Assembly: GCA_001938485.1 (NCBI GenBank)
Contig: MQRK01228564.1
Coordinates: forward strand, 1 to 64,000
DNA from: Girardia tigrina
Lineage: Eukaryota
Length of the DNA stretch: 64,000 nt
Direction of reading: 5' to 3'
Part shown: in pieces, positions 1-64,000 of the stretch
How the letters are laid out: the number at the start of each line of letters is the position of its first letter
Position numbering within the stretch: the first letter of the stretch is position 1
Program-made: the position numbers and the translations under genes
Notes under the pieces: generated by a model
Seen by the model: only the letters and a program-made list of their open reading frames with translations
Databases searched by the model: none
What the model was told of the DNA's origin: nothing

Positions 1-397
1 AACTTTAATTTTTTAACATATTTTCTATTAAGCAAACATAATAACTTTTAAATATTAGGAAAGTTTAAAGTTTTCATTTCATTGTGTTTTAAACAAAATT
101 ACCATTTTCAAAAATTAAAAGTTCGGTTATATTCGTTTTCCGTTTTTCGTTAAAGGAGGCTTGTTTGATTATTAATTCAAATTAATATATAGATTTTCTA
201 TATATTAAAAAAAACTATATTCAAATATAGTTGATATATTTTTCCCAAGAAATTTTTACTAAATGAATGAAATATTTTGTGTGAATTGTTAATTTGAAAA
301 TTTTTTGCAATTTTTCAGTACAATTTTTATCATCATTTTTTTTGACTATTACAAAGAAAGAAAATAATTAATTTTTAATAAAAAATTTGAACAAAAT

Positions 398-506
398 CAT
401 AGGGTATACGCTATTTTTAAGTAAAACCACTAGGTATACGCTATCTAAATTTTAATAGCAGAGGGTATACGGCGTATACCCCCGTATACCCTCCACTACA
501 GCACTG
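398..506 (-). mobile_element. End of a hAT-type non-autonomous element (same family as 1411-1542, inverted)
   Basis: Near-identical reverse complement of 1411-1519. Ends in ACTACAGCACTG and carries repeated GCGTATACC-like subterminal motifs. Confidence 0.75.
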
Positions 507-757
507 TTAATAACATAATAAATTTATTATAAAGCATGGAATTGTAATACCGTTTAAACATTTTTTGGTTAATCTTAAAACATTTTTTGCAAAAAAATGT
601 TTTTTTGGTTTACTAGTTTGATTAAGTTTTCACATAATCATTTATCGTCATCGTGAATGAGTGAGTGTGCAAAGATCGGAGAAAATCGATTGAGTAAAAA
701 TACTTAAAAAACAGGTTTCTAAATTACTTGGATACACAGAAGATGGATGTATAATTG

Positions 758-844
758 ACCACGGATAACTCGTCTATTAACTGGTCACCACTGATATCTC
801 GTTACTTTTTTTAGTTTTTCCAGAGGTGACGAGTTATCCGTGGT
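758..844. repeat. 17-bp perfect inverted repeat (tiny MITE or transposon subterminal repeat)
   Basis: ACCACGGATAACTCGTC at 758-774 and GACGAGTTATCCGTGGT at 828-844. Confidence 0.6.
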
Positions 845-860
845 ATGCTATATATATATA

Positions 861-1410
861 CAGGGTTTTTCAATTAAATTCAGAAATGTTTCAATTATAA
901 TCAGAACTTATTTTAAAGATAATTAAATTTTAATTTTGTTAAAAAATATAACCGTTATAACAACAATATATTCAGCATTAATGATACACAGTAATTTAAA
1001 AATATTTATTCTTCCCAAGTTTTATTTAATCAAAATTCTTCACGTCTCATTGCTTTTAAAACATAACGACGAGTATCATTAAAAAACCCAAAACAATCTT
1101 CTGATGTGATTGAATCTTTCCCTGTTTGAATAGCTTCCATCAATTCACTTGCACATACAACATTGTTAGATTTGATTCCATTTTTCCATTTTGAAAAGCA
1201 TTCTTCAATCAGATTTAATTGTGGAGAATACGGCGGAAGGAATTTTAAAACATGTACAGCATTCGTAATTGCTTCACAAACTCCACCAACTTTGTGTATT
1301 GCGCAATTATCCATTATAATAACCTTTTTTCATAGTTATTGTCCGCCAAGAAAGAAAGCAGCCTGTTTATAAACGAAATAAAAGTCTTTCCATTATTATA
1401 ACCTTCCAAT
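861..1410 (-). mobile_element. Tc1/IS630-like transposon 3' remnant
   Basis: ORF 1030-1314 has MDNCAIH...FLPPYSPQLNLIEECFSKWK (DDE core). Terminus CAGGGTTTTTC follows TA at 861. Truncated at the MITE at 1411. Confidence 0.85.
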
Positions 1411-1542
1411 CAGTGCTGTAGTGGAGGGTATACGGGGGTATACGCCGTATACCCTCTGCTATTAAAATTTAAATAGCGTATACCTAGTGGTTTTACTTAA
1501 AAATAGCGTATACCCTATGCTAATTTTACGACTACAGCACTG
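1411..1542 (+). mobile_element. 132-bp hAT-type MITE
   Basis: 12-bp TIRs CAGTGCTGTAGT / ACTACAGCACTG and internal GCGTATACC-like repeats. The immediate flanks do not form a TSD (see findings). Confidence 0.8.
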
Positions 1543-1762
1543 GTTATTAGTAACTATTTCATTACAAAATGGAATTGTCAAAAATTTTTGTATAAAATTT
1601 TCCCTTCTACAAAAGATATCAAAGAAATTCTGTTGACCAAGAAGAGTTCTGCCCGCATTAAAAGAATGCACATAAAAAAATTGTTTGATGTACTAGTTTC
1701 ATGTCAAATTGACACTTTTTCACAGTGTGTAAAATTTTAAAAGTGCTCTTTCGGAACTGTTG

Positions 1763-1763
<1 letters not shown>

Positions 1764-1807
<44 letters not shown>
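1764..1807. repeat. (TA)n microsatellite
   Basis: Pure TA run. Confidence 0.95.
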
Positions 1808-1811
<4 letters not shown>

Positions 1812-3546
1812 CCGGGATTCAGACTGGTAGTTTATTATTTTTTTCACGATTTTTTTATGAAAAAATTACATCCATATGAAATATTATAAAGGAAAAATCG
1901 TTCTTCGTGAGGGTCAATATGGAAGTAATTTACTCATTTTTATGTACTTGGATTTGTCTGTTTAGAATTTATATTTAATAAAACCGAAGGATTGGTTAAT
2001 TTCGATGATTCTATGACTGGAGGAGTCAATCTGTTCGGATTGGCCGGCTGCCAGTTCGTCAATATATTACCGTCCCATTTGCTGTGGAATCGTATCAAAA
2101 AATAAATCGTTTCAAATAAAAGTAAAATCTACCACCGATATAAGTAGATTAGTATTATTGATAGCAACACCAATAGAAATATGATAAGCATTATTTAAAC
2201 AAAATGATTAAAAAAACCTTGATAATTATAATTGGAATATTCTGATGACAATCTTTCTCAAAATGTACCTCGAAATTTTAAGATTCTGGAAAAATGTTTT
2301 AAACGAATTAATATTGAGTTAATATTTTTTTATTTTGCTGATTAAGGTTTAAATAATTGAAAACGTAAAACAGAATGATTAAATCTAGGTAAAATTTTTA
2401 AATTAAAGTTGGATAATTAAGTTTTAAAATAAAAATCGATAGTAATTGTGAATAAAAGATTTTAATTAAAATAGAATTTTAAAGATAAATAATAATTAAT
2501 ATAAAAAAAATATAAGTATACAGGTTACTGTATGGATTAAAAATATTAAAATGAATTTTCTCCTGTGGTCAATGCGCCCATACTGAATGCGCCACTTGTT
2601 TGTAGGGAGAAATATTGCCCGAGTATCTCGATCAGTCATACCACCGACGTCCTACACTAACAGTCACCTTCATGTCCCTGCTCGAATTCCCGTGTCCCGT
2701 CTCGTCTCATAAGCTTTGGGGTCATGGATAGTGTGTCCGTCGGTTCCGCCTTGGATGAAGGTTCGCCCGGAGTAATCTCCAGCTCATAGTCTGACGTGTT
2801 CGTTCTATTCGCTCAGAAAACTCCGCCCTGATCGACACTTTTGAGAGTCTAGTGTAGTGGGAAGATTCACAGTTTGGTTGACATATCATTTGAAAACAAA
2901 GAAGATAGAACTCGAATAAAATGGCGTTTATTTCTTTACAGATAATTATTAATTTGAAAGTGAACATTTGTTACGTGTGTTAAAAACAGTTTTTATAGTT
3001 AATTTTTAATCATTAATTTTTATTTTTTTGCAGTAAAATTTTTTTTGAAAATATTTTTTGCTATATTGATAGGAGCACCACATCTCCTATATAAGAAAAC
3101 AACAGAAATAAATTCTAATTTGTTCCTTGTACAAATCACCACTTTGTTTTAATCATTTTTACATTGATTATCATTTTTGTGATGACTTTGTCGTTCTGAC
3201 AAAGGGGACCGTTCACTTTTCACTGTTTTTGCAGTTATAATACAAAATAAATAAGTATTTTTTGATGGACAAGTCAAATTTATATTCGTGTTTCAAGAAA
3301 ATTTACATAAAGACTAGAAGATTTGTGACGTACATGGCCACAGAGATCTTTTTCAGAGCACTTTTGATCCGCCGGACCTCGTCCTCGATTATCCGAATTT
3401 TGTAGAATTCGCACTTTTGCTCAGTGATTTGCAATAGTGATTCGTGCTCTTACTTCACCAATTCCATTATTTCAATGAAGTTTAATCGTTCAATCGAGTT
3501 AGATAAACTTAAAGTTGAATTTAATTTGAAAACACAACAATATAGT

Positions 3547-3997
3547 TATTAACAACATCGCAATTTGAATGCAAACATTTATTCACAACACAAACAGATT
3601 CTTCACAACCATTTTCAGTGGTCATCTTTCTTTGATTAATATAGTTTTTGATTATATATTTAAATATGAAAAAAATTAATGAATGGGGAAATTTTAATAT
3701 TACATTTTAATTCCTCATAATTTTTATTGGATAAAAATACATTATGTAATTTTTAAAATAAACATTAATTTGAAGAATATTAAATTTAATAAGTTAAAAT
3801 CGTTTACTGAAAATATTATTAAAATTCATAATTATCAAACTTTAATTAATTAGTACTTTAATTTAATATCATTAAATTAATTTCATTAGATTCAAATAAT
3901 TAATCAAATAACATATCAATCCCATCTGAGTAGGAGAGTCACAAATCTAAACAACATACAAACAACAAACTTACAACATTCCAAATTATCCCTCACA
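3547..3997 (-). mobile_element. Solo LTR, TG...TA family
   Basis: Minus strand reads TGTGAGGG...GTTAATA. 5-bp TSD ATAGT at 3542-3546 and 3998-4002. The 3' half is highly similar to 49421-49640, which is followed by a PBS and gag. Confidence 0.85.
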
Positions 3998-4941
3998 ATA
4001 GTAAGAATCAGTGCCGTATTTACCACAGGGTGGAACGGGCGGTCACCCGGGGCCCCCACATACAACGATAAAAAAATTTTATATGGTCAGAATTAGTGAA
4101 ACCAATTATTAAAAAATAAAAAAAAAAGTTTTATGATTGAAAAAGTTATTTTTTCTTTTGTTTTATTAAGCTTAATAATCGATTAATTGTTTTACTAAAC
4201 AGACATCTGAGCGCTTACTTAATTTGTACGTAGTTTCCAGTCTTTCAGTCGCCGTGACACCCTCACTTAGTTTCCTTAATCATTCAAGTGATTCATGTGA
4301 CTCTTGTGCATCAGAGTGAGTAAGTTGTAATCAATTTTGCAATCAATTATTGTGACCATGCAGCTGATTTGGATTTTATGATTATTTCTAAACTTTGATA
4401 GCTGACTTTTCGTACGTCGACCGTAAACTATGTAAATGCTACTCACAGTTTTACTTGCGTATTACTTTTGATTTTCCATTCATTTATTGAAATAATTATT
4501 GAAATAATTTTTATTTATTTTATTTTATTGGTGCAGATCATCTCACTTTATGGATAGTGATCGCCATAGATGTCCTCGTGTATATCTCAGTAGTGCTGAA
4601 AAGCGGAAAGGGCCAAAGAAAAAGACGAGAAGGAGGCTGCCGTAATGGCGAAAACGCGACGCATAACTGACTTCATGGCTAAAAGTGTGGCAACCAGTGA
4701 GGTGCATGACGTTACTGATACAGTTGCTGAAAATGTTAGTGAGCATGTCATTGAAGCTGTGGAGGTACAATGTACTAAAGACACTATTGCACAGATGGAA
4801 GTCATGCAGTATTCCGATAGTACTGATTCTGCATTAAAAGAGAAGGATATTGGTCTATGGCCGAAGAACCTGTCATCTGTCACGACCCCTTTTGTTTACA
4901 CCATTTTGCAGACTCGGAGCCCCCAATGACTATTAAGGGTC

Positions 4942-5409
4942 AGTCACAACCCCACCTCAACTTAGGAATAACTTAAACTTAGCTAGCAGCTCTCATATTT
5001 ACCCTATTATCCAATTGGGGTCGGACGTCTCTTCTCACTCAACATCTGCCTGGCAGTGAAGAGTTTGAAGGACCTTCGGGTTCGGATAAAGACGGGATGG
5101 ACTAAGGGCCCCCCACCTGGCGAAGTGTCGCTCGGGGATGATTTTGCTCTGACGATTACCTCGTAAACCTTATTGTTATGTACGCTATGTATTAGAAAAC
5201 TTAATGCACTGATATGTCTGTATGTCAACTTGTGGCGTTTGTATGTTGTGTCTTATAATGACTTGCTGCACTGTGTGTGTCTTATCTAAAGCTGAATCGA
5301 CTAATTTCGACACCTCTGGCTATCTAGAAACCTTGATTAACTACGTCATTCTAACAATATGATTAAGGCTTAATAATTAAAATATGGAGACGTTACTCTG
5401 GCACCCAAC
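4942..5409 (+). mobile_element. Nested Gypsy-type LTR (AGT...ACT) followed by a tRNA-Lys-like PBS
   Basis: AGTCAC at 4942 ... GTTACT at 5397, then TGGCACCCAAC at 5399 (compare tRNA-Lys PBS TGGCGCCCAAC). An AT-rich leader follows. No second LTR is seen. Confidence 0.5.
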
Positions 5410-6617
5410 AGCAGTTCTACCTTAGCTTGTCAAATGGATTCTCGAAATTTGTCTAGAGTATTTTCTAGCCGTCGCTCAACTATTCCGAGTAAAACTTTCC
5501 CTCAAATTTTAAATCAATAAAATCCGAATTTTATTTCACCACCAATTCCACACTTAATTTATAACTCGTCAAACTCACAAGTGCAGCCTCGAAACTAAAT
5601 TCGAATTCCTTATAGTGACACAATTCTCATAACCCAAATAAATAAATCATTGAAATCATATAAAATTCGCTTTAAGTTAATTTAAGTAGTTATATACTAA
5701 TTCCTAATCGATTGTGAAAATATCGATATCGTGGTTTGAAAATCTCATTTAAGGCCTTCTCTCAGGTAATAAAAATCAAATTCATCAATTAATTTAGATT
5801 CAAATTCGTAAGCGCAAAATATTCGAAATTAAGTTCTGTGAAACCGTAATGGACTTAAACCTAAATTCTCGCTTGGACTAAACTTGAATAATTAGAATTA
5901 AAAAATTTTTCATATTGAATTTATAAAATTTTACACGACATAATTCAAGCTCATGGTTATTGAATTTTAAATTAAAATTTAAATCAGAACTCGAATTTAG
6001 AGGCGAAATAAGTTCTTAAATAAACTTAAATAAATTAATTGTATTCTTAAAAAAAATAATGAAAAAGTCATAAAATAAATCCTACAGTAAAAACGAATTT
6101 CTACAACCACGATGAAATCAATTTAAATATATTCAGGTAAATTTGGAAAATTCCGTTTGTTTAAATATATCAGTTAATATATCAGTTAATGTTGTTAAAC
6201 CAAATTTGTCGATTATTCTCAAACGGAATTCTGATGGGTCGGCGTAAAACTATCTCACCCGCGGACCTGGCATGTCGAGCCACGTTCCGAGATGGCTGCC
6301 CTCGGCGAATGCAGCCGAAGTGATCGACCTGATGTCGATGATGATGAGCGGACGCTCCCCGTCGCTCTCGGGCGGCGCGTTTAACTCTCCTGGAAACTGG
6401 GGCATGACGAAGATGGCGATGGCAACGGACGACGGACTACTAACAGTATTTGGACCTTTTAGGTATGTTAAAATAGTAAACTCGTTAAGATATTAGTAAC
6501 AATAATAATAATAGCCATTTCATCAATAAAACTTTATTCAATAACATAAGAAAAATTTGAAAAAAGATGGCAATTTTTTATTAAAAACAAATAAACGCCA
6601 TTTAAAAATATATTTTA

Positions 6618-6658
6618 GGATAATATATTTCGACGGTTTAACCGTCATCATCAGATCA
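6618..6658 (-). ncRNA. Minimal type I hammerhead ribozyme motif
   Basis: GAU-CUGAUGA-U-GACGG(UUAAA)CCGUC-GAA-AUAUAU-U-AUC: conserved core, 5-bp stem II, palindromic stem III, 3-bp stem I. Confidence 0.65.
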
Positions 6659-6857
6659 CTGATTATGTTCTTTTTTNNNNNNNNNNNNNNNNNNNNNNNN
6701 NNNNNNNNNNNNNNNNNNNNGTAAGTCTAATCGAAAACTCTTAACAAATTAGTTGAGAGTGCTGTTTGGACATTGATTTTAGGATCACATGATCTTATCA
6801 ACAATGCTTCACATGACACTCTCTCCCAATAATTTTTAAAATGCTTGCACAAAATCT

Positions 6858-6898
6858 TAATCTGATGATGACGGTTAAACCGTCGAAATATATTATCC
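6858..6898 (+). ncRNA. Minimal type I hammerhead ribozyme motif (second copy)
   Basis: CTGATGA at 6862, GACGG/CCGTC stem, GAAA at 6885, ATATAT palindrome. Stem I is only 2 bp in this copy. Confidence 0.55.
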
Positions 6899-6986
6899 TA
6901 AAATATATTTTTAAATGGCGTTTATTTGTTTTTAATAAGAAAAATTAATACTGAAATTTACATTTAGTTCTTCAACGGTTTCGTAG

Positions 6987-7770
6987 AATGTTAGAGTCGA
7001 TCTGTCAGAATCCGGTATTTCGTCAGAACTGTGTGATACCCCTGTTGCTAATATCGGTGTCGCCGAATGGTGTTTTCCAATGTTCGTCCTTGCAAACCTG
7101 TATTCAAATGGTAATTTTCTACTTTGATTTTGTGGGCGATTTGTGTGACAAAACTTGTGCTTGTCTTTGAAATTATTTTTTGTGTTATTGTTTGTTTTTG
7201 AAATGTCATTTCTTTTTATAGGCCTACAGGGACACACAGGTCTTCAACTTCTCCAATCGGTGAGCCGGTCTGGCTTTCTGGATCGCCGGTTGGTTGACAA
7301 TGTAAGTGTGTTGCTTCAGATTTTTAAAATTTTTATAATTTTTATTTTTATTATAGGATCTGGTGGTTGTATGCCGGCGTGGTGGTGTGTTGCTGCCAGA
7401 CCTGCATGCGGTCATCTGAGGCCGCAATTCTAATTTTGGACTGTGGGATGAATCAGGTGAGTTTTTTAATTAATTTTTGTACTTGTTAATTAATATCTTT
7501 CAGCTTCACAGGGATGCACCCCCGCCGGGGAGAGCCGCACCAACCCGGGGGCGGGCCCCAACCAACGGCCCCATCAAGACCTTCCGCTGAAGGGTCGGCG
7601 GGCCCCGAAGGTCTTCTGGATTACCCTACAGGTAACTTGTGATTTTTATGTCTAGTTTTTAATTAAATTGTTTCTCGTTTTTAGCTCCCAGCTCCTTCCA
7701 AAGCCCCCCGCGACGACTCACACGGCCCCCTCTACAGTGACATTTTCGGTTTTTTCTTTTTTAATAAATG
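6987..7770 (+). other. Putative five-exon spliced transcription unit inside the LTR-type insertion
   Basis: GC-rich blocks 6987-7110, 7222-7259/7301, 7357-7456, 7504-7631 and 7685-~7770, separated by short T-rich GT...AG introns. AATAAA at ~7763. Confidence 0.6.
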
Positions 7771-10699
7771 TATTATTTTGCTTTTCCTGTTATTTACTTC
7801 TGTTTTTCTTTTTGTTATGTTTGTTTTATATGAGAGGCGAGTTTCGACCGTAACACATCATCTGCTGTGGAATTCTGGATTAAGAAAAGTGTAAAGGATG
7901 TGCATCATTGCGATGAAACCCTTCTTCAGCAGAAATCATATGTGCAAAACGTCGATGGTTGTGACCGCAGATGTCATGTGGGAATTTTTGAACGACAGAA
8001 CCAAAATGGTGAGAAAGTACAAAGGTCATGGGTGTGTTTCTCACCTTCAAACGGCAAGTTGTATTGTTTTGTTTGCAAAATTATGGGGGGAACTCCATCT
8101 CGCTTCACTGATGAAGGTTTCTGTGATTGGAAGCACTATGGCTATAGAATGAGGGCTCATGAAAAGTCTCAGGAACATCTACAGGCTGTTGTGGCACTCG
8201 CTCGGCGAGCTAAAGAACAAGGCCGCATTGATACTGAATTAGCGTTACAGGTTGGGCGAGAGGCGACGTACTGGCGTAAAGTCCTGAAAAGGTTGGTTAG
8301 TGTCATAAGGTTCTGTTGTGAGCGGGGTCTTGCTCTTCGCGGTGAAAATATAGATGTGGGATCTCCCTCTAATGGGAACTATCTGGGCTTGCTAGAACTT
8401 CTGGTAGAGTACGATGATTTTTTAAAGCAGCACATTGATCGGTTTCGTAGTTGTGGAAGTGGTCATACAAACTATCTGTCACCTATAGTTTGTGAAGAGC
8501 TTGTTGAAGTCATGGGAGAACGAGTACTAGCAGAGATCATTTCGCGAATCAAGAAGTCAAAATATTACTCATTGTCTATGGATAGTACAACTGATGAAGG
8601 TCACCTTGACCAGTTGACTCTTACTTTTCGTTACATGGTAAAAGGATCACCTGTTGAACGCTTTGTAAAGCTGATGGGAAATCAGGCTCACAAAGCAAAA
8701 GATATTGTCGATGGTCTCATGGACTTCTTACAGTTATACGACATTGACATCAAGGACTGCCGTGGTCAGTCATCTGACAATGCGGCAACGTTCAGTGACA
8801 GACACTCTGGTGTTCAGGCACAGGTTTTGGCTTTGAATCCCTTAGCTTTATGGCAACCATGCGCTGCACATTCGCTAAATTTGGTTGCAGTAGCTGCTGC
8901 AAAAAGCTGCTTAAGTGCGGTGATATTCTTTGATTTCCATGAGGAGTTATATGTTTTTTTCACTGACTCAACACACCGCTTTCAAATTCTTACTGACGTA
9001 TTGAAAGAAACAGAGAGCGGTAAAACATATGTGCCTAAAAGGCTCATCGCCATACGCTGGTCTTGTAGAGCTGATGCCACCAAAGCTCTTGTAAACGGCT
9101 ACTCACAAATAAGAGATACACTACATAAAATGGGACAAGATAAGGGTGAACCAGCAGAGGTGCGTTGCAAAGCCACTGGACTCCATAAACGCATGCTTCT
9201 TTTGGAGATTGCAATCTATGCTCTGTTTTTGAACGACATTTTGCAAAGGACAGATGTAACTAATAAAGCACTGCAAAATCCCAATGTTGACATTAATACT
9301 GCTGTCGCGATATGTAGTCACTGACAAGGTTTGTCGAGTATAAGCGTGAGCAGTATGGTGACTATGAAAAGAGGGCATCAGAAATGGCAGGCACAACGGA
9401 ATATAAGAGTGGCCGTAAGACATTCCAAAATGTGCGCTTGATACCATTTGGAATATGCCCGTGCTCCTGCGGCTCAACTTACGCCTTCGAAGACATTTCA
9501 AGTTGAATGCTTCAATCCGGTAATTGATAGCTATGTGTCTGCTTTGAAACACAGACTTTCTGCTTATGACAATGTGTCATCTCTGTTTGGCTTCCTATCG
9601 AATTTTGCACAGATCAAGGGCTCAAACAAGCAGGAGATACGCTTGCAAACGCATACCCAAATGACTTGAAATCATGCCTTGGGGATGAAATGGTTCAATT
9701 TCAAGAGTTTCTCAAGGTGTTTGAAGGTGAAAAGAAAGTGGAAGAGAGCTTCGCGCAATTTATGTACACTCTCATTCTTCAAAAAAATGTTCAAGATGAA
9801 TTTCCAAATTTGGAAATAGCCCTCCGTCTTTACCTTGTTATGATGGTTACAAATTTTTCTGCTGAGCGTTCATTTTCCAAAATGAAAATAATTAAAAACA
9901 GACTGCGTACCTCCATGCTTCAAGACAGGCTCACTAAACTAACACTCATGAGCATTGAGAGTGACATTTTGAGAGACATAGACTTCAGTGACATTATCCG
10001 TGATTTTTCCACTAGCAAATCCCGCAGAGTTCCTTTGGTAATAAACATTTCATGATTTCCACATGCTTTACTGTGCTGTATGAATGTACTATGAATCTAT
10101 CACAATATACTTTGTATCTGTGTTATTCACATCTGCGTAATCTGAGCATTGTGAGTGGGCATCGCAGTATACAGAAGTGCTTTTTTTGAAAATGATCAAT
10201 CTGAGTTTGCAAGGGCCTCCACAAATATTTTCCGCCATGGGCCCCCCAGTGTGTAAATACGGCCCTGGTAAGAATATATGATAATTATAATTATTGGTAG
10301 AATTTAAATTTTAAAATATATTTGTTGTGCACCACCACATTTCCATAAAACTTTTTGTTTTGTTTAGAATTTCACGTCAAAATTTTAAGTCATGAAATTA
10401 TTGTTTAAATTTTAAACAATGTTTAAAGTTAAAAAGTTACTTCCGCGTTTTATTAAAATCAAATTGGAAAAAAATATATAAATTTTAGTAAAGTTTTATA
10501 GTTAAAAAATGTAAGATAACTTTAAATTTTTTAACTGTGTTAAAAATAGAAAACAACAATTACAAAATTGACTTTAGAAATAAACATATCGAATCTCTGA
10601 TTCAGAGATTGTAAAATAAAACTTATGCTATTTTTCTTGTTTTATTTACTAACGAAATAAATCATCAATTTATTTTATATGTCAGCAAATGTCAATCAA

Positions 10700-12000
10700 T
10701 TATCAATAAGGTCCAATACATAAGGCGCGACCTTACCCTCGTATATCTGACTACTACTGATTGTGCAAGCGTCACTGTGATAGTGACGGATGAGTTATTT
10801 TCTCCGCTGCATTGAAAGCAGTTGCGGTAACCGAGAAGTCGCGGGAAGCGATCTGCACCTGCTCCGAAAATCGGGCAACCACCGGTCGATTGCATCTGAT
10901 ATGCTCGATGCCAAAAGCGGGACCTGGTCTAGAATGAATCGAAGACAATTCGCAATCCGCACGAAAGCACGTCCAATCTGGCCTTGCACTCAGAGATCCC
11001 TGAAAATTCGAAGTACGGAACTCAACACTATTTTCTTTGAAGAAATGAAATTCTGTCTACATACTTATATTTCAAAGTATTCATAATTTATTCCAGTACA
11101 TATTTATGCAAGTATTTATTCATTTATATATATTCAACTAAGTTATTTGGACACTGTAATTATCTACTTTCTGTATACTTAATTTTTAAATCTTATTTTT
11201 TAAATTCCCCCACCGCAGTAGATCATACACAATTCAGTTTGGATGCAGATTCGAGAAGATTGCATTTTGCCGAAGGTGTAAAGATAACCTTGAAGCCTTA
11301 TGACATGCGATCTGCTGGTGCGGCAGGATGCAGACATACATGAATGCACGGCACGACGCGGTTCTTGATATTCTCCGTCAAGAAATTCAGGAATGATGTA
11401 GAGCGAAACTTTATGTAAATGTCACTTGTCGATTCATTCCTACCACCTTTAGAGTTGATCTGCAGTTACACTTCCCTGATAGAAAGCGAATTGTATTATT
11501 TAATGTGAAATTTCCATTTGATGATGCTGAAATTCTAGAAAATGCAAATACTGAAAATCTACACAAGTATGAACCTCTTCGGGCTGCGATCAAAGACAAA
11601 TACAAAGATCACACTGTCTTACTTTTCACTTTCGTTGTAGGAGCTCTAGATACATGGATCCCGAAGAACCGAGAACCGCTGAATGCTATATTCTTTAGGG
11701 CTCGGACCAATGCCATTGCCACTGCAGCGGTGAGATCTAACATCAAATAGTCCGCACGAGCATGGACTACCTTCAATAAAGGAAAAAGTGCCCACGACCT
11801 ATTCGATTACAGAGATCCTCAACACAATCTGAGAGGGACTCTGCAATTAATTAAAAATGCCATTCTTGAAGAAGAGGAGAAAGAACCGACCGATCTGATG
11901 AGCTAGCAGTGAGCACCGAAGTGGCGAACCGTGCCACTGCAGAAAAATTGAAGTCGCGAATTTCAGAAAAGTCCCATTGGGCAATTGAAAAAACTTTTGT
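10700..12000 (+). mobile_element. Degenerate RLE-type (R2/R4/NeSL-like) non-LTR retrotransposon, 3' part; boundaries approximate
   Basis: QFAIRTKAR, then CCHC knuckle CRRC...EAL*HAICWC...ARHDAV (11268-11365), then RVDL...VKFPFD...HKY...FVVGALDTW restriction-like endonuclease motifs. Contains in-frame stops. Confidence 0.85.
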
Positions 12001-13139
12001 TTTATAATAAATTTTTGTGTATATTTTATTGTAATTAACGAGTAATTTAAAACCATTAACTATATGGTGCCATAGGCTATGAAAAATGTGTTAAGATAAT
12101 CAAGATTTTTTATCAATAAGAAAAAAATACTATTTGCCAATTGTACGCTTTCTAAAACATGTAGTTAGTTTTAGTCTACAAAGGTAACATATGGGTATAA
12201 GTCAACAGAATAACGTATTACATGATAATTTTATTTAAGTAACTTTCTTTTTGGTTATTATTTATTCTGATAATATTTAAACCGTAGAAAATTTTGGTCG
12301 CAAAAGTATTGAACTTCTTTGAGAATTATTTTCCTTTTGGAAATAAATACACATTGTTTTCTTATTTTGTTATTGATTTCATAGAACCTTATAAGATGTT
12401 ATCGATGAATACGAAAGTGCTTCCTTTTTCGAAAAAATAACAATGAAGATCAAATTTTCATCTGCTTGATAAAGTAAATATTTTAATACAAGCCGACGCA
12501 TATATAGTTGAAAAAATAGCTTCTCTTAGCTTTCTTGATCTTAAATATTATTTTTAAGAATCATGTTCTTGATCCAGAAAGACGAATTTGATAGATTAAG
12601 ACCGATATTTATTATCGATTATTGGGATACTTTTACCCTACCCACAATATTAAAATAAAACAATCTTTGTTAAATGCATAAAATAAAATGACTGAGGTTG
12701 TTATTTCGAGTTATTATCATTCTGATTTTTTTTGAAAAATGGGAAACCCAATAATAGATACTCTAAAAAGAAAAAAATACCGTTAATAATTTTAATAAAG
12801 TATGCATTAATTTGTTTTCTATTTATCCAAATTTTTTTCTAAATATTTCTATTTTTAATAACCAATTTTATTAATGGTATAAAATTACATTACTTATTAA
12901 ATCACATTGAAATACTTGAAACTAAGAAAAAAATCCTCGAAGAAATAATTTCAAATCTGATACCGATATTAGAATTTAAAATATATCTAATATATCAATT
13001 GAAAATAAAAAAAAACGAAAAAAAACGTATTTTTTCGGAAATACAATTAATTATTTTTATTTAATTTACATTTTCTGATCGATTTGTTTTAATAATACAT
13101 CTGAATTAAAGTTATTTTTTTAGTATTGGAAATGCACAG

Positions 13140-16100
13140 ATGTTAAGACGAATTCTATTAAACGTTCTGATTTTAATTAAAGAATTAGTTATTCTCGTAA
13201 CTAAAACGTACAATTTTTTCTCTGTGTCTTACAAAAAACTTTCCAGAAAAGTAATTTTTTAATTTTTGCGAAAAAAAATTGGAAAAAAAACTCGATTGAA
13301 TGAAAACTATTATTTTCCTTGTAATCGAATTTCAGGCCGCTCAATATCAGAGTATTAAATACGAAATGGTGCCGCTGTCGCCACTGTCGCGATATCGATT
13401 GAGTAATTTGAGATTGATTGATCGATCACTTTGAATTTCATTGCGGTTTTTTCCTATTTTCGTCGATTTTCTTCCTCGTCGTCGTCGCCCGCTCCTTCAG
13501 GCATCGTTCGCCGCAAGATCCTCGTGCTCGATCTCGATGAGACGCTGATCCACTCGGTGCTCGACGGCATGGTCAGGCCCACAGTCAAGCCGGGCACCCC
13601 GCCTGACTTTGTGCTGCGGGTGGAGATCGATCGGCACCCCGTTCGGTTCTTCGTGCACAAGAGACCTCACGTCGATTATTTTCTTGACATAGTACGTGTG
13701 TGTTTGTTGTTTTGGTGGCGGTGTTGGTTTGGATTTGTCGATTTCCAATCGGGATTAATATTTATCATGAGCCGCTCGAGATTTACCACATGCATTACAA
13801 CCCCAGGGGATTAAGCCAAAGTATAATAAACCTCCTTGAACTTTATTAAATCCGGAATGAGCCACTTGAGATTTATCGTTTGTATATATAAGTCGTCCGA
13901 AATTTATCTAATACGGAATAAGCCGCTTGTAATTTATCACTCGTAAAACAAGTGCCGAAATTTGTCGAATGTAAAATGAACCCCCGAAACTAATCTAATA
14001 TAGAATTACCTCCAAACAAAATTTATCAAATTTAGAAAGATTACCAAAAATATATCGATTGTAAAATAACCCTCCACCGAAATTTATCAAATGTTGAACA
14101 ATCTCCAGGAACTAATCAAATATAGAATTAGCTCTCCTTCCAAAAATTTATCTATTGTAAAATAACCCTCCACCAAAGTTTTGAAATGCAGAATAAACCC
14201 TCTGTAATTTATTACACTTTAGGATTTTTGGAATTTTAAAGAGAATTCATTAAAATTTTTCATAATTGTAAATATGAAAGGAAAAACATTTTGAAAATAA
14301 AATCACTATAATTAAATTAAGTGAAGTAACATTTTAATTTTTATACCTCCAAAATGTATTAAATGTAAAATAAACCCTCCGAAAATTTTCAAATGTGAAA
14401 AAACCCTCTAATTCATTGCAAGGAAAACAAGTCCTGAAGTTTAGCAAAATACGCCTCCAAAATTTATCAAATCTAAAATTACACTTCCCAAAAAAATCAT
14501 CAAATGTAGATACACCAAGGCCCCGCTTTGCGTCTCTATTCGGTTCCGAAAGTTGAGGCGCTAAATGAGTTTCGACGCATAACGAATATGTGGTAATATT
14601 GATCAGAAAGACTGTTACAATATATCTATCTGAATAAAAATCAAAATAAAACATATTTTTATTAAGAAATAGTACGAAAATTGCGCTCTTAATCCATTAA
14701 AATTAATTAATAATATAAAATCAGTAAAAGTAATTGTGCATTATATTAAGAACACCAACATGGGTTTTCGAACTTTTATTTTCAATACAGTCAGAATTGT
14801 CTTTTGGACAACTCTCAGCAAAACTCTCGTCATTCGACATCGTTCTAAATTGATAATTTTTTATTAATGTTTGTTAATAAACAATTATTCGAACAAATAT
14901 TTCATTATTTTCTGATTTTATTTTTGCAGTTCAAATTTCGTAATTTTAGTATCAATTTTATTTAAACAATATAATTTATTGAAAGAAAGAACATTTATTT
15001 AATTCAAAACTTAGTTAAAACTATTTATTTTATTTAAATTATAATATGAAAATTTGAAAAGATTTAATATTTTTAATGTTTTTAAATATCTTATGTTGTA
15101 CTTTAAAATATAAATTATACTCGAATAATTATTTATCGTGAACATCCAAAATATCAATTTTCCATCTGGGTGGGAGAAACACATTTCCAAATACTAAACT
15201 CAACATACAAAATTCAACAAACCAATTTCAACATACAAAATTTAAAATATTCCTCACACATTATAAATATAATTATCCAAACTTCTTTCAAAATCAAAAT
15301 TTACTTTTTAAAAAATTTTTCCAAAGTGGTTTGTACTGCATTGTCTTTTTTCCGCATAAATTTCTTCATAGTAATTTATGCTACCCAGAACTGATCTGTT
15401 CACCCTCGAACTTCTTTCGTGATTAGGGTCATCTTGATTAAATATCTGCAGAGTTTGATCAATTAATTGAAAAGCTTGAGCTAACCGTTTCGTCGTTAAC
15501 GTTTGTTCTACGGCAATATCATCGATTTTTTTTCTCAGAATCACTACTGTATGCTGCCTGAAATTATATTTCCATTAATTGAGAAGTTGTTATCTCTTCA
15601 TTGTGCGAATCCAATAGTTCTTCTATATCTTCGACCTCCATTCCTTCAACTTGCAATGCGGATGCTAAGTCAACTATCTCTTTAATTGCAGTTATCCTAT
15701 CATTATTCGTGTCATTTTCCAATGGGCTATGTACACATTCCGGCCATAATTTACGCCAACAACCGTTCATGCTTTTGTTGGACACTTCATTCCAAGATCC
15801 TGCAATATATTTAATCCCATCTAATATAGTGAAGTTTTTCCAGAAAGTTTTCATTGTAATATTATCAATTCCTTCCATGGTTGTGAAAAGTTCCCTGAAA
15901 TTTTATATGGCAAAAAATAAAAAAAATCAATCGATGCAAAAGCGAATAGACGCATAGCGGGGCTTTGGTACATTATTTTCTTGACATAGTATGTGTGTGC
16001 TTGCTGTTTTGGTGGCGGTGTTGGTTTGGATTTGTCGATTTCCGATCGGGATTTAGTGTAAGTAAACCCCTCACCGAAATTGAATCTACTACCGAAATCG

Positions 16101-19100
16101 AATTTTTAATGTAATTTATCAGATGTAAAAGAAGATTCGAAGTCTATCAAATGTAAAATAGCCCTCCACCGAAATTTATCAAATGTAGAACGATCCCAAG
16201 AAACTAATCTAATATAGAATTAGCCTCCCTCCCCAAAACTTATCAAATGTAAAATAACCCCGGATAATTTTCAAATTTTTATCAATTAGTAAAACCAAAT
16301 TAAGTTAAAATTAAACAAAACAAGTAATATAAAATTTATTATCTAAAACATTTAATGCACTGAAAACGTGACGCAAATTATTAATACCATCTTTCACGAA
16401 TCTCTACTTCCGCATAATAATAATCTTGTAAGTTTACTAATTCTATTCTTTATTTTTGTTACAATATGATTTGATTGTTTGAGCATGAGTACCTGTTTCC
16501 ATAAAAATAAGCATCTGTTTGTTACTCTACAAATGGAATTGAATAATTGACACTTCTATGATCTAATTCAAATAAATTAAGGTTTTTATAAGCTTTCCAC
16601 TGTTCTGGTTGTATAATGCTACCTGCTTTAACCACCTTGTTAATAATTGGGGTCATTGAAATTTGTATTTCTGTTATCAACAATTCGGATGTACCTTAGA
16701 AATGCTTTAATATTGGTTTTTACCATTCAAAATACCCAATAGGACAGTGTCGGGCAACCGATGCACCGCCAAAAATTCTAGGGGCGCCGCGAACATTTTT
16801 GTAAAATATTTAAAATCGTTAGTTATTGAACTTTTGGTCGAATTAAAAGAAAATGTTTTAAAAAATATTTTTTGTATGAACAGATATGGGTAGTCAGATT
16901 GTTATTGTTAAGATTTGTATAGTTGCTTCGCAACGTAGCGGAATTGTCGACTGGTTTTGAATAAAAGCGATAAAATTTCTTTCTGTTGATGCACGCGCAC
17001 GGTTAGAAAAGATGAAAAAATACAATTGATACATTTCGGAGGTTTCGTCAAAGTATTGCTGTAGCAATATTAGTCGTATTTTTGCATCGTTATAAAACAC
17101 ACAGTAAAATCTGTTGGTTACAAAACAGTGAAAAATAATTTGTTGTGGCGCAAGAATCCTGTGCTTATAAATTATTTTTAGTGAGATTCTCACTCACTTT
17201 TTACTCAAGGTAATTTTAATTAAACATTATTAAGAAACGCTCTTATATTATGTTTTCTAAATTCCCTCAAAACTAAAATTTTTTTTAATAGTATAACAGG
17301 TGCACGCGAAAAAAAGTTTTAGGTTTAGGGCGCCACAACTCGAAAAAGGTTGCCCGACACTGCAATAGGATTTTGGTGTCTTCTAAATTGAAGATATTTT
17401 ACTTTATACCTGGTTCTTAAATTAGAGTATAACCATTCAAATGAAAAGGATTTATTGCGAATTAATTTTGTCATGAATAAATAACATTTTCGAATAGTTT
17501 TTTCAAGACTTTTTTAAGACTCGTTTGATTCTCTGATATGTTAATAGTCATATTTTCGATCTCGCAAAACATTATGTAAAAGCACTTCGATAACAACACA
17601 GTGGACTTTGAAATCTATTCCCCTTTTTAATACAAATCGACTTTGTAATGCCTTACAATTTTTAGTTTGATACTTCCAATCGTACCATTTAATTGATGAC
17701 CACAAACTATTTTCAAAATCATAATTTTTTAATTCTATGGCAATTCTCTATTTTATAATATGTAGGTTATATTTTATAATGTAAAGAATACAAAAAATAA
17801 TCAATTGTAGAACATGTGCCCAAATATTTTATGTGTAGAATAAGTCTCTTAAATATATTAAGTGTAGAATAATCACCCTGAAATTTGCATGTGTAGAAAA
17901 GACACCCCAAAACATATGCGGTGGTTATGATATATATGATCCCCGATGGAGATTGATTTTCTCTTTTGAAATTCTTTTATTTATTTCAAAAATTCTTTCG
18001 TATTGCTTCAATTCCACAAAGAAAATCAACAAAAATAAAAAATCCTATCAATTCTAGGGTTTAATTTTGGTATAATATGTTTGTCGTCCCTACGGAGTTT
18101 TTGGAAACTCCGTTCTCCCTCAAACCAAAAAATTAAAAAAAAATTTCTTTGTACCATTTTTAAATGATTTATATAACCATAAATGGTTATATTTATGGAC
18201 AAGACTTTAAATTTTTTTTCCAATATATTTGTTATTTTGCTAAAAATAATGTTATAATAATAATAATAGTAACTGTACCTATTGGGTAGCGTCACACATT
18301 AAAAGATGCTTTGTTAAATAATTTAAATAAATCAAAAAGTTTTTTTTGGAAATTTGATTTTTAATTATTTTTAAAAACTTTTAAAGTAAATTTATATTTA
18401 ATTATAATGAATTAGGATTTTTTGGGAATTTTCATAAACTATAAATGTTTATTTTAAGTGTCATTATATCGAAGCTCTTATCCGTGTGACTGTTATAATG
18501 CTACATCGGATTATGTGATTCAGATAGAACTTACGTAATCGGTAGAATAAGTATTACTAATAAGAAATAATAAAAGTTTTTGAAAAAAATCTTTTGAAAA
18601 ATTTCTTTTAATGAAAAATAATGGTAAATAATTCTTAGCAATACTGACAAAGAACAAATTTCAAAAAAAGTACGTAAGGGCTACCTTTAAAATATATAAA
18701 ATATTAAAAATATAATCAAAATTTTAATTTTTTTATAGGTCTAAATAACGTAATTAAACCAATATAAAATACGTGATGCTATCTCGAAAAAAGGCTTTTT
18801 TTATTAAATGGGCAACCAGTGGGTGAATTTTGCTCCATTTGAAGAAATTAATTGCGTAATTGTCGAATTCACAAACTAAACATCTTTTTCCGAATTACCG
18901 AATTAATAAAAAATATTTAAATAAAACATTTTTTGTTTAGTTTATTTTATAGTGCATTTTTAGATTTGGTATTTTTTATCTGGAGTTTTTTTGTATGAAA
19001 AAGTTTGAATTTAAAATGAAAACCATACCTCAGTAATTTACTTTTAATATTAGTAAAATTAGTTACTTTTATGGTTATAAATTCGGCAAAATTACCGTCC

Positions 19101-22100
19101 AATCACATTTTCACGCTACTGTAGATTTTGCATGAATATGGAAAACCCCTCCTAAAAATATTTATAATAAATTCTAACAAGTGACGTTCTGAATTTTTCG
19201 ACAATAATGTGTTATTAATGTGGATTTTATTAAAATAAATAGGTCATATTTTTATTATTTTTTTTAGGAGGAATACGAAAGAATTTTTTTCAATTTTAAA
19301 ATGATTTTTGTTTTAAAATTTTGTTCACTATCTTATTAGTTATTATACTTCTATTTCTACTTAAGTATTACTAATTAAATTTTATATTAAAAAATCAATG
19401 CAAGAATTACAATTAAAATAATTGATTTGATTTATTGTTATGTGAAAATACTTAATAAGAACATAATTATACAAAAATCTTATTGCAAAAAGTACAATAA
19501 TCTAATATCTTACTTGATTGACTCAGCTGTAAATGTTATCTACTCCGTCTTTTGAAGTAACGACTTGTGTTACCAATATACATCTTTACACCCACGGAAC
19601 TCACATTTATATACAATATTTACTTTCATTGAACCGTCAGTACTTGATTTCACTGTAAGAAACGCTCTCACATTTTGCATGCTTTTGAATTTATCCTGAC
19701 ATCAATATTTTAATAAATTATGTTTCTGAAATCTCTAAGTCCTTCAGAAATTGGTATTATTATGATTTTAGAACGCTTCCCATCATCCTCTTTCTTGTTC
19801 TTTTAAGTGGGGATTCTTACTTGTCTTATTTTGTCTCGACTTTCTTATTTGGGTACAAATTATTGTTCAATTTTCTGAAAATACCCAGACAATTGCATTT
19901 CTACCTATAATTAAAGTAGAGCTCGAATTCTGTGAACTAACAATTTGATCATACAATCTTTGAAAGATTGTATGAAACTAGATTATCTTATCGTCTATGT
20001 CAAGAGAGGGTCGCCCTTCGCGGACTTGATCGTCTGTGTTAAAGTTATTTTCACGAAAATTGGAAATCTACCTTTCACATGTTTTCTTTGAGACTGTTCC
20101 AACTCCAAGGGCAGTGTTAATTTCGTCAGTCATCTGTGAGGGTGTTAAATCCCTTTACCAGCAATAATAAATTAATTTAGGAATATCAAATCGATTAAAA
20201 TCCATTAGGATGATGAAAATCTGCGAAATTTACGAAAATGCTATTATTTTATTAAAACAAAAATTCATTTAGAACAGAAAATAAAAATTATTGAACAGAA
20301 GAAGATCGCAAATGCTTTTTTATCTAATTCACATTTTATTAGGGATTGCAAATTTATTTATTTAATTATTTATGTGATCTGCAGTTAACAAATATAACTT
20401 ATGAGGTAACCCTATATTAGGGATAATGCACAATCTTTTGAAAAAAAAAACAAAAATCACTTTAATTGAAATCATTAAAAATGTTAAAATAAAAAAAGAA
20501 TTTAGAAGAACTTTATGAAACTGAGTTTATAAAGATTTTGCCCTCATTTTGTCAAGAGATTCTTAGAATGACTTGAAACTTGGTTTTTAGGTCAGTCAGT
20601 GGTTCGAGTTGGTCGTTTATACCGCTAGTCTGGAGCTGTATGGTGCCGCTGTGTCCGACAAACTGGACAGCGGTCGTGATATCTTGCGTCAACGTTACTA
20701 CAGACAAGTGAGCTTTACTTTTACTCTTATCAATAAAAAATAAAATCCAATTTTAAGTACTTGTCTCAAATATCATTTCCTCTCGTGTCAAATGATCATC
20801 AATATAAAATGTCTAAGTGAAATATTTAAAATATAATTAGAATCATATGTTTATTTATGGAGAAAAATAAGAACCTTTATGTTTTTTATCTAGATTATAA
20901 AATTGAAAAATTTCCGCTGTGTTTGCTTTGAATATTTTATCGATGGAATTTTAAAATCCAATCGGTAATTGAAAGAGTCAAGAAAAAGTTTTAAACAAAA
21001 TTATTGGGCTCCGATTCAGAATTCAAGTTCATGACACAAAATTTTATTTCTATCACATTAACGATTTTTCAAACAAATATTTTTGAGGAACTTTAGCACT
21101 TTCTTTTCTTTACACAAACCATTATAAATCAAATTTCCATTTTATTATACATTTTCCTTTTAACACAATTACCTTTTTAATTAACATTGTAACGTACATT
21201 TTCATTTCAATTAAAATACATTTTCAAAAAATAAACATTAAAATTACATTTTAATTTATTATTTCAATTTAACCGTTTAAAAATTACATTTAGATTTCGA
21301 TAAAGTTACATTTTGTCTCAAAACAAAATGATATTTTAATTTTAAAATTTATGAATTCATATGATATTTGATTTGTTTTATATTTAGATAAAAATTACAA
21401 AATAATATTTTAGTTTATTATCCTTTCAAATATTAAATATTCCGTTTTATATAAAATTACAATTTACTTTATTAATAAATCTATTTATGGATTTTGCTGT
21501 TAAACCTTAAAAATCTACATTGAAATTTATTGTTATATGAATTAATTTAATATGCTATTTTATGAAAATCTTATTTTAACATAACCTATAAATTTACTTT
21601 TCATTTTATTATTAAATTGTTTAGATTTTAAATTCAAAAATTTTATGAACTCACCAAAGCTCCTTACATAAAGGAAATAGAAACAATCAATAAATCTGCA
21701 TGTATTCAAAGACTCAATAAAATTAACTTAAATTACCCTAAACATTCGGAGATGAATCACGCGAATTGTTTATATAATTCTTTATGGATTAGTATAAATT
21801 TAACTTTCATCCTCCTGTCTTTTGTTTTGTGAATTTTTATATTAGATATTATCTGGATAGAATCAACATTCACAAGACCAAGAATGAAGATGCTTGGAAG
21901 TATGTTAAGATTATAGAAGCTCCAAATGTGTGCTGCTTATCTCCTTTACTCTTGGGCATATTATTTTGAATAAACTTATTATTCTATTCTAATACACCTC
22001 CCATTGAAAAAGGAATTAACTTATTCAATATCATTTGTAAAGATTAAAATCTAAAACTGTTTGTTGATCCAAAATAATGAGTGGTTTTGATTCATAGAAA

Positions 22101-25100
22101 ATGATTATTTCTTTGCTCTATGAAAATCCATTTTTTTATAAATAAAAGCAATCGGGTCAAACCAATATTTTCAGATTTGTATTAAAGTTAGCATTCACTA
22201 AGACATTTTGGAATGCACAAGTACAACGATGATATTATGATCATTTTTTCAACGTTATTTATATTTTCTATTTTTGTTCGGACACAAATTTGCACTAAAT
22301 TATTTACATTCAATTTATTCTATTAATTGATTTATTTTAATAAAAAGTTTATGGATCACATAGAATGTTTAATTAATTATTTAAAACCTTAATGACACTT
22401 GAATTATTAATTATTAATCATATATTAAAATAAGTTCACTGGTAATATGTCTAGAAATTAAAAACAATAACTGTTTATTTTTTCAACTGAAAATTATTCT
22501 GTTTGATTTGAAGCATCCCAAAGTGGAAATAAATCTTGAAATTTAAATTGATTTTTAATAAAATAATTTTTAGATAACTCTTGTAATAAATAATCAAATG
22601 ATCATGAATTAATTTGAAAATTTTCACTTTATCCTCTGATCTCAATTCAATTAAAAATGTATTGGCATCAATTAAGGCAAGGATATTCCGTATACGTATT
22701 CCAGCAAAAACACGTGTTCAATTAAAACATAATATAAACTTGGTGTTGTCTGAACTAAATTCATTTGAAGAGTATTACACACATTTTTGGGAAATTTGTA
22801 ACTCAATAAACAATCGACAACAAAAATTAAAAAATATTTAGTTTGAGTCTTCATTTATAAAGTTTTTTTTTGTTTGTTAAGTTTTAAGTATATATTAATT
22901 CTCATCATATCTTCAACATTGTCAGATTTAGAAGTAAATTATAGATATTTATACAGAATTTCTCTGATATTAAACCGAGAAGTTGAAAAATAATTTTAAA
23001 TGATATGTTTATTTATTAAATAATATTTTTTGAAAATTGGTTCTTTATTTTTGAAAACCGGCTCTTTGTTAATGAAAAGCCCTGTGTGTTCGAGAAAAAC
23101 CGGGACATGTAAATATTACTAGTACGATTTACATTAAATATAGTTAAAATTTGATTTCTCCACTTCTGTCCATGTCAAAATCTAAACTTTGCTACTGTAT
23201 TCTTGAAACGATCTCTAAAATAATGAATGTAAATGTTTTATTAATAGAACATAAAAAAGTTTTCGGGTTCTGAACATTAATTGTAGATTGTAGTTTTATA
23301 GCGGTGTTAAAATACTTTATTTAATCGATCATTCTATTGTTTAATTTTATCGTTACATAAATAAACTCAATCGACTGATATTTGTACTGTAAATTTCCGA
23401 TATCTGACACTATTAATTGTGTTGTGTTTATTAGAGAATTGATTACGGAGAGATAATTTCGGTGTTATTAGTCTTGGAGACACTTTGCCATCGTTACCAA
23501 CTTTCACTATCTCTAACCCCATGCGAAACTTGCACCTACCAATTATGATCGTTGCAAGAAATCTTACCGAACGCAGAAATGTTCGCAATCCTAATATAAA
23601 TGTAAAAATAAATAAGGTCAAATTTCTGTAAACTCTTTTTACAGGGTTATTCAGGGTCATAAATTCTTTATTCAAGTATGAAAAATCAAATAAATAAAAA
23701 ATAAAATAAAGCATAGTAAGAGCCAAATAAACAATTTAACTTCATTTTATTATATGAAAAATTCATTTCATAAAGCTTTCTCAAGCCATTTCTTTCTTTC
23801 ACCTGCATTGAACTATAAAAACCTTGACATTGCTCAGAATAACAATTGATTTCACATAATATATAATTTAAAGCATCTTCCACACTTATGTCACTATTCT
23901 CTGCTTTTAAACTCCTAGACTTTGCTTTAATCATCACAAAACGTTTTCAGCATCATTTAGGGTTGAATTCTTAACAATTCATGTTTCCTTTCTTTTTAAA
24001 CTTGAAGAAACAAACCTGATGTCGTCTTGTTGCTTATTCAAAACGTTTCTAACGGTGTTAAGTAGTCTTTAATTATTCTATTTCTGTTCAGAGTTTCTCT
24101 TACAATCAATGTACGGCCAGGATGTAAAGTGAAATACGGGGACAACTTGGTGTCAATTAAAGACACAAGTAGCTCAGCATTGTAAGTACCTGTTTTATAA
24201 TCATAGGTAACTTGACCGTTAATATTAATAGTACAAGACAGGCTTTTATTAATAGTAATGTTTCCTGGTGCTGTTATGAATGTATTTTCATTAACTTAAC
24301 TGTATCCATATCTGGTTTTCATACCTGATTTTTCATACTTATAAAAAATTGAATAAAGAATTTATAACTATGAATAAATAATTCATTACCCTGAAAATTA
24401 ATTATTATGCGAACTCACATTGATTTTATTTTTTGTTATATACACATTTGGATCATCCTTAAAACAATCCGTAGTTATGCTTTCGGTCGTCGACATCAAA
24501 AAGAATAGATTAATAATTTTAATCCGATTATCTAAATCAATTTGACATCTGAAAAAAACATTTATTTAGTTTACTTTGAATTTCGTTGATGAAAATTAAA
24601 ATAAATTTTTATTTTTTAAAAATCAAATTAGTTTTCGATAATAACGAATAAAACCTTAATCTGTTACCTTGGTAGGAGAGAAAATCCCCAATCACACACA
24701 AAAATAAAGGTCATAAGCAATGGGGTCTTCAACCTTATTGAGTGTGTTTGGGCACATAATTATTCATTGATTGCACAATTATTTTTTATTTATTATTAAT
24801 GACTTTACGATGGTGGTTATTTCGTCAAAATTAATTGTCAATAAACATTTGAATTTCAACTTTTTATTTTTACTAAAACACGAAAATTGAGATTGTCAAA
24901 ATGTTTTATGTTTATAAAGATCGATAAAAATTAGTACATTACAAATTTTAAACATTATATCGATGGTATACTATATTTAGTTATTTAAAATAATTATTAA
25001 TAAATAATTTGGGTTGATCATTGTTCGACGTCATTAGCGTTTCTAATTATATCAACGATTTCATTACACCTTTGACTGAAGTAATAATAAAAATCATTAA

Positions 25101-28100
25101 TAGTAGTAATAATAATAAAGATCATTTAATTAATTATCATCATTAAATTACGATCATCATTTAATTACTTATAACAAGTACATAACTTATCATAATTATT
25201 TAAAATACTGCTTATAATGACAATGGTTTTAATAAAAATATAATGATGATGGCAATTATACGTAACAAATAATGTAATAGATATGAAATGTAATTGACTC
25301 GTTTTATGACGCATTCTTTCCAAAAGAATTATTATAAGACCGTTCTTGACGAGTAAAAAGAAAAGACATCTGTGCTAGAGATCAGAAATAATTTTTATTT
25401 ACCAACATTTCTTGAACTGGTTTGTGCGACCAGAAATATTCAACATCTGTGCTACTGGTTATTTGAACAATGCCTAATCTCAGCGCTTTTTGTAAAATAT
25501 AATCGATTTTAACTTACTAATAATTATCTTTTTTTTGATCAAAAATTCTTTGATTTTGTTTTCTTTTGTTCATTCTGTTAAGTCTTATCAATACGATTGT
25601 CATGGTAATGATTCTTTCTTTCTCATGGAGTAAGAAAAATTTACAAAAAGGAAAAAACATTGATGAGCACTAAAAATAATTAAGTAACCACATTCGGAAG
25701 TGTTTAGAACATTTAGAAGGGATATTTTTACAAATATATGTAGTGTCAAAAATGATTCTAATGACACTCAAAATGTAAAGTTTCCTTTAAATAGATCGAG
25801 GGCGGTTTGTGTATTGCATACTAATTTGGTCTAAAAATCTAATTGTTAGGGCTGTCATAACTCGTATATTGGAGGGATAAGTCGTCATCTCAAGTGCCGG
25901 ATTAATGATCATTAACAATTTAGTAGATATGCTCTTAATCATAATATGTAAGGCCGCCTCAATATGAAAAATTTTATTACGTATAATACTTTAAATATAA
26001 TACTAATCACTTACAATCTATCGATAAATTTTCGTAATGTATAAAAATTATAAACTTCTTTTTCTGATTCTGTATTACTTATTATAATATTGTAATTTAG
26101 ATAAAAGAACAATAGAAAGTCCATTAAAATACCAATATTATAATTTTACTTTGAGAAATTGTAAGTTCACAATATCCGGCAGGAGAATTTCTAAACATTT
26201 GAATTCACCTGATGTTTTATATGATAAGAAGTAAAGGCTTTTATGAATTCCTTATAGTTTTATTTAAATATTTCAAATTTTATTTTTTATATTTAAATAC
26301 AAAAAATTTTTTTATTAAATATTGTTATTTTGGGTTTGTATAAAAATGAATTGTTTTTTAAAAACATTGAAACTGTTTTGTAAATTTATTTAAATTTCAT
26401 TTCTATAGTTAATTCAAAAAGCTTTAAATATTATTTAAATAAACAATTTGATTTATTGTATATACACATTTTAACAACCTTTAAAATGAATTGAAATAGA
26501 CTGAACGCTTATATTGACATTTATTGACTAATTGTTCTGTGAAATGACTTTGGTTACTAAAGTTTGCGTTGAAGAAAGTGTTACAATATTAATTAAATAA
26601 TTTTGAGACCGGTTAATGAAGGGGATGATTACACAGCAACGTGTATTTTTATCGTAATATTTTATTCAAATACGTTTTTTAACAGCTTGCTTTGCTATTT
26701 TCAATCGATTTCCATTTTTTGCTATTTCAATTGTAGATTTAGTTTACATAAATTACGTTTAATTACTCAGATTTTCGGAATTCTTTAGAACTCAGTAATA
26801 TATAATAATTTTTTTGTAAAAAAAAATTTCACTATTAATTAATTTTTATGGCACTTTTCTTCAGTCAACATTATTAAGATATAAAGATATTTATTGTGGT
26901 TTGTTTAATTTGTGTTTTACTGAAGCGCGACACACGTGATTGTAGACCGATTAGGGTGATTTAAACAAATAAATCTTAATATATGTGACCGCAGCTGAGA
27001 AAACGGACCACAAGTCGCTGCACAGAAAGACCAGAAATCGCCTGTAATAGTGGATTGGTCAAAAATGGGGCTGTGAGGAATATTTGAATGTTTGATGTTT
27101 TGTGTTTGAATGTGTATGTTGATTTGGAAATGTGTCTCTCATACCCAGATGGATGATTAATGTTTTAATTCTTATTGTCTGAAAATATGTTATGTTTAAA
27201 TTTATTTTTAATTTCATATAATTTTAAAATTTTAAATAAGTTAATTAATTTTTATAATATTTAATAAATAAATCAAATTAATATTTTGATTAAAGAAAAT
27301 TAATTATCATTTTAATTATTATCCAATAAGTTTAGAGTGAATATTTTATTTAAATATTTATTTCCCCATTTTCTAAAAAAGTAATGAGAATTAAAACCAT
27401 TAATCAATTTCGCTTTGAATGCAAATGTACGAAAATTTTGACAAAGATTGTCTTGAGGACAATCAAAATTGTTGTTTAAATAAAAATATAAAAAATCAAA
27501 TTGGAGTTCTTAATAGGGGCAAAAGTAGTTCTCTATCTATTTCAATAGGTCAATCCATGCCCCTGAATACAGTATACATCATTTGTTGTTCTGACATATT
27601 TATAGGCCTTAGCTACTAACTTCAAGTGACTGAGTGAAAGGGACACAAGTCGGCCATTGTGTTTTCGTTAATAAATCATACCAATACTGAGGAAAATACT
27701 TTTTGTAATTAGGTATATATAGCGGGCTTGATGTTTAATTTCAGTGAAAATATTTAAAGTCAGATGAATCATTATTCAGACTGCTGCTGCTGTCTAAAAG
27801 CATTGCATAATAAACATAATGTTTCAATTCGCATTTTCTCAAAAATGAGTTTTTACGAATATGACCATTGTTAATATCTGTAGAAGAGTCAAATGATGGA
27901 ATATCAGCATGATTTTTTTGCACAGTTGTTAACTATTATGAGACTTAAACGTGACACTCTTAACTCAGTTTCCTACTTGTGGTCCCTTTTCTCAGATTTG
28001 GTTACATATTTTAAGATATTTTATCACCTTTTGTATCATTTAAATTAATGCAACATTAACAAATTTTATTCATTAAAAATTAATATTCGTCTCTCATTGT

Positions 28101-30834
28101 TTGATACTATAAAACAACTAAAATATCCAGAATTTTCCCGGAAATAAAGCATACCACTGATTTTTGTTAAAAATTTTTAATAAATTTTTTATTAATACCT
28201 TTTCAGATGTAAAAATGTTTTATTGTTTAATTTTGTTTACATCTTAAATTGAAGAAAACAAAAATACAAAAAAAAGCAATACATACTTCTTATTATCTGA
28301 ATTTCATGGGGAAAATGTTACTGAATTTTGTAAGTGCAAATGACTTGATAACAATGGTTCAAAGAAGGAAAGCTAATTTTGAGACAATTAAGTGTGATAA
28401 TAGTGATAACACAGAATACAAGCATCTACAGATCTACGGTCAATTATATTGGAGAATTATATCATTCTATTGTAGAATATGAGTCTAAATTGTGTGAAAA
28501 ACTGATACTCAAGAGTTGGCAAAGGAAATGGGTCTGCGATTTTGAATACTACCTAATGAATTTAGAAAATATAATAAGACGAATATTGTCAGAAGAACAG
28601 TAGTCTTAATAATGTGAAGAACTTTGAGCTTGCCGAAGAAATAACTCTGAAATTTTAAATAATGAATTTAGAATATAGAAGAATTAGCTAAACGATTTTT
28701 TTAACAATTTAAAATTGATTTTTCCATTGATTCTCCCGAATTTATGATCGAGATGGAAAAGGCATCCGTTTAAATGACACACAAATATTCGATCACTATT
28801 GGCCACATGATTTGATGGAACAAAGTACAGGTTTGGCTCAAAAGTTTCTGCCGAAATTTCAATAACAAATGAATATCAACAAAGTATTTAATCATCAACG
28901 TCACATAAGTTTTCAAAATATTCTCAATGCATCTTTGCCACCTTCCCGGTAACTTGTTGGAAGTAACTCTTGGAAGAATTGCTGCGGTTTTGAGTCAGCT
29001 CATTGTTGAATATCGTGTATTACAGCAGATGAATTGGCGTAATCCTTTCCTTGCAAGTCAGATTTCATTGGTCAAAAAAGGTAATAATCCGAGGGGGGCA
29101 ACTCTGGCGAGTATGGTGGATGTTCAAGAATGTTGAGACGAAGCTGAGTAATCTTCTCTTGTGTGATGATAGCCGTATGGGGCCTCGCATTGTCGTGCTG
29201 GAAGTAGAGATTCCCATGAGACATTCGTCTTCACCGTTTCTCAAAAACGGCTACATTCAATTGCACTCAACAATTTTTCTTGTTGTAGGTCGCGGATCTT
29301 CTTTGAGAACAGTGAGTGAGAACAGCGGATCTCCTCTTCCAAATTGTATGACGGTCGTCCTCACCGACAAAGTTTCCACTATTGAATTTTGCTACCCAGT
29401 GGAACATGTTCTGAGGCCAATTGTGCCTGCACCAAGGATGCAGTTGATTTCTTTATGATTATTGGTAGTGGACAGTCCTCTATTCCAGTTGTAATAAATG
29501 ATTTTTCTAACATCTTCTCGAGTAAACTGCATTTTCAGTACGAATACTCATTAGAAAAACGAAAAACATTCGTAATAGATTTGAATAATGGAAAAGCTTG
29601 AATAATATGGATACAAATCAGATTTTCTTTCATCTATTTTTTCGTGATATATTTATAGAGTATTCATAAAGTAAATGAAGTGAGAAATTGTTTTGTTAAA
29701 AATATTGTATGTTAATTGACGATTACTTCTGTTATGATTACTTATTTACAACCCCTTGATACAGCTATCAATAAACTATTTAAAGATCATTTAAGAATGT
29801 AAATAAGTAATTACATTTGTCCTAGAATGTGATAGCAAATTTATCAGTCATATATAAAACTAGTTGCTTCCATGATCAAATGTGTCAAGTGTCACTTATG
29901 GCACCATTTTGGAAGACATTTTAAAAATCATAAAAATTTTTTAAATCATAAAAAAATATCGCCTTTATATATGACATTCGTTTTAAATAAATGTAATGTG
30001 TTTTCCAGTGGAGAACGTTGATTACCTATCATACCAAAAAGAAAACTTAGGAGAGAAATATGCACGAAATCTGTTTTTGTACGGTTTTATAAAAATTTTC
30101 ATATACTTCATAAAAACTTCATGAAAAACATTCCAAGTTATTTTATCAAATTATTGATGACAAAATAATAAAATTTACAATGAAAAAAGCTAACAAATTT
30201 TAATTATACTTATAAATAAAAAATCTCAAAGTAAAATAAGTAAATTTGGTAATTATTAGAATAATCACATAAAATTTAAAATCATCTACATCTAATTTTT
30301 AATAAATCATAATATTCATTAAAAACATTTGTGATAATGCTAATAAATAAATGTCATAATTTTATTTCGAATACATTCAACTTTTTTTTTGTTATTTTAA
30401 TTTTAAATAATTTTTCTGTTATTTTAATATAAACTTGATATATTTACTTATGTTTAATTTCTAAAGAAAAGAAAGATGATTTAATTCTACACTATTTCTA
30501 GCATTGTCAGTGTACAAATAATAGCTATTCAAAAGATTTATTTCCTATATGCACTGAACTGCAATCAATTTTCATATTGGACAATTCACCTGGAGCATAC
30601 CGAGATTATCCAGGTGTGTTGATTTTGTTATTGATCAGTTTATAAAAGATCATAATCACTCAATAATTTCCCATTGCAGACAACGCTATTCCAATCAAAT
30701 CTTGGTTTTCTGATCCAAAGGACACAGAATTATTGAATCTGTTGCCGATATTGGATGCACTTAGATTTGTCAATGATGTGAGATCAATGCTGAGCAGAAA
30801 TCTTCATCGGCATCAGAACAATTCTATCTCTTGA
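13140..30834 (+). CDS. CTDNEP1: CTD nuclear envelope phosphatase 1 (Dullard/Nem1 orthologue), 250 aa, six coding exons
   Basis: Exons 13140-13250, 13336-13402, 13501-13691, 20591-20707, 30502-30613 and 30680-30834, all GT-AG and phase-compatible (753 nt). Motifs: [15 protein letters not shown] (DxDxT), [73 protein letters not shown]. Confidence 0.97.
13770..14510. repeat. Degenerate ~30-bp minisatellite in CTDNEP1 intron 3
   Basis: Units like GAAATTTATCAAATGTAAAATAACCCTCC recur about every 30 bp. Related units occur at ~16060-16270 and ~17810-17910. Confidence 0.75.
14513..15970 (-). mobile_element. pogo/Tigger-like transposon, internally deleted
   Basis: Imperfect TIRs CACCAAGGCCCCGCTTTGCGTC / GACGCATAGCGGGGCTTTGGTA after TA. 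ORFs 15564-15878 ([11 protein letters not shown]...SWNEVS...[12 protein letters not shown]) and 15308-15544 match a Tigger/TIGD1 C-terminus. Confidence 0.85.
14744..15258 (-). mobile_element. Solo LTR, TG...TA family, nested in the Tigger element
   Basis: Minus strand TGTGAGGAATATT...TTCTTAATA. TSD CATTA at 14739-14743 and 15259-15263. Conserved TCTCCCACCCAGATGG box. Confidence 0.85.
15972..16270 (+). repeat. Local duplication of the CTDNEP1 exon 3 end and intron 3 start
   Basis: 15972-16053 matches 13675-13756 with few substitutions, including the GT donor. ~16150-16260 matches ~14060-14170. Confidence 0.85.
16745..17362. mobile_element. 618-bp hAT MITE
   Basis: Perfect 15-bp TIRs CAGTGTCGGGCAACC / GGTTGCCCGACACTG and perfect 8-bp TSD CAATAGGA. 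Confidence 0.95.
19420..19960 (-). mobile_element. Penelope-like element remnant (linker and GIY-YIG); boundaries approximate
   Basis: Minus strand reads [29 protein letters not shown] with one frameshift. Confidence 0.7.
19975..20414 (-). mobile_element. mariner 5' remnant
   Basis: HTH region ...[44 protein letters not shown]-like TAGGGTTACCTCATAAGTT at the right end. Confidence 0.75.
23642..24393. mobile_element. Possible TIR-bounded non-autonomous element
   Basis: Imperfect inverted ends beginning CAGGGT, with a perfect 15-bp core AAGTATGAAAAATCA (23674-23688 / 24326-24340) and an adjoining ATAAATTCTTTATTC match. Confidence 0.45.
25330..25990 (+). mobile_element. Penelope-like element remnant; boundaries approximate
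   Basis: ~25820-25915 reads [29 protein letters not shown] (GIY-YIG). Confidence 0.65.
26981..28009. mobile_element. Non-autonomous TIR DNA transposon
   Basis: ~35-bp imperfect TIRs ATATGTGACCGCAGCTGAGAAAACGGACCACAAGT / ACTTGTGGTCCCTTTTCTCAGATTTGGTTACATAT, with an internal copy of the motif at ~27627. Superfamily not assigned. Confidence 0.75.
27072..27515 (+). mobile_element. Solo LTR, TG...TA family, nested in the TIR element
   Basis: TGTGAGGAATATT...TTCTTAATA. TSD GGGGC at 27067-27071 and 27516-27520. CCCAGATGG box. Confidence 0.85.
28828..29600 (-). mobile_element. Internally deleted mariner, apparently inserted in an older pogo-like remnant
   Basis: [16 protein letters not shown] on the minus strand near 29070-29120. 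TIR-like CAGGTTTGGCTCAAAAGTTT after TA. The flanking + strand has [18 protein letters not shown] (pogo DDE) at ~29743-29800. Confidence 0.8.
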
Positions 30835-31675
30835 TGTATACTTCTTTATTTTTCACTTCGAAAATCTGGCTGCTTTATTTTCTTTTTTATAGTCCAATAA
30901 TTATTATAATAATACTATTAATTGTTTCATAAAATTGGTCGAGTTAAATTGGAAATATGTTGGCCAATGTCCAAAGTTCTTTTTGTCTACTTTTGCGATT
31001 TCAAGAACAACTATCTAACAGTTGAAATTTAATTGACAATTTAATGTACTTTTGGTTTGTATATAGAAAAATATAAAATTAGACAGCACTTGGAGTTTTG
31101 TTTGATGTGTGTCTGCAGTATTTATCTCTTCATTATTGGCTGAATGGCATATTTTCCAACCAGTAAAAGAACGGAGGACCTTTAATGAATAATTTGTGTA
31201 ATCTCTTTGTGAAATTAATATTTTTATCATTTAAAAAATCTGTTCTTTTTATCAACCTTAATGAAGATCGGAAGACTTTTTTTATTTACAATTATATTTA
31301 TATTTGGTTCAATAAATTGAATTACTCAGTTGAGCTTTTTCTTTTTTGACAATTTTATTATGCTACTGGGTTTAATAAATAAAATTAAAACACTACTGCG
31401 ACATAAAATTTTAGGAAATCAAAAGAACAAAATTGTCATTTGATGATTATTCTTGGATTATCTTACATATTCACGTGACAGAAGATTCTTTTGTTCGTAC
31501 TTTTGTTTTTTTTCAAAACTATATTTTGAATTTATTTCCGAAATCTTTGTTGGTATTTTAAGTCAATCATTAGAAAAAGTCTTAGGAATAATGTTTACAA
31601 AAACTGTTAACAAAATATACTACTAAAAACGAATTTTGATTCAATATTAACTAAATAATTATCAATCTTTCATAA

Positions 31676-32734
31676 TGATGAAGGAAATGAAGACCAGTTG
31701 CGAGAGTGTTCGAGTTACGAGAGGAGAATAATGTATCGGCTGTCCAGAACCGTAGCGTGAAGGTTAAGATGTTACATGTAAATAGCTGTAAATATTAAAA
31801 TGGACCCTGATCATTACTTAGATAGCCGTGTGTAATTACTGTAAACAGAATAATAGAAATTACGTCATACCGAGAGTAGGAGTACATTCGCGCGTGTGAA
31901 GACAGAGAGCCTGACGTATGAGAAGTAAAACACCAAACGTAATTAACATAAATGTAAATAATGCGAATAATTCGTAAGCATGGAAAAGAGATCTAGTCGT
32001 TATCTTACAAGTGAATCGGTAGTGGGTTATGAACAGTGAGTTCCACCCTAAGAAGCGTTTAAGGATGTTAACCGGTTCGACTTGATGTTCGTAAGATTAG
32101 AAATGTTCAAATTGGTAAATAAAAATTCAACGAGAGAATGGATAAAATGATTACAAGGCGTGAATGGCAGCCCTTGACATTGTCCGTGAGAGTAGTGATG
32201 CCGTGAGGAAAGAGCAATCGTACGACTTAATCCTGAGAGGTTAAAGAGGAGGTAACCTGAATTAACAAAAGTAACAAAATAGTATATGAAGTAACAAAAT
32301 ATATGTATGAAAAAACAAAATAATATGAATTTGAATCAAAGTTAAGCGAAACATCGAATTATATGAACTGAATGTCAAAGTCAAAAGAGACAGAATAATA
32401 TAATAATTAAAATTGGAATTCACAGAGGTGTAAAATTTATGGCATAAATTGTAAATTGTGTAAATTGTGTAAATTCGAAATTCACATTCAATGATCAATA
32501 AATTTGAGATGATTCGAGCAACCTATCTAAGGAGTATCCGTGAGCTTCAGGAACTGACGGTAACATTGTAAATAAAGTTAAAATTAAATAAATTAGAAAA
32601 GTGTTGTTATATAAACGAAAATTATTGTCAGCTGCGAAGAACCTTTTGTAGGTGGCGCGGGTCGACTGCAGAATGTAAGGGGCACGCGGATCGATCGTCG
32701 TCTATTTCCTTAAGGCTCTCTTCGTTCTCCATCA
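31676..32734. mobile_element. Possible solo LTR (~1.06 kb)
   Basis: TGATG...CATCA termini bound a non-coding block of higher GC than its flanks. No TSD found. Confidence 0.35.
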
Positions 32735-33739
32735 TATATGACCATGAGTATCTAAATAGAATGTGTTAAAATAGAAAGCATAGTTATCAACTCCATCAGA
32801 TACTGAAACCACCTGTCGGGTAGTACTTGTTACTGGTTTGAACCCGAAGGTCGCTCCAAAGGGCATAAAATTCGTTGAAATGAAATAACGGATGGGGGCT
32901 CTGAGTCAACAAAAATGTTGTCGAGAGTGGGGAACGCACCAAATTATGTTTAAGAAAATAATTATCCTTCCAAATTGTGACACGAATGTTGTTATTTAAT
33001 TATTTCTTTGGTATTATCTAGAAAATCACAAATAATATATACAATATCAAAGAAATAATTAATTAACAACAAAAATAACATCAAAATAAGTGCAATGATT
33101 TAAATTAATTGTTAAAAATATATTCAGGTATCCAATCTACTATATCCTTGAATATGTTTTTAACGTAATAATAAATACTACAATCTAAAATTACTTTTTC
33201 TTTTTTTGTTAATGTATATTTTTATATGTTAGATCGTATATATAAAATTGTACCTAAAATAACGATTGTTTTTAACTATCTATTTCAAATGCTGTAACTT
33301 ACAATTAACAATAAATAAAACACACGCAAAAGGAACATAAAAAGACTAAGAATAACAAAATTACTTTTGTCCGAGAGAGAGAGATAAAAAAATATTCATA
33401 AAATATCGTCAATACAACCACTACGATTAAATGGGATCAATTGTAGATGGTAGCGGTTTAATTTTATTTCAATTTGATTCTTTCTTCGTAATTGATGAAT
33501 GAATTGATAATTGTAATATTTGATCAGAAAAAATATTAGTGACCAACCAATTCTTCAACGGTTTAATGGAAACAAAATATTTTTCTTTAATCTTCTTACA
33601 AAATCAATATACGATAAAAAACAATGATACTGAGTTTCACAAAAAACAGCAGCAGAAAATTATAAAATCATAATAATTTTCAATCTTATAAATTAATAGT
33701 GATCAAACTATTGATCATTTTTTTAATTTTAAAACTTTA

Positions 33740-34200
33740 AATTAATTTTGCTTGACGATGTTATATCGTCAAGCATATAAAATTAATTATAATTTAATAT
33801 AAATAAATAACTTTGAATGAAAATAATTCTAAATGAAATATAAATAAATAACTTTTAATGTAAATAAAATAGAAATAAATAAATAACTTTATACAATTGT
33901 CACACTATATTGGCCTTAACATCAACTCTGAACTCTCGGAAAATCAATCCACTGTGTGGATTGAACATTCCAGAAGGTTCTAGGCATTCCATAAGAAGGA
34001 ATGAGTTCCTCAAATTTAAATCTAGGAGTTTCCCAGGGGCAATGGTAGTCACATAAATTTAGTGCCACTGTAACTAGAGAGTTGCATTACACAATAATAT
34101 GTTTTTAACTATCCCACAGATCAGGGATTATTTACAGAAATAAGTCAAGCAGTTTATTTAATGAATTAGTTGGGATAATAAATTAATTGGAACCTTAGTT
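33740..34200 (-). mobile_element. Degraded LINE 3' end
   Basis: Minus-strand SYGMPRTFWN-like terminal motif and a 3' stem-loop TGCTTGACGAT-N5-ATCGTCAAGCA at ~33749-33775. Confidence 0.4.
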
Positions 34201-35459
34201 CTTTAACTGTTAAGCACAGGTAACATGATATAATAAACTTTTATGGCATAAAGGCCCTAAATATCCTATAGACTGAAGCGTGGAATGGGAAATCAAGATT
34301 GACCTAAAATACCAGATTATTTAGAATTTTCATTATATATCTTCACAATTTATCACTTATTACCGACGAAGGCCGGAAGAATTTTTAACTTAAAAGCATC
34401 ATATTAGTTTTTCCAAAGGTATATCTAGTATGCTTTTTTTTAAAAATCAGGAAATGATAAGTTTTTTTCTTTTTTTACGACTGTTGTTGGTTAAATAGTG
34501 ACAAAAAAACAATTTTTATATTTTTTTCAAATCAATTAAACTACAATAACTTAAACTTATTATTCTAATTCCTTCTAACACTTTTAAATTTATTTTAGCT
34601 TTTATTTGTAAATATTCAGATTGGGTATCATTCTTTTTATGTTAATTTTTCGTTACTTAATATACATAAATAGATGTAAATATTTACATAAAAATCTAAA
34701 ATAAATTTTATGTTGAAACAAACCGTTAGTTCAAATAATCGAGGAATGAAGTAACAAAAGATTTGTGAAAATAAATTAAATAACTAATCGATAGTGATGA
34801 AACAACATTGAACGGTATAAATCCATCCTACATTTGATAAACAATTGAGTAATGTCAATGTGGTAAAGTTAACTTAGAGTATCGCATATGTTATTATACG
34901 AAAAAAACATAAATTTATGAACTTATATGTTTTATGATATTCTTAAATTTTTAAATCTCTGTTATGTTCGCACGTTTTTTCAAAGAAATCATATTGTTGG
35001 ATTCAGCGTAGAAGTAAACATGTTCAATATCCGGTTTAACAAATTTATTTCGTCAATTGATCACTTGTTTCATATACGTTTGTAAATTTAGAATATGTTT
35101 TGGAAAACTGAATTTTTGGGATAAACATCTTTATCAATAGATACCGAATATGAATTGTTGTTTCTTAACAAAATATTATAAGATAAATTTCGTGTGAAGT
35201 ATTTCTGAACAAGTTAATCGAACTTTAAATCACACGTAAAATATATATAAAACTCATAATCTAGATATTAAACATTCAAAATTCCGTTCAAATCCGCTGT
35301 TTTTAATCTGGTGTTTACTCATACATCTTAGTAGATAATCTACAAATATAGTAAAACTGTATAAGTCACTATTATGATAACTGATTTATTCCGACAAGAA
35401 CAAAAGTCCTCAAAATGCAATCAATGTGATGGAATGCAAACCATTATCCGAAAAGATTT

Positions 35460-38400
35460 TCTAAATCAGAATTTCCAGTAGGCCTCCCATCTCTTTCAAT
35501 GGTATTGAGCCTAAGGCTCTTTAGAGGGTCCACGCAAACTAAAGTCCTTAAGGGCCCTCCGATAGACCTCCTACGGGGTCAGTGGCCTTCCGCCTCTGAG
35601 CAGTCGGTTTGCCAGTTATAAACGACCAACCATGGAACTTGGTACCATGGCCATATATACCTCTGGCTGTTACGGTGGACGCGTAACAGCCGCGAAATGG
35701 GCACTTGAACTCTCCTCTTGCTGTCGAGTAGTCGGCTGGCAGTCGGTATTGTAAGTGCGGCTCTTCTTCGGTATCATCATTTGTCTGTATCCTCGGCATA
35801 CTCACAGTTGCGTCCGGTAACTGAGAGTTGGATTAGTTTGATGTCGGCTCTTCCTCGTTCTCTCTTTCCAAGTTCTCTTCTCTCTGGGCGTTGGATGTTG
35901 ACGGTTCTTGGTGATTCTTCTGAATGTGAATCCTTAGGAATCCAGCAGTTTTGTATTCCTTCGGCCAATGTTGGCATTGGTAGTTTCCTTTCATCTGACG
36001 TGGCTGGGCTTTCTTCTTTCTTTGTTTTCGTGGGATTGAGCCTGCTCCATCGTGATCTCTTCTGAGATGCCTGTTCAATTCCTTCACTTCTGCATACTGT
36101 CTATGACAGGCATCCATATGGGAGCTGTGTTCTTTTAAACGAGGTAACACCAGTCTCAGTGTTTTCTCGTCCCCATTCCTTTGAATTCTTCTCAGTCGGA
36201 ATATCTTCTCGATCCTTCCATCCATCTTCAGTAGATTCTTCTGCAAAATGTCTCTCTTAAATTCCCCGAAACTGTACTCGGCTCCAAAGAGCCAGTAAGT
36301 GTCCACTCTGAGACATTCTACCAGATATTGCTTTCTTCGACGGCTGATCTTCTTCCCTCCGATGAGTTCACATCCACTGATCTGTTTGACGTTCTCCGGG
36401 CAGTCTCCTAAATCGATTTTCACATTGTGGATGATTCTTCTCCGCGCAATGATATCCATTGGGCTTTGCAGTCCAATAGATATCTCATCCATCCTGATTC
36501 TTTCAGCTTTTGATATCCACAGAGTTCGCCGAGTGCACAGATTGTGAAATGCTTTCAGCTTTTTCAAGTGTGCTTCATTTGTTCTCTAGTTTTCACAGCT
36601 GTAGTAAACCACCGGGAATACACAGCTGTTAATTATGTTCTTCTTGTTCCGGAGAGACAGCTTGTTATTCTTCAACACTGGTCCGATCGTTCGTAGTTTT
36701 GCTGTCCTTTCTGAATCCTGGCCTTGATGTCCGTACCTGAGTTTCCCCTACCCTCAATTATCGAACCAAGGTAGCAGAATTCGTCCACCCATTCAATTCC
36801 TGCATTCAACTCGTCCCTTGCCGTAATGTATTTTACTCCATTGAGATTCAGGATCTTCGTTTTCCCAATGTTGATTTTGAGCCCCATATTCGAGAACGCA
36901 GTGTTGAGACACGTGAGATTTCTTTCAATGTTTCCAAAGTCCTCGTCCAGTAAGCATAGGTCGTCTGCATAAGCAAGCCTGTTCACGGTCAGCTCTTCAC
37001 CGTTGTAGTTCAGTTTCACACCGCCTGATAGTCCCTCTTTGATTGCGGTCTTAATTGCATGATCAAAGACAAGATTGAATAATAGAGGTCCTAATACGCA
37101 ACGTTGGCGGACTCCTTTGTCCATTCTGAACTTATCCTTTCCTATGCTGCCCGTGAAACTTTCATGAAACTTCATGATAATGCTCAGCATCCGATCCTGT
37201 ATTCCAATTCCTTGAAGGCAGTCCCAGCGAACTTTCCTGGGAACGCTGTCGAATGCCTTTCCAAGGTCGATAAAGATAGCAAAAAACATTTATATTTGGG
37301 TATCTGGCCTCTTTTTGTATCTTTCGTGTGATATCAATTGCGTACGCCGTGCTTCTATTTGGTCTGAAACCAAATTGCCAGTCGTCCAATATCCTTTCAA
37401 GATGTGGCATTAATCTATTTGAAATGATTCGGGCCATGATCTTTCCTCCTACATCAAGTAGAAATATTCTTCTATAATTGCTTAGTTCCTTCTTGGACCC
37501 CTTTCCTTTGTATAGGATCACCACCTTCGCCGTTTTTCAAGCCTCCGGGAATTCCGCTCTTCCCTCCCATATGTCCACGAAACATTGCAGGATCTTTTCA
37601 GTTAACTGGAGACCGCCCCACTTATATAGCTCTGGAATGATACCGTTGTTTTCAGCAGCTGTACCGTTCTTCAGTTGCCATATAGCGGTACTTAATTCTT
37701 CTACGTCCGGTGAGTATTCGATGTCTAGTGTTTGGCTCTGTTTGATATCCAGGATATAATCTCTTTCGTTCTTCTTGAATAGATGTGAGAAGTGCTCTGC
37801 TAACACTTCGTCTTTCACACCGCTTTGCACAGTACATAGAGAGGATTCCTTCGTTTGACTATTGCAGAGGACTCTGAGTTCCGTGTATAACTCAGAGGTC
37901 TTGCCCATACATTCTCTATTCAGAATACCTTCTATTTCTTGTCCGATTGTTTCAATCTTCTCTCTTTTCCACTTCCTTAGATGCCGCAAGGTGTTCAATC
38001 TTGAAGCCTTCCATATTGAATATGTCCTTTCACATCTATTCTGAATGTACTCCTTCCTCCGTTTCCATTTCTCCTGCAGTAGTGGTCTCAATTCTTCTAG
38101 GTGCCCGTGTATCCACCTTTGATTGAGCGCGATTTTCTTCTTTCGGTATCTTTCCGTGGTCTTTAAGATGACCTCTTCCAAGTCATCCCAACTCTCGACA
38201 TTCGGACAAGCTTGCCCTATGTCACTACTGATGGCCACTTTGTTGTTCTGCAAGGAGAACCTGTCAATTTTCCCTTCATATTTCTTCTTTCTATCGTTTG
38301 CCAACTTGAGTATCTTGTTGTTGTTGGCGATCCATATCGTTAACACGACTAAAACGTTGTCTGAGCCGCAGTCAAAGTTTGGATAACTTTTGACGTTACT

Positions 38401-38910
38401 TATTCTGTTGCATCTGCTCTTTTGCGACAGGAATAAGTTCAAAATAGCCTCTTCTTCGTTGCTGGGTGTGTTCAGCTAGTTCTTTGCGCCAACTTGTGTT
38501 TGTAGAAGGTGTTCTCTACTCGTAACTTGCACGCATCGGCCAGGTCTATTAATAGACCTCCGTTTTCTGATGTTACTGTTGAACTAGTGTAACACCCAAC
38601 TGTTTTACCATTTTTCTCCGTCCGATTAAGTCGAAGTCGCCTCCAACTATCAATTTGAATTTTCTCTTCTCAGCTTCAGCCATCGCCCTTTCGACATGTT
38701 CCTGCAATGATGCAAAGAACTCCTCCGTTTCTTCACTTGAGTATCCGCTGTCAGTCGGAACGTATACCCCCACCAATGTGATCGACCTGTGTGGTATGTG
38801 ACAGAGGAAAACTCTCTCGCTGATCGCTTCGAATTCGATATTCATATAATCTTTTGATTTTACCATCATAACTACGCCTCTTTCTCTTGTGCTACTCGTA
38901 CTGCCACTAT
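35460..38910 (-). mobile_element. RTE-like LINE, near full-length pseudo-ORF (APE endonuclease, RT, C-terminal C2H2 zinc fingers)
   Basis: VGVYVPT and GGDF (endonuclease); YKGKG...NYRRIFLL, QFGFRPNRST, FIDLGKAFDSV, GVRQRCVLGPLLF, LAYADD, FCYLGS (RT); C-terminal CxxC...HxxxxH motifs. Multiple stops and frameshifts. Confidence 0.93.
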
Positions 38911-39280
38911 GATGGATCCTATACTTCCCAAAAGAGGTAATATCGGTTCAAATCCAGTGCGTCTTTCTAAGTATACACATATCGATTTTAAGTTTTTCAA
39001 AGATACTGGAGATGTTAAGTATCTTTTCGTCGGTCAAGCCTCTAACATTTCAAGTTTCAATCCTCAGTCCACTGCAAGTGGAATCCTTAACGAGGGATCC
39101 CCCTCTCAGGAGCTTAATGACTTCGGGTTTCTAGAATTTCCAGTAAGCCATTCGACACTATCATCATCCAAGTCTACGCACGAACAACTGACTGCGATGA
39201 GGAAGTCGTTGAAGAATTGAAATTGAAATGAAAATCTGGAGACGCTCATTGAAAAGACTCCAAAGAAAGATATTCTCATA

Positions 39281-39530
39281 ATCACTAATGAACACGGAAT
39301 CAAACCGACCACTGGTGTTTACGAAGGCGACAGTGATTTGCAATTACCGAGAATTTACGTTTACTTTACTTCTGGAATTCATGGAAAATGTGTCCCAATC
39401 AGCGTCATGGTTGAATTGAATAGTACCACTCTCGATTATGTACTGAATTCGAACCTTGGGAAATTCTTTCAACCCGATTATTTCATCGGAGGTTCCTCAA
39501 GTGCTTCTAAGAATCGCGAAAGACATACGG
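39281..39530 (+). pseudogene. Divergent beta-tubulin fragment (approx. residues 24-105)
   Basis: ITNEHGIKPTTGVYEGDSDLQLPRIYVYF...GKCVPISVMVEL...GKFFQPDYFIGGSSSASKN aligns by eye with [28 protein letters not shown]...GKYVPRAVLVDL...GQIFRPDNFVFGQSGAGNN. No MREI start and no downstream tubulin sequence. Confidence 0.88.
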
Positions 39531-40868
39531 CCATCTTCAGAGCCGAAATTCGTGATTGGAAAGTGAAGACGGATTGGACAACAACAATTATATTGCGGGT
39601 TAAGAAAAGTAATATTAAAACGGAAGCAGTTGGTCAAGTGTTGAACTGATTTGAGCGAGATTAATACTGATCAAAGTCCGAGATCAATCATCGTGTAAAA
39701 GGAAAGCAACAAAAAAGAGCTCAATTGGAAAAATTGAATTGAGAAGAATTATAATTAACCACAGAAAAATAAATTAAGAGAAAAGCTGTACGAACTACAA
39801 TTGAAAACAGATATATTATATATTAAACTCAATATATCATCTATATACCTAAATAATTTGCATGGATACTATTTGTTCCGTATTTTATCTAAAATCTTTT
39901 AAAAGCTAAGGTTAAGATTTCTATTTTTTTAGGCTTGTGTATGAACAAATATATATTTTAGTAAAAATAATTAATCCCTATTTTAAATTCCTTTTGAACA
40001 TTATTGTATATCACCTCTATACTCCAAAAATATAATAATTCTTTGAAAATAGACTTCATTGGGCCCCCTTTAGTTTAAGATACTAAAGCTTGGGGTCATA
40101 TGTCGTCGAAAATTTAGAAGCACAGGTTTAAAGTATTTCTAAATAAATGGTTTTTATTATATAAATGATGTGCTTCTTTATATCCACGTTTCTGGTCACT
40201 AAAATTCAGAACGAAGAGCTTATATATAAAAATGACTTATTTCAACCGTCACTAGTTGAATAAAAGCATTATCTGAGTTTTTTATTCCGACATATCTATG
40301 GGTATCGCAACTTACGATTTTTAAGTTTAAATTTAAAAAATTACAAATTACAATGATAAAAAAGTATTCCATATTATTATTTTTTTCTAAAAACTTTATA
40401 AAACTTCGATGAAAGAAACAATCAAATTGTATTTTACTGAACAATACCTTACAACAATATCTTTGTTCGTTTTTTTCTAGTCAACAACAATAGTATTATT
40501 CTATTTAAAAAATAAATGCATTAAAGAAAACCAATCAACTTGTATTTTATTTTTTTTCCAAATAAACAATGGTAGAAGGAAATTTTTAGATAAAAATATC
40601 TCTGCAGAAATTGCACTTAAGTATCAATTTTATTATTCTAATCGATATAATTTTAAATATTTGAAATTTGTAATGGAGTCTGATAAAATAATTTTTTATT
40701 TAATACATATATTTTTCGAATTCAATTGTAATGTTGAAAAAAATTAATTATCATGTTCAAAAAAATATACACGTTTAAGAACATAAATTGTCATTTTGTC
40801 TTATTTATTCACGTTTTACTATTACTAAGTTCTACTTAAACTAGTGAAAAATATCTTAGTATAAAAAA

Positions 40869-41672
40869 TCACACAATAGTCTTAATATGTTCACTTTCTT
40901 CCTGCAATATTTTGTTGTAAAACGAAAACAAATGAACACCTAAAGTCTCTTCAGACGCTTTCAAAATCCCATAAGTGTCCGATAATGCGGTGATATTTGT
41001 GAACAGAGAATTGAAATGCAACAAAACCCCCATGCTACAAATATCCCCATAGTGATGATTGTAGAAGTGTTCGAACATTGAAAACGTATTCGAAAAAAAC
41101 TGCGACAATTGTTTTCGAAAGTCTGCTGGTAACGCATCATTTTCGATTTTTCCCATTATATTTTCATCGTTTTTCAAAGCTTCAAAATCCACCATCAAAA
41201 CATCGATAAATAAAGGCCATGTTTTAATGGTTCCAGTGTGTGTCGTGAGATCGGTGTTCATGTAACTTTTATCGTTCAATGTCAATTTACAAAACGAGCT
41301 TTCATTTGCATAAAACGATTCTTCGTTTTCATTCAAAAATCCTGGTTGCGGTAACCCATAATATTGAATACTTCGACTGGCGTTTATACGGTTGATTGAT
41401 CTTTCATCGAGACAAAAGTACATCATTAAATTCCATAGATTTTTCAGTCGGTCGCTGATATGAAACACCATATATGCAATCCATTCATTCTCATCCACTT
41501 TCGGTGGAGCTCTTACAAAATCTTTCATTTGCATTCCTATTCGTAAAGTGTCAGGCATTCCGCCCTGAGGAGCAGAGCTTATCCCGTAATAAGTTTGGTG
41601 GGTTTTTTGAATCTCTTCCATCCGTTGACGTTTTACGGGACTGGAATAATCCGACACTGCATTACCGGCCAT
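40869..41672 (-). CDS. Divergent MOB kinase activator (Mob1/phocein family) protein, single exon, 267 aa
   Basis: VRAPPKVDENEWIA (compare VxLPxGEDLNEWIA), YFC, LPADF, FEHFYNHHY (H-x4-H), LHFNSLF. Uninterrupted ORF. Confidence 0.85.
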   Translation of the reverse strand: MAGNAVSDYSSPVKRQRMEEIQKTHQTYYGISSAPQGGMPDTLRIGMQMKDFVRAPPKVDENEWIAYMVFHISDRLKNLWNLMMYFCLDERSINRINASRSIQYYGLPQPGFLNENEESFYANESSFCKLTLNDKSYMNTDLTTHTGTIKTWPLFIDVLMVDFEALKNDENIMGKIENDALPADFRKQLSQFFSNTFSMFEHFYNHHYGDICSMGVLLHFNSLFTNITALSDTYGILKASEETLGVHLFSFYNKILQEESEHIKTIV

Positions 41673-42087
41673 ATCGAAACTAGTAAATTAATAATCTCAA
41701 GACAAATTCACGTCCAATTACTCAAGCTTTATTATTCAATCATTTCTTTCTTTAATCAGACATAAAATATTGATATATATATATATATTGATTTTTGAAG
41801 ATTTAAAATATCTAATATAAATAAAAAATAACATATCGAAAAAGTTTAGAAAAAAATCATAAATTTTTTTGAAAAACTTTAAATTCCATGAAACGAAAAA
41901 AAACGTTAAAATAAATTTATCAAAATTATCAATAAAAAAATAAAACTATCGAAATAAATAAACTTCTATTTAAATATAACGGTAACACATAATATTTTTC
42001 ATTTGTTTTACTGACTGTGATAAGTTGCCATTTTGAAAAAAATTGAACGAAACTATAACTCGTAAATAACGAATTTAAATCGGAAAA

Positions 42088-45000
42088 ATGGATTCACTAA
42101 ACACTTCATGTCCTGCCTTGTCATATATCATTGATTTATCGTCGATGGAAGTGTCGCCAATTTACAAAGGAAAATGTAAACCGAATGTCAAATCGAACAG
42201 TTGTAATAGTTCGTATTTGGACAACAATTCCTCGGACTCGGTGTCCGGTCAAGGTGACATGCCGATCTCGAGAAAAACTCTGGAATTATTTAGTAAAACG
42301 CCGCGAAGTCCCGTTAGTATTGACGACATTGAAAGAAAATTGAAAGAAGCGACCGACCGACGGCGATCGATTTTGAATGTGAATAATTTTAATTTACTAT
42401 TTAAAAGTGTACTTGATTATCGGTCCCCTGCGGTTTGAGAGTGGAAAAAAATAACTTAAAGCGCGTGCTACACATTATCTTCATTTAAGACCTTTAAATG
42501 TATCTTTTGTTTCAGTTTTATTAGAAATTTGATTCTGCTATTTTTAAAATATTTTTTTAGAATATTTTATAAATTACTTTAAGTCATTTTTAAAAATATT
42601 CTTTTAGTTTGAACAAAAATTATCAATTTTTCAAAATTTTTAAAATCGAATAAAAATTAGTAAGTAATAATAATAAAAGGAAAAATTCATTTTTATTCAA
42701 TGAAATTCGTATTTTAAAAATATTAAATATTAACTGAAATTAATAAAATAAAAAGTATATTTAAAATTCAAAAAAATTTAAGAATTAAATTAAAATAATT
42801 TGTCGACAAATTATCTGATAATAACTGAAAACCGAAAATATTTTAGATTTTAAATATAGGAAATTTTCAGAAATAAATTAAAATAATTAGTTGATTTATT
42901 TAAAAATTAACATTTTTTAACTGAAAAAAGTATTAAAAAGATTTTTATTTTGCATTAAAATGACTTATAAAATATTTGAAAAATTATTTAAATAAATAGC
43001 AGAATCAAATTTCTAGTTAAACCGAATCAAAATAGAAACTTAAACAACTTAAATGAAGATAATGTGCAAAAACGAATGTGCAACACGTAGTTTAATCTAA
43101 AATTTTCCATATAATTAAGTTTTCAAACCGCTGGGGACCGATAATCAAGCACACCAATATTTAATAAATATTAATAAAATATTTTTGAATACACCCGTAC
43201 ATTACTCCACTTACATAGGACACTCTATTCATAAGAGTTAAAAAACTAACAAAATAAATGCTATCTCACCATTTTTTCATTTTGATATAACATGCTCATT
43301 TTAAAAAGGCATTAATATATGAAGAAAGATTAATATATGAATATATAGATATGAATAATATAGATTAATATATGAAGAAAGCAGAAACAATAAATATAAA
43401 TACAAAAACACATACAAACCACAAACGCACCAAAAAATTCGAAGACACTAATATACAAGGAATATTTTTGAATGGTGTTTATTGTTTGGTATATTGTTTT
43501 AGGATTGTGTTTCTCCCACCCAGATGGAGATTGAAATTTTAAATACAGTCAACCCTCATTAATCCGAAAAATTAAAAATCGAATTCCTTTCGGATTGTGA
43601 AATAATTCGGATAATGAGGGAATATAAAATCAATATTATTATTAAATAAATNNNNNNNNNNNNNNNNNNNNNNNNNNNNNNNNNNNNNNNNNNNNNNNNN
43701 NNNNNNNNNNNNNNNNNNNNNNNNNNNNNNNNNNNNNNNNNNNNNNNNNNNNNNNNNNNNNNNNNNNNNNNNNNNNNNNNNNNNNNNNNNNNNNNNNNNN
43801 NNNNNNNNNNNNNNNNNNNNNNNNNNNNNNNNNNNNNNNNNNNNNNNNNNNNNNNNNNNNNNNNNNNNNNNNNNNNNNNNNNNNNNNNNNNNNNNNNNNN
43901 NNNNNNNNNNNNNNNNNNNNNNNNNNNNNNNNNNNNNNNNNNNNNNNNNNNNNNNNNNNNNNNNNNNNNNNNNNNNNNNNNNNNNNNNNNNNNNNNNNNN
44001 NNNNNNNNNNNNNNNNNNNNNNNNNNNNNNNNNNNNNNNNNNNNNNNNNNNNNNNNNNNNNNNNNNNNNNNNNNNNNNNNNNNNNNNNNNNNNNNNNNNN
44101 NNNNNNNNNNNNNNNNNNNNNNNNNNNNNNNNNNNNNNNNNNNNNNNNNNNNNNNNNNNNNNNNNNNNNNNNNNNNNNNNNNNNNNNNNNNNNNNNNNNN
44201 NNNNNNNNNNNNNNNNNNNNNNNNNNNNNNNNNNNNNNNNNNNNNNNNNNNNNNNNNNNNNNNNNNNNNNNNNNNNNNNNNNNNNNNNNNNNNNNNNNNN
44301 NNNNNNNNNNNNNNNNNNNNNNNNNNNNNNNNNNNNNNNNNNNNNNNNNNNNNNNNNNNNNNNNNNNNNNNNNNNNNNNNNNNNNNNNNNNNNNNNNNNN
44401 NNNNNNNNNNNNNNNNNNNNNNNNNNNNNNNNNNNNNNNNNNNNNNNNNNNNNNNNNNNNNNNNNNNNNNNNNNNNNNNNNNNNNNNNNNNNNNNNNNNN
44501 NNNNNNNNNNNNNNNNNNNNNNNNNNNNNNNNNNNNNNNNNNNNNNNNNNNNNNNNNNNNNNNNNNNNNNNNNNNNNNNNNNNNNNNNNNNNNNNNNNNN
44601 NNNNNNNNNNNNNNNNNNNNNNNNNNNATAATATTTTCTTAAAATAAATAAAAATTATTTCAAAATTAAAGTATAAATTATTTTTGTAATAATTAAATTG
44701 TAATTTAAATTTGTTTGAATAATAAGACGTTAAAGAATATTATTAATGATTATCAATCAAGAAGGATGACGAGCTACGCAAGTTTTACGGATAATTGTTC
44801 TAGTGGCAATTCAAATTGTGATATTAATAAATGTAAAGAAAACTCAATTATGCAACGCTACATACATTGGAGAGACGTTTCGTCATCTCTGTAAACGGAT
44901 TCAGGAGCATGGACGATTGGGTAAGGGGAGTAACACTGCTGGACAATCACAATTGATTAAATATTAAAACAAATATATATTTTTAATATTAACTGCATCA

Positions 45001-48000
45001 AAAGTGCAAAAAAATCAAATTCAAGAAATTCTTTTGTAATATTCTGATATTATAATTCACGAAATATTTACATTTGATATTTAATTTGATTTATGTTTTC
45101 ATATTTATATTTTCGTGAAATTGATTTTCAATAATGGGAAATTGATTTTCAATAATGTGAAATTGATTTTCATTTGTGTGAAATTGAATTGTAAAAGGTG
45201 TAGTATCAAAAATCTACAGAATTCCTTTATCAAATAACTCAGTATCACGAAGAGTTCAGGATATGTTTGATGACGTAGAAATAATAATAATTTATAGAAT
45301 TAAAAACAGCAAATTTTTTTGCCATTCAAGTTGATAAAAGTACAGATGTCGCTAATTTTGCTGTTTTGCTTGTAATAGCAAGATATTTGTATAATAAAGA
45401 AGTTGAAGAAAATTTTTTATTTTGTCACAATTTATCAGAGCACACAAGAGGAGAGGATATATTTAATGCTATTGATGATTATTTTAAAAATAAAGGCATT
45501 GTTTGGGTTAAGTGTTGCAGATTATGTACGGATGGTACTAAATCTATATCTGGAATTTACTCTGGTCTCCGTAGTTATGTCATGAAAGTGGCTCCTAACA
45601 TAAATTGGAGCTACTGTTGCAACCATTGGCAAAATTTAGAATCTAAGAGCCTGCCTTGTGGATTAAAACTGGTCCTTGAAGAAACTGTGAAGGTAGTTAA
45701 TTTTATAAAATTGAAAGCCTCAAACTCTAGAATTTTCAAAGCTCTGTGTAACGAAATGCTTAGTTCTTATTCTGAATTACTTTTTCACGCAGAAGTTAGA
45801 TGGCTTTCGTGTGGTACAAGTTTTTTTCCTTTCCAACTTTCTTCTAAATTGTACAATGAAAAATGGCTTCAGGGTCTGTCATATTTATCATATATTTTTT
45901 TAAAAATTAATAACTTAAATTTAAGTCTTCAAAATACTTCGATAAATATATTTAATGTGTCTACTAAAATTAAATATATGGTTAAAAAATTGATTTTTGG
46001 AAATTGTGTATTGAAAATGACCAACATGAAGTATTTTAAAATTTACATAATTTTTTATCTGAAAATAAATTACTACCCCCTACCCAGAGATAAACCAGCA
46101 GATAATTTAACATTTACAAGAACTAAAATTAGATTTTCAAAAATATTTTCCAAAACCTGAAGATAAAAACTATTGGATTATAAATCCATTTTAAGAAGAA
46201 TATTTTCAAGTGGCCGATTTAACAATCAAAAACAAAGAGAAATTAATAGAACTATATCCGGATACAACTTTAAAAGGCGATTCTAAAGCAAAAAAATCTA
46301 CTTAATTTTTGGATAGATATTACCACCGAATTTGAAGTTCTTTCTGATAAAACTTATTAATTTTTGTCACCGTTTACAAGTATAGAGCTTGTAGAACGAA
46401 CTTTTTCTTCCTATATATTTATTAAAAATAAATATCGTAATAAGTTGAATGCTAGTCCAGATTTAAGATTATATCTGACATCTGTTGATCCTGACATTAA
46501 AAAATAAATGTTTAATTAATAAATGTTTCAAAACTCATTTTTGTGTGTGAAAAATAAAAAGAAAAAAATCTTTTACACAAAATCTTTATTAAATTAAAAA
46601 ACTACCAAAATTTTGTTTATTAAAGTAAAATTGTTGATTGAATTTTTTTTATTGAGTTTTTTGTTTAACATTTATTTTCGACCCCCGATTGCTAGGATTA
46701 ACAAGATGGGAGACATAAAAAAATACTAATTAGATTAAAAAACATATATTAAAGAAAAGTCATATATCAAATTCCACCGGGTGGCATTAAGTAAATTAAT
46801 TTAAAATTTAAATTAAATTAAAATTTAATGTTGAAATTGCGTGTACTACACTCATATTAATGTTATTAATTTTAATAAGGTCTGACATTTCATCTGATAA
46901 CAGAAAATTAATTCTTTTGGCATCCTCAAAATATTCTTGGCACTCCAATACCATTGCATACAATCGTTTAACTCTTAGGGAATCTAAAAATTTGATTTAA
47001 AGTGAATGGAAACATTCCATGGAAATATTCTTGCAGACCGTGTCCAAAAGCGCAATAAACACTTGCTTGTAAATCACCCTATTAGGTTCGTGATTAAAAT
47101 TGGAAGTCATAATTTTGTAAACTTTATTTCTACTACATTTTTCATTATTGAAACAAATTTATGAGGAACAATATTTTAATTACATAATCCAGATCTCAAA
47201 ATTCTAAATATAAATAATAATATATCGATAAATATATAAATATGTTATTTTATTCAATTTTGATTTTTTTTGATTTTAAGTCATTCGATTATAAATTATT
47301 TCTTTTTTTTATTTGTTTTTTAATAAAATTGCAAAAATAACTTACCAATTTAAAATACAAAAATATTTAGCAATATTTAAATTTATTATTTTATACAGAT
47401 TCATTAATTATAAAATTTTTAATATATATATATATCTATATTTTATCTATTATTTATCGAATTTTAATTTGCACAATTTCCAACTGCCTTTTAACTTTAA
47501 ATTATCTTTTTTTATTACATCTCTGACAACAAAAATTTTATCAAAAAATTCTTCCGAATAACTCTTAAAATAAATGATAAACAATTAAAATTCAATTATT
47601 TATGATATTAACTTTTTTAAAATTAATTAAGATTTTTTTTACTAATAACTGTTTAAAACTTTTGATTTTATTTTAGAGATTATTTATAACAATTAATTAT
47701 TTCCAAAAATTTAAAGAATGAGCTTGTTCTTTTTTAAGAATTTAAAAGGTTTTTATTTTAAAGAATTATTTCATTCTAATTATTATTTTTAATTTACTTA
47801 AAATACAAATATGATTTTTAAAAAATATCAAAAATTTAAAGTTCACCAAAAGTAACCCCAACACACCCAAATCACTTTTCCGAGTTTAGAACAAATCTCT
47901 AACACTCATACTATAGCTCAATCACTCGCTCGCTCTCTTTTCAGCGTTTTTCTCGGATTTCTTTCAACTCTAGATACGCGTCTTCCAAACTCATTGATTT

Positions 48001-49059
48001 TTGTTTTAGCAATAATATTAAATTTTTATGATTCTAAGAAGACAGAAATTTTGATACCTTTTATTGTTTTTAAATACAATTCACAATATGATAATTTTTA
48101 AACTTTTCAGTAAGTACATAAATTCACAGAGTTCTCACATAAAGAAAATATTCTGATGAGGTAAAACAAATCAATATCTTATAAACATAAATAATTGATT
48201 TTTCCTTTTTCCACCTTCAATTTTTATTTTTTATCTAATTTAATTTTTTGTAAAAGTAAATATTAATATTATTATTTAATCCGGAACAGTGATGAAAATA
48301 CTAATTGTCGGGGTTCTTTTTGGTGATCTTTAAATTTTTGATATTTTTAAATTTTCGATATTTTTAAAAATCATATTTATATTTTAAATAAATCAAAAAT
48401 AATATTAAAAATTTTATTAANNNNNNNNNNNNNNNNNNNNNNNNNNNNNNNNNNNNNNNNNNNNNNNNNNNNNNNNNNNNNNNNNNNNNNNNNNNNNNNN
48501 NNNNNNNNNNNNNNNNNNNNNNNNNNNNNNNNNNNNNNNNNNNNNNNNNNNNNNNNNNNNNNNNNNNNNNNNNNNNNNNNNNNNNNNNNNNNNNNNNNNN
48601 NNNNNAAATGAATAAAATAACATTTATTTATTTATCGATATTATTATGTATATTTAGAATTTTTAGATCTGGATTATGAAATTGAAATAGTTCCTCATAA
48701 ATTTGTTTCAATAATGAAAATTGTGGTATAAATAAAAGTTTGCAAATTATGAATTCTGATTTCAATCACGAACCTAATACTAATAATTAATAATAAAAAT
48801 AAATAATATTAATATTAATATTTAATATATATTTAATAAAATATTATTTAATAATAATAATTAGGATAAGAAGCGAAAGAGCGAACTGGAGATCAACAAG
48901 ATATCGGCGGGAATTGAGACTCGGTCCAAGCAAATCAGTGAGATAATCAACAAAAAGAAAATCGAATTAGAGGAGGATATTCGCATCAAGTTTGAGAGAC
49001 GCCAACAGTTTTTGACTACTGAGCAACTGAAAGCCAAGAGAGAGGTCGATAATATATAA
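42088..49059 (+). CDS. Stathmin-like coiled-coil protein, two predicted exons
   Basis: Exon 42088-42378 (...TPRSPVSIDDIERKLKEATDRRRSILN|GT) joins in phase 0 to exon 48865-49059 (AG|DKKRKSELEINK...KFERRQQFL). Resembles stathmin SLEEIQKKLEAAEERRKS. The 3' end is uncertain and the intron contains gaps. Confidence 0.7.
43455..44829 (+). mobile_element. Probable TG...TA-family LTR interrupted by a pogo-like end and an assembly gap
   Basis: AGGAATATT...TCTCCCACCCAGATGG at 43458-43527. TA|CAGTCAACCCTCATTAATCCG at ~43546. Family-like 3' end CAAATTGTGATATTAATA at 44829. Flanks AATAT/AATGT (4/5). Confidence 0.55.
44830..44940 (+). mobile_element. Penelope-like GIY-YIG fragment
   Basis: CNATYIGETFRHLCKRIQEH. 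Confidence 0.75.
45190..46500 (+). mobile_element. hAT (Buster/Charlie, SCAND3/ZBED8-like) transposase remnant
   Basis: ARYL...EENFLFC...TRGEDIF...LCTDG...LLFHAEVRWLS in ORF 45366-46160, then ERTFS...IKNKYRNKL downstream. Frameshifted. Confidence 0.9.
47082..48777. mobile_element. mariner-type non-autonomous element with ~175-bp TIRs
   Basis: 47082-~47260 is an imperfect reverse complement of 48606-48777. Ends TA|TTAGGTTCGTGATT ... AATCACGAACCTAA|TA. Confidence 0.8.
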
Positions 49060-49169
49060 TAATTAGTCATTCTTACTTATTAAAAATATTGATTATTTAA
49101 CTAATTTTATTACTTAATTTTAAACATTACTTAATTTTAAACATTACTTAATTTTAAACATTCATTGTA

Positions 49170-49640
49170 TCCAGAATGGATTTTTCTTTAGTAAATGCAG
49201 CCTTCAATTTTTCTTTGTAATTTTTACCGTGCATCTGAATATTTTTTTATTGCCGATGGTGTCATAAACACAGTCACCATCCCTATTTTCCTCTCTTCTG
49301 CTATACCCATAATGTCGGTATAGCGTTCGAAATTATCAATGAAATCTTCCAAATCCGATTCTGATCCATTGAATTTTTCACATCCCATAATGTTCGTTGT
49401 CACGTGAGCCGTGGTCGCCATATTAACAACATCACAATTTGAATGCAAACATTTATTTACAACACAAACAGATTCTTCACAACAATTTTCAGAGGTCATC
49501 TTTCTTTGATTGATATAGTTTTTGATTAAATATTCAAATATGAAAAAATTAATGAATGGGAAATTTTAATATTACATTTTAATTTCTCATAATTTTATTT
49601 GATAAAAAGACATTATGTAATTTTTTAAATAAACATTTTA
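49170..49640 (-). mobile_element. 5' fragment of the TG...TA-family LTR retrotransposon: LTR 3' half, PBS, gag start
   Basis: The LTR ends ...GTTAATA at 49421, directly followed by TGGCGACCACG (tRNA-Arg-type PBS) and gag-like MATT...EKFNGSESDLEDFIDNFERY. Confidence 0.85.
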
Positions 49641-49659
49641 AATAAACATTTTATAAATT

Positions 49660-51190
49660 AGTCATTTTCATGAATTTGTTCGATTACATCCGCTATTAAC
49701 GGTATTGGAAAGGCTTCAAACTCTGTAAATCTATTAATAGTTGAGGCATAATCTACTACCATACGACGTTTTCCATTTTCATTATGTACTACTACGATTT
49801 GAGAACGCAAGGACGAATTGGAAGGCGCAATGACTCCTTCATTGCGTAGCTTTTTATTTTCATCACGTATGTACTTTTGATCTTTCTATCGTTTCCTTGA
49901 TGGGCAACGTATTAGAACGGCAACGAGGGGAACTCTGAGTCTGACATCTAAATTAGTACTTATGACATTTGATTGGCTCACTGCACCAACTGTGAGAATA
50001 GGGAGATTTCCTCCAAATTAAACTTAAATTCTTTGAACTGTAAAAGCACGGGCATACCAAGAATAACCGCGTCATAGATACCTTGAATGATAAAAATTCA
50101 GTCGAAAACTGGCTGATTTTGCCAATGTGTAGATAAATTTTTGCTTTTTCAATCACTTTTATAAGTGATCCACTTATAGACTGAGCTTTTTGATCAGTGG
50201 GAACAAGGTCTTTAATGTCACATTTTGAGAAATATTTTTACGTAAAAGAGATACCTCACTTCCAGTATCAATCAACCAATCCACCTTTGTTTTATTAACA
50301 TAACCTGTGACATATTACCGATTGCCTTGGTAATCTTTAAGAACTGATGATACTATAAATCAGAAGATTGCACTGTTGATGCCTTTTCTTGCATACTGAC
50401 TCAAAATGACCTTGGGTATTACATTTTCTGCAATACTTTTCTTTTGCGGGGCACTCTTTGTGTCCGTGTATTGACTTTGACCCAAACCAATAACAATTAC
50501 GGCCATGAGGAATCATCGTAGTTACAGATGAAATTTTATTTGTTGATACACTAACGTCTGAGGTTTGGTTATTGATGCTTTCCATGGCATTAATCGTTGA
50601 TTCTTCTACTAGAACCGCGATAGCATCATCTAAACTGAACGTTTTGGCATCTTAATGACATAACGCAAAAGTATGGCGTACAGTTTTGCGGTTTTCTCTA
50701 GAATATAATCCTTGAGCAAAAGCGTCACGCAATGCTTCACCAGAAAACGACGCCGGAAAATTGTAATACTTGATAATCTGCCTTAAAGTACTGACAAAAT
50801 CATGAATTGATTGATTTTGTGATTGCTCTGACGAGTATAGCGAATTCTCTCACTTAAAATATTTCTGCCTCCATTGAACTTTGCTGAAATAAAGTTTTTT
50901 GCACTATATACTGCATCATACCAGCCTTTATCTCACTTTCAGTTAAATCGGCCCAAACAACATCATCATAATACCTGGATATTTTCTCTCCGACCATAAC
51001 AGAAATATGTCCAACTTATCTTCCTCGGCCGGCTTGAAACGCATATAAAACGCTCAAACTGTGATATAAATCCATCAAATGCCTCAGTCGAATTACCAAT
51101 TAATTGAGGCTGATTCATTTTCATTTATTATTATTGTGAAAATTGTTGTAAAAGAAAAGATAAAGCTGTTCAATAACTTTATTTCACAAT
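49660..51190 (-). mobile_element. Gypsy (Mag-like) gag-protease-RT fragment
   Basis: Tandem knuckles ...HGHKECPAKEKYCRKCNTQGHFESVC, protease LIDTGSEVS (~50250-50280), RT start GKRRMVVDY...IN...FPIP (~49700-49780). Confidence 0.85.
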
Positions 51191-51888
51191 AATAATAATA
51201 ATAATTATAATAATAATACAGATAATTTGAAAATGTTTTTTATCTTTAATTCAAAAATTCAAAAATATAAGAGACATCAGAAATCCTTACAGGTTGAAAT
51301 AGAACGGTTTTATCATTTATCGATAAAGAGAATTTGAGGTTTTCTTTAAAGTTACGACTGTTGTAATCCTAAATTTTAAATGATTTTTTTTGAATTATTA
51401 AACGATTTTACGAGTTTGAATTATTGAAACATTTTACAACTTTGAAATTATTATCGAACAATCTTACGATTGAGTTTTGAGCATTTGATTATTTGAGATT
51501 TTATCAAACGCTTTTATGATTGTGGATTAGAACAGTTTTATTATTTGAGATTTTTTGCACTTTTTTACAATTGTGATATTTTGAAAATTTAATTATTTGT
51601 GGATTTATTGTTCGAACTGTTGTTTTGAATTTACATAACAATTTATTTTTCTTTGAACTAATTTTTAAAATTTATATTAAAAAATTTCCTGAATCCGATA
51701 CAAATCTGCTGAATGAATTATTTCAATTAGCAATTAAAGATTTTATTTGATCAGCAAAAATTTACTGTATACAAAACAATTCCGTCACTGCCACTGTACC
51801 ACTACTTCCGTTAGGTCTTCGGGGCAACCTGGAGATCGGGTGAAACCTTAATTAAGACACAAAAACTCCTTAAACATCGAATGGTCAC

Positions 51889-52225
51889 TGTGAGGGATAT
51901 TGGAATGATGTTTGAATTATGTTGAGTGATTGTTGAATGAGTTTTATAGTATGTTTGAGACTGGTTGGTGTTTGAAGCATGGCATCTCTCCCTAGACAAT
52001 TGAAGTCAATTATTGTCGAATTNNNNNNNNNNNNNNNNNAATTGTATAATAAATTAATTGTTATTTAACAATTAATTAAAAATACAATTGTTTTAATCTT
52101 TGCAGATTTTGGCAAATTTTTGAAAAATCAATTGAAGAAACAAGTCATGCCCCAGACGCTGATTACAGATCATTTTAGTCGTAATAAATCTTGTAATACG
52201 ACTTCGTCTGTTAATATCCTTAATA
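51889..52225 (+). mobile_element. Solo LTR, TG...TA family (contains a short gap)
   Basis: TGTGAGGGATATT...TCCTTAATA. TSD GTCAC at 51884-51888 and 52226-52230. Confidence 0.8.
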
Positions 52226-53603
52226 GTCACTGCGGACTAAAAGTAAATTTATTACAAAGAATGATCAACTTCAAAATTAATTATCCATGCTTCCAAGGTA
52301 CGATCTATAAGGCGTTTCTCGAACTGCTTGATAATTTCGAAACTATCAATGGCATATATTATGGACAGTAATTAGTCATTTTTAAGTGAACGACAAACGA
52401 CTAGAATGAGTGAATGGATATGACAAGGATATTTTACATCATGAAAACTTAAAAATAGATGTTAATTGACGAAAGGTTCAGCGTATAGTATTAAATTGAT
52501 TGTGACATGACTATTTTAGCACTATTGATTTACATTCGGCTTACTATCAGGTTCCAAACTGAAGAAAAATATTAAAATAAACAATATTACAGGTGGTGAT
52601 TTAAAAAATTGCACGATCAACATAGATTTCTTTATGTTACACCTTGTACAATCTCGTAGTCATCAGATATTTCGCTCATTTCTTATAACTTGAATATGTA
52701 TAAAACAGGGGATGTTAGTCGAGTTAACATGAAGGCATTTTAAAATATTATTTTGATTATACTTTTTTGCAAAGATATTTCAAAAATTAAATATAGGTAG
52801 ACACACCCGTTATTAAATATAAGCGCCTAATAAACAATCCCGAAAACAATGTTATAAAATGACGATCGGATTGTCAAAATGAATTCTCATAAACATATTT
52901 TAATGTCAATAAAATTTTAAAATATTTAAAACTGATTGCAATCGATTGGTCTCTGATTAAAACTCAACTCTAACAAATCATTCAATACTTTAGATTTTAA
53001 ATATTGTATATCTTTGTCAAAATGAATTATTTACAGTGAAACGCAGTTCATATCATATTATCGATCAAATAAAAAAACATATGAACCGACTGTGAATATT
53101 AATATAAAAGGATTAAACCTTGATTTATATATATTTTTATATATATATTTTTATAAATAAAATATTGTCTATTTAAAATAATATCCAATATTTGTTTCAA
53201 ACGGTGATGCAATTTAATTTTATATAAATTTATCGAAAATTCTTATAGGAAATATTTGAAATTAATGATTTTGTCTTGCGAATTTATTTCTTAAATCAAT
53301 GAATTCGTAATTTGCATTATTAGATTCGAAAATAAGAATTAAAGCTTTAAATTAACTTAATTTTTTTTGTTAATTATATTTTTTTTTGTTTTGGATAAAT
53401 ATGATCATAAAAGAGCGTCTTGGAAAATATTTTATTTTTGCGTAGAAAATAGTTTTTTATGTAATATTTTATCATTTTTTGTTAAACTAGTTAAAATAAA
53501 TACTTTTTATTAAATTCAGTTTTTGATTTATTGATTTTTTAAATAAATTTTTCAATAAAGTATAATTTGAATTTTAACTTTTCTCATTTACATTTAAGTG
53601 TAT

Positions 53604-56600
53604 TGTCGTCTAAATCAGAAAAAAATAAATATGCGTCACAAGTATTTATTTAAATCCAATACTGCATCGGCAAACAACCGATTAAAACAAATGAATTAAT
53701 GATTAATCACAATTAATAACACGCCACCTTGCCTTCAAGGCACACAAGCATACGCTGCTCGAGCAAGGAGGCACTTTGTCGTCAATGAGAATCTGAGTGC
53801 TAGCACAGACAAAGTCGTTGAGTCGAATCGGTTCTTCAACTTTCGGATCTTGCTGATTGTTCGTTTCTGTATTCTCCGCTCCCTCGTCGCTCTCCCATTC
53901 GATCCTCGCCACTCTCGTCGAGTCGGTTGTATTACTTTCCTGATTGCCGATTCCTGTTCGTTTTGTAGATATGGGGGTTGCACGCATCACGTGACTGATG
54001 TGGTATGAAATTCCATTGACTTCGATGTGATTCAGCTAGGGTTCTTTGGTAAGTTGTCCGTGCCCACTTCGTAGTACAGTTGAACGGCGGTGCTGGCTTA
54101 ACAAATACTTCGTCTCTTACTGTCAGATTGTCGTTCTTCAATTCTTTCTGTGGATGAGGTTACATTAACGAGAAATCTTTCAACAGAAGCAATCTCCGTT
54201 TTTGCGCAAACACCGTTGATGATGGAATTATACCCTCCGCGTTTGGTGTTGCGTTGTACCACGCGATAATCTCCCTGACCTGACCGCCACTTCGAGCTAC
54301 CATTCTTTTGATCGTGCGGTGGTTCCATTCTACAATTCCATTTCCGCTCGGTCGGTTCACACATCTGAATTGTGCCTGCACTCCCCATCGATCAAGCAAC
54401 TGTTTAACCTAGCTTCCTTTGAAAGTACTAAAATTATCCAGTAATACCTCTTCTGGAGGTCCAAATTCGAATATAATACTAGATAATGCTTTATAAACCT
54501 CTTCCTCGTTTTCGGACTTAATTTCACGCCATATAATAAATCGTCCTGGACCACAGTCTACTACCGTTAAGAATTTTTTTCCATTCATATGTGTGACATC
54601 TACCGCCAACCGTTGCCACGTCTTCTTGGTGCCGATTTCTCCTTTTACCCAACGAAATGGTGCTGGATCGATTGATGCGCACGGGTCGCATCCTTTCACA
54701 ATTGATTTTATTTGTTCCTCTGATACTTTATTCCCCTACTCTTTTCTTGCCAAGAACATAGTGCGTTTTGTCCCAAGGTGGTGGATTTCGTTCAACTTCT
54801 TTAAGTCGTCATCGATTGCCGATGCTGCGATTGATTCCTTTTTTACTGCTAAGCAATTACTTGGTACACGAGTCAAAACGTCCATCTTATTTTCTTTTGA
54901 TCGAATGAGCTTAATTGATACTGTGATGCCCTCCTCCTGGACTATCTGCTTGAAAAGATTAATTCTACGCTTGATTAATAACTCACTGACGGCCTGAGAT
55001 CGAACAGGTTCTGCTCCGGACAAAGCTGCAGTGTGCCACTTGTATACTGTGGCTGATGCAGTGAATAATTCAAGCTTTCAGAGGCCCCATTTCAACGCTT
55101 CTTTGAAAGCTTGATTCGCAGCTTCAAGCTCTGAAAGATTAATGTGGTTACTGTCACTCTTCGGTCGAAGCCAGCATGCGTCTTCCACAATTTCCTTGCC
55201 GATCTTGACGGCCACCCTTACTGCAATCGAGCTGTTTTGCACCACACTCTCCCTTCATCAGTTTGCGGTACTTCCCAGATTCCTTGAACGGGATCTTCCG
55301 ACTTAATTCTTTCTGCAAGTTGTCGTGCTAGTGCTGCTACCTGCGGTTCCACTTCGGTGTCCCAATCTCCCCCGCTGGCAATTCTTTTTATGAAGCTGCA
55401 CTATGGACGCAACCATCCCCCACTGGGTAGTTATCCAACAGCTGTCCTGTCCACGCGAAAAGATTACGACGAGTCATTTGATGTGGCAGTTGTGGGAGTG
55501 GTCCATCTCGCTGCCATTTGAGCTTTCCGTTTGCTATTTCTTTCAAAGCCAGTCCCCACACTTTGCCTCCGTTTATCGCCATTGGTGGTTTCGCCCCTAA
55601 ACCGAATCGAGTGAGTCCCGACATCAGCTGATTGGTCGTTGTTTTATTCATATCCACTATGATATCGTCGTAATACACGTCCGTCCCTTCCTTCACCGCT
55701 TTGTCTCATGCCAAGACGTGTTCCAATATCCTTCGAATTATTTTTGGCGCGATACTAAGTCCGAAACCTAAACGCGTTAGATAAAACGACTGCCCTTGAT
55801 GTTTTACTACTTGATACTACCACAGTGATTGGTCCACTTTGATATGTAGATAAGTTTGTATCAGATCTACGATTTGCAGATTTCTTCACATCCGTTGCCG
55901 ATTTCGAAGTTTTTCTGCACAAATCAAACTGCCCGCGGTGTGGCTGGAGATTGTTTCATTTAACTCCCGGTAGTCGAGTACCGGCCTGATCTTGTCTTTT
56001 GACACTTGCATCACNCCGCCATTAGTGGCAGTGTTGGTTGTCGAAAACTCTCACTTTCGACTAACCAGCCGTTTTTCTTCCAATCATTTAATTCGGCGTC
56101 GATTTCTTCTTCATGGCACCAGGCTGATGAATAGCTCGCGACACTGTTATGCACTGGAGGTACCTGCCCACCCTTCCAGTGCTATGACACAGACCAACAT
56201 TACCCATTGAATTTTGCTGTGAAATCCTGGTCTGTGATGATTGCTGGTGGTGTCAATGACCCTGCCGGATCCATCATTGCCCCTCTTAACTGTGGCTCGG
56301 TGCGCTCGTCCTGGCTGCCACACTGATTCTGCCTACAGTTCATATTTCTTGAAACTTGTTCTATTCCGAACGCCAGCTACGTCCCGTTGCCATTGACGGT
56401 TACACCGCCCAACATCGCTATAACGTCCATTCCAAGCAGGACACTGACCCCAATCCCGCTGAGGTCCGTTGTCAGAAGCGTCCAACACTGTATTTTCTGC
56501 CACCGTACTTCGATGTTTGCCCACGCTCCTTTTCGTATTTCTCTCGACCCACCCACTGTTTGGATTTTCTCTGAAATTATATTCACGTTGACTGAATTTA

Positions 56601-57635
56601 TTAATCGTTGTTCAATCCTAGTTGTTGAGCAACCTGTGTCCATCAGCGCTCTCACCTCCTCTCTATCGACTAGTATATCATTTATTAGTAGTTGGTCTCT
56701 ACTTTTAGCAGCCACCCCACCTGCGCAATAACGGGAGGCCGCTACTCGTTTCCCGAATATCGGTATCCTAGAGGGCAAGTTGCGCACCGGTGCTCATTAC
56801 TACCACATACAAAACAACCGTTGTCCCGACTATTTGCGGCGCTTTGTGATGACGGTTTCATCCGGCATTGCCGTCTCATGTGACCCGTTTTGCCACATCT
56901 GAAAAATTGATTTGTTCCAGTGGGTTTTGTTCCATTGATCGCTGCTGCTGCTGACTGATCTGACGATCCATTCCTTCCGGTTAAAAATGTGATTTCACCT
57001 GCTGATAAATCTGTCTGATTGACATGGAACAGAGAGCGGGCCACTGTAATTAATTCGTGCAACGTGACTTGAGATTTAGCCGCCTCCGATGCGATATTGC
57101 GGGCTGTATCCGTCGGGAGCCCTGCTAAAAAAGCTTGCTTAATAAAATGTTCTTGAGGATCTTCCCCTTGGCATATGAATGCCGCGAGCATTCGAAGTGC
57201 CGCCACAAACTCGTCAATTGACTAGCCTTGTTGAAGGTTTTGATTTCGGAATTCGTCATAAGCAGATCTTGGGTCCGGTCCGAATGCAACTGATAATGCC
57301 GCCTTGATCGCATCGTAGTTTTCCTGTTCTTGTAATGGTAACCCTGCATATAGCTGGAACGCGCGGCCCTCCAAAAGAAGCGGGATCGCTCCTAATTTGT
57401 CGACTCCACAGATTGAGGCTGATGCTTCAAATTTCCGACACCACCTGCCGAAATCTCCATTTCCATCAAATGTGCGGACTGCGTCTGTAAATTTGATAGT
57501 GCACATGCCGCGATAGCTTGTCGTCTAAATCAGAAAAAATAAATATGCGTCACAAGTATTTATGTAAATCTAACATTGCATCAGCAAACAACCGATTAAA
57601 ACAAATGAATTAATAATTAATCACAATTAATAACA
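53604..57635 (-). mobile_element. Full-length compact Ty3/Gypsy LTR retrotransposon, decayed
   Basis: LTRs 53604-53721 and 57519-57635 (TG...CA; 6 substitutions and 1 indel by eye). TSD TGTAT/TGCAT. gag with two knuckles, protease ALMDTGC, RT YYDD, RNase H HINLSELEA, integrase HHLG...CDPC, LAVDVTH, LLDN, GNGIVE. Confidence 0.95.
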
Positions 57636-57730
57636 TGCATCAAAAAATATTTTATTCTATTATGTTATATTGATTTCAGTTACTGTAAAACTTAGTTTAA
57701 TCGTAATAGTAACATTTTTTAAACGTCATA

Positions 57731-57734
<4 letters not shown>

Positions 57735-57786
<52 letters not shown>

Positions 57787-57836
57787 NNNNNNNNNNNNNN
57801 NNNNNNNNNNNNNNNNNNNNNNNNNNNNNNNNNNNN

Positions 57837-57875
<39 letters not shown>
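57735..57875. repeat. (TA)n microsatellite spanning a gap
   Basis: TA runs on both sides of the N run. Confidence 0.9.
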
Positions 57876-57879
<4 letters not shown>

Positions 57880-58499
57880 TATTCATGAAAGAAATTAATT
57901 AGAATTTACTACCGAGTTACTAACAACTTGAACGTATCCAGAAACGATTGCTGTTATATAAAAAAACTCATAAAGTAAATTAGTTTAAATAATAACCATC
58001 AATTTAATTTAAAATATAAATTTCTGTTAGAGACGAGAACGATTAGATGACATGATATAAATTATTCAGCTTCCCTTATGTTACTTTTTAACTAATGTGG
58101 TTAAGTTGATACTACTTTAAAGCAGGGGGAATATATGTTCATAGGTAAAAAACAGATCGATTCCCGATTTTAAAATAATTTAACTTCATTTGGAAATAGA
58201 GAATTAACATATTAAGTGCAGATAGTACCAGCGGCCTGGCAAAAAGGCGGTCAATTTATTTAGTGTATTAGAAAAAGCTATTGATTCTATTTGTAACATA
58301 TCCAACATTTGGAAACAACATTATTTGTTGATTTTTGTTTTACTGTAATAAAAGACTCAAAAAGTAATTTTAATTTTGTTAAATTACTGCTTATGTTTTG
58401 AATATTTCCCTACAATTTTTTCCTGATGTTATAATACATTCGCTCTTTGATATTACATTAAAGTGGTTGTGAGTTCTTTGGATGGCATCGACGGTATCG

Positions 58500-59260
58500 T
58501 CTGAATAATCAAAACTGACGACGCTACCGCGTCTTCACACAACTTATCAAACACAGACGATACTCCGTAATTAAACGACATAAAGTTTTTAAAATGAAAA
58601 GACATTCCATCGAGACTAATTTTATGACCGTATAAAACAGGTTTGATTGTACATCAATTATTAGCACCAACACTGACATTCTGTCGCAGAAGTTTCTTTG
58701 ATTCATCATGGGAAAGTGAAACGGAAAGCTGGAAAATGAAGTTTCATCTGAAAATGCGCGATTCTGTTGTTTCTTTGAACAAAACATGAGCTTTCAAAGC
58801 GGCTTTATCTAAAACATCATAAAAAGCCATCATTGGATATCTTCTCGTTGCTACTTTAGTACTATATAAGTGCAGTATGGTGTCAATAGTATCAACTCCT
58901 GTTTTGCTTTGATTGTACAATCGAAAAATTTCCGGTTTTCTTTTCCCGCAGACGTCTACACTGGTTGTTTTATGGTAAATTGATAAAACAATTACATTTT
59001 TAGTTTTCATATATTAATAAGAAACTATTAGCACACCTCGACTGTCAGAGAGAAAAGAAGAGTCATAAAAAAATTTTCCTCCAGGTATATGGGTATATTT
59101 TGTCTCTTTGTTGCGACGAGAGTTGTTTTTCCAGCAGATAATGGGCTAAAGACATGCTTCTAAAGAAATTATACGTACATACATTGTATCCTTTCTTCAA
59201 CCGTTTGACCAAATAATCACCCAAACATTCTCCTTGTCTTTCACGTATGTCATATGAACT
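58500..59260 (-). mobile_element. piggyBac transposase 3' remnant
   Basis: GYNVCTYNFFRSMSLA and KPEIFRLYNQSKTGVDTID...TRRYPM...N/KAHVLF. Confidence 0.88.
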
Positions 59261-60599
59261 GGTGATAGAGCGGGCACAGTTGTTTCGTGACTGCGGCGCG
59301 TTGATATTTGGAGGAGGACTGCAGGTCGATGGAAAAAACACAACGGTATCTCACCGGAAGTCGGAACCATTTTACTGACATACATCACTAAATCTCAATT
59401 CGGGTCGCAGTCCATCATTTTTATGATGGTCTCGTCGTCGAGCGGTCTCTCACAGAAAAGATCGGTCCGGCATCTCTGTGAAATCGCGGGACCCAGTGAA
59501 TGGACACGGATCAGTTAAAGGAGCGTGCAAATATCATCCGACAATTCATCATCATTAAAAAATGCGGTCTAAATTTGATCCTGAAACTCTCATAATGGAT
59601 AATTTTATTGTTTAAGCAAGTCTCGGGTTCGCGATATTTCAATAAATTCAGGCTCGGAATATGCTTCACTTTATATACCAATCAATCGCAATCAGTTTAC
59701 CATGTAAATATTTATTATTTGAGAGATATTTTTTGGAATATCAGGGGCTCTATTAAACCTCGATAAGAAATGAAAATCTTTTAGTATGTAATATATGCCG
59801 AAAGATACGAATACATACGGAATTGTTAGAAAAATTCGTTTTTTGATTCATAATGAAAAGAAATCCACAATTCATATTTCAAAAAACTTTTATTCCTTCC
59901 AAAAATAATAATTAAATTCGACAAAGTTTTTTTCACAATATTTTCACCAAACATTGTCTGATTCGTCGCACATAATTTCACAACGACTCATTTTTCTCTT
60001 TCACAAACAAAAGTTTTTTCTTTTTTATTTTACTATATCAACAAACTTCTTTTTTATCAAATTTTCACAATATTCAAACTGACCTATTTTTTTTTCACAA
60101 AATCGTTACCAATTTTTTTCCCCAATGTTAATCACCAACAAACCCTGACATCATAACAAATTCAAATGTACTAATAAAAAGTTATGAACAGAAATTTCCC
60201 TGGTCAATCAAAGCTCGGAAAGAAATTACCACGATGTGGTTTTTAACTCAATAATTTTTTTCATATGTCATTTTGGCAATATTCTTTTAATTTATTTTTT
60301 TTAACTTGTCAAAATTTTTTTACATCGATTTTATTTATTTTTTCAGCATTCTCAAAATTTAAATACACAAAATAGACAAGCGACATAAAAATTTTCCAAC
60401 AGTTTTAGAAAAAATGTTTCCTTAAATAACACAAGAAATAACAATGGAAAATTAGTTTACTCCGAAAAAACTTTTGATTCGAAAAATGAGCTTGATCATT
60501 CATCTGTCGGTTTCCTAGGTTTGTAATTTTAAATACTCGCTTTTCTGAGACGAAGAGTCGCAACACGTGTCGAGAATAATATTTTAAACTGCTTTGTAT

Positions 60600-60975
60600 T
60601 TGCACCAAAACTGAATCTTTGGCTTGAAGATGAGAAATCACAGTTAAACATTTTCATGGCGGTATTTCTACTACTGGATCCATCAAGGCGGATATAATGT
60701 TTCCGTTGGTATTAAATGCCCACAACTGATTGTCACCTTCATAGTGACATAAATAAATTCCATAGTCATTATCAGTTTTTATACAAAATGTCGTTGAATC
60801 GTGGCGAATCAAGCCAAGCGATATAAAGGATATAGATGTTTTCCAAATACCATTTGAAAGATTTACATTTTAATTCTTCTCAAAGTTCCAAATTTTTTGT
60901 TATTTACCCAAAGTTAGTTTACGAACTCCGAATGATGTTTTTTATAATATTTATCTTCGGATTCTGACGAGGCCA
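60600..60975 (-). pseudogene. Polypeptide N-acetylgalactosaminyltransferase (GALNT) C-terminal fragment
   Basis: NFG*ITKNLEL*EELKCKSFKWYLENIY, then after a frameshift GLIRHDSTTFCI...IYLCHYEGDNQLWAF (ricin-type lectin repeat). Stops present, no introns. Confidence 0.85.
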
Positions 60976-60984
60976 TTTATATTT

Positions 60985-61750
60985 CTCTACCTCCTTTTTA
61001 CGATCAAACACGCACCAAGGTATGTAAACATTTACACAGAATTTCGTTTGAAGTCACAGCATGCCAAATACTTAATACCAAAATTATTGTGCTTGTTAGG
61101 CATGAATTGTATATAGCCACGTCGAGTTTTCAGCGGAGGTAACTGTTCCTCGACTGTTAAAAATGGATAAGGAGTGTGGATATGAGAACAGTTGGATAAA
61201 TAATGTCGAACACATCACGGAAAGGGGTGAATTTATTATCTTCCATTTTTTTTGCTTTTTAGAAGAAGTATCATTGAATCTCAAAAATATTAGAATTTCT
61301 TTACATAGATCTCTTTTTTGACTTCAAAATATTTTAAGTCATAAAACATCTCAAAGCCCTTAAAGGTGTATCACTCATTTTACGCGCGGAAGTTTTCACA
61401 TCCAGTATTGCAATAAAAATATTCTTCCACTCGGAAATCTCTGGTTCGCATTCACGATGTGCTACACAGGGGTATTTTTTCAAAGAAGTCGCAGTTGAAA
61501 TTTACTGTTGCAGAAGTTGAAGGTATCGATTCAACACTGCTTTCTTCGCTATCATTTCACTGTCCGAAATTGAAAAATTCGTAATAAGTACTTCTTCATG
61601 ATGAGGTTGTTCAAATTCAGCAGCTTCTTCGTCTTTAGATAGACATGGATCAATGTTCCCCGACTTTCTTAAAGCTGTTTGGTTGGCTTTCCTTCGTGGC
61701 ATCGGTTGATCTATACTTGCAAGACAAAAAATCATTTAGGTTAAGACAAC
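60985..61750 (-). mobile_element. piggyBac transposase 5' remnant
   Basis: LRFND..., then VEEQLPPLKTRRGYIQFMPNKHNNFGIK...YLG (compare VDEQL..F.GR..F.QY.PNKP.KYGIK). Confidence 0.82.
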
Positions 61751-61960
61751 CTAATAGGTTGTCCTAATAGGACTTGAATCGTAAATAATTAAAATCCCAG
61801 AGTTTCACTTCAAGTACAGCGGTATTTCAGTTAGTCATAAATTCAGTCTTATTCATAATTAGGCTACCTCACTTTGTTGCTTTTCAGTACAAATAATAAA
61901 TATATTGGAAAAAATATTTTATGTCATTCTTAACCCACTTAAATTAATGAAAGACATTTA

Positions 61961-63189
61961 TTAGATTGTTGCAAAAGGAATGCAGGTTTTTGATTTTTTG
62001 TATTTACCACCATATTATACGACTAAAAAATGTATGATATTATGTAATGTATAATGTTATGAATTATTCGAAAGCTTAATTTATAGTCTTTCAGATATAT
62101 TTCTCTAAAACTTATTATAATGTTTCTTTTATCCATAATTCCGATTTTATTTGCAGATGCCAAAACGTGATTTTTGCAACATTTACGTCTACGAGTTTAA
62201 GCTAGGGCGTGATGCAGCTCAAACCACTCGAAACATCAACGAAGTTTGGGACAAGAGAAGTGACAACGAATGCACGGTGCAGCGCTAGTATCCAAAGTTT
62301 CGCTCTTGTAATACCAGCCTGGAAAATGAGCCTCATGGCAGCCGCCAATAGACGATTGACAACAACGAATTGAAGGAGCTAGTGGAAGCCAATCCACTCA
62401 CAACTGTTCGAGCACTCGCAGAAGAGCTTAACGTTGTTCCTTCAACCGTCGTTAGGCATTTGAAACAAATTGGAAAGTCGAAAACGCTCGATAAATGGGT
62501 GCCTCACGAATTGAACGAAAGTCAAAAAAATTGTCGTTTTAAGGTGTCTTCCGCTCTTCTTCTACGCAGAAAGAACGACCCCTTTCTCGATCGTTCGGCA
62601 CAATGGTTGGACCGCGATGAGGCTACCTCACCACTTCTCGAAACCGAAACTCCACCAAAGAAGGTTATGGTGACTGTTTGGTACTCTGCAACCGTTCTCA
62701 TCCATCACAGCTTTCTAAATACGGGTGAAACGATCGATGCAGAGAAGTACTGCCAACAAATCGACAAAATGCATCACGAGCTCTGACGTATGTGCCAGAG
62801 ATTGACCAATATAAAGTGGCCAATTCTCCCCCACAACAACACCCGGCCACACATAGTAAAACCGACCCTACAAAAGCTAAACGAATCGGGCTACGCAACT
62901 CTGCCTCATCCACTTTACCCCCCGGACTACCATTCTTTCAAGCCTCTGGACAACTTCCTCCAGGAAATATGCTTCAAAAACCAAGACGACACTAAAGACG
63001 CCTTTAACGCTTTCATCACATCCAGAACTCAGGAGTTCTCCACTAGGAGCATCAAGAAACTTGTTTCTCTTTGGCAAAAATGTATTGATTCTGATGGTTT
63101 TATTTAGATTAATAAATTTTATTCTGTACTGAGTTACATTTGTTTAAAGTTTAAAACTAAAAACATGCATTGCTTTCGCAACAACCTAA
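61961..63189 (+). mobile_element. Full-span mariner element with a disrupted transposase
   Basis: 31-bp TIRs with 4 mismatches, flanked by TA. Transposase 62158-63107 has WVPHEL, KKVMVTVW, HNNTRPH and PDYHSF, with stops and deletions. Confidence 0.95.
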
Positions 63190-64000
63190 TACTTTATTCA
63201 ACATTTATTTTGTTGTACAAAGCAAATGATATGTTTAAGCAATATTATCTTAAAGCATATTTTCCGCATATAATTTCATACGTTTTATGAAACTGTATAA
63301 ATCAAAAATCCATTTTGAAACATTTGAAACGAATAAACAACTAAAACAAATATAATTTAAAAATATTTCATTACATTTATTTATCGCTATATGAATAAAT
63401 ATTTAGAATGAACGATTATTTATATAACTGGTCAAAATGACCAGCTTCACTGTTTAAGGTATAGATTTTTTTCTAACGTTCCAGTGTTAATATTGATTTT
63501 TATAATAATTTTTTTATATGTCAAGTAAAAACTCTTCCTTTTATTTCATTTTCATCGTTATTATGAGAATGATTAATATAAATAAATTTTAGATTCTTTT
63601 ATAATTTTATTTCTCGACTACTTTCACCAAAGATTTTGCTATTTTTATTAGTATAATTGATGAGGATTCTGTAGACGTTCATTGGTAGCACAAAAGTCAG
63701 AGATCTGAGATATCAATAAATATTCCTTTTCCGAGAAGCATTTTTTGTTGTATCTGGGTACATTTTCAAACGTATTATTTTTGTTGGATTTTATGTTGGC
63801 TCATGACCTATTTAAAAATAATTTTTTGTTATTTTTTTATTTGTTTAAAGTCTTGAATTGTAGAAATTTCATTCCGATTTTTCAATAACTTCTAATCATG
63901 AAGTAGTTGTCATTAAGATTAATGAAAATATGGCCTTCTTACAGTTCTTGAGACGACATACATGCAGCGCAATCTTGAAAATTATTATTTTCCTGTATAA

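Follow-up and report, generated by a model that had tools for sequence, protein, structure and literature searches.

Solo LTRs with TG...TA ends in Girardia tigrina suggest a heritable one-base change at the U5 end of a Ty3/Gypsy clade

The CA that terminates retroviral and LTR retrotransposon DNA is regarded as almost invariant; the known exceptions are mostly Copia elements of plants or animal lineages with changes at both ends. As far as the available text of these sources extends, TG...TA termini are already described for AcCOPIA1 of onion (PMC5659011) and for 941 Copia copies in lotus (PMC9804982), and in a survey of 50 genomes 89% of the classified non-TGCA elements were Copia (cited among PMC5659011, PMC9804982 and bioRxiv 10.1101/137141). 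The repeats analysed here are located in a window of 64,000 nucleotides of Girardia tigrina (contig MQRK01228564.1) and share with these plant elements the TG...TA ends, one base away from TG...CA, and the presence of many copies (PMC5659011; PMC9804982; bioRxiv 10.1101/137141). However, in AcCOPIA1-type plant Copia the integrase (IN) precedes RT, whereas in the present animal clade, which comprises several families, RT and RNase H precede IN; moreover, in contrast to the plant elements its LTR end doubles as gag coding sequence. In the accessible part of PMC3701649, TARE1 and TARE2 of tomato likewise show one base changed at one LTR end in hundreds of copies with the other end canonical. TARE1, however, is a Copia element with a changed U3 end (TA...CA, derived from the 3′ LTR; PMC3701649), whereas here the change is at U5 and would require the 5′ LTR as its source.

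Among animal LTR lineages, the Drosophila errantiviruses/Zam clade and Troyka resemble the present clade in having heritable non-TG...CA ends, to judge from the text available for PMC5408687, PMC3601003 and PMC12440569. In the errantiviruses both ends are changed (AGT...AnT) and an env ORF is present (PMC5408687; PMC3601003), whereas the present clade starts with TG and its relative L001 has no room for env. Troyka has CG...CG ends and a 3-bp TSD (PMC12440569), as opposed to TG...TA and a 5-bp TSD. In contrast to both, the present clade deviates at one end only, and there only at the penultimate base. In the literature searched, in part specifically for terminal motifs, we found no animal Gypsy lineage with TG...TA ends, though one could be contained in Repbase reports, in papers behind subscription or in supplements, for example Table S2 of LTR_retriever; the available portions of PMC8632968, PMC4202319 and PMC5408684 say nothing on terminal bases.

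The four solo LTRs reported in a preliminary description of the window were recovered with identical boundaries. Solo LTR A (positions 3547 to 3997, minus strand, 451 nt) is flanked by a perfect 5-bp TSD reading ATAGT on the plus strand, B (14744 to 15258, minus strand, 515 nt) by CATTA, again given for the plus strand, C (27072 to 27515, plus strand, 444 nt) by GGGGC, and D (51889 to 52225, plus strand, 337 nt including 17 N) by GTCAC. All four start with TGTGAGG and end with TTAATA. A two-motif pattern of the 5′-end matched three of the four, as compared with none of 100 shuffles. The box CCCAGATGG had been ascribed to most copies; it is exact in two of the four solo LTRs and in the copy at 43455, carries one mismatch in the copy at 3547 and is missing from that at 51889. 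An additional TGTGAGG at position 20135 was ruled out as an LTR start, as the sequence downstream has no LTR similarity. Solo LTRs B and C lie inside a CTDNEP1/Dullard-like host gene, B in an intron.

The preliminary description had named a shift of the TSD-defined boundary, by which TA would become flanking DNA, as the point on which its reading would fail. Each end was moved by −6 to +6 or −8 to +8 positions, and TSD lengths of 4 to 7 bp were tried. In LTRs A, B and D, whose flanks are AT-rich, shifted boundaries can also yield perfect repeats; the TG...TA boundary with a 5-bp TSD is nevertheless the sole placement valid in all four, and for LTR C it is the only one yielding at least 5 bp, with none of the listed alternatives ending in CA. 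The chance that two random 5-mers match in this window, which has a GC content of 31%, is P = 0.0024. Moreover, in a fifth copy (E) and in the relatives L001 and L002, all introduced below, TA directly abuts the primer binding site (PBS) at the position where the distant relative L003 has CA. A misplaced boundary, with TA representing flanking or target DNA, is thus refuted.

Copy E (49421 to 49637, minus strand) comprises the 3′ part, about 220 nt, of a 5′ LTR, while a fragment from a different Gypsy element occupies the place of its 5′ part. As previously noted, its TTAATA end at 49421 directly adjoins a PBS (49408 to 49420, minus strand), which is presumably tRNA-Arg-like; no tRNA gene was detected in the window. 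Copy E is 93.6% identical to LTR A over 220 nt and the two therefore belong to one family, so that the earlier characterization of the copies as strongly diverged does not apply to this pair. A gag 5′ fragment (49157 to 49499, minus strand) has an open frame that starts at an ATG within the LTR and continues across the LTR/PBS junction; the frame is interrupted near 49225, the fragment is truncated near 49155, and it is 95% identical to the gag P0001. A gag-PR-RT fragment located upstream of copy E (51124-49661) might have belonged to the same element, but this was rejected, as its gag and RT appear unlike those of L001 on inspection. The probable decayed copy F (43455 to 44829, plus strand), previously counted as a sixth copy, contains the LTR 5′ motifs, an inserted repeat and the TTAATA end. 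However, it has no TG start, its flanks match at four of five positions and a gap of 976 N lies inside, and thus the two ends may not belong to one insertion.

Relatives were sought among 49 retrieved loci, of which L001 to L004 alone resembled the lineage and L001 to L003 alone comprised an LTR end; the remaining loci were left out of the end count because they showed only weak zinc-knuckle matches. L001 is a near-complete relative with gag, PR, RT, RNase H and IN in Gypsy order, and contains a partial 5′ LTR and a full 3′ LTR that are identical at 228 of 246 nt (92.7%). It represents a sister family of copy A (gag 67%, LTR 85%), and all pol data come from this sister family and none from the window. 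L001 ends with TA at both LTRs. By Pfam, L001 and L003 have the order PR-RT-RH-IN, with IN following RT-RH. The best match among solved structures is Ty3 (PDB 4ol8, 7q5b; RT-RH E 5e-73, IN E 1.5e-23), and the IN also matches that of foamy virus (PDB 3oym and others, E 7e-19); the DDE core is shared with both. A PBS starting with TGG abuts the LTR without a spacer in copy E, L001, L002 and L003, as does a purine tract (PPT) in L001 and L003. In L001 the IN runs directly into the 3′ LTR, leaving no room for env. The domain search of L001 and L003 matched no chromodomain family, and a single sub-threshold U6 match in Rfam among L001 to L003 was taken as chance.

The gags connect the LTRs to several families. 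The 3′-end of LTR A encodes the N-terminus of the gags of the P0001 cluster, B is assigned to gag family P0014, and D is tied to P0017, with 26 of 26 residues matching P0229; the gag family of LTR C is related to P0014 and lacks a close match. Three of the four solo LTRs are thus assignable to different Ty3/Gypsy families. The gags of the four TA families, three from the window and the fetched sister family, are 45-67% identical and fall within one 10-row gag clade with 100% SH-aLRT, outside of which the CA-ended L003 is placed. This tree is a quick search on gag only with a midpoint root; it comprises 50 rows, 8 of 58 having been left out by length, and consists of unnamed gags without 412/Mdg1, Mag, Osvaldo, CsRn1 or microsporidian-group references. 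The gag matches zf-CCHC (E 3e-8) and weakly Ty3_capsid (E 0.12), and its Atlas neighbours are retrotransposon gags. A longer, fused form of P0001 was not found, which is weak evidence.

Within this clade, TA was present at all nine U5 ends read (A to F, L001 at both LTRs, L002 at its 5′ LTR), and CA was seen in the distant L003 alone; TG was found at six of seven U3 ends, F being the exception. One reading would be that the copies inserted with CA and that each decayed to TA by a host CpA-to-TpA process or by AT drift. The host is AT-rich, C-to-T is a common mutation, and the copies are not young, the L001 LTRs differing by about 7%. However, such a process should equally strike the left end, whose TG is CA on the complementary strand, yet TG is kept there, and an unrelated second Gypsy in the window retains TG...CA at both LTRs. 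Moreover, in the solo LTRs the o/e ratio of CpA is 1.26-1.45, an over-representation rather than a depletion, and that of TpA (0.67-0.77) gives no sign of enrichment; between the two L001 LTRs, C>T changes are not in excess (3 of 18). In line with the preliminary description, independent decay is therefore very improbable and already largely refuted. The nine ends rather support TA as a heritable trait of the lineage.

Taken together, these data make it probable that the repeats in the window derive, as solo LTRs and a single broken 5′-end, from a clade of compact Ty3/Gypsy elements that comprises several families and, jointly with this, that a founder acquired a single C-to-T change in the U5 end, which each round of replication transferred to both LTRs, while the integrase tolerates C as well as T at the base preceding the joined A. 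The change would have occurred from CA to TA and once; both origin and direction depend on thin sampling, since there is one CA-ended relative and six of the ten gags in the clade (P0013, P0015, P0016, P0018, P0019, P0022) have no DNA end. Trimming of the 3′-ends of the cDNA would not be needed. There is precedent in TARE1, where a one-base change of an LTR end was spread by replication according to the available text (PMC3701649), and of the four TGCA positions in lotus the third is the least constrained (PMC9804982).

As the joined U5 end is TA, the integrase must accept TA. The preliminary proposal to this effect can be upheld as a deduction from the TSD-bounded copies, both L001 LTRs and the CA-ended control in the window. 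Since TG is unchanged at the left end, TA is likely to be tolerated by the integrase and not required; its specificity would be relaxed and not switched, because CA remains the substrate that this enzyme has to join at the opposite end. We consider it unlikely that the integrase of the clade has switched to preferring TA at U5 and reads the two ends asymmetrically. TA is held across families that differ this strongly in gag, with no reversion among the nine ends, and the imperfect terminal repeat matches at 5 to 10 of 14 bases and so differs at several places. On the other hand, the U3 end still offers CA to the same enzyme, and the strong AT bias of the window alone would retain T once it is tolerated. 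The loop preceding the catalytic Glu reads YHH(N/S) in the clade and L003, as compared with HPQ in Ty3 and foamy virus, and the residue aligned with the Gln is Asn in the TA element and Ser in the CA element; with one integrase per state, this difference is not diagnostic.

The preliminary description had pointed to integrase residues contacting the terminal CA, but no residue unique to TA elements emerged: the unusual loop is largely common to the TA element and its CA-ended relative, whose integrases are 55% identical. In the accessible text on the RSV intasome, the Gln of the loop stacks against the G that pairs with the penultimate C, and RSV likewise lacks the loop Pro and yet keeps CA (PMC7955051). 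Thus, the loop alone does not explain TA, though the altered loop of the clade might be permissive. It is conceivable, as a tentative extension, that an old and very successful animal Gypsy clade lost the Pro-Gln loop contact, which would free the penultimate att base, and that a silent C-to-T change became fixed at U5 alone. The gag continues across the LTR/PBS junction with the residues Asn-Met-Ala-Thr, and replacing AAC by AAT leaves the Asn unaltered; as the same bases serve as the gag Asn-Met codons, only this silent change would have been open.

In place of a fixed trait, TA could be the common variant in families in which TA and CA forms coexist. The sample comprises nine ends, and the Asn preceding Met in 39 of 42 gag protein rows fits AAC and AAT alike, as the protein cannot separate the two. 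The copy number is high: in two genomic runs 14,873 and 13,579 contigs align to copy A. Each of these main runs contains one A>G site at a level of at least 5% outside the variants listed, A>G being the change expected of a CA class, and many clip positions (731 loose ends) and 16 variants likewise lie outside those listed. However, CA occurs at none of the nine clade ends, which come from four or more families and not from a single data set. Loose ends pile up at both boundaries of copy A; among those listed, the clip points with the best support are 3546/3547 and 3997-3999, with mixed flanks, and none of the best-supported ones is at the position expected for CA ends. Coexistence consequently appears quite improbable. 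In the raw-read run X21 (2026), 10 reads were found on copy A, all less than 90% alike.

The LTR 5′-end pattern had no match in viral_contigs or metagenome_contigs, and the gag and integrase queries yielded no relative in viral_contigs; in genome_contigs they returned nothing in one search and one 1.1-kb fragment, L050, in another. Small word shares were observed in wastewater, sediment and stromatolite runs, which is no evidence of habitat.

The preliminary description had further held that the family would be missed by standard annotation. This is overstated, given that TG...TA is known in plants: TGTA is contained in the motif library of LTR_retriever (in the available text of PMC8220671) and LTRharvest, too, is used with a tolerance of one mismatch in the motif, so that standard pipelines are not necessarily blind to intact copies. 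The value for annotation is hence modest, though strict TG...CA filters would clip or drop copies.

The deviation described here concerns one base at one end, affects several families and occurs in a very large number of copies, and a CA-ended relative serves as contrast. It shows TA to be a workable substrate over long times, and the clade offers a clean natural comparison for the recognition of DNA ends by integrase. If the loss of the Pro-Gln contact were indeed involved, the CA- and TA-ended relatives would constitute a natural pair for asking why CA is otherwise invariant.

The solo LTRs A (3547-3997, minus strand), B (14744-15258, minus), C (27072-27515, plus) and D (51889-52225, plus) each start with TGTGAGG, end with TTAATA and are bounded by their own perfect 5-bp TSD, exactly as the preliminary description had claimed. 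When the LTR ends were shifted and TSD lengths of 4-7 were allowed, TG..TA was the sole boundary that worked in all four cases, and no alternative yielded CA. Copies A, B and D, with their AT-rich flanks, permit further repeats at shifted boundaries, TG..TA is the only solution of at least 5 bp for copy C, and two random 5-mers match by chance with P = 0.0024. The four LTRs share 66-76% pairwise identity over aligned columns. Of two further copies proposed, copy E indeed carries TTAATA at 49421 directly adjoining the PBS and the start of gag; it comprises just the final ~220 nt of an LTR, 93.6% identical to A. Copy F (43455-44829) is doubtful, since it lacks the TG, has a flank match of 4/5 and contains a 976-N gap.

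In two genomic runs of one organism, 14,873 and 13,579 contigs aligned to the 651 bp that include copy A. To the left of the LTR the summed depth, which is not a copy number, is ~90-830, and inside the LTR it reaches 0.5-4.8 million. Among the terminal clips listed, the best supported lie at 3546/3547 (65 and 55 contigs) and at 3997-3999 (69-173 contigs), where the flanking letters are mixed (agreement 0.40-0.45). These data show that copy A is a very abundant repeat with exactly these ends, CA-ended copies being left uncounted by depth and clips. Beyond the variants listed, each run has, by our count, one A>G site at a level of at least 5%.

The window (31% GC) contains transposon debris throughout, including hAT-like, mariner, LINE and other Gypsy fragments. 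Copies B and C are intronic in a multi-exon gene (13360-30800, plus strand) with long TE-filled introns and exons near 13.4, 20.6 and 30.5-30.8 kb, which, given its Pfam NIF match, we take to be CTDNEP1/Dullard-like; its exon-intron junction near 13675 is partly repeated at 15972 (95% over 82 nt). Such a locus would fit an animal genome whose introns are long. At 40869-41687 (minus), a single intronless ORF of 272 aa encodes a Mob1/phocein domain (E 1.5e-19); it looks very diverged and is perhaps a retrocopy or a lineage-specific paralogue. Nested inverted repeats at 47080-48779 (93-nt, 52-nt and 68-nt arms) flank a 185-N gap and represent a foldback or MITE-like insertion immediately downstream of the truncated gag. 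A third type of Gypsy, presumably Mag-like, is represented by a gag-PR-RT fragment (49661-51124, minus) that abuts the broken LTR E, and solo LTR D lies immediately upstream of this fragment.

A metagenome scan yielded 49 loci, three of which carry LTR ends of this lineage. L001 is near-complete (4.9 kb; gag 67% identical to the gag cluster P0001, LTR 85% to A) and comprises a partial 5' LTR ending TTAATA, PBS, gag, PR-RT-RH and IN (one frameshift), a purine tract and, followed by flank, a 3' LTR of 413 nt (TGTGAGG...TTAATA). Both this order of domains and the top structural matches, Ty3 in each case (RT, E 5e-73; IN, E 1.5e-23), place the element in Ty3/Gypsy. L002 shows an entire TG...TA 5' LTR adjoining the PBS, whereas L003, which is 28% identical to L001 in gag, 64% in RT and 55% in IN, reads TGTGAG...TTAACA, with a canonical CA at the position where the other two have TA. 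At L001:4460-4477 the pol frame terminates K-P-R-G-M-stop, the final Met codon and stop being formed by the last A of the purine tract together with the opening five bases of the 3' LTR; thus, in this family, the LTR overlaps coding sequence at both of its ends. The L003 pol stop precedes the purine tract. The order at L003:1605-6465 is pol 3' half, one LTR, gag and pol 5' half, with an RT/RH peptide at both ends, and we read this contig as either a tandem array of the CA-ended relative or a circular assembly of it that has collapsed.

The gag fragment in the window matches P0001 (376 aa, 95%), which bears a CCHC knuckle. Near its N-terminus, Asn-Met-Ala-Thr corresponds to the LTR end and PBS read in frame, the ATG consisting of the last LTR A and the first two PBS bases. 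The motif is kept in all ten further gag clusters (28-67% identity); MA[TS] occurs within the first 60 residues of 55/99 proteins (P0012-P0110), and the preceding residue is Asn in 39 of the 42 having one there. Read in the gag frame, the LTR 3' ends of A, B, C, D and F stay open for 32-53 codons, and every one of them contains an ATG. At 49421-49499 (minus) the frame is likewise open back into the LTR, the PBS itself being coding. The tails of A, B and D correspond to the P0001, P0014 and P0017 clusters, respectively (26/26 residues for D), and those of C and F give loose gag matches only. A change from AAC to AAT at the LTR end is silent in gag. In the distant gags P0031 and P0038, Tyr or Glu replaces Asn before Met-Ala-Thr; judged from the protein sequence, this would imply that LTRs elsewhere in the wider clade end differently.

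Among the ends read in the clade, 9/9 U5 (right) ends are TA and 6/7 U3 (left) ends are TG. Four TA families have a gag (P0001, P0012, P0014 and P0017); these gags are 45-67% identical and fall within one 10-row clade (SH-aLRT 100%) that excludes L003, in a quick, midpoint-rooted tree of 50 gags from which 8 rows were dropped by length and in which 6 clade members come without a DNA end. Independent decay of CA to TA in these copies is unlikely: an unrelated Gypsy at ~53604-57635 has kept TG...CA on both of its LTRs, the solo LTRs contain more CpA (o/e 1.26-1.45) and less TpA (0.67-0.77) than expected, and C>T accounts for only 3/18 differences between the L001 LTRs. The unrelated element (53604-57635, minus), an internal control, is itself decayed but full-length, with ~117-nt LTRs, a TSD of 4/5 and remnants of gag, PR, RT and IN. 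The feature is genuine, and the TSD-bounded TA ends, both LTRs of L001 and the CA-ended control uphold the core proposal that an integrase of this lineage joins TA.

PBS and purine tract adjoin the LTRs with no spacer, and the TSD starts directly after TA, the left end staying TG. By standard LTR replication, U5 of both new LTRs would be copied from the 5' LTR, so that one C-to-T change there would reach all progeny, mirroring the U3 model of tomato TARE1 (PMC3701649). With no spacer at the priming sites, little or no 3' trimming of the cDNA would be required, for which the foamy virus U3 end offers a precedent (PMC6784120). One and the same integrase has to join both CA at U3 and TA at U5, which speaks for tolerance rather than for a switch. 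The loop ahead of the catalytic Glu, described as wedging into the DNA end (PMC6784120, PMC3395085), reads YHHN in L001, YHHS in L003 and HPQ in Ty3 and PFV; in RSV, the loop Gln makes a stacking contact with the G opposite the penultimate C (PMC7955051). Loss of this Gln contact could be permissive for TA. As the cause of TA, however, the altered loop is opposed by the same change in CA-ended L003 and by RSV, which without the Pro still keeps CA; the comparison comprises one integrase per state.

TG...TA ends are known from onion AcCOPIA1 (cited in PMC5659011) and from lotus, where 941 Copia copies carry them and the third base shows the least constraint (PMC9804982), and TGTA is one of seven motifs across 50 plant genomes (bioRxiv 10.1101/137141). 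The claim that standard annotation would miss the family is weaker than stated, as TGTA is already in the motif library of LTR_retriever (PMC8220671); the annelid examined in that paper did not show it among its motifs. In animals, errantiviruses (PMC5408687, PMC3601003) and Troyka (PMC12440569) have other ends, and the consensus end given for animal Gypsy groups, ...AACA, is matched by L003. Literature searches on terminal motifs revealed no animal Gypsy lineage with TG...TA, though Repbase, closed papers and supplements may hold one. Taken together, the LTRs of this animal Gypsy clade depart from the known form by one base and at one end, and the CA-ended relative L003 makes the trait testable.
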